64,000 nt of DNA, taken from the NCBI GenBank assembly GCA_026770705.1, contig JANJGN010000025.1, forward strand, positions 18,042,001 to 18,106,000. The letters are read 5' to 3'. Under the pieces are notes generated by a model. That model did no database searches. It saw nothing but the letters and a program-made list of their open reading frames with translations, and had not been told where the DNA came from. A program made the translations under genes and the position numbers. Shown here in pieces: positions 1 through 64,000 of this stretch; positions within the stretch are counted from its first letter, which is position 1, and every line of letters starts with the position of its first letter. The DNA is from Isurus oxyrinchus (Eukaryota).

Positions 1-68
1 GTGGTAACAAATTTCACAGGCTCACCACTCTCTGGGGGAAGAAATTTCTCCTCATCTCAGTCCTAAAT
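1..68 (-). mobile_element. CR1 LINE ORF2 3' fragment (continuation of the minus-strand CR1 at 2487-3180)
   Basis: Reverse complement encodes an RRNFF.QRVV-like CR1 C-terminal motif; it joins 2487 across the duplicated ctaaat. Confidence 0.8.
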
Positions 69-2480
69 CAGGTTGGTTGTGGATCCCAGGAAAGGAATTT
101 GTGGAATGTCTACGAGATGGCTTTTTGGAGCAGCTTGTGGTGGAGCCCACTAGGGAACAGACAATTTTAGATTTAGTGATGTGTAATGAGGCAGATTTGA
201 TAAGGAGCTTAAGGTGAAGGAACCCTTAGGAGGAAGTGACCATAATATGATAGAATTTACCCTGCAATTTGAGAGGAAAAAGCTGGAATCAGATGTAACG
301 GTATTACAGTTGAATAAAGGCAACTACAGAGACATGAGGGAGGAGCTGGCCAGAAATAACTGGAAGATGAGCCTAGCAGAAAAGACAGTGGAACAGCAAA
401 GGCAGGAGTTTCTGGGAGTAATTTGGGAGACACAGCAAAAATTCATCCCTAGGAAGAAGAAGCATACTAAAGGGAGGACGAGGCAACCATGGCTGACAAG
501 GGAAGTCAGGGACAGCATAAAAGCTAAAGAGAAAGCATACAATGCAGCGAAGAGCAGTGGGAAACCAGGGGATTGGGAAGCCTGGACAACTAAAAAAGAA
601 ATAAGGAGGGAGAAGATTAAATATGAGGGTAAACTAGCCAGTATTATATAAAAGAAGATTGCAAGAGTTTTTTTTAGATATATAAAGGGTAAGAGAGAGG
701 CAAAAGTGGACATTGGGCCACTGGAAAATGACGCTGGAGAAGTAGTAGTGGGGAACAAAGAAATGGCAGAGGAACTGAATAGGTACTTTGCGTCAGTCTT
801 CATGGAGGAAGACATGAGTAACATCCCCAAAATTTAAGAGAGTCGGGGGGCAGAGGTGAGTATGGTGGCCATTACCAAGGAGAAGGTGCTAGGAAAACTG
901 AAAGATCTGAAGGTGGATAAATCACCTGGACCAGATGGATTACACCCCAGAGTTCTGAAGGAGATGGTTGAAGAGATAGTGGAGGCGTTAGTGGTGATCT
1001 TTCAGGAATCACTGCAGTCAGGGAGGGGCCCAGAGGACTGGAAAATTGCTAATGTAACCCCCCTGTTTAAGAAGGGATTGAGGCAAAAGACGGGAAATTA
1101 CAGGCCGATTAGCCTGACCTCGGACGTTGGTGTGATTTTAGAGTCCATTGTTAAGGATGAGATTTCAGAATACTTGGAAGTGCATGGTAAAATAGGGCAA
1201 AGTCAGCATGGTTTCATCAAGAGAAGGTTATGCCTGACAAATCTGTTAGAATTCTCTGAGGAGGTAGCGAGCAGGTTAGACAAAGGAGAGCCAATGGATG
1301 TTATTTACTTGGACTTCCAGAAGGCCTTTGACAAGGTGCAGCACAGGAGGCTGCTCAGTAAGGTAAGAGCCCATGGTGTTAGAGACAAAGTACTAGCATG
1401 GATAGAAGATTGGCTGTCTGGCAGGAGGCAGAGAGTGGGGATAAGGGGGTTCTTCTCAGGATGGCGGCCGGTGACTAGTGGAGTTCCGCAGGGGTCAGTG
1501 TTGGGACCACAACTTTTCACTTTATAGATGAAGGAACTGAGGGCATCCTGACTAAGTTTTCAGATGATACAAAGATAGGTGGAGGGACAGGTAGTACTGA
1601 GGAGGTGGGGAGGCTGCAGAAGGATTTGGACAAGTTAGGAGAATGGGCAAAAAAGTGGCAGATGGAATACAACGTGGGGAAGTGTGAGGTCATGCACTTT
1701 GGTGGGAAGAATAGAGGCGTAGACTATTTTCTAAAAGGGGAGAGAATTCAGAAATCTGGAGTGCAAAGGGACTTGGGAGTCCTAGTCCAAGAATCTCTTA
1801 AGGTTACCTTGCAGGCTGAGTCGATTAGGAAGGCAAAAGCAATGTTGGCATTTATTTCGCAAGGATTAGAATATAAAAGCAGGGATGTGCTGCTGAGGCT
1901 TTATAAAGCTCTGGTCAGACCACATTTAGAATAATGTGAGCAATTTTCGGCTCCGTATCTCAGGAAGGATGTGCTGGCCCTGGAGAGGGTCCAGAGGAGG
2001 TTCACGAGAATGATCCCAAGAATGAAAGGCTTAACATATGAGGAACGTTTGAGGACTCTGGGTCTATACTTGATGGAGTTTAGAAGGATGAGGGGGATCT
2101 GATTGAAACTTACAGAGTACTGAAAGGCCTGGATACAGTGGACGTGGGGAAGATGTTTCCATTAGTAGGAGAGACTACAAACCGAGGGCGCAGCCTCAGA
2201 GTAAAGGGAAGATCTTTTAGAACAGAGATGAGGAGAAACTTCTTTAGCCAGAGAGTGGTGAATCTATGGAATTCATTGCCACAGAAGGCTGTGGAGGCCA
2301 GGTCATTGAGTGTATTTAAGACCGAGATAGATAGGTTCTTGATTGGTAAGGGGATCAATGGTTACGGGGAGAAGGTAGGAGAATCGGGTTGAGAGACTTA
2401 TCAGCCATGATTGAATGGCGGAGCAGACTCGATGGGCCGAATGGCCTAATTTCTGCTCATATGTCTTATGGTCTTATGGT
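69..2480 (+). mobile_element. 5'-truncated CR1 LINE; ORF2 pseudogene (end of APE domain, RT, C-terminus) with 3' microsatellite tail
   Basis: ORFs 214-651, 856-1527, 1605-1934 and 2138-2392 carry GGSDHN, KSPGPDG, NYRPISLTS, YLDFQKAFDKV, GVPQGSVLGP, FSDDTK, LYKALVRPHLE and RRNFFSQRVV. Tail is (cttatggt)n at about 2461-2482; ctaaat flanks it at 63-68 and 2481-2486. Confidence 0.95.
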
Positions 2481-2486
2481 CTAAAT

Positions 2487-3180
2487 GTTCTACTCCCTAT
2501 CCTCAGACTGTGACCCCTGGTTCCGGACTCCCCTACCATCAGGAACATCCTTCCTGCATCTACCCTGTCTAGTCCTGTTAGAATTTTATTTGTTTCTATG
2601 ATATCTCCCCTCATTCTTCTGAACTCCAGTGAATATAATCCTAATCGACTCCATCTCTCCTCATATGTCAGTCCTGCCATCGGGTAAACCTTCACTGCAC
2701 TCCCTCTAAAGTAAGTACATCCTTCCCCAGATAAGGAGACCAAAACTGCACACAATATTCCAGGTGTGGTCTCACCAAGGCCCTGTAGAATTGCAGCAAG
2801 ACATCCCTGTTCCTGTACTCGAATCCTCTGGCTATGAAGGCCAACATACCATTTGCCTTCTTTACCGCCGGCTGCACCTGCATGCTTACCTTCAGCGACT
2901 GGTGTACAAGGACACCCAGGTCTCGTTGCACATTCCCCTCTCTCAATTGATAGTCATTCAGATAATAATCTGCCTTCCTGTTTTTGCTACCAAAGTGGAA
3001 AACCTCACAATTATCCACAATGTACTGCATCTGCCATGCATTTGCCCACTCACTCAGCTTGTCCAAATCACACTGAAGCATCTCTGCATCCGCCTCACAG
3101 CTCACCCTCCCACCCAGCTTTGTGTCATCTGCAAATTTGGAGATATTAATTTAATTCTCTGATCTAAATCATTCATGATT
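2487..3180 (-). mobile_element. 5'-truncated CR1 LINE fragment (RT C-terminal part)
   Basis: Minus ORFs 2692-3105 and 2474-2755: LQCDLDKLSEWA, RDLGVLV, YRALVRPHLEYCVQFWSP, LEFRRMRGD. Confidence 0.92.
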
Positions 3181-4617
3181 ACCACTATCAATGAAACAGA
3201 ATCTGGGGGGTACTGGAGTGTGCCCCCTGAGCGGTCCAGGCATCGGAAGTGCATTTCGAGAAGACCAATGGCTCTCTGCACCGCAGCCCTTGTGGTGCCG
3301 TGGCTCCTATTGTACCGCTGCTCAGCTTCTGTTCTTGGATGGTGGAGAGGCATCATGAGCCACCTTCTGAGGGGATAGACCTTGTCACCCAGCAGCCATC
3401 CATCCAGCCGGGCTGGAGCACTGAAGAGCCCCGGCACCTGGGAGTGTCTGAGGATGTAGGTGTCGTGGGAGCTGCCTGGGTACCTTGCACAGACTTGTAG
3501 AATCTGCATCCTGTGGTCACACACTATCTGCACGTTCATGGAGTGGAAGCCCTTCCTGTTGACGAAGGCACCAGGCTCACCTGCTGGTGCCTTGAGGGCC
3601 ACATATGTACATCAATAGCACCCTGGTGGGGGAAGCCAGCAATGGCCGTGAAGCCGCTGGCTTGCTGAGCCTGATTTGCCTGGTGGTCAATGATGATGGT
3701 CAATGCATTCCTGAACAGAGCGTTTGTAACCTGCTTGACACAAGTGTGGACAGCTGATTCATCGAGACAACACAAAGATCACCCACCGAGCCCTGGAAGG
3801 AGCCAGAGGCATAAAAGTGGAGAGCAGCTGTGACCTCCAGAACTACTGGCATGGGGTGTCCATTTACACAGTTAGGGGAGATCTCAGGCCCAATCATCTG
3901 ACAGATATAGTTCACTGTCTCCCTTGAGAGATGGACCCTCCTTCGGCACTGCACCTCAGACACATTGAGATAGCTGCTTCACTACCTGTATACCCTAGCA
4001 GCAGGATAGTGACATCTTCTGTGGCCCCTTCCTCCTTGGACGACCCCTTGGCCCTGCACCCCTTGTGCCTGCACCTGACCCCCCAAAGGTGGCTCCCCTG
4101 GAGGCTGCATGTGCAGTCCCAGCCTCCCGCTCCTTCTTGCCCTCCCTCCCTCCTCAGAGGAGGTGTCACCAGTGAAGAGTTCAGCTCCCATTCCCAGGCT
4201 AAGGGCAGGCTTCCTGAAACCTGCAGGCCCAAAAAAGTTTCCTCACTGCAGAGTGCTGACCTGAAGGTTGTGAGTCCAGACAAAGCAGCTGGCATGCGTT
4301 TCGAAGTATTGCAGATCACCCAGCCAAGTATCAGTAACTTTGAAACATCGATATTTGACAGAGCACAATCACGACCCCACTGAGCCCTCTTATCCTGCCC
4401 GTGGATGAGGTTTATATAAATGTGTCCTACCCGCCTGCCCATTGTGCCCATGCACTGACCCGAAGATTGCATAGCGGCCAAAAAATCGCGGTCGATTGGA
4501 GTGTCAAGGGCCTTAAGTGGTCCGTTAATTAATGGCGGGAGTGCTTCAGAGAGCATTGCGCACCCGCCCAATGAAATATCGCGATGGCGCGCGGTAACAT
4601 TGGGGAAAATTCTGCCC
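3180..4617 (-). mobile_element. Harbinger/PIF DNA transposon copy A (TIR plus frameshifted HARBI1-like DDE nuclease from ATG 4191), interrupted by CR1 at about 3180
   Basis: Peptides [63 protein letters not shown]; TIR gggcagaattttc (reverse complement) ends at 4617. Confidence 0.92.
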
Positions 4618-4800
4618 GTAAAGTTTAAATTCTTTCCTTAAACAAATCAAAGTGAAGCAAAGTTGCAGTAATGTGAAAAAAATTCCCTTTCTTTGGCTCC
4701 AAGAAAGTGGTGGAGCTTTTGCAAGCATTGTTGCAATGCACTGCCAGGAGTTTGCACAGTACAGTGTTGCCTATTGAACAGCCCAACTATTAATATCCAA

Positions 4801-4950
4801 CAATGAAAACAGAAAATGCTGGAAAATCTCAGCAGGTCTGACAGCATCTGTGGAGAGAGAAGCATAATTAACGTGTCAGGTCCGTATGACTCTGCTTCAG
4901 AGCTTCTGTTTTCTGCTTTTATTTCAGATTTCCAGCATCCACTGTATTTG
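4801..4950. mobile_element. Penelope-like element remnant (inverted arm plus 3' tail) with degenerate hammerhead-like motif
   Basis: Flanked by ctattaa(t/c)atccaa at 4787-4800 and 4951-4964; homologous to the other PLE tails in the window. Confidence 0.7.
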
Positions 4951-5066
4951 CTATTAACATCCAAGACAGGACTATAAAGCGATTAATTCCCTATATAATT
5001 TTGCAATGGTTTTTGTCATTGACAAGTAAGAGGAGGAGCAAGCAAGATGATTTCCTAAATTTAGAA

Positions 5067-5533
5067 CAAAAACAGAATTACCTGGAAAAACTCAGCAGGT
5101 CCGGCAGCCTTGGCAGAGAAGAAAAGAATTGACGTTTCGAGTCCTCATGACCCTTCGACAGAACTTGATTTCGAGTCCAAGAAAGAATTGAAATATAAGC
5201 TGGTTTAAGGTGTGTGTGTGGGGGTCGGAGAGATAGAGAGAGAGAGAGGTCATTGTCACTGACATCTTTTGATGATCTGCTTCTATCACTGCTTGTTTGT
5301 CCACACAACCACCTCTCTCTCTCTCTATCTCTCCGCCCCCCCACACACACACCTTAAACCAGCTTATATTTCAACTCTTTCTTGGACTCGAAATCAAGTT
5401 CTGTCGAAGGGTCATGAGGACTCGAAACGTCAACTCTTTTCTTCTCCGCCGATGCTGCCAGACCTGCTGAGTTTTTCCAGGTAATTCTGTTTTTGTTTTG
5501 GATTTCCAGCATCCGCAGTTTTCTTTGTTTTTA
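5067..5533 (+). mobile_element. Penelope-like element 3' end with a 5' inverted duplication (arms about 190 bp)
   Basis: Arms at about 5065-5250 and 5301-5498 are near-perfect reverse complements; 15-bp TSD ttcctaaatttagaa at 5052-5066 and 5534-5548. Confidence 0.85.
5397..5435 (+). ncRNA. Minimal type I hammerhead ribozyme-like motif (variant core CUGUCGA); antisense copy at 5127-5165
   Basis: agtt-CTGTCGA-a-gggtc(atgag)gactc-GAAA-c-GTC-aact: stem I agtt/aact, stem II gggtc/gactc, palindromic ACGT stem III, GUC triplet at 5429-5431. Confidence 0.7.
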
Positions 5534-6112
5534 TTCCTAAATTTAGAATCTGTTTCGAAACTGAATGGTCTTCGGAAAGAAAGTGATGACAGGTCTTCAG
5601 TATAGGTGCATGCAAAATCACCACAGTTCATTTGATCTCACATGCCTCAGATAAGCTTTGTGTTTAGTTTGACATTGTTTTCTTTGTACTGAACCACAAT
5701 GGACAGAAAGATCAGACAGCATGTGACAGATCACTTCTTGTCTGCATTTATATGGTCAGGCAAGTGGAAAAGCTACGGATGATTTTCAATCTGTTGTAAG
5801 TTGCCTGCACTCCCATAACTTTTGAATTATTAACCTCGATGCTAGAAAAGTTACACAGGGAATTTAGTACTGAAGAGCCCAGAGTTTATAAATTAAGTTC
5901 AGCGATGCATCGTAGAATACAGTGTGTGATAGCACATCAATGAACACTTACAAAAAGAATCTTCAAAATTGCAAACATAAATTTACAGCACATCCCTGAA
6001 GTACATTTGCGAAATTGCCGACTCTGCTGAAAGAAAAAAAATCCCTTTTGCCAATATTCATCTTTTAGATATAATGTTTCTTCTTTTTTCCTCACTGTCA
6101 ATGTGCTTTCAG

Positions 6113-6177
6113 GGAAATATTGAAGCAAGATTAGACATTGAATTTTTGAAGAGCTCTTCTCTTCCTCGAACAATGAT
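6113..6177 (+). other. Candidate isolated 65-nt exon (GNIEARLDIEFLKSSSLPRTM), gene unassigned
   Basis: Polypyrimidine tract and tttcag acceptor at 6112, gtaagt donor at 6178, one open frame; no homology recognised. Confidence 0.25.
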
Positions 6178-7879
6178 GTAAGTCTTTATTTATATGGCTT
6201 CCATGTATGATGAGATTCCTTGGGTGAATGCTCCTTTCCCTTAACTTTTATTCAGATGGCTAACTTTTTTTAAAACAGAATTTTCCAGATTAACTTATAA
6301 CTGCTCTTTTTTTTTAACCATTTTTCCTGTACCTTAAGCTTCATGTTGACTCTTGTACATTGTTATAAAAAGCTGTGAGTGAGAAAGATTATTCATAATG
6401 GAGATTAAATGCAGCAATTGTCCCTTGATTATTTCTTTGGGTCCCAGCTGCAGAATTAATACAATTTCCTAAATGATATATGCACAATATGTACCACAAT
6501 TCCCACCCCTTCCCAAGGGCTATTTGGTTTAGTGGCAATTGGCACCACAGAGTGATCAGTCTCTTGTTATTGTTGATTGAGTCTACAAGCAATCAGGAAT
6601 ATTAACCATGTCTGTACAAATTTACAGCTGTCCCTCTTCCCACTTGACAATATTTCACAAAGGAAGCTCATATCTCCTAAAACCTAACCTGAGCCAATCT
6701 CAAATTATGCACGGTTTTCCCAGTGGTAGATGCTCCGATGAGCTTGCTTGTCCACAGCTGTAGGGATGTCTGGAGTGTTTCACTCACAAAATACATCTCC
6801 ATCCTTTGATGGTGGAGAAGATTCTTACTGTTCCAGGATTATAGCACCATAGTAGAAAATCCCAGGCTTCAAATTTCTCCCTGAGTGGAGAACTGACATC
6901 CTAGGCTCCCCCGCGATTCCTGTTGTACATCCTGTCTAAAGGGCCATACATTGCAAAGGATTTTCCACTCAGGGCCCCTTCAACAGTAAGAAAGATGTCA
7001 GAGATATCGGACGAGTTTCAATACCAATGAAAGCATCTTGTTAAATGTGTTTGTAGATCTTGCCTTTGAAACCACTAACGTCCCAATTTAATGTAGAAAA
7101 CATCACAATCATCCGCCATAACTATCACTTTTACACAGGAGATTGGCACTTCTGCAAAATACCTGCAGTGAAATGCATGACAAATGCAAGCTTACAAATC
7201 CAATAGGATAACAAAATGAAATGATTCATCATTAGATAACTGGAATTGAGAGAAAGATGGAGAAACAAATTTAACCAGGGTCAGCAATTTCCTCAGGTCT
7301 GTTCCTGTCCCAACACTATGGGGAGGATCTTCCAGTCGGCAAGTGGGAGCGGGACCCACTCGCCAACACACAAAATGACGCGGGGTGACGTTGGGTGGAA
7401 CTCCCAACGTCTCCCCGCGTCATTTCCATTTTCAGGTTGGCGGATGCACAGTCGAATCAACTGTGCACCTGCCAACTTGTTCGACGGCCTATTGAGGCAT
7501 TTAAAAAGTCATTAACATCATTACTGGACCGGCCCGTCCAACCTTAGGGCAGGCCGAGAGCCCTGGCAAGCTTCAGTAAAACCATCAAACCTCATCCACA
7601 GGCGGGATGATGTTTCATGAGGGTTTTTAAATATTTAATAAAGGTTTCGGTAAAAGTGATGGATGTGTCCCAACTCATGTGACAGGGTCACATGAGTGGG
7701 GACATGTCAGGGAAATTTTGCTCTCATTTCTTTAACATTTTTGAATTTGGAGCTGATCTCCATGAGTCAGCACTTGGCCTCAGGGAGATCAATGTGCTCT
7801 TTCGCACACATGCACAGAAAAGTGCACACCCGGCTGAGGGAATCCCTCCCGCACAGTGCGCGCATAGCTAATCGCCGCA

Positions 7880-9588
7880 GCCTCATCAGATGACACAGCC
7901 ACTGAAAGATGGGCAGGGGAGCTGCTGCCATCATCCAGAGCCCCCTGTGAGGAGCCCACAGAGACGACAAGCAGCTTGTGTGGCAACGTGAAGTCATTCT
8001 GGACCCCCCTGCTCGCCATTGATGGATGGGCACCTGGCTGGGATACTGGGTGCCTCATCCATCTCCCACACGGACACTAACCACCTGAGGTCAGTTCATG
8101 CGCGAGGGCCTGCAGGTCCGAGTGCAGCCCCAGGAACCCCTGATGCTGTTCCTGGAGCTGCCTCTCCATGAGAGTCACCAGTCTTTCAATGGAGGAGGCA
8201 GTGTGCTTGACCATGAGGGTCAACACAGTGCTGCTGCTCCACATGGACTCCTCCATAACGGAGACCATGGCAAGTATAGCCTCATGGATCTCCGCCAGAT
8301 CCTCCCACACATCTCACTGGATATCCAGCATCTGCTCCATAATGGATGACTCCAGAGGCTCATCATCTACCTTTGACTGAGCATTGTCCTGGTCTCCAGC
8401 AGTCCTCCAGCTGCTGGCACCCTTGACACTCTCTGCCTCCGCCTGCACCTCAAGCACCCTCACCTCCATGCTCCAACATTCTAGCTAAAGAGCTAACGTC
8501 CACCGAGGTGCTGGTATCTGCGCTGGTGCCTGGTTCAGAGAGCGGGTGTGATGCAGGTGCACCTGGAGTCTGGCAGTCCTCTGATGTCAGGGGTGGCTCT
8601 TTGGGGTCCGGGATTGGGCGCATGGCAGCAAATCTAAAGGAAAACAACGACATGTCATTAGCTTAAGCCATCACTCTGTCACTGTGCATGTCATGCACCC
8701 TGGTGAGACCATGGAGATCTGCATCATGGTGCCATCGTCTTACAGTGGCGAATCCAGTTTTGAGGCTCCCATCAATGATGAGATGACACAAGAATGTTTT
8801 CACCATCCGATACTCTCAGCTCTGTGCACTGCACTCTTACCTATGTCTGACACCCCAGCATCTCCGCAGCCACTTGACAGAGGTGCATGGTGCCTCTCCA
8901 GCGCCAAGGCAAAGTGCTTGTATCTGGTTAGGATTAGGAGGTTAGCACTGGTCTGCAACCTTTAATGTTGTTAAGGGCTGTTTTCTCCTGAAAGGACAGA
9001 GGAGCATTGATGAGTCCACTCTCTACCTGCAGCACCATTGCAGCCTGGCTGACCCCAGCTGAGGAACACCTCACAGGACACATCTGAGTCATGGCCTTTG
9101 AGCCGCAAGGCACTCAGTCCAAGCTGCCAGGGCTCGCCCCCTTGGCCAGCTCCGGCATCATTGACAGCTGGCACTCAAACTCTAACACCCCTGAGCTCCA
9201 TGGGGGGATGGTCAGCCCTTAACACTTCAGTACACTGATCCATGCCAACATGGTACTCACCCTTCCTGAGTGCAGAAAGTCATTAAACCTCTTGTGGCAC
9301 TGGACCCTGATGTGCCGCAACACATCATGACTGCTGACCAACTCTACCGCCTCTTCCCAAGCTCTTTTTGTTAGGTGCAGTGGCCTCTTCCTTCCATCCC
9401 TGGGGACAAGAGTGTCCCTCCTGGCAGCCCCTACCTCCTGGAGGACTGCGAGGCACTCATGACAAAACCAGGGGCCGAGTGCCCACCCGACCTGCCCTCC
9501 CGCCTGGCATCTGTGCCCACCTGACCTGCCCTCCCACCTGGCATCTGTGCCCACCCGACCTGCCCTCCCGCCTGGCATCTGCGACCAT
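7880..9588 (-). pseudogene. Harbinger Myb/SANT-like (trihelix) DNA-binding gene; exons about 9588-9261, 8987-8841, 8633-7880
   Basis: KRAWEEAVELVSSHDVLRHIRVQCHKRFNDFL trihelix motif; gtgagt and gtaag donors and tttcag/ctttag acceptors at positions conserved with copy E. Confidence 0.8.
9479..9580. repeat. 34-bp tandem repeat x3 (gtgcccacccgacctgccctcccgcctggcatct)
   Basis: Three near-identical units are visible; only one corresponding unit is present in copy E (about 29700-29727). Confidence 0.9.
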
Positions 9589-10845
9589 GTTGGAATCCAT
9601 AATTTCTAATCTCCTGCTGACAACACCGAAGGTGTCCTGATCGCCGGCAGCCTTCCAGGGCCTGACTGTGCCGGTTTTAAACTGTCTGCCGGGTCGCCGT
9701 TGGACCCGACGGCCGACAGACCCCCACCCCTGCCCCCGACCCCCGTCCCCGCCCGATCGTTCCTGACCACTGGGGAGCGGCCGTTCACACTCGGTGGGCA
9801 TTAATTGGCCCAGCAATGTGAAATCACAGTCAGGGGCCGAGCGCAGGGGCTGGTCCATTTCCCGGCCAGTTACCAGGTCACCAACCGCACCCGCCCACCA
9901 AACTCCAAATTCTGGCCTATAAATTCCCTGGAAGTGCGGCCGAACAAGCCTAATCAGGATTGTCAGCACAATCCTGGCAAAGTTACAATGGTGGAGGGTG
10001 AGCAGTTCTGAAGAAATTTCCATTCCAAATATTTTAAACGTTTTCAGATGCAAGGCAAATAAAACATTGGATTCAATAATTATTTTCATTGATTTTTGCT
10101 TCCAGCAAAACAACATTGTTGCTTATAAAGCATTAATGAGGCCACACACGGAGTGCGATCTCTGTATAGTTACATTATTCCATCTCAGTTCAACAGAAAT
10201 CTTGAGGGGGTGTGCACGCTATAAAAGAATTCTGGTGCAAATGGTAAACTTAAAAAAAAATCAGAGGAATTGGATTTAATATGTGCAAGTCTTTTTCGTG
10301 CTACTAGTTAACTCTGCAGGGTCATCTCGGTTAAATTGGTGTTGTTCTCATCCCTAAGTGAGAAGCTGTCGACTCAACCTCTGCTCAGCATACAGCATGT
10401 TCTAATACCAGTGAGGGAGATGGACACAATAAAGGTGGAGGCAGGAAATTTGTGTCAATGGCCAAGAACTGGAGCTGTGCAATGCTCCAAAACCTGTCTG
10501 ATGGTTGGCAAACTGGAGGTGACAGCGTGAAAAGTGGTTCTGCCTTTAGGGTGCACATGGACAGCTTGTGGAGCTATTTTTGCAATGTCATTGCCAGGTA
10601 AGTCCACCTCTATCTGTAAATATGAATGGGAAGTGACCAGCCAGTAAACATAACCTACCTCTGGCGCAGCCTGATGGATCACATTGCTGCTATTTTCCTT
10701 CTTCTACAAGAGGCATAAGGAATTCCTATTAGGAAACCAATGGCCTGTATTGTTTACATATTAAAATGTTAAAATTCACCCAAATGTTTGATGTGAAGCC
10801 TCCTGCCTCATTAAGTCAGAAAAAAAAACAGAATAAAAGTTTCAT

Positions 10846-11020
10846 AGTTGACGTTTCGAGTCCTCATGACCCTTCGACAGAACTCAAGTTCTGTCGAAGG
10901 GTCATGAGGACTCGAAACGTCAACTCTTTTCTTCTCCGCCGATGCTGCCAGACCTGCTGAGTTTTTCCAGGTAATTCTGTTTTTGTTTTGGATTTCCAGC
11001 ATCCGCAGTTTTTTGTTTTT
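10846..11020 (+). mobile_element. Short Penelope-like insertion beginning with a perfect 39-bp inverted duplication of the hammerhead-like motif
   Basis: Arms at 10846-10884 and 10887-10925 with a 2-nt spacer; 13-bp TSD ataaaagtttcat at 10833-10845 and 11021-11033. Confidence 0.88.
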
Positions 11021-11149
11021 ATAAAAGTTTCATGAATCTCCAAAGGTGGGGCAGTTTAAATGACTTCCTATAATGGGATGCACGATATCTAGGTACCTGC
11101 TTTGCACATGTAGTTTGATGGCTAAGTGCTGCTCAACCATAAACACCAG

Positions 11150-11777
11150 GGCCAGGATTTTTCATTGTCGGGCGGGCTTGCTGGGAGCAGGCGGGGGAGA
11201 TCGGATTCGCGCCGCCATTTTACGTGGGCCAGCCAGTTAAGGCCCACTCAGTGTATTAGGCAAGCGGCAGCGCTGAGCACTACCTGTGCAGGTGTGGGGG
11301 TGGGGGGAAGGGGGGAGAGCTGGGCCTAGCGCACACTTCACGCATGCGCGTGAAAGAGCGCTTCAATCACCCTGAGGCACAGAGCAGCTTCCGAGAGATT
11401 GAAGAGCTTTTCAAAAAAATGAATAAAAGCAGTAAACATGTGACTGTGTCATGTGAGATGGGACATGTTGTTATTTTTCAGAAAACGTTTTTAATACAAT
11501 CACTACTAGCTTTAGGAAACCTCACCCAGTTTGTGGGTTGCCGCTTGGCCTTCTTGCCAATGCACCAAATGTAAGATTGGATGGGAAGTGTGAATTTGAA
11601 CTTAATTACTTTGATAAAGGCCTTATTAGGCCTTTTAAATATCAGTGGGTGCGCAGCTGACTCCAGCGCAGGCCCACCAAACGAAACATTGCGCGACAGA
11701 GCGATGATGTCATCGTGTGTCAGTGTGGCACCGGTGTGTCAGGCCCACCCCTGCACACCGACTAAAACATCCTGGCC
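11150..11777. mobile_element. Harbinger-type MITE
   Basis: TIRs ggccaggatttt and aaaacatcctggcc; flanks cag/caa; homologous to 38479-39168. Confidence 0.82.
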
Positions 11778-13477
11778 CAAGAAATTGCACGGATGTCTAA
11801 ATAAGGTAATTAGGGACTAAACAACCAGCACACTGATGGGTACTATTGGTGCCCATACAAATCCTGACCAGTAAGTTGGTCTGGTACCACAGATCTCTGC
11901 CCATTTTTTTCACTTTCATTAGTCATTAATAACCAATGAAAAAACTACTCTACTTGATACAATCTTCCCCACGTAATTGCATACTTTTTATCACTGAAGC
12001 ATTAATGCTCCACAGTAAGATAATTGGATCCAGGCTCCAGACAGCGCTGCCATGTGGTGGGCAGAATGTGCATCTCCGGCGGGATTCTCCGAACTGCCAT
12101 CTCTGGATATCAACTTTTGAAGCTGGATGAAGCAGCAGGAAAGAGATCGGTTACTGTGTCATTAGCAGTGCTGGCTCATCAGCACCTCCACAGCATATGT
12201 TAGGCGGCCATCAAACTGGAGTTTGATAATATCCCATTACACAGTAACGTGGTGACTTTGCATAATATTATGTAGTCTGACTGGGTGTAGGGTTGAGCAG
12301 TTTGGATCATTAATTAATCTGTTGAAAAACAAGCAACTTTTCACCTCACAGCTCTGATGTTGCAGGTGAGTGCTCCTTCGAGAATGATAGGTCAGGCTTG
12401 CAGATGTTGTGAGGCCAACATTCAATTTTCTGATACTAATACACTACCAAATTAAGAATAGGATTGAATGTGACTCATTGAAGCAAGTTTCAAGTGGGTT
12501 GATGAGGCTAGCAAGTCATTTGTTTACAGAATGTGTTTGTCATATTCTTTAAACAGTGTTTGTATTCCTGTTACATTTGCAGCTCTTAAGGAAATAAAAC
12601 TATTTTCTAATTTGAAATAGTTTTATAGCATTATTTATATTACAAAGTAGAAGCAAAATTATTTGGTTGTCTAAATGTATCTTTGAAGTACCATCCTTTA
12701 TGCAGCTGTAAAATGTTAAATTTTAAAAAAAAAATTTTCATATCTAGTGTCTACTATTTATCTTGAACTTATTCACATTCCTATTTAGCATACTGATTTG
12801 GCAAGTCAATCCATGTTGCCCATTCATTCTCCTTGATGTATCCCTTTCTGCTTCTAAAAATTCAATTACAGATGATCCGCTTTTGACCAATGGATCCTGT
12901 TATCATTAATAATTTCATGTCATTTGAGAGTTTGCTTTTGCCAGTTGCAACATTTGAATTATTTTCTTTTTAATATGCTCAATTGCCCTTTAGTTAGTTT
13001 TTGAAAAAAAATGCTGGGTGAGCTGCTGATTTAAGAGCACACCAGAATTCTGGATTATCGGAGAACAACATGATGATGTCACCTTAGCTATGCAGCATCA
13101 TCCCACTGGACTTTGCATATGTGCAGTATGGTCCCAATTTCTCAACATAAAATTCCTCACCCTAACTCTATTTCTCTCTCCAAAGATGCTGCCAGTTTTG
13201 CTGAGTATTTCCAATATTTTTTGCAGTTAATTTATCTAGCTCTTGCATATTCATTAGGTTGCTGCTGTCCAACTGGTCTCAGAGCAATGCAGAGATGACA
13301 CCAGTTCTCAGTCTACAACAGGTTTATTTACATACTTTAAAATATCACATAACTGACAGGATTTTCAACATACACATGGGACTGAATAATATGAGGATGT
13401 AATATTAATATAATTATTCATATTATTAAAAATATGGCTCACCCTCAAGAAGGAAAATTGGTATGGAGCTGACATGC

Positions 13478-14005
13478 TCCACACCAACCTGCCCCACGCC
13501 AACCTGCCGCACACCAAACTGCCCCACGCCAAACTGCCCCACGCCAAACTGCCCCATGCCAACCTGTCCCACGCCAAACTGCCCCATGCCAACCTGCCGC
13601 ACACCAAACTGCCCCACGCCAAACTGCCCCATGCCAACCTGCCCCACGCCAAACTGCCCCATGCCAACCTGCCCCACACCAAACTGCCCCACGCCAAACT
13701 GCCCCACGCCAACCTGCCCCACACCAACCTGCCCCACACCAACCTGCCCCATGCCAAACTGCCCCACGCCAACCTGCCCCACACCAACCTGCCCCACGCC
13801 AACCTGCCCCACACCAACCTGTCCCACGCCAACCTGCCCCACGCCAACCTGCTCCACACCAACCTGCCCCACACCAACCTGCCCCACGCCAAACTGCCCC
13901 ACGCCAACCTGCCCCACGCCAAACTGCCCCACGCCAACCTGCCCCACGCCAACCTGCCCCACGCCAACCTGCTCCACACCAACCTGCCCCACACCAACCT
14001 GCCCC
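13478..14005. repeat. 15-bp minisatellite, about 35 copies, consensus aa(c/a)ctgcccca(c/t)(g/a)cc
   Basis: Directly visible; it explains the five overlapping repetitive ORFs. Confidence 0.97.
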
Positions 14006-14911
14006 ATAACCGTGAAGTACTGCAGGGAGGCTAAATGAGGGCCAAGTGGGCTTCCACCCCTCACTGGGAACAGAGGGCTTAAAGCTGTTTGCAGGTAGGA
14101 AGGAAGGGGGGGTTTGATCTTTGGGAGGCCATTCCCTGATTGTCAAATGGCTTCCCACAAAAATTGATCCTCCCACTCCCTTTCCACCCTTTGAAGGATA
14201 TTTTTTATAAATCGGCTACCCGTTCCTACCAGACTGCCCACACAAACTGTTTTATGAAGTGGGCAGCATATTATCAGAGTCAATAGGCTTTTTAACAAGA
14301 CTAATTGTCCTTTGAATACTTATTTGAATATGGTGGCGGGCCTGCTGATTTTGGCACCTGCCCACCCCCAGTCTTTTGGCTGGGGGGTGGGAGGGGTGGG
14401 AGGGGGATAATGTGGTGGGTGCCCACCCCACTTTACCTGTCCCCCCCCCTCCCCCCAGCCAAAAACACACCCAGCGGGATATGTGAGATACAGCCCATGG
14501 TCTCAGCTCAGAACAAGTCTTTCGGGAATCTTCTCAGTTCTCCTAGCTCTCTAGCTCCATCCACAGGCTTAAGCAATCAAGTACAGTATACATGGATCAG
14601 AGAATTGATGAACATAATCAATTACAGATCAATTAAGCCATTGAGCACAACACAAGCCAGTATGAAAAAAATGTCCTAGTGAAACCTGGTTTATATTTTG
14701 CAGTATTGGTGTTGTATACTTACAAATGACTGTAATGTTCAACAGTACCTATTGCAACTGACCCTAATAATTGGCTTAATTACTCTTACAAAAAGTGGTG
14801 AAATTCCGAATCTTTAAAAAAAAATGTAGTTCTGTAGTTTGAATTGAACAGGCTATTCATATAATTGACTCCTTGGAGTTTACAAAATGTTAAGTGATTA
14901 TTGGGAGCTGT

Positions 14912-15125
14912 GTTTTTTTTAATTCATTCTTGGAACGTGGGTCTCCTTGGCAACGCCAGCATTTGTTGCCCATTCCTCATTGTCCTTAAACTGAATGCTT
15001 TGCTAGGCTGTTTCAGAGGGCAGTTAAGAGTCAACCACATGGCTGTGGGTCTGGAGTCACATGTAGGCCAGACCGGGTAAGGACAGCAGATTTCCTTCCC
15101 TAAAGGACATTAGTGAACCAGTGGA
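14912..15125 (-). mobile_element. SINE 3' part (same family as 46972-47345)
   Basis: Shares cagagggcagttaagagtcaaccaca...gatttccttccctaaaggac. Confidence 0.8.
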
Positions 15126-15944
15126 TGATTAATCAGACTATGGTCCAAAGATTTCAAAACATACTATATTTATCTCCGCTTCATGCTCATGCTCCATGCA
15201 TAAAACATCTTGGTAAATAGCTGGATGTATACCAAGAATCAACTACATAATAGTTTTTGAACAAATGTTCGCATAATTTTGCTGTTTAGTTGCTTTATTT
15301 GCTGCCACAAACAACCCTCCACTTAAAAAGGAATATTCACTTAGAAGTCAAAGTGCTTCTGACCTGCAGTCTGAACCTACCATTTCCTATTGTCTGCTGC
15401 ACAGTCGTCAAACAACATTTAGTCAGGAGGCCCCAAGGCTCAAAGGTCACCTTATAGAAAGAGGGGAAAGAGACTTTATAAATCTGAAGTACCTTCCTTT
15501 CTTCATGGCCCTTCAAGTTCTCTCAGCAACACCACCACCCCACCCCCAACCCCCACAGGTCCACTAATCCATGGCAACTCAAGTGCAGGCCCCACCACCA
15601 GGTTTCTTTTAGGGTGTATCATGGGCAGAGAGTTGGAAAATTAGCATAGCAGCCTGGGAATGCCTCTTCCTGCCTTATTTTAATGTTTACTCTGTGCCCC
15701 AGCTGCAGACCCAGTTAGGTGCATCTGAGGAAGCACCAGAGCTTTGGGGGAGCATTGTGGAAGCAGAGAGGTGATGCAAGTGTCTCCAACCCCATTTTCT
15801 GTTTGCAGCAGGAGGGAAGAGAACATTTGCCAAGAATAATGATGAAGAGGAAATTATTATCTTACTCTGCTTTCAACACTCCACAAATATACTGATACGA
15901 ATTCTGGTGCAATTTTTAACTGGCGGGAGTGAAACGCAAATTTG

Positions 15945-16265
15945 TTTTTTTTAATTAATTTTATGGGATGTGGATGTCATTGGCTAGGCCAGCATTTATT
16001 GCCCATTCCTAATTGCCCTTCAGGTGGTGGTGGTGAGCTGCCTTCTTGAATCGCTGCAGTCCCTGCAGTGAAGGTACACCCACAGTGCTGTTGCAGAGGG
16101 TCCAGGATTTTGCCCCAGCGACAGTGAAGGAACGGCAATATATTTCCAAGTCAGGATGGTGAGTGGCTTGGAGGGGAACTTCCAGGTGGTGGTGTTCCCC
16201 TGTGTCTGCTGCTCTTGTCCTTCTAGGTGATAGTGATTATGGGTTTGGAAGGCGCTCCCTAAAGA
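15945..16265 (-). mobile_element. 3' end of a CR1/L2-group LINE (same family as 54920-56090)
   Basis: Highly similar to 57610-57930 and to the reverse complement of 55780-56090. Confidence 0.85.
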
Positions 16266-16424
16266 GCCTAGGGATGGAAGATCAGGCAGGGTGTACGTAT
16301 CACAGGCAACTGACTCGCTACTGTCCATTTTACATCATTGTGAAAGTTGAATTTCATCCTTGGTGTTAAACAGATACAACTTTTATATAAGGGCATTCTT
16401 CTGAGTTCAGACTATTATGGTAAT

Positions 16425-16850
16425 TGCCAGCTTGGTTTAATGGTTGCACTACTACCTCAGTGTCAGAATTTCACTCCAGGATTTGAACGTATTGTCTAGG
16501 TTGCAACTTCAATGCAGTATTGGGGGTGTGCTACATTGTCATTGGTACACTTCTCCTAGATGAGACATTAGACCGAGGCCCCATTAGTTCATTTAGACAG
16601 GCATAAAAGATCTTAGGCAAAAAGATAAGATCTTACTTTAAGAGGTGAAGGGAAATTCTCATGAACGATGTTCAGCCTTCAACCAACACCATCAAAACAA
16701 ATTAAATGGTCACTTATATTATTTGCTGTTTGTGGGATCTTGCTGTTTGCAAATTTGGTCCTGTATTTCAGAAGTAATTCTTTGATTGTGAAACACTTTG
16801 GGACACCCTGAGACTCTGAAAGCAGTTATAAAAATGAAATTTGCTTCTCT
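16425..16850 (+). mobile_element. Deu-domain SINE (SacSINE1/AmnSINE1-like)
   Basis: gatgagacattagaccgaggcccc...aaaagatc...ttgctgtttgtgggatcttgctg...gtgaaacactttgggacaccctgag; recalled similarity to the DeuSINE core and tail. Confidence 0.7.
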
Positions 16851-17159
16851 TAAGAAAAATGAACTTGACCAACAGCTGATGTCATATAGCCTGGTACCAG
16901 CAGGTGAGGTAACCTGATGGAACGAGATAAGAGTCATATTCTTTATCAACTCAGTTCCTCATTTTTATAAACATGCACAGAAATATAATTACATCTAAAA
17001 CATCCCATCGTAAAACATTCCTCCTGTTTTAATTGCAGTTATTAAATGCTTATTAAGCCTGGCGTGTATTATTATTTTATGTAGCATTAATTAATATAAG
17101 ACCAGTGGACAAGATTTCCCTTTCAACTGTTTGGAGGGAAAATATATGTGATCTTTACT

Positions 17160-17345
17160 GGCCACTTGGCCCATCATGTCTCTGCCAGCACTCTGAAAGA
17201 CCTACCAATTAGCCCCACCCCATTCTTTCTGCATTGCCCTCCATTTTTTTTCCTATTCAAGCATATATATCCAATTCCCTTTTGAAAACTGCCACAGAAT
17301 TGGCTTCCAGCAGCCTTTTATGCAGCGCATTCCAGGTTTTAAAGG
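17160..17345 (-). mobile_element. Degraded CR1 3' end
   Basis: Reverse complement reads ggaatgcgctgc...ttcaaaagggaattggatata...gatgggccaagtggcc. Confidence 0.65.
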
Positions 17346-17474
17346 TTCCTCTGGTTACTTAATTTGTAAAGGTGTTTTTAGAACAGATTTATAAATTTAC
17401 CAGAAATAGAGGGGAGAGGAAATCTCTCAACATTCGTTTTCAATGATGCTGTCTTTTTGTCTAGGGGAGGGCAG

Positions 17475-17885
17475 GAGCTTGATGGTCATGTTACTGGACT
17501 AGTAATCTAGATGTGGGTGGACTAATGCTCCAAATCCTGCCATGGCAGCTGATGGAATTTAAATTCAATTAATTAATAAATCTGGAATAAAATTAACAAT
17601 GATCATGAAACTACAGGGGAGGAAATCTGCCATTCTTACCTGGCTTGGCTTAGACATGACTCCAGATCCACAGCAACATGGTTGACTCTTTGCTATGAAA
17701 TAGCTTAGAAAGCTACGCAGTTGTATCAAACCACTACAAAAGAAATGTACCGTGGGTGTACTTACTCCAAATGGGCTAATGGGTCAATCAGACAGATTAC
17801 CATCAAATTCACAAGGACAATTAAGGATAGGCAATACATGCTTGCCTTGTCTTTGATGCTCACATCCCAAGAACAAATTTTTAAA
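17475..17885 (+). mobile_element. tRNA-derived SINE (same family as 46972-47345)
   Basis: gttactggactagtaatc...caaatcc...catggcagctg...ggaaatctgcc...gactccaga...cacatccca. Confidence 0.75.
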
Positions 17886-17897
17886 AAATCATGCTTA

Positions 17898-18135
17898 CAT
17901 GTTCGATTCTCTGTGCTGAGTTAGCTAATTTCAACCGGAGCAATGATTGGATACTGCGATTGGCCCTATTGTCTAGGTTAAGAATGAGTAAAATGAACAG
18001 GCTTCCTTAATCATGATCATGGCCCTGTAGATAGTATGAACTTTGGGTGAGGGCAAGATTGGGTTTGACTGTGGTTCGTTCCATATTATCTGGGCTCTCA
18101 GTGAAGAATGATCATTTGGCACTGATATTCCAGAA
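17898..18135 (+). mobile_element. LF-SINE-like fragment
   Basis: gttcgattctctgtgctgagttagctaatttc...gggtgagggcaagattggg...gtgaagaatgatcatttgg resembles the LF-SINE consensus as recalled. Confidence 0.5.
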
Positions 18136-18145
18136 AAGCCAGCAC

Positions 18146-18282
18146 CTTCTTCAGGTTATATGGACTCAAAACGTTAACCCTGTTTCTCTCACCACAGATG
18201 CTGCCAGACCTTCTGAGCTTATCCAGCATTATCTGTTTTTGTTTCAGATTTCCAGCATCCTTGGTATTTTGCTTTTATTATA
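18146..18282 (+). mobile_element. Penelope-like 3' tail with partial hammerhead-like motif
   Basis: ggactcaaaacgttaac...gatgctgccagacc...cagatttccagcatc. Confidence 0.7.
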
Positions 18283-19259
18283 GTAAACTGATGGTAATCG
18301 TTTGGAGCCCAGGGCAGACTTAAAAAAAATTACCTGATCAAAATTAAACGCAACATTTATTAAAATTAGATTCTGTAAATCTCAATTAGGAAAGTTTACA
18401 ATTTAAGGGAGTTGATTTATACTATGGACTTGAGAATTTAACAATTCTCTTTATTCATTATTTTTGTTGCCAAATCGCTTTTTCTGACACTCCTGCAATA
18501 AACCGTATCTACTCCAACACTTAGTTCAAATTATGCTCCATTGCGTACATGTCCTGAGGCAAGACTGGAGCTTGTCAGTATGCAAAAACACAGCTCTTTA
18601 TAGAAAACATCCACTTGAGCTTCAAATATGTACCATGGCCCAAAACACCAGTGAGCCACCATGGCAACCTGTGGTGCTGGAAGTATTATCAGAGCAACCA
18701 AGTACTGGCAGATTAAAATCATAGAAACATGCAATAAAGTGCATTAAAACTTTTATACTTAATTCAGTACAAGTAGTTTGTTAATATTGAAGAAAGTTTT
18801 GTAGCATGCAATGCACCATAAAACACATCATTCTAGCGAGAGAGAGAGAGAGATGTTTCTCAGCTCTTCTGTCGTATTCACATACAAAAAAAAAACCCTC
18901 CTTAATGTGAGCCAGATTTCAATACTGGAAGACTGTGCCTGATAGGAAATGCTTGTGCATAGTGATTTTGAATGTCATTTGAGTGTGCAGTCAAATAGCA
19001 GATTGTCTTTGACTGGAGGCTTACATTAAAGACTAGAGTTGGCTGTAGACACAAAGTTGAAACTAAATCATTGCACTGAGCATAAAACTAAATTTAGTTA
19101 GCCTAAGGGGTTAAAAATTAAGCTAAAGTTGAAGGAAAGGGCATTAAGGTGAAGGTTAAATGTCTAACTAAACATATCGTGGTAAAGGTACAAACTGACC
19201 CTTCAACATTACCAACTTGTACTGACAAAATGGTGATTCCAGTCAGAGACTGCACTTTC

Positions 19260-20220
19260 TTGTAAAGCACTTCCCAAACTAGGACCTTCATTACCTAAAG
19301 GGACAAGGACAGTAGGCGCATATGGACAGCATCTCCTCCAAGTTCCCCTCCTAGTTAAACATCCATTAACTTAGACATATATTGTCATTCCTTCATCACA
19401 ACTGGGTCAAAATTCTGGAACTCCCTACTCAATAAGAAAGTGGAATTCAACCCAGAGAAGTGTAAGGTAATGCATTTGGGCAGGTCAAAAAAGGCAAGGG
19501 AATACACAGTAAATTATAGGATTCAGAAAAGCATAGAGGAACAGAAGGAAATTGAAGTGTATGTCTACAGATCCCTGAAAGTAGCAGGACAGGATGGTAA
19601 GTTGGTCAAGAAAGGATATTGGATACTTCGCTCTATTGGTCAGAGGATTAATGCTGGGAGGTTATTCTAGAATTGTGTGAAACTCTAGTTAGCCTGCAGC
19701 CAGAGCACTGTGTAAAGTTCTGGTCACTGCATTGCAACAAGAATGTGATCACATTAGAGAGGATACAGAAGAGATTACCAAGGATGTGGACAATTTTGGA
19801 GAATTTTAGATATACAGAAGGGCTAAATATGTTGGGTTTAGTTTCCTTTGAACAGAGGAGGCTATGGGGAGATATAATTGATGGATATAAAATTACGAGC
19901 AGCTTAGATAAAATGGAAAGGAAGGACCTAGGGTGGTAGATCCAGAAATCCTCACTGCATCTATCTAACACTTGGATATGCAATTGAGGTGTTGTAATCT
20001 ACAAGCATACAGATCAAGAGCTGCAAGGTGGAATCAGCTCTTTTTCTGGTACAATGGGCCAAGTGACCTCTTTTTGTGCAGTAATTCTTCCTATGTTTTT
20101 CTGTTTCCAACAGCACTCTGGAAGTACCCTCACCATACTAACTGTAGTGGTTCAAAATGGCGACTCACCACCACCTTCAACAACAGCACTAAATCCTTGC
20201 TAGCAATGCCCGTGTTGTCA
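19260..20220 (+). mobile_element. LINE 3' end (19260-19432 and 20107-20220) interrupted by a degraded CR1 fragment (about 19435-20105)
   Basis: CR1 peptides MEFNPEKCKVMHLG, CVKFWS, EQRRLWGD; the flanks join as ggaactcccta...caacagcact, as in the intact tail near 55930. Confidence 0.8.
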
Positions 20221-21729
20221 TCAGATCACTGAACACTAAGAATTGTCATAACTGAGACTGTGACTAGGAATGGGTGTTGGGGAAATTTTAGAACCTGCAT
20301 TGGCTACTGATGACCTTTGAGCACTGGACCTGGTAACTGTTTTGGGAATGCAAAACTACCAGTTTAAAAGCAGCTTTCTGGAGCATCAGGACAGAAAATC
20401 AAGAGCAGTTTACTAAATTGGTGCTAATTCACCCCTCATGGAATGGGGAATGTGGCTCATGATCATTTTGAAGAACAGTACTTCAGTTACCCCCTGTTGT
20501 GTGCAAAGCTAATATACTGCTCCTGGAATAAAAGTAGTTCAAGTATATTTGTTACCAAGTGGTGAATTACACTTAAAAGTAGCTTTCACAAAAGGAACAT
20601 GAGAAATGCCCAAGACATTCTAATGGAAGAAGCAAGCGTTTTCCTGAAATCTGGAAAGATGCCATAAACTTTTGTAATAAGTATAAGAGCAACATGGTTT
20701 AAGCTGGATGACGAGTTACCCCTATTGCTGCTTTTCAATGAGAGCCTCATCAGAAAAGAATATTGTGGATCATGTTTTATTGATATGGTCCTTGTCTAGT
20801 CTTAAAGGCAATTTACAAGTTACTAAATACATGTCTGGGAATTTTGAAGAAAGCCTCGCCCTTTATTTTTACAACTCCTACCACATATTGACAAGAGGAT
20901 AGAGCTGGTTTACTTGTAATGTTAAGCAATGAGAGATAAAGAATCCAAATATTCTTGTACCATTGTTGAGCTTTTTTGCCTTTCTACAGTGGAGCAGCCT
21001 TCCGCTTAATCGGTTTAGTACATACTAGCTTTCTTCTAATGTGTAAATCACAGGTTGTTTTACTTGAATGTTAATTATCATAATTCAAAAGGAAAACTTC
21101 TGTCAAGGAAAGGTGTGTGGCTCATGGAAATATTTAAACTCATTTTTTTAAACAGTAAAAACAGCAATACATCATTAAAAATAAAATAAACCATGTCTCC
21201 CATTACTACTGTGTTAAGATGAATTCCTTCTTCCTGGAGAAGAAGTTACCATTAAGATCTTAGGAAAGAAGTCTCGAGCATATTTCAACAGTTTATTCTT
21301 ACTGTGGAACACGTATCCCCAAGATTATGGCGCTACTTTCTCACAGGACTGATTTCAACTGACAAAGAGAAACCTAACTCCCAATTTCACTCCTTTCCAT
21401 TCAAATTTTAGACAAAAACAACAAAATTCTCAAGAAACCTAAAAAGGTATGAAAATATAATTTTTAACATCCTTAAAGAGAAACAAACCCGAAAATCTTT
21501 CATGATCACATTTAAACTTGCCACTGTGATGATAACTGGAGGAATATTCAATGTGGGACTTGGTCATTGACTGATAGCTAAACCCCTTGTTTGTACATGT
21601 ACAAAAGCACCCAAAGTGATCAGTAGCCATGAAATGGCATGAACTGAGATTTGAGGCCTCAGGGCCCAGCCTCCCTGTCTCCTCCCTTTCCTGTTATCCA
21701 GTAAAAACTCCTTCCATTATTCCTCTAAA

Positions 21730-22175
21730 TAAGACTTGCATTTCTAGTATGCCTTTCATGGCCACCGGACATCTTAAAGCACTTTACAGCCATTGAAGTA
21801 CTTCTGAAGTGTAGTCACTGCTGTAATGTAAGAAACACAGCAAGCAATATGTCCCAACAAACTCCCAGAAACAGCAATATGGCATTGATCAGATTGTCTG
21901 CTCTTGTGGTGTTAACTGAGGGGTAAATATTGGCCAGGATACCAGGGAGAATACCCCTGATCTTCAAAATAGTGCCATAAGATCATGCACATCCACCTCA
22001 GAGGGCAGACAGTGCCTTGAGTTAACATCTTATCTGAACGTCATCACCTCCAACAGTGCAACACTCCCAATACTTGACTGGAGTGTCAGCTTCGATGTTT
22101 TTGCTCAAGGCCTGGAGTGGGGCTTGAACCCAAAACCTTCTGACTCATAGCCAAGAGCGTTACTGAGCCATGATG
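21730..22175 (-). mobile_element. Deu-domain SINE, near full length
   Basis: Reverse complement has a tRNA-like head (ggctcagt...ggttcaagcc), the Deu core and the aatgcaagtctt tail. Confidence 0.75.
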
Positions 22176-23554
22176 GATACCTACTTCCTTTCATCCTACA
22201 CTCCTGTTGTCATCACAGGTTTAGTTCTCTCTTGGAAAACCAGCCCAATATTTCAGCCATATCCTTCATTTATATCTCTATACCAGAATCTAAACTTAAA
22301 TCTTCACCTTTAATACACTCTTTAACACCAAGTTTTTAGCCCTACCTTCTTTGGCTTGGGATCAATTGATTCGATGCTTGTAAAGTGCCTTAAGACCAAC
22401 ATTAAAGATGCTTAATAAATGCAAGTTGATGCTGTTGAGTGCAGCTTTGTAGGCTCCTCTTTAATTATTGTGACAATGTCACAGCATCTGCAATATCATA
22501 CACTCCAAATGGTAGTTTCTATCTCAAACACAATGGATAATTCCATGTACACGCACTCTTGGGTTGGAGAATTGGGGAGCACACAGTTGCAGAATCACGC
22601 CGCTTGTTCTTCCATTTCCTCAAGTGTCCTTTATTTAAGCAGTTGGTGTGTTATGACGGTCGGTATTAAGGTTATGGATCAGTTTCACTTGTTTCAATGT
22701 GGCGTCACTTTGCGATCTGATTGCTATCCACCGTTTCTACCCTTGTAAAAGAATCTAATCATAAATCACAAAGCACCTCACTTTACATCTCTTTCAGTTT
22801 GAATGTGGCAGTGGCATTTGTAAATGGGCTTGGTATCCTGTCTGAACAACCATTATCCAGGATCCACCATATGCTTTCCTCATGTGCTAGAATTATGCTG
22901 AAGACAAGAAGATGGCAAACAATCAGGTTTCTGTTTTATTCATGAACTAGGAATGTGCTTCACGATTTATGTACTTTGGTTGTATTTTTAAATGAAGCAA
23001 ATGAAAATGTTTTCTTTAGGTAATTGTCAGGGTGAAGGATACTTGTTGTTTTTGAAATACTTTCCCACTCAGGCAAGGAACTTACCCCAAAAGTGTATGT
23101 CAATTAAATTATTCTTGCAATCATATATTTTTAACCCAAACCAGGATTAATCAACATTATTCAGCATTTTAACATAAGGGCAAACGACAATAGGGCTGGC
23201 TCTTGGAATTAGAGCTGAGATCTCAGACACAACAAATCCCACTCAGCTAATGGCGAAGTCACTTCACCCTGCGGCAGCTGCTACTAACTCATTAAGCGAT
23301 AAAATATTTGTTCAGATACATTCATGGCTTCATTTTATATCAACATCTTTGTGAAGTAAAGAAAACTCAATCATCAGCTGTTAGTATGCAGGCTGCTTAT
23401 TTCACTTCACAAGTTCTATTGTCACAAAGCATTGTTACTATTTAAAAATCTAAGAAAAACAATGCTGCTCAGTGTCTCTTACTGCTAAATCCTTATCGCC
23501 CAATGTTCAGAAGGCTATGCTTGGGCCACAAATACTTGGTCTGTGCAGATAGAA

Positions 23555-24325
23555 GTTTTTTTTTTAATTCATTCATGGGATGTGGGTGTTGCTGGCTAGG
23601 CCAGCATTTATTGCCCATCCCTAATTGTCCTCTTTCAGAGGGCAGTTAAGAGTCAATCACATTGTTGTGGATCTGGAGTCACATGTAGGCCAGACCAGGT
23701 AAGGACAGCAGGTTTCCTTCCCTAAAGGACACTAGTGAACCAATGGGTTTTTACAACAGTCAACAATGGTTTCATGGTCATCATCAGACTTTTTTAATTC
23801 CAGAGGGAGAATTTTCCCCCCGTTGGGGGGGGATGGGCAGGAGTGGACACAGCTGCACACTGCCAAAGTATCACATGAGCTGGGACATGTCTATGAATTT
23901 TAATAAAAATCTTTATTTCACTTATAAATCATTCATGAAAACCCATCCCGCCCATGGATCAGGTTTCATGAAAAATGCGAAGGTCGCCTGGGCTCTTTGC
24001 CAATCTTAAGGTTGACCGGGCAGCTCTGTGAAATGGTTTAATTAGTTTTTAAATGGCCTTAATAGGCCTTTGACAGTTTGGTGGGTGCGCAGCCAACTCC
24101 AGTGCGTGTCTGCCAACTGAAAATTGGAACGAAGCACGGTGATGTCGGGACAGACGTCTGAGGGTCACTGTGTGTCATTTTATGCCCCCGCTGGCCGAGC
24201 ATTCTGGCCCAGATGTTTACTGAACTCAAATTTCACCATCTGCTGTGGTGGGATTCGAACCCTGGTCAACAGAGCATTAACCTGGGTCTCTGGAATATCA
24301 GGCCAGTGACAATACTGCACCCCCT
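23555..24325 (-). mobile_element. tRNA-derived SINE interrupted by a MITE
   Basis: SINE halves at 23555-23803 and 24210-24325; B-box gttcgaatcc on the minus strand at about 24251-24260. Confidence 0.8.
23804..24209. mobile_element. Internally deleted Harbinger MITE
   Basis: Ends agggagaattttc and cattctggcc; cag(a) is duplicated on both sides. Confidence 0.78.
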
Positions 24326-25192
24326 TGCACCGCCCCCCACCCCCCCCCGCCCCGGCACTGGAACCCTGCTGGCCTTCCAGCAGTTTCCAGGTGGGGCCCC
24401 TCCTTGATGGGAACTCCATGGTGCACAGAGATTATGATTAACTGCCAGCTGACTATTATGTATATGTCAGGTTGATGTACACCTTCTTTATCTGATTTAT
24501 CCCAGACAAATGCAGCGAAGGCACTAGTTCCAAATCTGCAACACGTTTATTTACAGTACTTTAAAACATCTGAGAACTCATAGGCCCTGGTGGAAGGACT
24601 CCAAGGTCCCTTGAAAGTTTCAGACCCATATTTTTAACCAGGTGACGCAGTATAAAAGATTGTGGGGTCGAAATTCAACTCCAGCGGGCAATGTAAAATG
24701 GATCAACTATTCATTATATACCTGGCTGAATTTCCTTAATGGAACTTGCTAAATAGTTGGAATAGTAAAATCGTGAATATTTGGCAAAATTGCATTTTTC
24801 CAATCGAGAAATTTCAGTGAAGAATCCAGTGCTGGAATAAGTGAGAGACAGAAGACTAGGCAAACTAGGAAGTCACAATTGGTGCAGAAATTGGGATTAT
24901 TGGAATCAGTGAATTGTAGGAGAACACGAAGACCTGGGAGAAGAAAGAAACCCCTTTTTCTGTGCGTGTGAACAAACGAAACAAGGAAGGAGATATTGCA
25001 TCGATTTCCTAATTTCAACACAGTGAGAAGATGCATACCTCAAGAGGTGTGATATGTTAAAGTGTCTGCATAGTTTGAGAATACCCTGCATGAGCAGTGA
25101 AGCAAGAAGTGATTTGACTTATCGGAATGTCTGTGTAAAATCATTTGGAGCAGGTTATTTTGTTGGGATTTTTAAAAGTATTTTGTGAGATA

Positions 25193-25210
25193 GCAGCTCC
25201 CTCTGCTGGA
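25193..25210 (-). promoter_or_regulatory. Possible CTCF-binding motif
   Basis: Reverse complement tccagcagagggagctgc resembles the vertebrate CTCF core; motif match only. Confidence 0.3.
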
Positions 25211-25270
25211 TGCTTATTGTAACCAACAAATAAATAAAAGTTGCCTGATTTTCCTCCGTGTTTACACCCA

Positions 25271-25869
25271 GGGCAGAATTCCCACCCCCCCCCCCGTTAG
25301 GGGCGGGCTTGGGCAAGCGGCCCTCCAATCGACGCCCCCAATTAGTGGGCGTGACAATTAAGCCTTATGCACTTCCTGTGAGGGGGGGGGTTGGATTCGG
25401 AGGTGGGCTCTGATCTCCCTGAGACTAGGTGCTGCCTCAGGGAGATCGGTTCCCAAAGTGAAAAAGTTACTACAGTGAAAATTTCATTCACTGTCCATGT
25501 CCCCTCATGTGACAATGAGTTGGGACATGGACATAATGTTAATTAAAAGTGCCTGTCAATTTTTTGATTCAGCAATGGAACCTCATCCCACCCGGGAATG
25601 AGGTTTTGCGCCTTTTCTGGTGCCCACCAGGCTCTCAGCCTGTCCGACAGCCTTCAGGTTGGACGGGCAGCTCCGCTAATGAGCTTAATTGACTTTTGAA
25701 TGGCCTCCATTGGCCGTTGACAGGTCAGAGGGCGCACCGCCGACTCGGCTGCTTCCCCTGCTTACCTGAAAATGCCAATGATGCTGGATGACATCGGGAG
25801 TTCCGCCCGACATCAGTACACATCAGTGAGCAGGCCCCGCCCCCGCTTGCCAATGGGAAACTTCTTACC
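25271..25869. mobile_element. Harbinger-type MITE (degraded right TIR)
   Basis: Starts gggcagaattcc and carries the family's internal palindromes. Confidence 0.72.
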
Positions 25870-26441
25870 ACAAAGTTCACGCTGGGAGCAGACCAATAAC
25901 GTGGCTTGACAGTTCACAGAATTTTGTGTGACACACGTGTAACTATGCTACCCCCCCCAAGGGCAGAACTTTTTCACTGAGCGAGCGGGCGTGCGCCTGA
26001 CCCACTCGCATGACCATGTCAGGCGAGCATCCCAGCGTCGTTGAGCCCTCACGCAATATTTGGGTTGGCGGCTGCAAGTGGGATTCGGAGTCGCACCCGC
26101 CATTAAGTAAGAAGCCAGTTAAGGCCATTAAAAAGGCAGCTGATGGCCATTTTACGTTGCCCGAGCGCAAAGTCGCACGGGTTAAACTGGCAAAGCCGGC
26201 AATTTACAAAACCTCACCCACGGGTGGGATTAAAAAGGGTCAGCAGCTTTGCCAGAGTGAGTGGTGAGGAGTTTGGTACATAGTTTGCTGCTGGTGACTT
26301 GGCAGCTTCATCTCTGTTCAGGGCTCCATTCTTAGCATTTCCAGGCTTCAGTTTAGGCCTCCATAATGTCTCCAAGGACCCCAGAGGATTCAGACCGTGT
26401 GGGTCCTTCCAGGTATCAGACAGCCTTCCCCTACCCTGGCA

Positions 26442-27690
26442 ATGGGGATTGTGGTCTCCACTGGAGACACGTCCTCCTCTGAGGAGGAAGAGAGGGGCAG
26501 AAGGGAGAGGAGGCCGGGTGTCCCAATGCAGCTTCCAGGGGAGGGACCTGTGGGAGGCCAGGCGCAGGCACAAGGGGTGCAGGGCCAGCAGGTAGTCCAA
26601 GGTGGAAGGGGCCGCAGAAGATGCCACTATCCTGTTGCCAGGGTTTACAGGCGGCGATGCAGCTACCTCAATATGTCTAAGGTGCAATGCCGAAGGAGGC
26701 TCCATCTCTCCAGGGAGACAGTGACCTCCATTTGTCAGATGATTGGGCCTGAGATCAGCTCCAACTGTGTGGGTGGACACCCCATGTCAGTGGCTCTGAA
26801 GGTCACAGTGGCCCTCAACTTCTATGCCTCTGGCTCTTCCCAGGGGTCAGTGGGGGATCTGTGTGGAGTCTTCAAATCAGCTGTCCACAGTTGTGTCAAG
26901 TGGTGACAGAAGCTCTGTTCAGGCAGGTATTGACTTTTATTTATTTCTGTACAGACGAGGCCAGTCAGACACAGTGAGCCAGAGGCTTCATGGCCATTGC
27001 TGGCTTCCCCCGTGTTCAGGGTGCTATAGACTGTACACATGTGGCCATCAAGGCGCCAGCAGGTGAACCCGGTGCCTTTGTCAACAGGAAGGGCTTCCAC
27101 TCCATGAACGTGCAGATAGTGTGTGACCACAGGATGCTGATTCTGCAAGTCTGTGCAAGGTAACCTGGCAGCTCCCATCATGTGTACATCCTGAGACACT
27201 CCCAGGTGTCGAGACTCTTCAGTGCTCCAGCCTGACTGGATGGGTGGCTGCTGGGTGACAAGGGCTATCCGTTGAAAAGGTGGCTCATGACACCTCTCCG
27301 CCATCCAAGAACAGAGGCAGAGCAGCGTTATAATTGGACTCATGTCTTCACAAAGGCGGTAATAAAGCGAACCATAGGACTTGGGAAGATTCGCTTCCGA
27401 TGCCTGGACCATTCAGGGGGTGACTACAATACCTCCCAGAGCGGGTGTCACTGATGGTGGTTGCATGCGGCACTCTCCACAATCTGGCACTGGCAAGGGG
27501 GGATCCCACTGGAGGAAGAGGGTTTTGAGGCAGCTCCACAGGCTGCAGATGGTGAGTCCAGTAGTGAGTCCTAAGGGGACCACAGTGAGGAGAACGCTGA
27601 GGGGTTGGAGTCAGACCTCGGTAACCTCCCGGGAGGCTGGGACACCAGGGATGCCTTGATCCAACGCTCTTTCAGCTCGGCTGCCAAATA
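26442..27690 (+). pseudogene. Harbinger DDE transposase (HARBI1-like), with frameshifts and stops
   Basis: [50 protein letters not shown] (catalytic E position mutated to K), RFRCLD. Confidence 0.92.
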
Positions 27691-27931
27691 AGCGCTACCA
27701 CCTCATCCTGGGGCTGCTGCCTCCATCCCGGATGTCAGAATTGACCCTTTCCTTTGACCACAAAGCCCACTGACTGTGCAATAAAGTTTCGAGCTACCCA
27801 CGTCCAGCATTCCATACTGGCGTACCATGCACCACATTAAATTTTAAAAAATGAAGTACACTCAGGACAAAAACATTGCACAACAGAAGATCGCCTGTGA
27901 CCAGCCCCTATTGTGCTCATGGTACTTTAAA

Positions 27932-29746
27932 CTAATGTTTGCGAGTGCTACGTCTTGGTGCTCCCCCTTGCAAGCGACATTGGAGGCAGCTGCTGACCCT
28001 GCTGTCCTGTTGGTCTTGATGACCTTGGCTGTTGTCCTCTGGCCAGTGGAGCCTGTGCTGGCCCCGCCTGGGAGGGAGCGGCCAGTGCCATGGCTGGCAT
28101 CTCCCCAGTCACCACAGCTTCATCAGATGTCACAGTCACTGGCGGAGGGGTGGAGGAGCTGCTGCCATCATCCAGAGCGCCCTGAGAGGAGCCCACAGAG
28201 ATAATAAGCAGCTCGTGTGCCAATGTGAAGTTGCTCTCGACACCCCTGCTCACCATTGATGGACGGGCACCTGGCTGGGATACCGGGTGCCTCATCTATC
28301 TCCCACACTGGCACTGACCACCTGAGGTCATTAACTGTTTGAGGGATTACAGGTCCGAACGCAACCCCAGGAACCCCTGATTCTTGCCCTGGAGCTGCCT
28401 CTCCATGAGAGTCACCCCTCCCTCAATGGAGGAGGCAGTGCGCTCGTCCATGAGAGTCAACGCAGTGCTGAAGCTCTGCATGGGCTCCTCCATTATGAAG
28501 ACCATGGCACACATACACTCATGGATATCTGCCAGGTCCTCCCGCACATTCTGCTGGACATCCAGCATCTGCCCCCTAATGGACGACTCCAGAGGCTCAT
28601 CATCTGGCTTCAACTCAACATTGCCCTGGTTTCCAGCAGTCCTCCGACTGCCGGCACCCTGGGCACTCTCTGCCTCCAACTGCATCACAAGCGGGTGTAA
28701 AGTGCCCTCACCGCTGTGCACCCACATTCTCGTCACTGATCTAATGCCCACTGAGGTGCCTGGTTCAGATAGCAGGTGTGAAGCAGATGCATCTGGAGCC
28801 TGGTGGTCCTCTGGCGTTAGGGGTGGGTCTTTGGGGTCCTGCGATTGGGTGCGTGCTGCCAAATCTAAGGGAGAACAGCAACATGTCATTAGCTTAAGCC
28901 GTCACACTGTCACTGTGCATGCCAGGCACCCTGGAGAGAACATGGAGATCTGCATCATGGTGCCATCGGCTTTCAATGATCAATGGGGAATCCGGTTTTA
29001 AGATTCCCATCAATGGTGAGACTACACAAGGATGTTTGTACCATCCAAAACTCTCAGCTCTGTACACTGCACGCTTACCTTCACCTGACACCCCACCCTC
29101 TCCATGACCGGCTGACCTGGTGCGACCAAGATGGACTCTCTATCTCCAAGGCATCCAGCTCGTGCCTCGTGAGGATTAGGAGGTTTTGGGGGCCTCCACT
29201 GCTCTGCGACCCCCTCAATGTTGTTATGGGCTGTTTTCTACTGAAATGACAGAGGAGCATTGATGAGTCCACTCTCTACCTGCAGCACCATTGCAGCCTG
29301 GCTGACCCCAGCTGAGGAACACCTCGCAGGGCACATCTGAGTCATGGCCCTCGAGCCACACGGCGCTCAGTCCAAGCTGCCAGGGCTCAGCCCATTGCCC
29401 AACTCCGGCATCATTGATGGTTGGCATTCAGTACCTAACACCTCTGAGCTGGGATGACCAGACCTTAACACTTTAACACACTGACCCTTGCTAACATGGT
29501 ACTCACCCTTTCTGATCACAGCAGGTCATTAAACCCTTGTGACACTGGACCCAGGTGCGCAGCACAACATCATGGTTGCTGACCAGTGCTGCCACCTCTC
29601 CCCAAGCTTGTTAGATGCAGTGGCCACCTCCTTCCATCCCTGGGGCCAAGGGTGCCCCTCCTGGCAGCCCCCACCTCCTGGAAGACCACGAGTCACTCAT
29701 CAGACCTGCCCTCCGGCCTGGCGTCTGCAGCCACACTGGGTGCCAT
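27932..29746 (-). pseudogene. Harbinger Myb/SANT-like gene; exons about 29746-29507, 29240-29079, 28864-27932
   Basis: Collinear with 7880-9588; same splice sites (gtgagt at 29506, gtaag at 29078). Confidence 0.8.
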
Positions 29747-29780
29747 AGTTTCCTGTTGACAACACCGATGATGTCTTCTT

Positions 29781-29923
29781 TATAATAAATAAAAGCAAAA
29801 TGCTGCGGATGCTGGAAATCTGAAACGAAAACAGAAAATGCTGGGAAACCTCAGCCGGCCTGATAGCATCTGTGAAGAGAGATACAGAGTTAACGTCTCG
29901 TGTCAGTTTGACCCTTCTTCAGA
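29781..29923 (-). mobile_element. Short Penelope-like insertion inside Harbinger E, starting at the hammerhead core CTGAAGA
   Basis: 14-bp TSD gatgatgtcttctt at 29767-29780 and 29924-29937; reverse complement reads tCTGAAGAagggtcaaactgacacGAGAcGTTaact. Confidence 0.85.
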
Positions 29924-30720
29924 GATGATGTCTTCTTCGCTGGCAGCCTCCCAGCGGCTGCTTGGACCATTTTTAAACTGGCCACGGTGTTGTCATTGGA
30001 CCCGGCGGCCGACAGGCCCCATCCCCCACTCGACCCTTCCCGACAAGTGAGCAGCCGCAATTCACGCTTGGCAGGTTTTATTGGCCCACCGGAGTGAAAT
30101 CACAGTGAGGTGCGGATCACGGGCACTGTCCCGTTTACCGGCCGCTCCTGGGCCCACCGACCACGCCCAGCCACCCGGCAAACTCAACACTCTGCCCCAA
30201 GCCTCCTTGACCTTTTACACCCGTCTGAACAAATGTCCGCCTCCGCCCCAGCTCTTAAACATGAGAATTCTCAACTTGCACATGTTCACTGGGGATTTGC
30301 ATCATTTGCCATCAGGTTTTCAGGGATGCCCAGAAAGAAAATATTTTTTTCAGGCGCTTAATAGCAATTCTTTGAGTGTTTTATTTTTATTGAACCTCAC
30401 CTTCCTCCTGCTCTGAGCTGTTTGTTTCTTTACACGGCATCAGCAAGAGTCACGTGACAAATTGAAACGCACCCACAATTGCCGCTTCCTAAACATACTG
30501 GGGCTGAATTTTGCCCTTGATGGGCGGGCAGCCAATCACTGCCGCTGAAACGGGCTGCGTCGCTATTTTGTGGGGGTGGGCCAATTAAGGGCTGCCCAGC
30601 GGGTTTGCGACTCCCGTGTACAATGATTTGTTGTGCTCTGGAAGGGTGAGTACCATGTCAGCCTTGACCATTTGACCCATGAGGTAGACTTAGCCTTTGA
30701 GGCCTCCCCCGCCATGTCTT

Positions 30721-32335
30721 GAAAGCCAGTGTCCAGGGATCTGTGCTGGGTCCCCTATTATTTGTCATTTATATAAACGACATAGATGACTATGTGTAGG
30801 GTAGGATTAGTAAGTTTGCGGATGACACAAAGATTGGCCAGGTGGTTAACAGTGAGGTTTGAGTGTCTTGGGCTACAGGAAGATATAGACGAGATGGTCA
30901 AATGGGCAGATAAGTGGCAGATGGAATTTAAACCTGAAAAGTGTGAGGTGATACACTTTGGAAGGAGTAATTTGACAAGGAAGTATTCAATGAACAGCAT
31001 GACACTAGGAAGTTCTGAGGAACAAAGGGACATTGGCGTGTTTGCCCATAGATCTCTGAAGGCAGAGGGGCATGTTACTGGGGTGGTGAAAAAGGCATAC
31101 AGAACCATAAAACCATAGAAAAGTTACAGCACAGAAGGTGGCCATTCGGCCCATCTTGTCCATGCCAGCCCAAGGACACCCAGGTGCCCTTTCTAATCCC
31201 ACCTTCCTGCACTCGGCCCATAGCCCTGCAGCTTACAGCACTTAAGGTGCAGTTCCAGGTACTTTTTAAAAGAGTTTAAAGTTTCTGCCTCTACCACCAA
31301 CTTGGGCAGCAAATTCCAGACACCCACTACCCTCTGCATAAAAAAGTTCTTCCTCATGTCCCCCTACACCTTCTGCCACTTATCTTGAAGCTATGTCCCC
31401 TAGTTCTAGAATTCTCCATCAAGGGAAACAATTTTATCCTGTCCACTGCATCTATTCCCCTCATAATTTTGTACACCTCAATCAAGTCACCTCTCAGCCT
31501 TCTTTGTTCTAAGGAAAATAACCCGAACCTATCCAATCTCTCCTTGTAGCTACAGTTTTCTAACCCTGGCAACATTCTTGTAAATCTCCTCTGCACTCTC
31601 TCCAGAGCTATTACGTCCTTCCTGTAATGTAGTGACCAGAACTGCACACAATACTCCAGTTGTGGCCTCAACAGTGTTTTATACAATTCCAATATGGGAC
31701 ACTTGCCTTTATCAATTGAGGCATAGATTACAAAAGTAGGGAGGTCATGTTGGAGTTGTATAGAACCTTGGTGCGGCCACAGCTGGAGTAGTGTGTGCAG
31801 TTCTGGTCGCCACATTATAGGAAGGATGTGATTGCACTGGAGGGGGTGCAGAGGAGATTCACCAGGATGTTGCCTGGGATGAAACATTTAAGTTATGAAG
31901 AGAGGTTGGTTAGACTTGGGTTGTTTTCTCTGGAGCAGAGAAGACTGAGGGGTGCCTAATCGAGATGTACAAGATTATGAGGGGCATGGACAGGGTGGAT
32001 AGGGAGCAGCTGTTCCCCTTAGTTGAAGGGTCAGTCACGAGGGGACATAAGTTCAAGGTGAGGGGCAGGAGGTTTAGGGGGGATGTGAGTAAAAGCTTTT
32101 TTACCCAGAGGGTGGTGATGGTCTGGAATGCGCTGCCTGGGAGGGTGGTGGAGGCGAGTTGTCTCACAACCTTTAAAAAGTACCTGGATGAGCACTTGGC
32201 GCGTCATAACATTCAAGGCTATGGGCCAAGTGTGGGTAAATGGGATTAGGTAGGTAGGTCAGGTTTTTCTCACATGTTGGTGCGGACTCAATGGGCCGAA
32301 GGGCCTCTTCTGCACTGTGATTCTGTGATTCTGTG
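30721..32335 (+). mobile_element. 5'-truncated CR1 LINE in the Myb intron of element F
   Basis: GSVLGP, KFADDTK, WQMEFKPEKC, FFTQRVV; tail (ctgtgatt)n at about 32315-32335. Confidence 0.92.
31100..31691 (-). mobile_element. CR1 3' fragment inserted antisense into the preceding CR1
   Basis: LELYKTLLRPQLEYCVQFWS on the minus strand; tail agaaccataaaaccatagaa; the host rejoins as aaggcata|tgggacac. Confidence 0.9.
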
Positions 32336-32865
32336 TGATACTGTTGTTACTGCACTGGGCATTTGCCACACACTGGGTGGGCAAACAGATAGTGACCATG
32401 CTTACATCAGCCTTACTCGTTGAGGAGAAGATGGGTTCTCCCCGCAGCATATGTTGGTGTTTGTCACATTTTGAGTAGTCTGGGGACAACCTGCAGGGGG
32501 CAGCTAGACACATACTCAGAACTCCAACACATATCTTATTGATGGTGATGAGATGGTGGAAGGGGAGCCTCAAGGTGTCGTGGCCAAGAGCCATCTGCTG
32601 GCCTTGGCGCTGCAGCTAGTTGCGCCTCCTTGCCATGGGTGCAAAGACCCGTGTGTTATTCAAAGTGATGGACGCCGAATGTGTCCAAGGTGTCCGTTGG
32701 GGGAGGGGGTTGGGACCAGCTGTACTATCTTCTGGGGACTGATCACCAGTAGTGTGGACAGGAGCCGCTGGAGGCCTCAGATGGGCCACTGTGGTTGGGG
32801 TGCTGCGTGCGCGTGCAGAGTACATGAGCGATCAGACCCAATAAATCATCTTCTCTGTTCTGCAG

Positions 32866-34495
32866 ACAAAAACTGAGAGCAATGTGCGGCAGTGCCAGCA
32901 GACTGGTGGTGGGCACACCCTGCTCCAGCGCCTCACCACCTACGCGGAGCAGGCCATGGAGCTGGGGAAGAGGCAGGCGGCCAGTGCGGCAGGTGTCAGT
33001 GAGGCTGGGGTGCAGCGGCCAGGTATTTGAGGTCCACAGTCCCATCCACTCTGTCTGCCCATCATCCAAACCACTGATGGTTGCTGCAATCATTAATGCA
33101 GCAACACTGCTCATTCACAGACTGATACAGTCAGACGTGTGGGTCATACAGAAAGGTCCCTCAGCCCCTTGAGGATGGGCGTCTCCAGCACCTTCCAAAG
33201 TTGCCTTATCCCATTTGTGACCACTATCCCCATGGCCTAACATGCCAGGGCATCGCTGCTGCACAGCCAAAGACGTTTTGGATCTTAGGAGGGTTTGTAC
33301 CTCCACCACCCTTTCATAACATTCCATGTGGCAATCCTTAGGCTATCTGACCAGCCTGTCTGTATGTGCGTGTAATGTTTGGGCCTCCTCTTGACTATTT
33401 ACCACCCCACCAATGTCCATCTCCTTAGGCTCTTGAAGGGTGAGTGACTTATGAGGCTGGGGGAGGTGGGGGAAAGGGATGAAAGGTGTTACTGACTGAA
33501 CGCTAACTGATGCACTGTCCTTGTTGTTAATTTCAGCATCACCACCGCATGGCCGCCCCCAACATGTCCAGAGCCCCCCCTCCACACCCGAGGGCCAAGA
33601 CTTACAACTTGCAGCACATCATTTCAGCCAGCCAGGCACCAGCGCAGTGACAAACACTTTGGTGGGGAATATAACACTGGCTAGTGTCCCTGGGCACAGT
33701 GGAGAGGGCACTTCACAATTGCTGGAGGAGATGGCACGGACAGTGTGTGCCGATGGTGCCAGCAGCCGGAGGACTGCAATGGACCAGGCACATGCTGAGT
33801 CCGGCAGTGATGATGTGCCTCTGGAGATGTCACCAATGCAGCAGCTGCAGGACAAGCGGCCGGGTGCGCAGGAACATCTGGCAGGATTGCATGAGGGTGT
33901 GCTTCAGTTGGTCTCTGTGGTGGAGGAGTCCAGGCAGAGTGTCAGTGATGGCATGAACCTCAGGACAGAGGTTCAGGCTTCCTCCACTGAGAGATTGGCG
34001 ACTCTCATGGAGAGGAGCTTCAGTCGGATGGAGGCTCTTCTGTTTGGGTTACGCTCTGCCCTGCAAGTCCTCACAGCGCTAATGGCCACGGTGGTCATTC
34101 CCAATGTGGGAGATGTTCTGAGCACCAAGTGTCACCACTCGGTGCCCATCCATCTGCGGTGAGCAGAGAGGACCAATGTGACCTCACGTTGGTGCAGTAG
34201 CTGCCTGTCGTCACTGTAAGCTTCTCTCAGGGCGCTCTGGATGAGGGCAGCAGCTCCTCCGCCCCTCTGCCAGTGACCGTTGCATCCATTGAGGCTGCGA
34301 CAACTGGGGAGGTGCCAGTTCTGGAACTGGCCACTCCCTCCCAGGTGGGGCCATCACAGGCTCCACGGGCCAGAGGACGACCGCCAAGGTCATCGAGGCC
34401 AACAGTTCAGCAGAGTGAGCAGCTGTCTCACAGGCCACTCCGAGCGATGGGGCAGCACCTAGACGTAGCACCCGCAAACGAAAGCATAAGGCCCG
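32866..34495 (+). pseudogene. Harbinger Myb/SANT gene exons 2 (32866-33022) and 3 (from 33537) of element F
   Basis: ttctgcag acceptor then TKTESNVRQCQQTGGG; ORF 33521-34162 is homologous to 28347-28889 (QPGTSA, STERLATLMER). Confidence 0.75.
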
Positions 34496-34801
34496 TTAGG
34501 CACTCCACGGGTATGTCACTGGTGATTTTGTGTTGGCCCTAGATTAGGGAAAAATAGTTATGTACATCTGAGCGATGTTTGTGTTTTATTTCGGACTGAA
34601 TAAAGTCCACTTTTCTGACCATGAGGGTGTTTCCTTTGTGCTGCATTTGTATGTTTCACAGACATGTCCTGAGTGCTTGAGTGGACATTGATGTTTCTGT
34701 ACTAAGCCCTTTGTTGCAGCTGATGAGGTGGAAGATGTAGCATTAGTGCCACGTGTGGAAGCGCCAGGCAACGCTGGTCCTGCTGATCCATGTGTGTGGA
34801 A

Positions 34802-36026
34802 CTAGCTGAAGGTTTGTTAGATTAAAGTGTCCCCGGTGTCCCTGCCTCCTTGGTGTAGTAGCGGGTCAGCGTGCTGCCCCTCATCATCGCCCTGTGATTC
34901 CTCATCCTCTGAGACACTGCTGGATTCATCATGTGCAGCCTCATCCACTGCGTCAAGGTCTTCATCGTCAACTGCGTCCCCCCTTTCCAGCACAGGATTG
35001 TGCAGAGTGCGGCATGCTATCATATCACAGAGACGCGATCTCGGGGGGTACTGGAGTGCGCCCCCTGAGCGGTCCAGGCAACAAAAGTGCATCTTGTGAA
35101 GACCGATGGCTCTCTCCACCACAGCCCTTGTGGAGCCGCGGCTCCTATTGTACCGCTGCTCAGCTTCTGTTCTTGGATGGCGGAGAGGCGTCATGAGCCA
35201 CCTTCTGAGGGGATAGCCCTTGTCACCCAGCAGCCATCCATCCAGCCGGGCTGGAGCACTGAAGAGCCCCGGCACCTGGGAGTGTCTGAGGATGTAGGTG
35301 TCGTGGGAGCTGCCTGGGTACCTTGTACAGACTTGTAGAATCAGCATCCTGTGATCACACACTATCTGCACGTTCATGGAGTGGAAGCCCTTCCTGTTGA
35401 CAAAGGCACCGGGCTCACCCGCTGGCGCCTGATGGTCACATGTGTACAGTCTATAGCACCCTGGACACGGGGGAAGCCAGCAACGGCCGCGAAGCCTCTG
35501 GCTCACTGTGTCTGACTTGCCTGGTTGCAGCGGAAGTGGATGAAGGTCAATGCCCATCTGAACAGAGCGTTTGTAACCTGCTTGACACAAGTGTGGACAG
35601 CTGATTGGGAGACACCACAAAGATCACTCACCGATCCTGGAAGGAGCCAGAGGCATAGCGCTGGAGGGCAACTGTGACCTTCAGAGCCGCTGGCATGGGG
35701 TGTCCACCCACACAGTTAGGGGAGATCTCGGGGCCAATCATCTGACAGATAAAGTTGACTGTCTCCCTTGAGAGTTGGAGCCTCCTTCGGCACTGCACCT
35801 CAGACATATTGAGGTAGCTGCTTCGCCGCCTGGCAGCAGGATAGTGGCGTCTTCTGCGGCCCCTTCCACCCTGGACAACCTCTTGACTCTGCACCCCTTG
35901 TGCCTGCGCCTGGCCTCCCAAAGGTGGCTCCCCTGGAGGCTGATTGTCCACTCCCGGCCTCCTCCTTATTCTATCCCTCCCTTCCTCCTCAGAGGAGCTG
36001 CCTCCAGTGGAGATGTCAGAACCCAT
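34802..36026 (-). pseudogene. Harbinger DDE transposase (HARBI1-like), frameshifted, DDE triad intact
   Basis: GAIDCTH, GDKGYPL and VVERAIG, followed by an acidic C-terminal tail. Confidence 0.93.
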
Positions 36027-36649
36027 ACCCAGGCTAAACGGAGGCCTCCGGAAAGCTGCAGGCCCGATAAAGATTACTGTCTGCAGAGAGCTGAGCTGAA
36101 GCTTCAAAGTACAGAGAAAGCTATTGGAAATCGATCTGAACTAGTAACAATCACACAGGCAAGTTTAAAACACTTTCAGCATTAAATACTTCAGAAAAAA
36201 CATGAACAACCCCTCTGAGCCCACATATCCCGCCCGTGGATGAGGTTTGTTAAAGAATCAGTTACCTGCCTGCCCATTGGGCCCGTGCACCGAGCCGAAG
36301 ATCACACGGTCTCCTCAAAATCAGCGTCGATTGACGAGTTAAGGGCCTTAACCAGGCCTTTAATTAATGGCAGATGGGTGGCCCGCTACATAGTGCCCCC
36401 ACCCACCTAATTATCGCGATGCTGCGTGCTGACGTCGGGACACTTGTGCGACATTTTAAGCGCTGACCTGCGGACTCCGCCGCCCACACGTCAGCCAGAA
36501 AATTCTGCCCATTGTGTCTGGTGTGCATGAATGATGGTTAAATAAGTTAAAACTTATATATTTACATTTGAAGAAGAAATATGCAGTGTGTTTGGCAATT
36601 TCCTCAAGCCCCAATAGTTTACACTGACTTAAGCCCAATATTTTTTCTT

Positions 36650-37022
36650 TATTTCTTGATAGGATATGGGTATTACTGGCAGAGCCAGCGTTTGTTGCCC
36701 ATCCCTAACCTTGATCTGAACGGTTTACTAGAGGGCAGGGAAGAGTCAACCACACTCACAGATTAATTGCTGTGAACCTGGAGTGATACATTGATCAGAC
36801 CAGACAAGGATGGTAGATTTCCTTCCCTAAAGGACCTTAGTGAATGAGGTGGGTTTTTATGACTATCAATATGGTCACCATTACTGAGACTAACTTTATA
36901 AATTCAGAGTTATTAACAGCATTCAAATTTCATCAGCTGTCATGGTGGGATTTGAAGCCATGTCACCAGAGCATTAGCCTTTGGATTACTAGTTCAGCAA
37001 CATTACCACTATACCATCATCT
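36650..37022 (-). mobile_element. tRNA-derived SINE (same family as 46972-47345), degraded
   Basis: gatttccttccctaaaggac and catggtgggatttgaa. Confidence 0.72.
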
Positions 37023-37669
37023 TTGTTAAGGTGCATTCTAATGAGATTGGAAGGACACTTGAGTGTAACTTGACACCAGCAAAATTGTGTGCAATTTCAG
37101 AATAAGCTTTGGGTTGTGCCCATAGAGGCCAGTGTGGTCTCTATGGGAACAATTCAGAATATAAAACATAAATGAAAGCTTTCATTGCAGGCCAATAATT
37201 AATACCAAACACCAGTGGTTAACAATCTTTTAAATAACCCCAGCTAATACGCTAACAGACCGAAAGACTGCAATCAATTGGCATGCAAATTCTGTTGAGT
37301 TCAACCTTTCTCTACAGTAGATACTGATCTGAGTAGACAGCCAACCTTTGGAAGGATTTTCCCTCCCCATTCCTCATGGTCTTAAATTTGCTGCTTTTAA
37401 ATATAAAGGTGCCAAGATCAACATGCTTTGAACAATCTACTTCTGCTACAGAAAGGCACTTTGCAAAATTAAATACAGTCCATTGTAGAACTTGTCATGA
37501 ATGTGGCAACCAAAAAGGAATACCTACAAGAGTACTCTTTCACAATAAACTTGATCTGAATGACCCAATATATCTATAAATGTAATGAGCCATTTGTAGT
37601 GTGCATTGTATTTGCCACATGGCAGGCACGCTGAAACCATTAAATTTATTCTCGTAGACGAGGTCACCA

Positions 37670-37885
37670 TTTTAAATTTGAGGCATTGGGATACAAAGAT
37701 AACGTAGGATGGTAAGAGCAGGGGCCCAAATAACAGGGAAGCAGGACTTGATGCAGGATAGGGTTTGGGCAACAGAAGTTTTGGAGAGCGAAGGATAGGA
37801 GATCCAGCTAGGAGACCATTTGGATAGGTGGCTCTGGAGGTGTCAAAGGCATAGATGAGGATCTCGGCAGCAGTTGGGGGGAGAG
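37670..37885 (-). mobile_element. Old L2 LINE ORF2 C-terminal remnant
   Basis: Reverse complement gctgccgagatcctcatctatgcctttgacacctccaga...ctcctagctgg resembles the L2 AETLIHAFVTSRLDY region. Confidence 0.6.
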
Positions 37886-38478
37886 ATATGTTCAGCCGAA
37901 TTTTTCATTCTGGGGTCAGCACTGGGAAAGCATCTGGGTCTCAACACCATACCACATAGGAAGTAGATCCCCGATGCAATTTTTAAAGAAAAGCCCATTG
38001 TTACCCAAGCAGCAGCTCACCACCCAATCAAAGACGGTGAACGGGGTCCAGCACTGGAGGGTCAATGGGAGGCCTCCCAGCAATAACAATTTGGAAGCCC
38101 CAACATTCGAGTTTTGAGCTGCTGATTCGAGCATTTGGAGAGAGAAGGCACCTCATGGAAGTACCGGCTGAACAGCAGTCACATAAAGTTAAAATATAAA
38201 AGGGCACAGCTGTAATCATGGAGGAGTAACCCTTCCACAGATGTCCAGTGACCATAGCTGTGGCCTGACAGCCATGACAGGTTGTGGTCCATAGGTGGAT
38301 GAAGGATGCTCCTGTCCTCCTGCCGGGAGCCCAACACCGTTAACAGGCCATGTTTCGGTTTCTGTGCACTGGCTACCTGCCAGCTGGAAAACTCCAGTTG
38401 GCATGAAAAAGGGGCCTTAAAAGCCTCTGAAATGAATTATTTGGCCAGCTGAACTGGCTATTTAAAATAAAATTTTAA

Positions 38479-39168
38479 GGCCAGGATTTTTCCCTCGTTG
38501 GGTGGGCTCGATGGGAGCGGGTGGGGGGAATTGGGAAGCCGACCGCCGCTCGTGATCTGCTCCGCACTTCAATTTCACTCTGGCGGCCAGTTAAGGTCCG
38601 CCCAGCGTGGATAGTGAGTGCCAGCGCTCTGTGCTTCCTGTGCAGGTGGGGGGAGGAGGGAGAGCCAGCCCGGCGCGCATTTGTGCTAAAGAACGCTTCA
38701 ATCTCCCTGAGGCATGGAGCTACCTCAGAGAGATTGAAGCACTTTTTAAAAAAAATTAATAAAAACATTTAAAATTTAATAAAACATGTCCCCTGATGTG
38801 ACTGTGTCACGTGGGATGGGACATGTTTTTAACTGCAAAATAGAGTTTTTATCTAATGTGTGTTTGTTTTGGGAAACCTTATCCCGCTTGTGGATGAAGT
38901 TTCCTAAAAACTGTAAAGGCCACTTGGCCTTTTCGCCTGCCCACCAACCGTTAGGTTGGACACGCAGTGTAAATTTCAAGGTTGTTAGTGGCCTTAATAG
39001 GCCTTATAATTATCGGTGGGTGTGCAGCCGACTCTGGAATGCGCCCACCAACCGAAACATCTCGAGACTGTGCAATGACATCGGGACGCATGCCCGACAT
39101 CATTGCACATCATTTCATGCTCAGGCCTTTCAGGCGTGTGCCCACATGCCCAGCGTAATATTCTGGCC
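38479..39168. mobile_element. Harbinger-type MITE (about 690 bp)
   Basis: TIRs ggccaggatttt and aatattctggcc; flanks taa/tca. Confidence 0.85.
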
Positions 39169-40339
39169 TCAGAGTCTTTTTTTTAATTTTAGCTTCTATC
39201 TGAACACAGATATTTCATATTTCACAATCTGAAAATTTAGATTATAAGTGAAGTAATTTAAGTGTTTTTAACTTGCTGGTATGCAGCGCTTGAATACTTC
39301 AATATCATTGGTTGTTCACCTCCTATCACCATTGCTGCATGCCGTGAGACCCCCCTTGACTTGTGCCAGATTCAAGCTGCCTTCGGGAACGTGGAAAGGC
39401 ACACCACAGGGATTGCTAGGTCTTTGTGGGAAGTTTCCTTCAGGGGTGCCCTTGTTTAGCCATTGATTGCAAAATCCAGGGCATTACTGGAATCTGCAAA
39501 AATTGCTTTATTGATTGCAACATGCCATTTGCACCCAGACCAAGTATTAGTATAACAAAATAAACTATCGTACTGCTTTGTCCCTGTTCCTACAATTGTT
39601 CCCATTAGTAGGTGTTTCTTATGAATGATATTTATAACTGAGCAGTGTGATGTCAGATTGTAAAGTCAGATGCCTGGAACTGCCACACATCTGCACAATC
39701 AGCTGTTGAGAGTTTTTAGAACAATTTAAACTTTACAAACTGCAATTTAGGAAGTGAAATGAGATCAGACAGAGGCAAAAACCTAATTCCTCTTTATAAA
39801 CACAACCGTATGAATTTTCATTGAACATCTTACTATTACTTTCTGGTCAATGCAGAGTGCTAGCGAGGATCTCAGTAATGGTGTTGCCAATTACATCTTC
39901 AATCAGATGAAGAGGGGTCACTTCTGGTTTGCTTTAAAATAAAACTGCAGGCATTTTAAGGTGTAAAAACTATTTCTTTTACACTTGGTTTGATACTAAA
40001 ATTTCAATGAAGGCATTTATCTGAAAAATATATTTAGTTTATATTGCAGCAGATAAAAATAGTTAATATTAGCACTTTAAACCACAGGAGCAGATATTTA
40101 TTTTGTCTTTGACTTATAGTCAAATCATGCATGTTTTTAATATTCATGTTTGCAATTTCATTGCAAATAGCAAACTTCCCCTACCAAGCAGTTTAAGGCC
40201 TAGATAAGGGCCTAAACCTTACAGCAACATTAAATAAAGTTTCTCTATGAATAATATTTATTTGTTTGCTCCAATATTCTGCTATGACATGATAGAATTT
40301 AACTCACACCTCAAAATAATTGGCAAATGAAGTTCATCA

Positions 40340-40850
40340 CATATACATGTAATGTAGTACATTTATGTAGGAAGAATGAGGTCACCTATTGATTGGAAGA
40401 TGCAAGCCTAGGTTGGGTAGAGGAACAAAGGAACCTTAGACTAAAAATACATTGATCACTAAAGTTGTGCCAGAGGTTAGCAAGATCATAAAAAAAAACA
40501 AATCAAGCACTGGGGTTTTATTTCTAACGATATAGAATTGAAATTAGGGCAGTTATGCTAAACCTGGATCCAAACTCTGTTAGACCCCATTTAGAGTTCT
40601 GTGTGCAGTCCTGGTTGTCAAATTATAAAAAGGATATAGAAGCATTGGTGAGGGTGCAGTGAAGATTTACAAAGATGATACCAGAAGTGTGTGACTACAC
40701 ATATCTGGAAAGAATTGACAGACTGTTTTTCTTCTCTCCTGAATAAAAAAGGCTGAGGTCACCTAATAGAGGTTGTTAGAAGATAATAGAGGTCATTGGA
40801 AGAAACCTTCTCTTGTGGGGAACGGCATAACTAGAGGTCATCATTATAAG
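40340..40850 (+). mobile_element. Degraded CR1 fragment
   Basis: gttagaccccatttagagttctgtgtgcagtcctgg (VRPHLEFCVQ) and actagaggtcat. Confidence 0.75.
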
Positions 40851-41732
40851 ACTCATTCATTTATATGTGCTCTATCCAAAGGCAGGTCCTTGGCTCATCA
40901 TCTACTGATGCTTCATCCTGACCTACTTTCTTGGCAGTTTTTGTCAGTGGTGGTTTGCCATTGCCATCTACTCTCAGGGGCAGGGCAAGGAGGCAGATCC
41001 AAAGTCTACCTCAGCTGGAATGGGAATCATACCTGCACTGTTGATGTTATGCTGAACTATATGCTAGCCACCTAACCAACAGAACTAACACTCACATCAC
41101 CCCCTACTAAGCTCCCAAGATACCCTTATCATTTAATGTGACAGTGTTGACCCCTCCGGTGCAGACTACATGTTTTCTCTTTTATAAATGTCCTAAAAAT
41201 TTCATTAACACACAATTTGGCTTGTTCAAATACCAGTCAAGGATTCCTTAACCAATGCTCCAGGTTTTTCAGTTTACAGCCCAGTAGCACAAGCTGTCAA
41301 CAAGTGATAGAAGCAATAGTAATCCACAGCTCTGACTGACAGATTCTGAAATGAAAGTATTGGTTGGCCAAGTAAATGAAGATGCAGAAAATTTGGATTT
41401 ATTTTAAAGTGCTAGCCAGGACCAGCAGCTAGGGCACCAAAGCATACACAGACAATCACAGCCTTACATGAAAGCTAAAAACCTGTACAAAGGCCTCAGC
41501 TGTAAATATGCAAATAGGAAATGGGAGACACACACGGGAGTGGGGACACGGGATGACTCGATCAAGAAATGGGGAAGGCCATTTCACATCGTCCGATAGC
41601 CTTGAACCACATCCAGTCAACCGCCATAAACCTTTTGTATAGAACAAACATATATTCTTTGCTGTCTCTGAAAGGACAATGCCCAGTCCCTGCACTGTAA
41701 TTACTGTACAAGAACACAGTTATCAGGCCAAC

Positions 41733-41827
41733 TGTGGGTGGGGTGGGGTGGGGGGGTGGGGAGGGTGGTGGTGGGGTGGTGGGAGGGAGGGAGGTGGGGT
41801 GGGGAGGGGGGAGGAGTGGGGGGTGGT
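41733..41827 (+). repeat. G-rich low-complexity tract (G-quadruplex capable)
   Basis: More than 10 runs of three or more G. Confidence 0.7.
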
Positions 41828-43214
41828 CATTGTGCTGTGGCCTTTGTCTGACTAATACCATTAAGTTATAACTGATAGTAAAAAATATATAAACTGTGCT
41901 CATTTGAACCTCAGTGGAGAAGCTTTTGCTCTTCGCATGTGCAATAAAGGAAGTACTTGAATATTGCAACTGGACTCCGAGTGTTGAAGTTTTGTACCAG
42001 AGTATTCCTCGGACCGTTCATAAGGAAATACAATAAACAAAAACACAATTTCCTAGGCCCAGGGAAACATAGTGGTAACAGTGACAAAAACTAAAATTGC
42101 CACTATATTGGTGGGGTGGGAGAATGTAACTTTAGTGTTTACTTCTTGAGAATGGTTACAAAAGAGATTTAGAAATAGTCAACTTTATTTGGCTGTCATA
42201 AACCAGGTGAACAACAGAGAAATCAAATAACATTAGGCAGTGTGGAAAAGATGTGGGGGCTTTTTTGTATGTTTGCTTAAAGCTTTTGCAAGCAGGAACT
42301 GCAAGTAAGAAGCAGCAGATGACAGCTAACTATTTGGCTCAATGGCATTATTTATGAATGTCAATGCCATTGTGTTTGTTTTGTTCTTGCCAATTGAGGT
42401 AATTTGAATGTTATCGCAACTGGAGCTAACACAACTGTTCCACACATGGAGGACATGTCCGAAACAACAAACTACACAAGGATTCTCTGTGTAACAGAGG
42501 GATCTGCCTCTTTCTAATGACACAAAGAAATGAGACTATCCAAAGTGGAAAGGAAAGCAAATACCATGGCATCCATCTGAATAAAAAGTGTAAGAAAGAT
42601 TGAAGTGTTTAAAACAGGGATATTACTTCTTAAATAAAAGGAAATCAATAGAGAGAGCAGTAACATGTGAGGTTTCAGCAAACTTGACTTCTAAGAATAT
42701 CTTGTAGATAAACGATTCATATCATTGAGCAAAATGAAGTCACTTTTTATTATGACACAACCACATACAAGCCATTGATCGGAAAGTTTCTCTACTACAG
42801 GCACCGTCAGCCAGATAACCTTGCAGATACAAACAATTTCTGTACATCAAGGGACATGTTTCAAAATTAAGTTGCTGAATAAAAGCAGTGTGTGATTACA
42901 CCACGTTGGTGTTCCAGCGTACTCACAGGATTGGTACAACATAAGATTGTTCCACGATTCCATAGCGAGTTGCCAATTTGTGCCACTGGGGAAAGCAACA
43001 AGGTCAGGCTAGCTAATTCTTTACAGGGAATGAAGAAAACATGGCAAGTGAACCATCCCAGGTTGTTTCTGCACATTCTCTGGTGTCTGACCCCAGCTAT
43101 CAGAGACCCAAGAATGGATCAATCAACTGGCTTCTCAGCCAGGAATCGTTAAGTGGCCCAGAGCACCATAAAAGATGAAAATACACTGTTAGAAAGGAGA
43201 GAGGGAGAATAATT

Positions 43215-43362
43215 GGATCTGCACTTTAAGTGCTGTAAGCTGCAGGGCTATGGGCCGGGTGCAGGAAGGTGGGATTAGAAAGGGCACCTGGGTGCCCCCT
43301 CGGGCTGGCATGTACAAGATGGGCCGAATGGCCTCCTTCTGTGGTTCTATGGTTCTAATGTT
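43215..43362 (+). mobile_element. CR1 3' UTR and tail (same subfamily as 31100-31260)
   Basis: Near-identical to the reverse complement of 31135-31255; ends ggttctatggttcta. Confidence 0.85.
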
Positions 43363-46300
43363 CTAACTCCATCGATGAAAATAACAATTTGGTTTGAATG
43401 TATAAATTCCATTGATATTTTCCTATTTAATTTAAATAGCTTCAGTTCCCTGTACATTTGGTAACATGAAGCTTTGTATTAGCTCAGTGTTCCACAGTGC
43501 AGAATTTAAAAGCATTTATATATGTTAAAGTTCTTTTTTTCTGAAGCAGATTTCTGAATTTGTTAGCTGATGTAGCACTGGCAGTCAACAGTCTAAGGAG
43601 AAATGATTTGAATGTGGTGTGCCCCATTGGGCAGACAGTCAAATGTTCAAAAAAATGAAATGTCAATAATTTTAACACTGTTGAGATAAAAAATCCTTCC
43701 AAAGTGGACAATAAATATTATTAATCATGTCGGCTGATTGTTTCACTTTCCTATGTGTGGTTTAATTCCACAGTTTAGACAGTTCAAGCTGCAATACATT
43801 TGTCCTGTTAGCATAACATGAAGGGATGTCAGTAAATCAGGTTGTTCAGGATATTGTAGCTTAAACTCTTATTGTAGAAGTGATTGCTACCAATAAAATC
43901 TTACTTTCATAGGCATGAGTGAATGACTCATAGTCAGAGCACTTTGCTTTTTGATACTGCTCTTGAATCTCTTTGCACACAATCTTAAGAGTTGTTGATA
44001 ATTTTTCAGAGATTAGTACAGTCAGCAGTCTCTTTTCATGTTAAAAAAATGTTATTCTGGCATTGAAACTGGATACTAAAGAACCACTTTCATCTCTGCT
44101 TTTTAAATGAATGGATTTCAGGATAAAATGGAATAATTTTTATAACCTGTATCAGCTTCAAACCTTCAAAGGCCTAGATATGGTGGAGGCAGCTCTCTAC
44201 TCTCACAGTACATCTTATCTCAGTTTGACATTTTCATTTCCAATACCAGCCATTCTTACTGAGATAAGCAATTTAATGTCAACTTGTGCTGAGTTATGGG
44301 GAGCTACGTGATAGACCCATCCCAACCAGGAAATAGATTGAAACTGACCGAACTCATTTCTTTGGAACTCTTACAACCAGCAAGAAGGGAGGATTTTCAA
44401 GTCAGATTCAATCCACATTCCAGAGCTAAAAAGAAAACAGTGCATTAACTGCCAACTTGTTAAAATCACTGTCAACTATAATTCAGGGCGATTTTAATAG
44501 AGAAATGGGCAAAATCACTGAACCTAATTCCCAAAGCCACGGTTAAAATCCCAAAATCCTAAGCGACAACAGATATAGACAATTGTTATTAAACAGTAGC
44601 CTTAAATATAATGTTTTGTGTACTTGTGCTAACTAGAACTGGGCACCAGTGTACTGGGTTGTAAATTCCATAAAATTTGACCACAGACACAAAAAAATCA
44701 ATTGACACAGGATCCAAATTAAATACTCAGATTACCACTAGACCATAATATATATATTACATTTCTAAAATTTGTTTCCCCTCCCCAGTAAAATTGGACG
44801 TACTAATTATGGTTTAGAAGAGTACAGAAGATTTACACCAGGGCAAAAAATACAGAAGGCAAATAGACTTGCTGCTTCTGCATGTATTGTGACTGCTATA
44901 TATTAAACAAATAATGAGAATCGGATGTAGAATTCAAAATGCAATAACATAAGATTACCCACATTGATGTATTGCAAAAGGACCTGTCAATTTTACTTCA
45001 TTACATTGTGCAACATCCAAGCCATCACTTCCCCCTTATTGCAGGTTATAAACTTGATTAATGAAATTGTTTGTAGATTATCCAAAATGGATTATTTTAT
45101 TTTCCCTGGACTAATATATACAATTTTGCGAAGATGAGAAAACTGAAGAATGATGATCGATAATATACATGATACAACATTCCATTAATAAATCTGTGAT
45201 TTACCAGCACAATAGGAACCAACAGTGGAAAAAGGTTAATATGGAAGTTGTACCTTAATTGACATTGAAATGAACATCAATAAATATTTAAACAGAGGTG
45301 ATTAATGTTTTGGCCACTATAATCCGGTGATTAACAAACCTTCTAATTTGCATGAAAAGCCATCAATTACCTTCACGTATGCAACAACCGGGCCTTCAGT
45401 TTACGTGTGCATAAAATTTGTTTGTGTCAATAATCTCATGGATACAAAAACAGCAGTTATTTTCCCCTTACTAAAAGATTTCCTGCCAATCAAAGGTACT
45501 TCTTATAAACCATTGACAACCAACAGATTCTTACTTTTTGCTGCTCTCTTATTTTTTTTGTACACCTGCTCCCCCTTCAAATCACCAGATACGAATGAAG
45601 ACACATGTGGAGAAAGTGGTGGGGGTTGGTGGGGGTGGGGGTTGGTGGGGGGGGGGGTGGGTCAAGTTGGGCCATTACTGATCCACCGCTGTTGAAGTAA
45701 GAGGAAGAAGAATGACAGCAATTTCTTCTGAAATGCTTGGATGCTCCACCAGGGCTCACTTGACTGCAGACGTCAAGGCGGTGATATAACAAGTTTAGCG
45801 AATGACAGAAATGGCTGGATGATAACAACTTCACTAGTATTAACAAAGCAATACTGCCACAAGCCTTCATGCTGCAACACCCCAGCTCCCAGAATTAAAT
45901 CATTAATACGATGTGGTCAGAATTTTGGGCTGCGCCTTTCCTTCTCTAATTCTAAAATGCCAATAATCTTGACATTTGGCAACCTAGTCAAGAGCTTTCC
46001 ATCCAACCAGACGGTCATATATTTGCTGGCCTGTTTCTCACTGTTGGGAATCAGTTCTTGGCCAAGTAGCTGAATGCAGTGACTCCTCCAACTGCATCAG
46101 CATCTTAGCTGCAGAAGGTTCCACAGCAGCAAACTGGCTTTGGTGTCACGGTAACTGGGATGCAAGCAGGAGGGAACCTACATAAAGGAAAACAAGAGTT
46201 GTTGGGGGTGAAGGGGGGCAGGGTGTGGGAAGAGAATCAATCAATAAATCGCAGTGACAGCTCTTCTATTTCACAGAAGAACAATTTTGGAATTTCTTCT

Positions 46301-46971
46301 AAAGCAGGGGTATTTACTGACCCTTGTTTCAGGACAATTATCTGAGACAGTGAACACATCACAACATGGTTTTTTTATGGGATTTTTATTTATCATTGCC
46401 TATTTTACCCACTTTGTCCACTTGTTTTTGATTTCTACGCAGCAGATTATATAATAAATTAATGATCATGATAACTTGAGACTAAATAAGATCAGACTGA
46501 GACCCGGTGGTAACACAAAACATTTGCTGAACTCATTTATAATTAAATCATGTGAACCGTATGTTATCTCTTCAAACAACACAAGATTCTCTGTAAAAGG
46601 AACCATTAAAGGAAAAACCTGGAGGGAGGTATTAGCTGTTTCTCAACACCAGTCTGCAATTTGGAATCCCAGATATTGGCTTAAATTAGCCTTTCTAAAG
46701 CTAGCAATGCATGGTTTTCCACCCATGTACAACACATTTCTTTTTCAAACCTACTCTCCACTCTTCCCTATCTCTGTCTAGTTTTAAAATTCATTTACCC
46801 AACTTAATGGATTGTCACCTATGCAGGCTACAGCATGTGCAGCCACAGCAACATAGTAACAGAGGCTTGCTTACATTGTCCACTGTGTTTGAAGGTAAAC
46901 CTGCTCTGCTCCATAATATTTAAGGGGCGGGGGGGGGGGTGACGGTGGGGTGGTGGTGGGCTGGTGGGTGG

Positions 46972-47345
46972 GTGGCAGCATAGTGTTAAGGTCACAGAAC
47001 TAATAACCCAGCGACCCAGAGGATGTGAGTTCAAATCCTCCCATGGCAGCTGGCGGAATTTAAATTCAATTAATAAATGTGGAATATAAAGCTAGTCGTA
47101 GTAATGGTGACTATGAAATTGCTCTAAAAAACCCCATCTGGTTCACTGATGTCTTTTGGGGAAGGAAATCTGCCATCCTTACCTGGTCTGGCCTACATGT
47201 GACTCCAGACCCACAGCAATGTGGTTGACTCTTAACTGCCCTCTGAAAAGGCCTAGCAAGCTACTCAGTTCAAGGCCAATTAGAGATAGGCAGCAAATGC
47301 TGGCCTTGTCAGTGACAACCACATCTCATGAAAGAATAATGAATT
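46972..47345 (+). mobile_element. Full-length tRNA-derived SINE with LINE-derived 3' tail
   Basis: A-box-like tggcagcatagtg, B-box gagttcaaatcc; the tail matches the 3' end of the LINE at 56015-56080. Confidence 0.82.
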
Positions 47346-48018
47346 ATTTCTTGAGCATTATATTTGCTCCCAGAACGCCAGGTTAGAACAAGGATTCTTC
47401 GGCTCCCCAAATATAAGCGTTCCTTCACCATGCTGGGTACCTCACCCTGAGGTTTCTCATCAACATCACTATGGACATCTCTGTGCATGTATCAGTGCTT
47501 GTTTTAAGTGGGGCTGATGACAGTTGGTGTTTTGATCTGTAGTGTTTTGTATAGAATACATGATTAATATTGAACTCTCTTCCCCATGGTGGCAAAATCA
47601 TTTAAAACCTTCTATCTCGAACAAATCCATTTAGTTTCTTCAGTCTATGAGCTGTTGCATACTTTCCTCTTTTGTCGTGTGCCAGTTTTGATTTTGGATT
47701 TCACCATGGGAATTCCTTCTTGTCTCCATTTGTAGGATACAGAAATCAATATGTATAAACCTACTTTTTTGATATCTCTAATAGTTTAGTTTAGGTGTAT
47801 CATTCTTGCTTACATCTCTGTCAGTGCAGGATTCCTCTACATGCCCAGCAACTACCATTACTTTCGCCAAGTGTGAGAATGGATTTTTTTTTTATATTTC
47901 GGGGAATACTGTGCTATTCTGGAAAGAAGGCTGGGTTGGTGTCTGTGTCTGTATATGACTTAATTAAGCTGGGCAAGAGCTCGATAGGGACCGGCTTGTC
48001 TGGGGGTTTGGAAACATG

Positions 48019-48660
48019 GGGCAGGATTTTAAATCCCACGGGCAGGCTCGATCTTGACCGGATCAGGGGTAACATAGAGCGCGATGATGTAAAATAGTGC
48101 GCGATGATGTTGCGCTTGCCTGCTATGTTGGCCGGCAGGCATGCGTGAGAGTTGGCAGCACGCCCGCCAACAATTAAGAGGCCTATTAAGGCCATTAATC
48201 AATTAATTTAAACTTATTTTTCACTGCCTGTACAGTTGATGGGTGGATGCATCGGCCAGGCAGCCTTTGGATCATCCACGTGCAGGATTAGGTTTCCAAT
48301 GTTAATTAAAAAATATATATAAACTTTTTAACATAACTTTTAGAATGTTTATGTTTATGGCAGTGAGCCCTATGTTTTGCACATTTTCAGAATCTTTAGT
48401 TTTGATTTTAATATTGTTCAGCTCCCTGCCTTCAGGGCGCTTTCAGTGCACCCTCCCCCGCACAGACATTTGCACTCGCCCTCCTCCCACCCCCAACCCG
48501 GCAGCGCTGAGCTTCTCGGCGTGTCTTTCATGCTGGCTGCCTGCTGATTGGCCGGCCGGTGTGAAATCGCAATCAGGGGGCCAATCACAGGCAGCGGGCC
48601 ATTTCCCAGCTGCTCCCAGGCCCTTCTGCCACACCACCCGACAACCCAAAAATCCTACCC
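48019..48660. mobile_element. Harbinger-type MITE
   Basis: TIRs gggcaggatttt and aaaaatcctaccc; TSD atg at 48016-48018 and 48661-48663. Confidence 0.87.
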
Positions 48661-48701
48661 ATGAGAAGGTTCGAGGTGTTAAGTTTGGGAACAAGTAAAT
48701 A

Positions 48702-49526
48702 TGTTAGATCTAGAATTTGCATTTTTAGATAAGTTGAGAGTTGTTTGAAATTCATAGGCGAGTCAGAAGTGTCAAGAAAAATGTTTGCATCTTGCAGGAG
48801 TCCATAGGTAAACAAGCAGTGGGGATATGATATTTTATTGACCTAAAAGCAAAGACAAGATGGAAACATGAAAGATCTTACATTTGGAAGGGTTTGGGTT
48901 TCAAAGGGCTGTGAGAACAATGCAATTAAGATGAAAGGGAAAACAAAAGTATATTAGAGTTACTGTTGTGTTACTGTAGAGTTAGCTAGAGATGTGTGTT
49001 TAGCCTGTTGAGCTGGATGGCTGTTAAGCTGGAGATGGTTGGAGACAGCTGGAGTTAAGTTGTTGAGAGGTCTTGGGCTGAAGCAAGCAGTTTTATTCTG
49101 AAGTGAATTCCACCACAAAGTGGAAGAGGGTAAAGGCCATATAATACACCTTTATTGAAGCTACAGCAGTTTGTCTTGTGTAATATTACTGGATTTCATA
49201 TTTAAATATCTATAAGGGAATGTTGCCTTGAAAGTGTTTACTTATGGGTTTGACCAAGAAGGGAGCTTTGGGGGAACGTTTTGTAAGACTAATCATAATT
49301 GTGTAACTGTAATCTTGTGTGCTTAAGTTTTCTTTTATTCCTTGTTAATGAAACTTTTTCCTTTAATTTTTAAATATCCAAAAGTATTTCTGGACCTCTT
49401 ACTGCTCAGATCAGTATGTCTTCTTCTCATTATCAGAATGCAAAAAAGAAAGGCTTTGGTGCATAAGCCAAGTTTCCCTCTGGGATTTGGTTTGTGCAGC
49501 AGTTAACACCGGCTGTGGTCATAACA
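48702..49526 (+). mobile_element. Possible solo LTR remnant
   Basis: tgttag...gtcataaca ends; no TSD found and the left boundary is uncertain. Confidence 0.35.
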
Positions 49527-51097
49527 CAAGGTAATAGTTCTTTTCTTTTAAGGGTTCAGCCACATCCAGTCTTCTTTGCAAATTTATCGCAAATTCACAC
49601 CAGAGTCAGTTCACTAGCCTGTTGTTGTTGAAGTGGCTTCCTTTATATACATTTACAGTTCAACCATTTTACCCCAAAATGGCAGAGGCCAAAGCTGAAA
49701 TTAAGACACTGCCATTCATATCAATCATATAGATTTTGTTGGCCGCTTGCACTGTGGCAATGGAGTGTCAATACAGGCAATTGACTATTAGCTTTCCATT
49801 ACCATGGACTGAATTATATTTCAAATTTGCACTTTGTCCCAATTTTGTGGCAGATTGCTAATTCAGGGGAACACTGCACACCTCTTTATTCATAACAGGT
49901 CAATTTTTATCATCTATGACAATCATTTTGTGTTTAGTGACACACAATGTCTTATCTTCTCTCTCCAGAGGTAACACTTTGGCAGTTATACCCATGGCAG
50001 GTGAAACATGACAGACAGGAGAACGCCTGGGGCTTCACTAATGCTTCAGAAGCTAGAGCTGCTGAAAACACCAATTCCAATATAGTTTAGTGAATTCAAT
50101 TTTAATGGTTTCTGTGGAAAGGATATTAATATGCTATAAAAACATGAAAATAATTCTATAAATTCAAAAGCTTTAAAGTTGCACAAAAATACATTTGTTT
50201 CTGCAGAAGGCAATTTGCAGAAAAATCCCTCATGTGCTTAAGTTATACCAAATCTCATTATTTCAGAGCAACATCTTGACAATGTACTTATTTTCTTAAT
50301 AATTATTTTCTCCTAGAAATCAAATTAAATTTGGGTATATACAAATGCTTGTAATTTCAAGTCTGGACAGCTGAAGTAACTAAAGTCATCCAATCTTTGC
50401 AATATAATGGCCTGGATGTCGTGGTAAGAATAATGTTGAGGCTACCATTGCTCACCATTAGTATTGGGTAAATCAGCAAGCAACAACTGACATCTGCATG
50501 TGCACAGTTCAGTGTGGAAATCGGGAATTTTCTGTCCAATTTTCTTAGCATCTCCATAAGCTCTCAATACCGAACGATTCAGCATTAAAATACGTGAAAA
50601 GTGTGAAGTTGCAGTACTTACCAACTAAACAAGCCAGGAAGGGTTAGGGCTGGTGCTTTCAAGTGTAAGTGAATTTTTATCTTCAAGATGGGGCACATTG
50701 CTACCAAATGTCCCCTCTGACCCTGGAAATTAACTTTTACAAGTCTGGAGTCTCATTCTTTCAGATTTTAATTATTATTACTAACTTTATTTTTTAAAAT
50801 TCCTGGCTTAGATTCTGTGTGGTTCCATGAGGATTCTTCAATCTTATTGGCTGATGAAACATGCTGTTGCTTGCTCCGCACACACACATACACCGCAGCT
50901 CCCCAGGAGAGGGCACTGCACTGAAATAGATTTTTAATTACTGTGAATTACTGCAAAAATGCCCACAGGATGTTTGTGGGCAGCTGTAAGCTTAATGAAC
51001 AATGAGCACTGTTCCTTTGCCACTGACCACAACATCTGGGCCACTATGTCATAAAAAGGGAATTTATATGCTAGCTCAAAGGTTGCAGCCACCACTG

Positions 51098-51240
51098 CTG
51101 ATGAAAGATCATCAACCTGAAGTATTAACTCTGTTTCACGCTCCATAAATGCTGCCAGACCAGCTGAGTCTTTGTATCATTTTCTGTTTTTGAATTCAGA
51201 TTTTCAGCATCCATAATATTTTGCTTCTGTATTATTATTG
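51098..51240 (+). mobile_element. Degraded Penelope-like tail starting at CTGATGA
   Basis: ctgatgaaagatcatcaacctgaagtattaactctg...atgctgccagacc...cagattttcagcatc. Confidence 0.68.
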
Positions 51241-51949
51241 CCGGCGAGGTACTTGGCATCTAATATCAGTCATCACTATTTATCATTGTTGTTTCATGAG
51301 TGACAAGCTTATTCAACTAAACAATTCTTGTGCACAGTGTTTTACTACTCTACAGCCTTTCATAACTATATAGTGTAACTAATTCAAAGTAAACAAAAAT
51401 GAAATGAAGCTTAGATTTGAGGAGGAAGCAGAATACATCAGCCACATTCAACTCACCTACCTTTCATGATCCAATATGCGTATATTACCCGTGCCAGCTT
51501 TGGGCAGGTGTCCTTGCTCCCACTCAGCTAAGTAGCTAAAAAATCACAACAGATTACAGGCTGCCAGCTCTGAGGCTGCCCAGTTTCTATTGGGTAGGTA
51601 GGGCTAAACTTGCCCTCATAATCTTAAAAACCTTCTGTCAAGAATTGTATCTCCCTTGCTTCAGGTACAAAGTCCCAAGAGGGCATTGACGACCATGGAC
51701 AGTAGTAGAAGGATCCGGTAAGTTAAGGCTTAACCTGGGACTGAGTACAATACTGTCCACCAGTGATGTAAAAAGGCACCTGATCTTGAGCTTAGGTCAA
51801 CAGTCTAGAGCCAGGTAGCAACATGTAGGGACATGCCATGGAGCCCTCTCCTCACCTGTGCTGTTTGCTGTAAATATGTACATAGTTCAGTAATGTTAAT
51901 AAAGATTTCTTGGCAACTTCTACAAGACTGCTAAGTGGTATCTAAGCAG

Positions 51950-52260
51950 TACACACTGCAGGTATCATCATGGACCTCTATGTTAATCCTGCTCTGGAAG
52001 TGTGGATAATCTTTGTTGGTGGTTCATTCATCCAATATGCGAGACTCTTTGGAAAGATCTTTCATTGTCTACTTCGATCTATTTTACCTTTGATTTTTCC
52101 CATCAGCATCAGACTTTCCAAATTATGATTTATTATGTATGCAAGTAATTCCAACTGTCTCTTCATGATCATAGTCAGCAGAGTTCTTTTGGTCTTGGAT
52201 TGTATAGTAATTATAATTTTTGTATCTGTATACATGTCCTTTAAAGGCAATATGAAGTCA
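51950..52260 (-). mobile_element. RTE/BovB-like LINE C-terminal remnant
   Basis: ORF 52062-52250: KRQL...LESLMLMGKIKGKIDRSRQ resembles the RTE motif LEK.LMLGKIEG.R.RGRQ. Confidence 0.65.
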
Positions 52261-52704
52261 TGGAAGGATTGTTAGGCTGATTAACAGTCTGACATAACTT
52301 GAATGCTCCTTCCACAGTCAATTGTTGTCATACCAACGATGGTTGTATTTTTCCTTCATAGTCCAAGGACATGACATCAACTAGAATTCATTAAGTTTCA
52401 GGCCCGAAGTGTTCAAAGATGACTGATAGGTCCAACTGGAGCACAAGAAGATCTATTGCATGTTGGGCACGTGCGTATTGTTGGTGCAGTAGAGACGTTT
52501 GCAGCTCTGGACTTGCAAAGCTCTCATTGCCTGTTGGCCAATGCGACTCTGTTCTGTTTATAGGAGGTGGTGACTCTAATGAAACTGTGCCACATAGTGC
52601 GATTATGCGTAAAGTTCTCCTATCTTTCTGGGTGCTCTTGAAGAGCTTCTTTCTGGCTTCAGATGTTGAATCCTATATGGTTGGAGGCTTTTAATGGATT
52701 TCCA

Positions 52705-53130
52705 TAATCCATAGAATTCTAGAATGATATAGCACAAGTGGACCCATTGTGCCTGTGCTGACTCTTTGAAAGAAATATCCAACTAGTCTCATTCCTCTGC
52801 CCTTTCCCTGTAGCCCTGCAACTTTTCCCCCTTTGACTCTTTATCCAGTTTCCTTTTAAAAGTTATTACTGATTCTGCTTGAACCATGCTTTCTGGCACT
52901 GCATTCCAGATCATAACTCAGTATAAAAATGGTTTCCTCACATTTCAGTTTTGATCCTTTTGTCAGTCATCTTAAATCAGTGCCCTCTGGTTATCGACCC
53001 TTCTCCCACCCAAAACAATTTCTCCTTCATTACCCTATCACGACCCTTCATGATTTTGAACACCTCCATCAAATCTCCACATAACCTCCTTTGGCCTGAG
53101 GAGAACATCAGTCACTTTGTTTCTGTAACT
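52705..53130 (-). mobile_element. Degraded CR1 3' fragment
   Basis: ttgaacacctccatcaaatctcc and cattccaga; tail catagaattctagaa. Confidence 0.72.
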
Positions 53131-54299
53131 GAAGTCTTTCGTTCCTCATTCCTTACAATTAAAACAAAAGGGGGATGTGTGGGGACTGGGTTGGCATCCT
53201 ATAGGCACAACTATTCTGGTCGATATCAACTGTGAGTTCAAGGGAGATCCAGTCATCACTTACCAGAAATGTCTGGAGTAGGATTTAACTCTTGGACCTT
53301 CTATCCTCAAGCCTAAATTCAGCTCATGCGCATTAAAGAATAATGGGGAAGAAATTAATTAGCAATGCATCTGATTTTTGGGGTGGAAATGGTTACAATT
53401 CTACCTAATGTAGCAGTGGAATGACCATGAGTGTGCCTCCATCTGCCTAATCTAGATCACTTATAGTGAATCCTGAGACGGTAAAGCCTTGTCATTGTAT
53501 TTCCATTTAGTGGTTACATCATATGCTCTCACGTGACCCCCTTTGATTTCAAGAACCAGTAAAATAAATATTTCACTATGCTATGGCTGGGGCTATGATC
53601 TACCCAATATATTTACTAACCAGTAAATGGATGTTGGCAGAAGCAATAGCTTTCCAATAGTTGTAGGTTTAATTTTCCTTACTCTAAAGTTAAAAAATAA
53701 CAATCATATCTGCTGTACTGAACTCTAATGTGAACTGCGCACATGGTTGAATAATAACCTTTATTTAAAAGCAATCTTGAGGCACTCAGTCCTATCTGTC
53801 TCACTGATAGCTCCATTTGTTGAAATCAGATTAGCCATTCGGGCAGGAAATAGTTAAAAAATTTAAATATGTACGCGAAGCTCAAATATCATTTCAACCA
53901 CAAAGATATGTTAAAGTAAAACTCCATTCAGATGCCTGTCATAATCATAATGGCACACTCCTGTGACAACTCCAGCAGGAGTGCAGGAGAAGGGCCAGAA
54001 TATGGCCAGGACACATCTGTTGGGAGTTCTCTTAGGCTTTGTAAAGAATAGGAACTCCACAGGCAGTACTGCCAAGAGCAAGAGGGTAGAATGGGAGTAG
54101 GGCCAATTGATGCCCCCATAACCCATCTCGAAGTTTCCTTTGTCCTGGCCTCATAAAGCTGCAGGCTAGTATACCCAGTGGGTTAATATGCATCAACCTT
54201 CAGATGGATATGTGGGCCCCACTTTGGAGTAAGGTTCTAGCCAAATAATCAGTCTGGCACTCTGAAGATCGCAAAAAATCTTTCTAATAGTCCCCTTCT

Positions 54300-54326
54300 C
54301 TCACACACACACACACACACACACAC
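54300..54326. repeat. (CA)n microsatellite
   Basis: Directly visible. Confidence 0.95.
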
Positions 54327-54919
54327 GTGAGTTACGAGTTAATGAGCTATGCAGCAGTTTAAACTAGTTCTTTTTAACTATTAGCTTTGCCAGAGGTCAA
54401 ATTAGCTCTTTTTTTATTCTCTTGTCTGAGCTGAGTGGCTTAATTATTTAATTGTTTTATTTCTGTTGTGAAGATCCCTGGACCTCTTCTGATTAGGAGC
54501 AGGGCCCAAAGTAGCCAGATAGTCTATCAGCTACTTTTTTTCAATTCCCTTGAGATTCAGTTTATTTGTTCTTTCCAAAATAGGGCTTGATTCAAGCCCC
54601 TTTATAAAATGATTTTCTTAGCATAGCAGTGACTTATTAAAAGATGATTCTGGAATAGGTACTCTCATTTGATGGTAGTACAAGAGCTGCTGTTATAAAC
54701 TATTAGACAAGAATCTCTCTGCTTCTCCCATACTTCAGTGCAGGTGACCCCACCGCCCCCAACCTTGTTAATTGCTTAATATGTTTCAGGCCTCATGTAA
54801 ATGTGACGATCATGTCTTTTCAGGTTTGGTGCAATCTCTTCTTATTACCTTGGGCTGAATTTAACCACCTCCTGTGTGGCAGGATGGAGGTTGAGGGGAT
54901 GGGGGGCAGGAGGGTAAGT

Positions 54920-56090
54920 AAAGACATCAAGGCAGCATTTGACAGAGTGTGGCATCAAGGAACCCTAGAAAAACTGAAGTCAGTGGGACTCAGGGGTAAA
55001 CTCTCCACTGGTTGGAGTCATGTTCAGCACAAAGCAAGATGATTGTGGTTGTTCGAGGTCAATCATCTCAGTCCTGGGACATCTTTGCTGGAGTTCCTCA
55101 GGGTCATTAGTGCCCTTGGCCCAACCATCTTCAGTTCTTTCATCAATGACCTTCCTTCCATCAAAGGTCAGATGTTGGGATGTTTGCTGATGCTTACACA
55201 ATGTTCAGCACCATTCGTGACTCCTCAGATACTGAAGCAGTCTGTGTCCATATGCAGCAAGGGCTGGTCAACATTCAGGCTTGGACTAATTAGTGGCAAG
55301 TAACATTTGTGCCACACAAGTGCCAGGCAATGACCATCTCCAACAAGAGTAAATCTACCCACCCTCCCTTAATGTTCAATGGCATTATAATTGCTGAATC
55401 CCTCACTATCGACAACCTGGGGGTTACCATTGTCCAAAAACTGAACTGGACCAGCCATATAAATATTGTGGCCCCAAGAGCAGGTCACAGGCTAGGAATT
55501 CTCTGGCAAGTAACTCACCTCCTAACTCCCGAAAACTTGTCGACCATCTACAAGGCACAATTAAGTCAAGAGTGTGATGGAATGCTCTCCATTTACCTTG
55601 GTGAGTACAGCTCCAACACTGCTCAAGAAGCTCGACACCATCCAGGACAAAGCAGCACACTTGACTGGCACCCTATCCACCACCTTCAACATTCATTCCC
55701 TCCACCATCAATGCACAATGACAGCAGCACGTACCATCTACAAGATGCACTGCAACAACTCACCAAGGCTCCTTTGACAGCACCTTCCAAACCAACGACC
55801 TCTACAACCTAGGACAGGGGCAGCAGATACATGGGAACACCATCACCGTCAATTTCTCCACCAAGCCACGCACCATCCTGACTTTGAAATATATCATTGT
55901 TCCTTCACTGTTACGGGATCAAAATCCTGGAACTCCCTCCCAAACGGCAATGTGATTGTACTTACACCACATGTACTGCAGCGGTTCAAGAAGGCAGCTC
56001 ACCACCACTTTCTCAAGGGCAGTTAAGGATGGAAAATAAATGCTGGCCCAGCCAGCGACACCCACATCCCGTGACTGAGCAATAAAAAAA
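54920..56090 (+). mobile_element. 5'-truncated CR1/L2-group LINE (RT pseudogene plus 3' end); likely partner of the SINE family
   Basis: DIKAAFDRVWH, LGPTIFSSFINDL, gtttgctgat (FAD), IYKAQ, LKKLDTIQDKAA, IYKMHC. Confidence 0.88.
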
Positions 56091-56959
56091 AGTAGCAGGG
56101 AGTCACGACAGAACAGCTCCCCAACGCCGTTCGTCACCGGAATGTTTCCCACTGGCGGACAGGAGGCCGACTACATGGGATTTGGCTGCCCGCTCCAAGG
56201 AGATGGGCAGCCTATTTGCAAAATTAAAGGTCCTATTAAAGACTATGTGGCCACCAGCATTTTGCCAGTTTGATAAAGGCGTCCTTTCCAGAGACTATCG
56301 GAGCCAGAGGCTCCATGGCTCAAGGAGGAGGGTCAAAAGGAATCACACGCGTCCCCAACAGGCAGCCCCCATCCCGTAGGGATCAGCCATCTGAATTTAA
56401 ATTTTTACTTACCTGTCCAAGGGCACCCTCTATTTCGAGGTCTCCTGTCTGCCTTGGCAGTTCCCACTTCTCCCAGTGGAATTGGTGAGGCTTCTGTGCT
56501 GCAGCCCCCTGATCGAGCCGACAGCATCAGGAACAAGTGCAGCGCTCGGGATGAGCTTTTTGGCCCAACATCAGATCCTAAAATCTGTGATAAACTAGAT
56601 TTAAATTATCGGACTGACATGTGCATCCTTTTTGCAGAATGGCAAAAGATGCCTAGTGTGTCATCTGCTTAAGTGCAGAAGATTATATTTTAGGTGTTTT
56701 TATTTTAGATAATTTTCTTGAGCGTCGCATCTGAAGTCAGTTCTGTCATGGTAGTGCCCACCCAGCACTTCAGCACTTTGTAGAAAGCCCAGAGATTGAA
56801 CAGGGGTTTTCTTCAAATGCAGTTTAGCCTATTGCTTATATTGTAACAGCTTATATGGCCACAAAATGAAGACTCCTCTGTCTCTCCACAGACATGCTCT
56901 CTCCTATAAGTAGCTCTAAGATGGATTACTTAATTATGACAAGACTTTAAAATAAAGAT

Positions 56960-57210
56960 TGACATTTCTATAGCACTGTCCACAAACACCAGATGTCCCA
57001 AAGCACTTTGCAGCCAATGAAGTGTGGTCATTGTTGCAATGTTGGGAAATGCAGCAGTAAAAACTTCCACAAAACAGCATTGTTATGATGATCAGATAAT
57101 CTGTTTTTGTGATGTTGATTGTGGGATAAATATCAGCCAGACACCACTGTCTTGCACCTCTTCAAAATAATACCACCTGAGAGGGCAGACAGGGCCTTGG
57201 TTTAACAGGC
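56960..57210 (-). mobile_element. Deu-domain SINE fragment
   Basis: Homologous to 21730-22030. Confidence 0.7.
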
Positions 57211-57604
57211 TGAAAATGATCAAAGATCTGGATACCTCCCTAAAAGTCAAAAGAGCTGCTTATTAAACATATATTCAAACAAAAAAACATAAGAATCTTG
57301 AGACAGGCCTTTTAGTGGTAAGTCAAGGATGTTTCAAAACTTCCATGGATGTACACCACCCCTATTCCAAATCCTGAAATTGCGTGTAGTTGCATTTTGT
57401 GGGTGGGTGGCCTTACCACCCCTGCTAGGTGGGGGAGAGATCTTGCACTATTGCCTCGCCACTGCATAAGTGTAAACCAAAGATTTTTTTAACATTTACA
57501 ATTGAATTTTGCGATTCTTTTCTTCAAAAAATTTCTCTGCAGCAGGGAGCTGACCTTTAACATTTAAAGTTCACCTCCAAGAGCACTTAGCCATGCTGGA
57601 TGCA

Positions 57605-58600
57605 TGCTTTTTTTAAATTCATCTGCAGGATGTCTGAATTGCTGGCTAGGCCAGCATTTATCACCTGGCCCCTAATTGCCCCTTGAGAAGGTGGTGGTGA
57701 GCTGCCTTCTTGAACCGCTGTAGTCCCTGTGGTGTAGGTACACCCAGATGCTGTTAGGGAGGGAGTTCCAGGATGTTGACCCAGCGACAGTGAAGGAACA
57801 GCGATATATTTCCAAGTCGGAATGGTGAGTGGCTTGGAGAGGAACTTCCAGGTGGTGGTGTTCCCATTTGCCTGATGCCCTTGTTCTTCTAGATGGCAGC
57901 AGCCATGGGTTTGGAAGGTGCTGTCTAAAGAGCCTTGGTGAACTCCTGCAGTGCATCATGTAGATGGTACACACTGCTGCTACTGTGCATTGATGGTGGA
58001 GGGAGTGAATGCTTGTGAAAGAGATGCCAATCAAGCGGAGTGCTTTGTCGTGGATGGTGTCAAACTTCTTAAGTGTTGTGGGAGCTGCACTCATCCAGGA
58101 AAGTGGGCAGTTTTCCATCACACCTCTGAATTGTGCCTTGTAGTTGGTGGACATGCTTTGGGGAGTCGGGAGGTGAGTTACACCTGCGGGATCTCTAGCA
58201 TCTGACCTGGTCTTGTAGCCACAGTATTCATATGGCTAACTTGCTTGTCCTGCTTTCTACCCTTAATTAGCACATTCCTCAGATAATGTTACCACCTTCA
58301 ACTCTTTGTCCTTTTGTCTGTGACATCTTTTGGTTATCTCCACCTATCACTGGCCCTCTATCCAGCTCTACCCGGCCCCCCCCCCACCCCCCCTTAAACC
58401 AGCTTATATTTCACCTCTTTTCTATTTTTACTTAGTTCTGTTGAAGGGTCATTTGGACTCGAAACGTTAACTGTGTTCCTCTCCGCAGATGCTGCCAGAC
58501 CTGCTGAGTTTTTCCAGGTATTTTTCTTTTTATTCGTATGGCTAGTCCAGTTCAGATTCTGTTCAATGGTAACATCAGGATGTTGATAGGGAGTCACCAC
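57605..58600 (-). mobile_element. LINE 3' part (same family as 54920-56090) interrupted by a Penelope-like insert
   Basis: ORF 57672-58154: YKAQFRGVME..PLSWMSAAPTTLKKFDTI. Confidence 0.88.
58239..58530 (+). mobile_element. Penelope-like 3' end with hammerhead-like motif at 58434-58472 (core CUGUUGA)
   Basis: TSD tattc(a/g)tatggcta at 58225-58238 and 58531-58544; agtt-CTGTTGA-agggtcatttggactc-GAAA-c-GTT-aact. Confidence 0.85.
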
Positions 58601-59104
58601 TGACTAGAAATGTGATGAATAAAAATATCTTACACCCAGTATTTCTAAGCGGCAAATGAAAGGAAAATAGTTTTACGGCTTATTTCCCTTAATTATGCAA
58701 CATAGAAATAGGAGTATTTGGACAAGTGTTACAAACCCACCAGTATTTCTTATCAGGGCAAAACATGTGGAAACTCAAATCTAACAAGTCCATCTCCACC
58801 GGCCTAGAGTGTATTCCTTTTGTGCCGTGGAGCTCAGAATCATAACGTCATAATATATATAACCTGTGACTTGGTGTATAAAAATAGTTGGGCTTTTTTC
58901 TGTGAAGAGACTGGTTTTTAACCTCATACACATGCAGTGACAGAAAGAACAAAAGCAGCACAATGATATGTTATAGGCAAAAATTATAATTTTTGCCACA
59001 GAAGCACAATGTAGTTGTTAATTGAATATTTAATTTTTATTCTACACAAATCCATTCATGGTAGCAATTGAGAAAAATAGGCCAAGAAGTTCCTATGAAT
59101 AATC

Positions 59105-59430
59105 TTCCCATGTAGATAAGGAAAGAAAGGGGACTAAGGTCGGAGCCTTGGAACCCATTCAACATATCAGTACAAGGGCAGGCGGAGGAGCCATTTGGGG
59201 CTTTGTTAGCTTTGATGAGACAAGTGGAAATTGAGCCAGAACAGTAGAATGGAGTTGGGTCACAGAGGATAGACCGTGGATGAGGGAAGAAGAGCTGACT
59301 ATGTTGAATGATACAGAGAAAGACAATTAGGAGGGCGAGTTTGTCATGGTCACAACTTCAGTATTATATTTGGCTGACCATGTTGTTTTTAGTGTTGCTG
59401 GGCAGCATGGAAACCAGACTGAGTTAACTT
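59105..59430 (-). mobile_element. Old L2 LINE RT remnant
   Basis: Reverse complement shows cagtctggtttc (QSGF) and ccaaggctccgaccttagtcccctttctttccttatctacatg (QGS.L.P..FLIYM). Confidence 0.55.
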
Positions 59431-62164
59431 GAAAGGAAAAGTGATAAAACGGCTGTGAGGATTTGACCTTGTTAGAGGTGATTTCTTAAATTTTCTCAAA
59501 ATCCATCATTTCCCATCACAAGGATGTAAAATGGCAAAATACATCTGTCTTTGGAGATTACATTTACTTTCCAGTTTTACACCAATTTGCTTTGCATAAA
59601 CCAAATGAACTTCAGATCATTGAAAGGGACTTGAGGAAGAAATTTAATTTTGCTGATGGGGTGGAAGTTCACTTGTACAGTTTTCTCTACCATTAGACAG
59701 CAAATGGTCACCAAGATGAAATACAGGGTTTCATATCAGTTATCAGACCAGGACATCTTTCACATGCTTATTTATTCTGGGACTGCCCAAAAATGGGGAT
59801 ACTGGGGGGTGATTCTGTATATTATAAAGGTGGTTAAAGGATTACGATTGATTCAGATCTGTTGTTCTCTAGGGTGAATCTTCCTACACAGGTACCTTTA
59901 GATCCAGAGATAGACAGATTATTTGATTCCCTGGAATATACATTCCCACCACTATATTCCAAACTTTTGCTTTAGGAGCCTCTGATATCACAGGTTATCT
60001 GGGTATAGTCTCTCTATTTCAACCAGAAGGAATCAAGTGTGATCTTAATTCTGAATAACTAGGATCTGGTCAGCTTCAGTCAGCTCCTCATCTCCTTAAA
60101 CCTCTACTCTAGAAGGATCTTTAATTTGAAGTGAGCTTTGTGTGGATTGCTGCAGTCATTTCCTAAGCTGATTTAGATCTTTGCTGTCTTACTTAGCTAA
60201 CTGTCATTTCTTGTCCTTTTCAGAGACTAGTGGTGTTGTTTTGCCTCAGGTGCATATTCTAAGATGTCTTTGTATTACAGCTGAACAGGCTTGAAACACT
60301 TAAAAATGGTTTTAAATTAAATTAGAAATATATTCAGAATGGATAATTTGGTCAGCTCAGCTGCCAAACTGGATGTGTAACTTTCCTTTTGCTAGCTTAC
60401 CTTTCTCCAAAAGGACAATTGCAAGATCATGCCCATTGCTGTCAGCTAGTTTAACAAATCTGGCAAACCGAAGATGTTATTTATTTCATAGCTTTCTATA
60501 TGTGCAGGTGATCCTCTCAAGCTTATGTGTATTATGTTTCACCCAATGCATTAACAAATTGACCAGCACTGGGGGTAGGGTCAACTACGTTTAATGGATA
60601 TTTGCTCTTTGACATAAATTGTTGCTGTAAAATTGAGTCACATATAATTATACTTACCTTAGAAAACTCAACATATCTATAAGGAGTCACCTTATAAATT
60701 ATATTCTGAAGTATTTGCTTCACTACTATTTTCTGTTCCCTTATCAATAGTCCTCTCATCCAATAACTCACTGAAGCTTCTTTCCAAATAAAATATAAGA
60801 CTGTGTATTTATCCAAGGTATTTAAAAGGAATCTGAGAGTGTGCTCTAGTCTTTTATGTCTTTATATGGGGAATTGAAATGTTTTATTGTAATTAATTAC
60901 ATAATTCAACATGGCAAATAACTCAGGCAGACTTCAAACCATTAATAATGAAACTATACTAATTTTAGCCAACCCTGAAAAGAGTTGCTGTGAATAATGA
61001 CAGTATAGATTATTGATGGTGTTTGGTGGTATTTGTTTGATGGGAAGAATTTACTAATTACTTTATTGGCACAGACAAATAATTTTGTAGTGTAAGAGGT
61101 TCAGATACCAAAGAGTACATTTTGAGCAGAGAGAAACTTGATGTTGTTGTATTAAGACAACTTATTAAGCAACAAATGTTATACTTAACAAAAGAAAACA
61201 GTTGATAACCTAGAGCTTAAATGGTTTTTGCTTCCCATTGACTCTAGGGACTACAGATGGCTTGTGACTTCTGTCCTTCATTCTCTCCCTCTATTCTTTA
61301 ACTCTATGCAAAAAAACTTTTCTGAGCATTTTCATTATATCCCCTGTAACCAAGGGCTCTTCCTGTGTTGTCGTGTCCTGATCTTGTTATCCGTCTGTCA
61401 ATGCTTACATTGACAGTCAATTGTGACCACAACCCTTGGTCACAAACCCTGAGCCATAGTCAAAATCCAAACATAAATAATCCATCCATACATACTGTTC
61501 TAATTAACTGAAGTCATGCAAACAGCACTCACGCATCTACAATTAACCCTTCATCTACCCTCTATCTGATACAAAATACAAAATGCACATCAAAAGGGAT
61601 TCATAGCCTACGCAAAGTATAAAAAAGTATAAAAAGGGTGCACAAAGGTTCACATTTTCTACAATAGTGGTGTGCACTTGGTAGCCTTCACTTTGGGGGA
61701 ACTGAGGTCAGTGAACAGCATCATTTTCCACAGCTCTCCAGGGTCACCTGCTGCTTTGCAGGCTTCAGGGGCTCCAGGGGGGCCTGGGTGAAATGTCACT
61801 CTGCCTCAGAGGCAAGTTTGCAGGGGGGGTGGAGTGGTGTCCAGGGGCAACTGTTGCCGAGCCCTGGAGGCGACTGTTGCTATTGCTGGGTGGGGGGAGG
61901 GGGATGGCAACTGCTGCCCTGGCATTGGATCCTACACTCATGAAAACGAGGTGGGGGGCAGGGTAGGCAGGGGAAGTGGCCATGAAGTAGGGACATCTGT
62001 ATAAATTGACCATTCCTCTGCAACTGAGACAGTTCATGCGCAGCCACGGTGATATGATTGGGGCCGGACTGCTAGCCTGCCTGCCCCCACAAGCAATGCA
62101 GAGGTACCAAAGTGCCACCAAGTGCTCCATATCTTAGCCCCCTCCCCAACCCCACCAGGATGCA

Positions 62165-63260
62165 AGGGCCATTGGATTTGCCTGGATCGCGGGGTTCCCA
62201 CAGATGCAGGGTGTGATCGACTGCACCCATGTGGCACTCAGGTCTCCATCGCTGCACATGGTGGACTAAATCAACCACAAGGGAGTCCACTTACTGAATG
62301 TGCAGCTGGTATGCAACCACTGAAGACAGAAGGATGCTTTAGTGACTGGAAGCCAGTGTTCACTGGCATACCACAGGATTAGTGCTGTTCCCCTTAGTTG
62401 AAGGGTCAGTCACAAGGGGAGATAAGTTCAAGGTGAGGGGCAGGAGGTTTAGGGGGGTTGTGAGGAAAAGCCTTTTTACCCAGAGGGTGGTGACGGTCTG
62501 GAATGCGCTGCCTGGGAGGGTGGTGGAGGCGGGTTGCCTGACATCCTTTAAAAAGTACCTGGATGAGCACTTGGCACATCATAACATTGAAGGCTATGGG
62601 CCAACTGCTGGTAAATGGGACTAGGTAAGTAGATCAGGTGTTTCTTATGTGTCGGTGCAGACTCGATGGGCCGAAGGGCCTCTTCTGCACTGTGTGATTC
62701 TGTGATTCACCAGAAACACATCCTGCAGGTGTGCACACGGTTTCCAGGGAGTGTGCATGACCCCTACTCAATCGGTCACAGATCCCTGGAGTCTTCCACA
62801 CACAGAAGCTGCAGGAATGGGTCCTCAGGGATGAGGGCTACCTGCAGAGGCCATAGCTGATGACACCCGTGCAGCGACCTCAGACTGCAGCAGAGCGACG
62901 CTATAATGAGGCTCTTGTTGCAGCTCGCACCTTGGTGGAGCAGACCATCGGGATGCTGAAGATGAGGTTCTTGTGCCTGGACTGGACTGGTGAAGCCCTG
63001 AAATACAGTCCGCAGAGGATGTCAAACATCATCATCATCCGCTGTGCCCTTTACAACCTGATGCTCCAACGGGGAGACGAGCTGGCTGAAGAGGAGATGG
63101 AGGAGCTGCCCGTCTCCTCCGATGAGGAGGACGCCGACAGGGATGAGGGTGAGGAGGTGCTCAAAGGCGCCAATGATGAGGGCGAGGCCCTTGCATTGGC
63201 TAGATGAGGCAGGCTGAAGAGGCCCTCATAGCTGCTGTATTTGAGGAGGATGATGACAAC
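62165..63260 (+). pseudogene. Divergent Harbinger DDE transposase remnant J, split by a CR1
   Basis: IAGFPQMQGVIDCTHVAL, LNVQLVC / QKHILQVCTRFPGSVHD, GDEGY, LVEQTIGMLKMRFLCLD, CALYNL. Confidence 0.88.
62321..62708 (+). mobile_element. CR1 fragment with a large internal deletion (same subfamily as 30721-32335)
   Basis: FSDWKPV.TGIPQ is fused directly to LFPLVEGSVTRG; tail ctgtgtgattctgtgattc. Confidence 0.88.
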
Positions 63261-63820
63261 CTGCAGTGTGGTGTCCCCCTAGTTCCACACATCGCATTTG
63301 TGAACGTTTGACTCCAGTCCGGCTTATGGCAGCATGAATACCCTCTGAGAGAATGCTCCTGTCATGAAAGTGCAGTGGAGGCCCTAATAGTTACTCAATT
63401 GCAGGAGGATGATGATGACATGCAATGAGGGTACTCTGTAACTCTTCAAATAGCCTCTGAGAATGTCTGACTCCTGTCTGGCCGAGAGAAGCTCGGGGTT
63501 AGGGTCATAGCATAGAGTCTCAGCCAAAAAACTATCGAATCATCTGATGCTTTCTCCACTTTCAGCACTGAGTCCTTTGGGAGCTGGAGCTCAGCATCAG
63601 TGGTCACATGTGCTGAAGAGATTGGGGCCATCCGAATCTTAAAGGTACCGAGAGCATATTGAGAGAATCAGAGAACTCTGTGACGCCTGCCCACAACATT
63701 CTGGCAGCAATGACAAGCACCATCGAGGTGCAGGCATCAGAAGTGTTTCCAGGGGGTGTGAAGTTGGATCATCACTTTGGTCTGAAGGTTGCACAGAGCA
63801 GAGGGAAGAAGCCCTGGACT

Positions 63821-63850
63821 GAGAGGGAGAGAGAGAGAGAGAGAGAGAGA
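63821..63850. repeat. (GA)n microsatellite
   Basis: Directly visible. Confidence 0.9.
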
Positions 63851-63859
63851 CAGAAACAT

Positions 63860-64000
63860 CTGTTTGGCTCTTCCAGGCTGTGTTTGGATATGCCAGGCTC
63901 TGTTTAGCTCTGTTTGGCTCTGCTAGGCTCTGCAAGGCACTGCCAGGCTGTGTTTGGCTCTGCTAGGCTCTGTAGGCCTCTTTGTGGCTCTGTTTGGCTT
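63860..64000. repeat. 10-bp tandem repeat (ggctctgttt/ggctctgcta) running off the window end
   Basis: About 14 degenerate units are visible. Confidence 0.85.

Follow-up and report, generated by a model that had tools for sequence, protein, structure and literature searches.

The seven insertions sharing one tail in the window (the whole 64-kb stretch of DNA analysed) derive from an autonomous, EN-bearing Penelope-like element (PLE) by 5' truncation or folding back. About a third of its cut-off copies begin at the same few bases before a hammerhead motif, likely as a result of the template RNA starting at that point. Although PLE RT starts near the 5' end of its RNA, complete elements flanked by two matching pLTRs are produced; a sharp boundary, countable in tens of thousands of young copies and seen on the first pass but not on the second, allows an RNA end, an RT boundary and a circular template to be tested directly against one another.

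Parent element and its copies in the window

An intact 3.33 kb copy found elsewhere in the genome (L135) contained RT, a CX4CxxC linker and GIY-YIG, and bore out the PLE origin that had been proposed for the tail from sequence alone. Its 926-codon open frame (L135:2732-5509) is flanked by two pLTRs and matched RVT_1 (E 3e-6) and GIY-YIG (E 2e-4) of Pfam, both slightly below the gathering score. The single ORF with RT and C-terminal GIY-YIG, as well as the partial-tandem pLTRs, inverted arms, optional tail and TSDs, places it among EN+ PLEs, and 46 full-length copies were present within L273-L332. The C-x4-C-x2-C stretch in its translation agrees with the CX2-5CxxC linker before GIY-YIG that defines the Neptune/Nematis type in the available part of PMC8557442. 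The same portion of that paper describes RT, linker and C-terminal GIY-YIG in a single ORF, pLTRs from partial tandems, 5' truncation, an inverted 5' arm, an optional tail of 30-40 nt and a hammerhead in the pLTR for these elements, all as found here.

Positions are numbered from +1, the first T after AG in AG|TTCTG (window 5399, 10889 and 58436); hammerhead stem I begins with A(-2). The seven insertions and five TSDs reported by the sequence-only reading were all recovered. The young fold-back stub at 10846..11020 (plus strand; 13-nt TSD, 10833..10845 and 11021-11033) has an inverted arm from +37 and a plus arm to the long tail; its fold-back junction lies between -2 and -9 (around 10880-10888) with 5-nt microhomology. 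An older-family fold-back stub lies at 4801..4950 (minus; 14-nt TSD, 4787..4800 and 4951-4964, 1 mismatch), with a minus arm to 4905 that ends at -3 and the long tail on a short plus arm (~4906-4950). Two further older-family stubs, at 29781..29923 (minus; simple, +2 to long tail, canonical CUGAAGA core; 14-nt TSD, 29767..29780 and 29924-29937) and 51098..51237 (plus, from ~+3 by eye), also have their 5' edge at the motif, as had been claimed, whereas the older-family stub of the 18146 insertion (18153..18279, plus) starts at ~+12; TSDs were searched for at 18146 and 51098 and not found. Two insertions lie off the hotspot. The young inverted insertion at 5067..5533 (plus; 15-nt TSD, 5052..5066 and 5534-5548) combines a minus arm (5067-5248, short tail) ending at -87 with a plus arm (5251-5533, long tail) from -187. 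The intermediate-family copy at 58239..58530 (plus; 14-nt TSD with 1 mismatch, 58225..58238 and 58531-58544) runs from ~-197 and retains box, spacer, hammerhead (+1 = 58436) and short tail. An eighth, decayed copy missed earlier was detected at 13162..13229 (plus), starting near +34, and a TSD search for it found none.

The predicted minimal type I hammerhead at 5397..5435 (plus) consists of stem I (5397-5400/5432-5435), the core CUGUCGA and stem II, with the cut predicted after 5431; the commonest 5' boundary, A(-2), corresponds to window position 5397. The search with Rfam hammerhead models gave no match in the window, so the call relies on the motif descriptor together with the pairing of stem II. 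A PDB search gave no match. Among 27 hand-picked copies, stem II was 88.9% paired with 16 two-sided cells, all from one family split, and stem I was 73.6% paired with one two-sided cell; pairing in stem II is maintained across that split, so the stems do not speak against the first reading. Stems I and II with a palindromic minimal stem III correspond to the minimal type I hammerhead of PLEs. The canonical core CUGANGA is kept in older families, and in the young family core position 6 is U, with A there in 14 of 374 descriptor matches (a young-enriched sample).

A hotspot of 5' ends at stem I

Hotspot counts cover contig C1, from which the first 100 arms anchored in the tail were used, all samples being from one contig; the satellite-amplified cluster L002-L006 and the rDNA loci L141-L152 were left out. 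Thirty of the 100 arms ended in -10..+10, with 2.7 expected from the flanking rate (Poisson p 3e-21, arms treated as independent), and per insertion the count was 26/80. An even spread of 5' ends, which would have spoken against the clustering proposed from the window, is therefore not what is seen. The excluded cluster L002-L006, 18-32 kb to the right of the window, is satellite-amplified and not a PLE array.

Genome-wide, breaks were counted by pattern, as exact 31-34-mers whose immediately preceding base departs from the consensus. Among 58,417 cores there were 2,274 matches at -3, 8,912 at -2, 2,142 at -1 and 1,999 at +1, so that the modal boundary is the first base of stem I; off the peak there were 282 at -12, ten bases upstream of the mode, and 965 at +34, the predicted self-cleavage site. 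Substitutions or subfamily variants rather than breaks made up 1/30, 7/30, 2/30 and 5/30 of the loci inspected at -3, -2, -1 and +1, respectively, and 6/12 and 5/12 at -12 and +34. The same start was seen by eye in 31 of 55 copies of older families.

These counts confirm the earlier observation that the boundary lies 5' of the motif and away from the GUH cleavage site, and self-cleavage as the cause of the main peak is refuted. The 965 matches at +34, a count covering +34 alone, include true breaks (7/12 inspected) and may amount to a small excess there, but the predicted cut is 35 nt downstream of the mode, none of the 37 sampled ends 3' of +10 fell in +31..+38, and the young family carries U at core position 6; that the hammerhead sets the 5' ends by cutting has next to no probability.

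Tens of thousands of stubs, 100-140 nt long and bearing TSDs of their own, are present, as would be expected if short master copies drove a non-autonomous, ribozyme-headed SINE-like family. This proposal of the sequence-only reading is largely refuted and was judged very improbable. The 188 stub arms and 225 longer arms examined have the same alleles over +1..+64 and no diagnostic ones, 3' ends run 2-9 nt into the ORF side alike in stubs (28/66) and long copies (33/82), stubs arise in parallel in older families, and they lack the upstream box; neither an own lineage nor own masters were found. Animal non-LTR retrozymes, in the accessible part of their description (bioRxiv 10.64898/2026.07.22.740005), are likewise short and non-coding, with a type I hammerhead, and derive from PLE pLTRs. 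They form tandem arrays, whereas the insertions here are dispersed, single or head-to-head, with TSDs and without a lineage of their own, and tandem units each with a hammerhead occurred only as sporadic short tandems such as L179/180. The very abundant 100-140 nt repeats are accordingly best annotated as PLE by-products rather than as SINEs or retrozymes.

Loss of the boundary on the second pass

On the second pass, when RT meets the sequence again in full-length elements, 2 of 33 5' ends stopped in -10..+10, whereas first-pass arms did so in 30 of 88 cases (Fisher p 0.0012; L303 and L246, of other subfamilies, left out), and copies with unverified 3' ends gave a further 0/17. Background truncation per nt was equal between passes (0.23 vs 0.21% inside, 0.19 vs 0.17% upstream). 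Variable 5' truncation is described for EN+ PLEs in the available text of PMC8557442; a single dominant stem-I boundary that is lost on the second pass is not among the features given there.

The partner arms at 69 selected junctions, a set in which some insertions are represented by both of their sides, ended in -10..+10 in 60 cases, further 3' in eight and upstream in one, and 67 of the 69 paired a long tail with a short one. Both tail start sites, 36 nt apart, yield the same boundary, which therefore does not reflect a distance limit. Arm ends are paired at distant positions as well (Spearman 0.77 for 20 pairs), so pairing alone is no proof of an RNA end. In seven insertions (L243, L245, L255, L261, L278, L298, L315) there are two stops near the site, separated by 134-957 nt from the start of the ORF; in L243 every copy shares a private variant, and in L245 both stops fall at -17/-18. 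Several of these junctions show microhomology.

The stop might instead belong to the enzyme: an RT anchored to the RNA, e.g. at the conserved box 25-35 nt upstream, would stop at -2 only in its first stretch, as at the template boundary of telomerase. A single template class would then suffice, and the absence of a second-pass stop, the fixed box-to-boundary spacing and the short reiterations seen at junctions would all be explained. We consider this unlikely, since both tail start sites share one boundary, double-stop insertions stop again after the jump, and the local fold is unremarkable, with no extra stability over shuffles (z 0 to 1.1). As to the stall or template switch at the ribozyme suggested earlier, template switches are seen at the site, though they look like a consequence of RT arriving at a template end. 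A stall by the fold gains little from these data, as the motif is already melted by RT at -2 and second passes mostly proceed without a stop.

Candidate transcription start and origin of the short copies

The TATA-like box TATATTT at 5365..5371 (plus) has its first T 32 nt before A(-2), and this spacing was 28-32 nt in 171 of 173 copies. The box is conserved and the AG invariant, while the spacer is variable, with one purine-rich type and pyrimidine-rich spacers in older families. A 28-32 nt spacer with an invariant AG is compatible with the spacing rule for TATA box and initiator. The sequence thus points to a likely transcription start at A(-2)/(-3), ~30 nt after the box, with the box as putative promoter, although TATATTT is a weak TATA match and CTTAT is also compatible with a branch point. 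Junctions at -2 gave no sign of an extra G from a cap; a cap-derived G at -3 is indistinguishable from a templated base of the other arm. RNA contigs from 7 runs, a type of data that does not reveal starts, showed none among the rows listed. T runs act as Pol III terminators, and a Pol III origin was rejected because such runs, at +38 and ~+71, lie before the tail.

A 3' splice site, with splicing-related processing or bound factors setting the boundary, would fit the invariant AG before stem I and the pyrimidine-rich spacers of older families, and the Penelope intron of D. virilis ends at helix I in the portion of PMC4209133 available. We regard it as improbable: the mode keeps the AG and -2 is about four times +1, the spacer is purine-rich in one subfamily, none of 120 junction loci revealed a first exon in common, and no GT-AG joint into +1 was among those listed from RNA contigs of 7 runs. 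The only long extra sequence traced, in L037, is captured antisense rRNA 5' spacer, so that host-exon splicing was dismissed there as well. In D. virilis, the accessible parts of PMC2377424 and PMC4209133 place the start in the upstream pLTR, with a 75-nt intron that follows 46 nt downstream and has its 3' end at the 5' edge of helix I; that known start is therefore not at the hammerhead and lies ~120 nt upstream of it, whereas copies here begin at stem I and no intron was found.

Given the observed parent element, hotspot, absence of a peak at the cleavage site, loss on the second pass and paired arm ends, the shortest class probably arises by run-off, RT having been primed on the tail close to the 5' end of a linear RNA. 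Further signs of a template end are the tandem recopying of -2..+47 in L179/180, the short reiterations and the rRNA spacer captured in L037. The RNA would begin at A(-2)/(-3), with transcription likely starting at the first base of stem I; RT would prime, by analogy with the anole element in vitro, on the tail that is followed by the ORF and, after run-off had left a short stub, the product may be joined by jumps or fold-back. Two thirds of arms and nearly all full-length copies extend upstream past the supposed start, and a second template class without an end at the site must therefore be assumed for long copies, which could be tandem read-through, an RNA circle or homologous transfer. For PAc, a Poseidon element of green anole, the available part of PMC11167929 reports internal initiation in vitro at two RT start sites bracketing the tail, extension of both target strands, a need for ORF-side RNA, dispensable ribozyme cleavage and shorter products from 5'-shortened templates; PAc belongs to the Poseidon clade, and neither a natural RNA 5' end nor a genomic 5' hotspot is among the results in that part.

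A more specific version, which we hold only tentatively, assigns the stubs to run-off on a linear primary transcript starting at hammerhead stem I and all long copies to a ribozyme-closed RNA circle, with both pLTRs copied from one segment. It is consistent with the second-pass result, the matching alleles of 5' and 3' pLTRs (25/26, one polymorphic site) and the rarity of two-ORF tandems (1/46); if true, the stubs would preserve in the genome both the start site and the ratio of linear to circular templates.

Regarding junction details, CC/GG bases, considered as terminal C-tailing, were left out of the evidence because most are readable as copies of +8..+15, and recurrent landing at ORF+957 was explained by microhomology.

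Copies in the window and the parent element

The seven short insertions of a Penelope-like element (PLE) proposed by the sequence-only reading (4801, 5067, 10846, 18146, 29781, 51098, and 58239) were all real. The claimed target site duplications (TSDs) of 13-15 nt were present at five of the seven, and the four insertions said to start or fold back a few bases from the 5' edge of the hammerhead motif do so. The copies at 5067 and 58239 extend further upstream than this edge, and an eighth, decayed copy was found at 13162. Positions were numbered from the first T after the AG opening hammerhead stem I (+1; window 5399, 10889, and 58436); the first base of stem I is A(-2), and the predicted ribozyme cut follows +33. 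PLE copies had two 3' ends, near +100 and +136. The window also contains a 15-bp minisatellite (13367-14070) and, separately, a long fold-back of another repeat (31360-32081).

The host genome (4.98 Gb, with the window at C25:18042001-18106000) contained 106,063 exact matches to a 33-nt tail pattern. The window repeat is presumably similar to PLEs of cartilaginous fish. A search for a full PLE carrying the tail was successful: two tail matches 3.33 kb apart flank a 926-codon open frame encoding a reverse transcriptase (RT), a C-x4-C-x2-C linker, and GIY-YIG. By its predicted protein, the parent is an EN+ PLE of the Neptune/Nematis type as defined in PMC8557442. Inverted arms, a one-sided tail, and TSDs are all documented in PLEs. 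In the parent copy, AATAAA (L135:5560) precedes the 3' hammerhead by about 350 nt, so an mRNA polyadenylated at this predicted signal would be without the 3' tail.

5'-end hotspot

Among the first 100 tail-anchored arms on contig C1, 30 ended within -10..+10, where 2.7 were expected from the flanking rate, and the remainder were scattered across 3.3 kb; counted per insertion, the share was 26/80. Genome-wide, with 58,417 cores as reference, candidate ends numbered 2,274 at -3, 8,912 at -2, 2,142 at -1, 1,999 at +1, 282 at -12, and 965 at +34. Substitutions or subfamily variants accounted for 1/30, 7/30, 2/30, 5/30, 6/12, and 5/12 of the loci read at these positions, respectively, and corrected true breaks were ~6,800 at -2, ~140 at -12, and ~560 at +34 (denominators differ somewhat). 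Older families with the canonical core had the same boundary in 31 of 55 bystander copies, as classed by eye. Among the papers listed by literature searches, none described such a boundary in its title or abstract opening; the element belongs to a known class, and its well-measured 5' boundary is apparently undescribed.

A 10-bp satellite array (63859-64000, continuing in L001-L004 at C25 ~18.106-18.14 Mb) contains roughly a dozen short hammerhead-tail copies (stubs), the majority beginning at -2, which were amplified along with the satellite.

Cleavage, stalling, and a SINE-like family

The boundary was correctly placed 5' of the motif, and hammerhead self-cleavage was rejected as its source: the peak lies 35 nt upstream of the cut, and of 37 ends sampled downstream of +10, none fell in +31..+38. 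Core position 6, a further argument against cleavage, is U instead of A in the young, most prolific family (window 5401-5407; young copies genome-wide) and C in some subfamilies, although stem II pairing was kept through the family split. A palindromic MITE-like repeat was inserted in older PLE hammerheads at about +31, adjoining the cleavage site (clear in L051 and L101, unclear in L133, L016, and L057). In two of the five loci checked, the hammerhead 5' half was recovered beyond it, a hint of preferential targeting.

A strong RT stall, also suggested previously, fitted poorly as a plain roadblock. Fold stability of the hotspot region was no better than that of shuffles, and RT recrossing the same sequence in full-length elements stopped in 2/33 second passes versus 30/88 first passes (p 0.0012). 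Background truncation rates on either side of the site were equal between passes, so greater processivity of long cDNAs does not explain the loss of the stop.

The proposed non-autonomous SINE-like family was rejected, since 188 stub arms and 225 longer arms carried identical alleles and 3' ends extended into ORF-side sequence equally often (28/66 stubs and 33/82 long copies, a sample enriched by the pattern searches used). This makes it probable that stubs and long copies alike were primed on a tail with the ORF start behind it. According to PMC11167929, the anole protein requires this arrangement in vitro.

Features suggesting a template end

At 60 of 69 selected junctions, some of them counted from both sides, the partner arm also ended at the hotspot, and at 1/69 it ended upstream. 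Seven insertions halt near the site, restart within the ORF start, and halt again; in others, -2..+47 is copied again in tandem or rRNA spacer sequence has been picked up in antisense orientation. In L037 (about 1550-1620; C1:1318605 region), the TSD and the hammerhead of a stub are separated by 71 nt that match the rRNA 5' external spacer in antisense. Upstream of the site, a conserved TATA-like box is followed by a freely varying spacer and an invariant AG, with a box-to-AG distance of 28-32 nt in 171 of 173 copies (25-37 permitted in the search). Jumps landed recurrently on the ORF side, 134-144 nt beyond the tail (L255, L261, L264, L291, and L304), possibly close to the protein-binding region.

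Proposed mechanism

The template would be a linear RNA, its 5' end most likely at A(-2)/(-3). Starting at +100 and +136, RT would prime on both target strands before running off, the run-off ends being joined to the target, to one another, or to another RNA. Three points count against this RNA-start model: no RNA start was seen in RNA contigs, a data type that cannot show starts; no cap signature was found at -2 junctions in the loci read; and, according to PMC2377424 and PMC4209133, Penelope of D. virilis differs in having its start ~120 nt upstream and an intron whose end meets helix I. The main rival, an RT boundary acting on the first pass, appears unlikely to us.

Under the RNA-start model, long copies would require a second template without an end at -2. 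In 25 of 26 elements, the two tandem-derived terminal repeats (pLTRs) carried the same allele at a common polymorphic site, and 1/46 was a two-ORF tandem, which fits a circle, intramolecular transfer, or homogeneous tandem masters alike. In L274 and L306, an internally deleted unit forms a three-fold repeat with an identical junction, a pattern expected from rolling-circle copying or from duplication at a later time.
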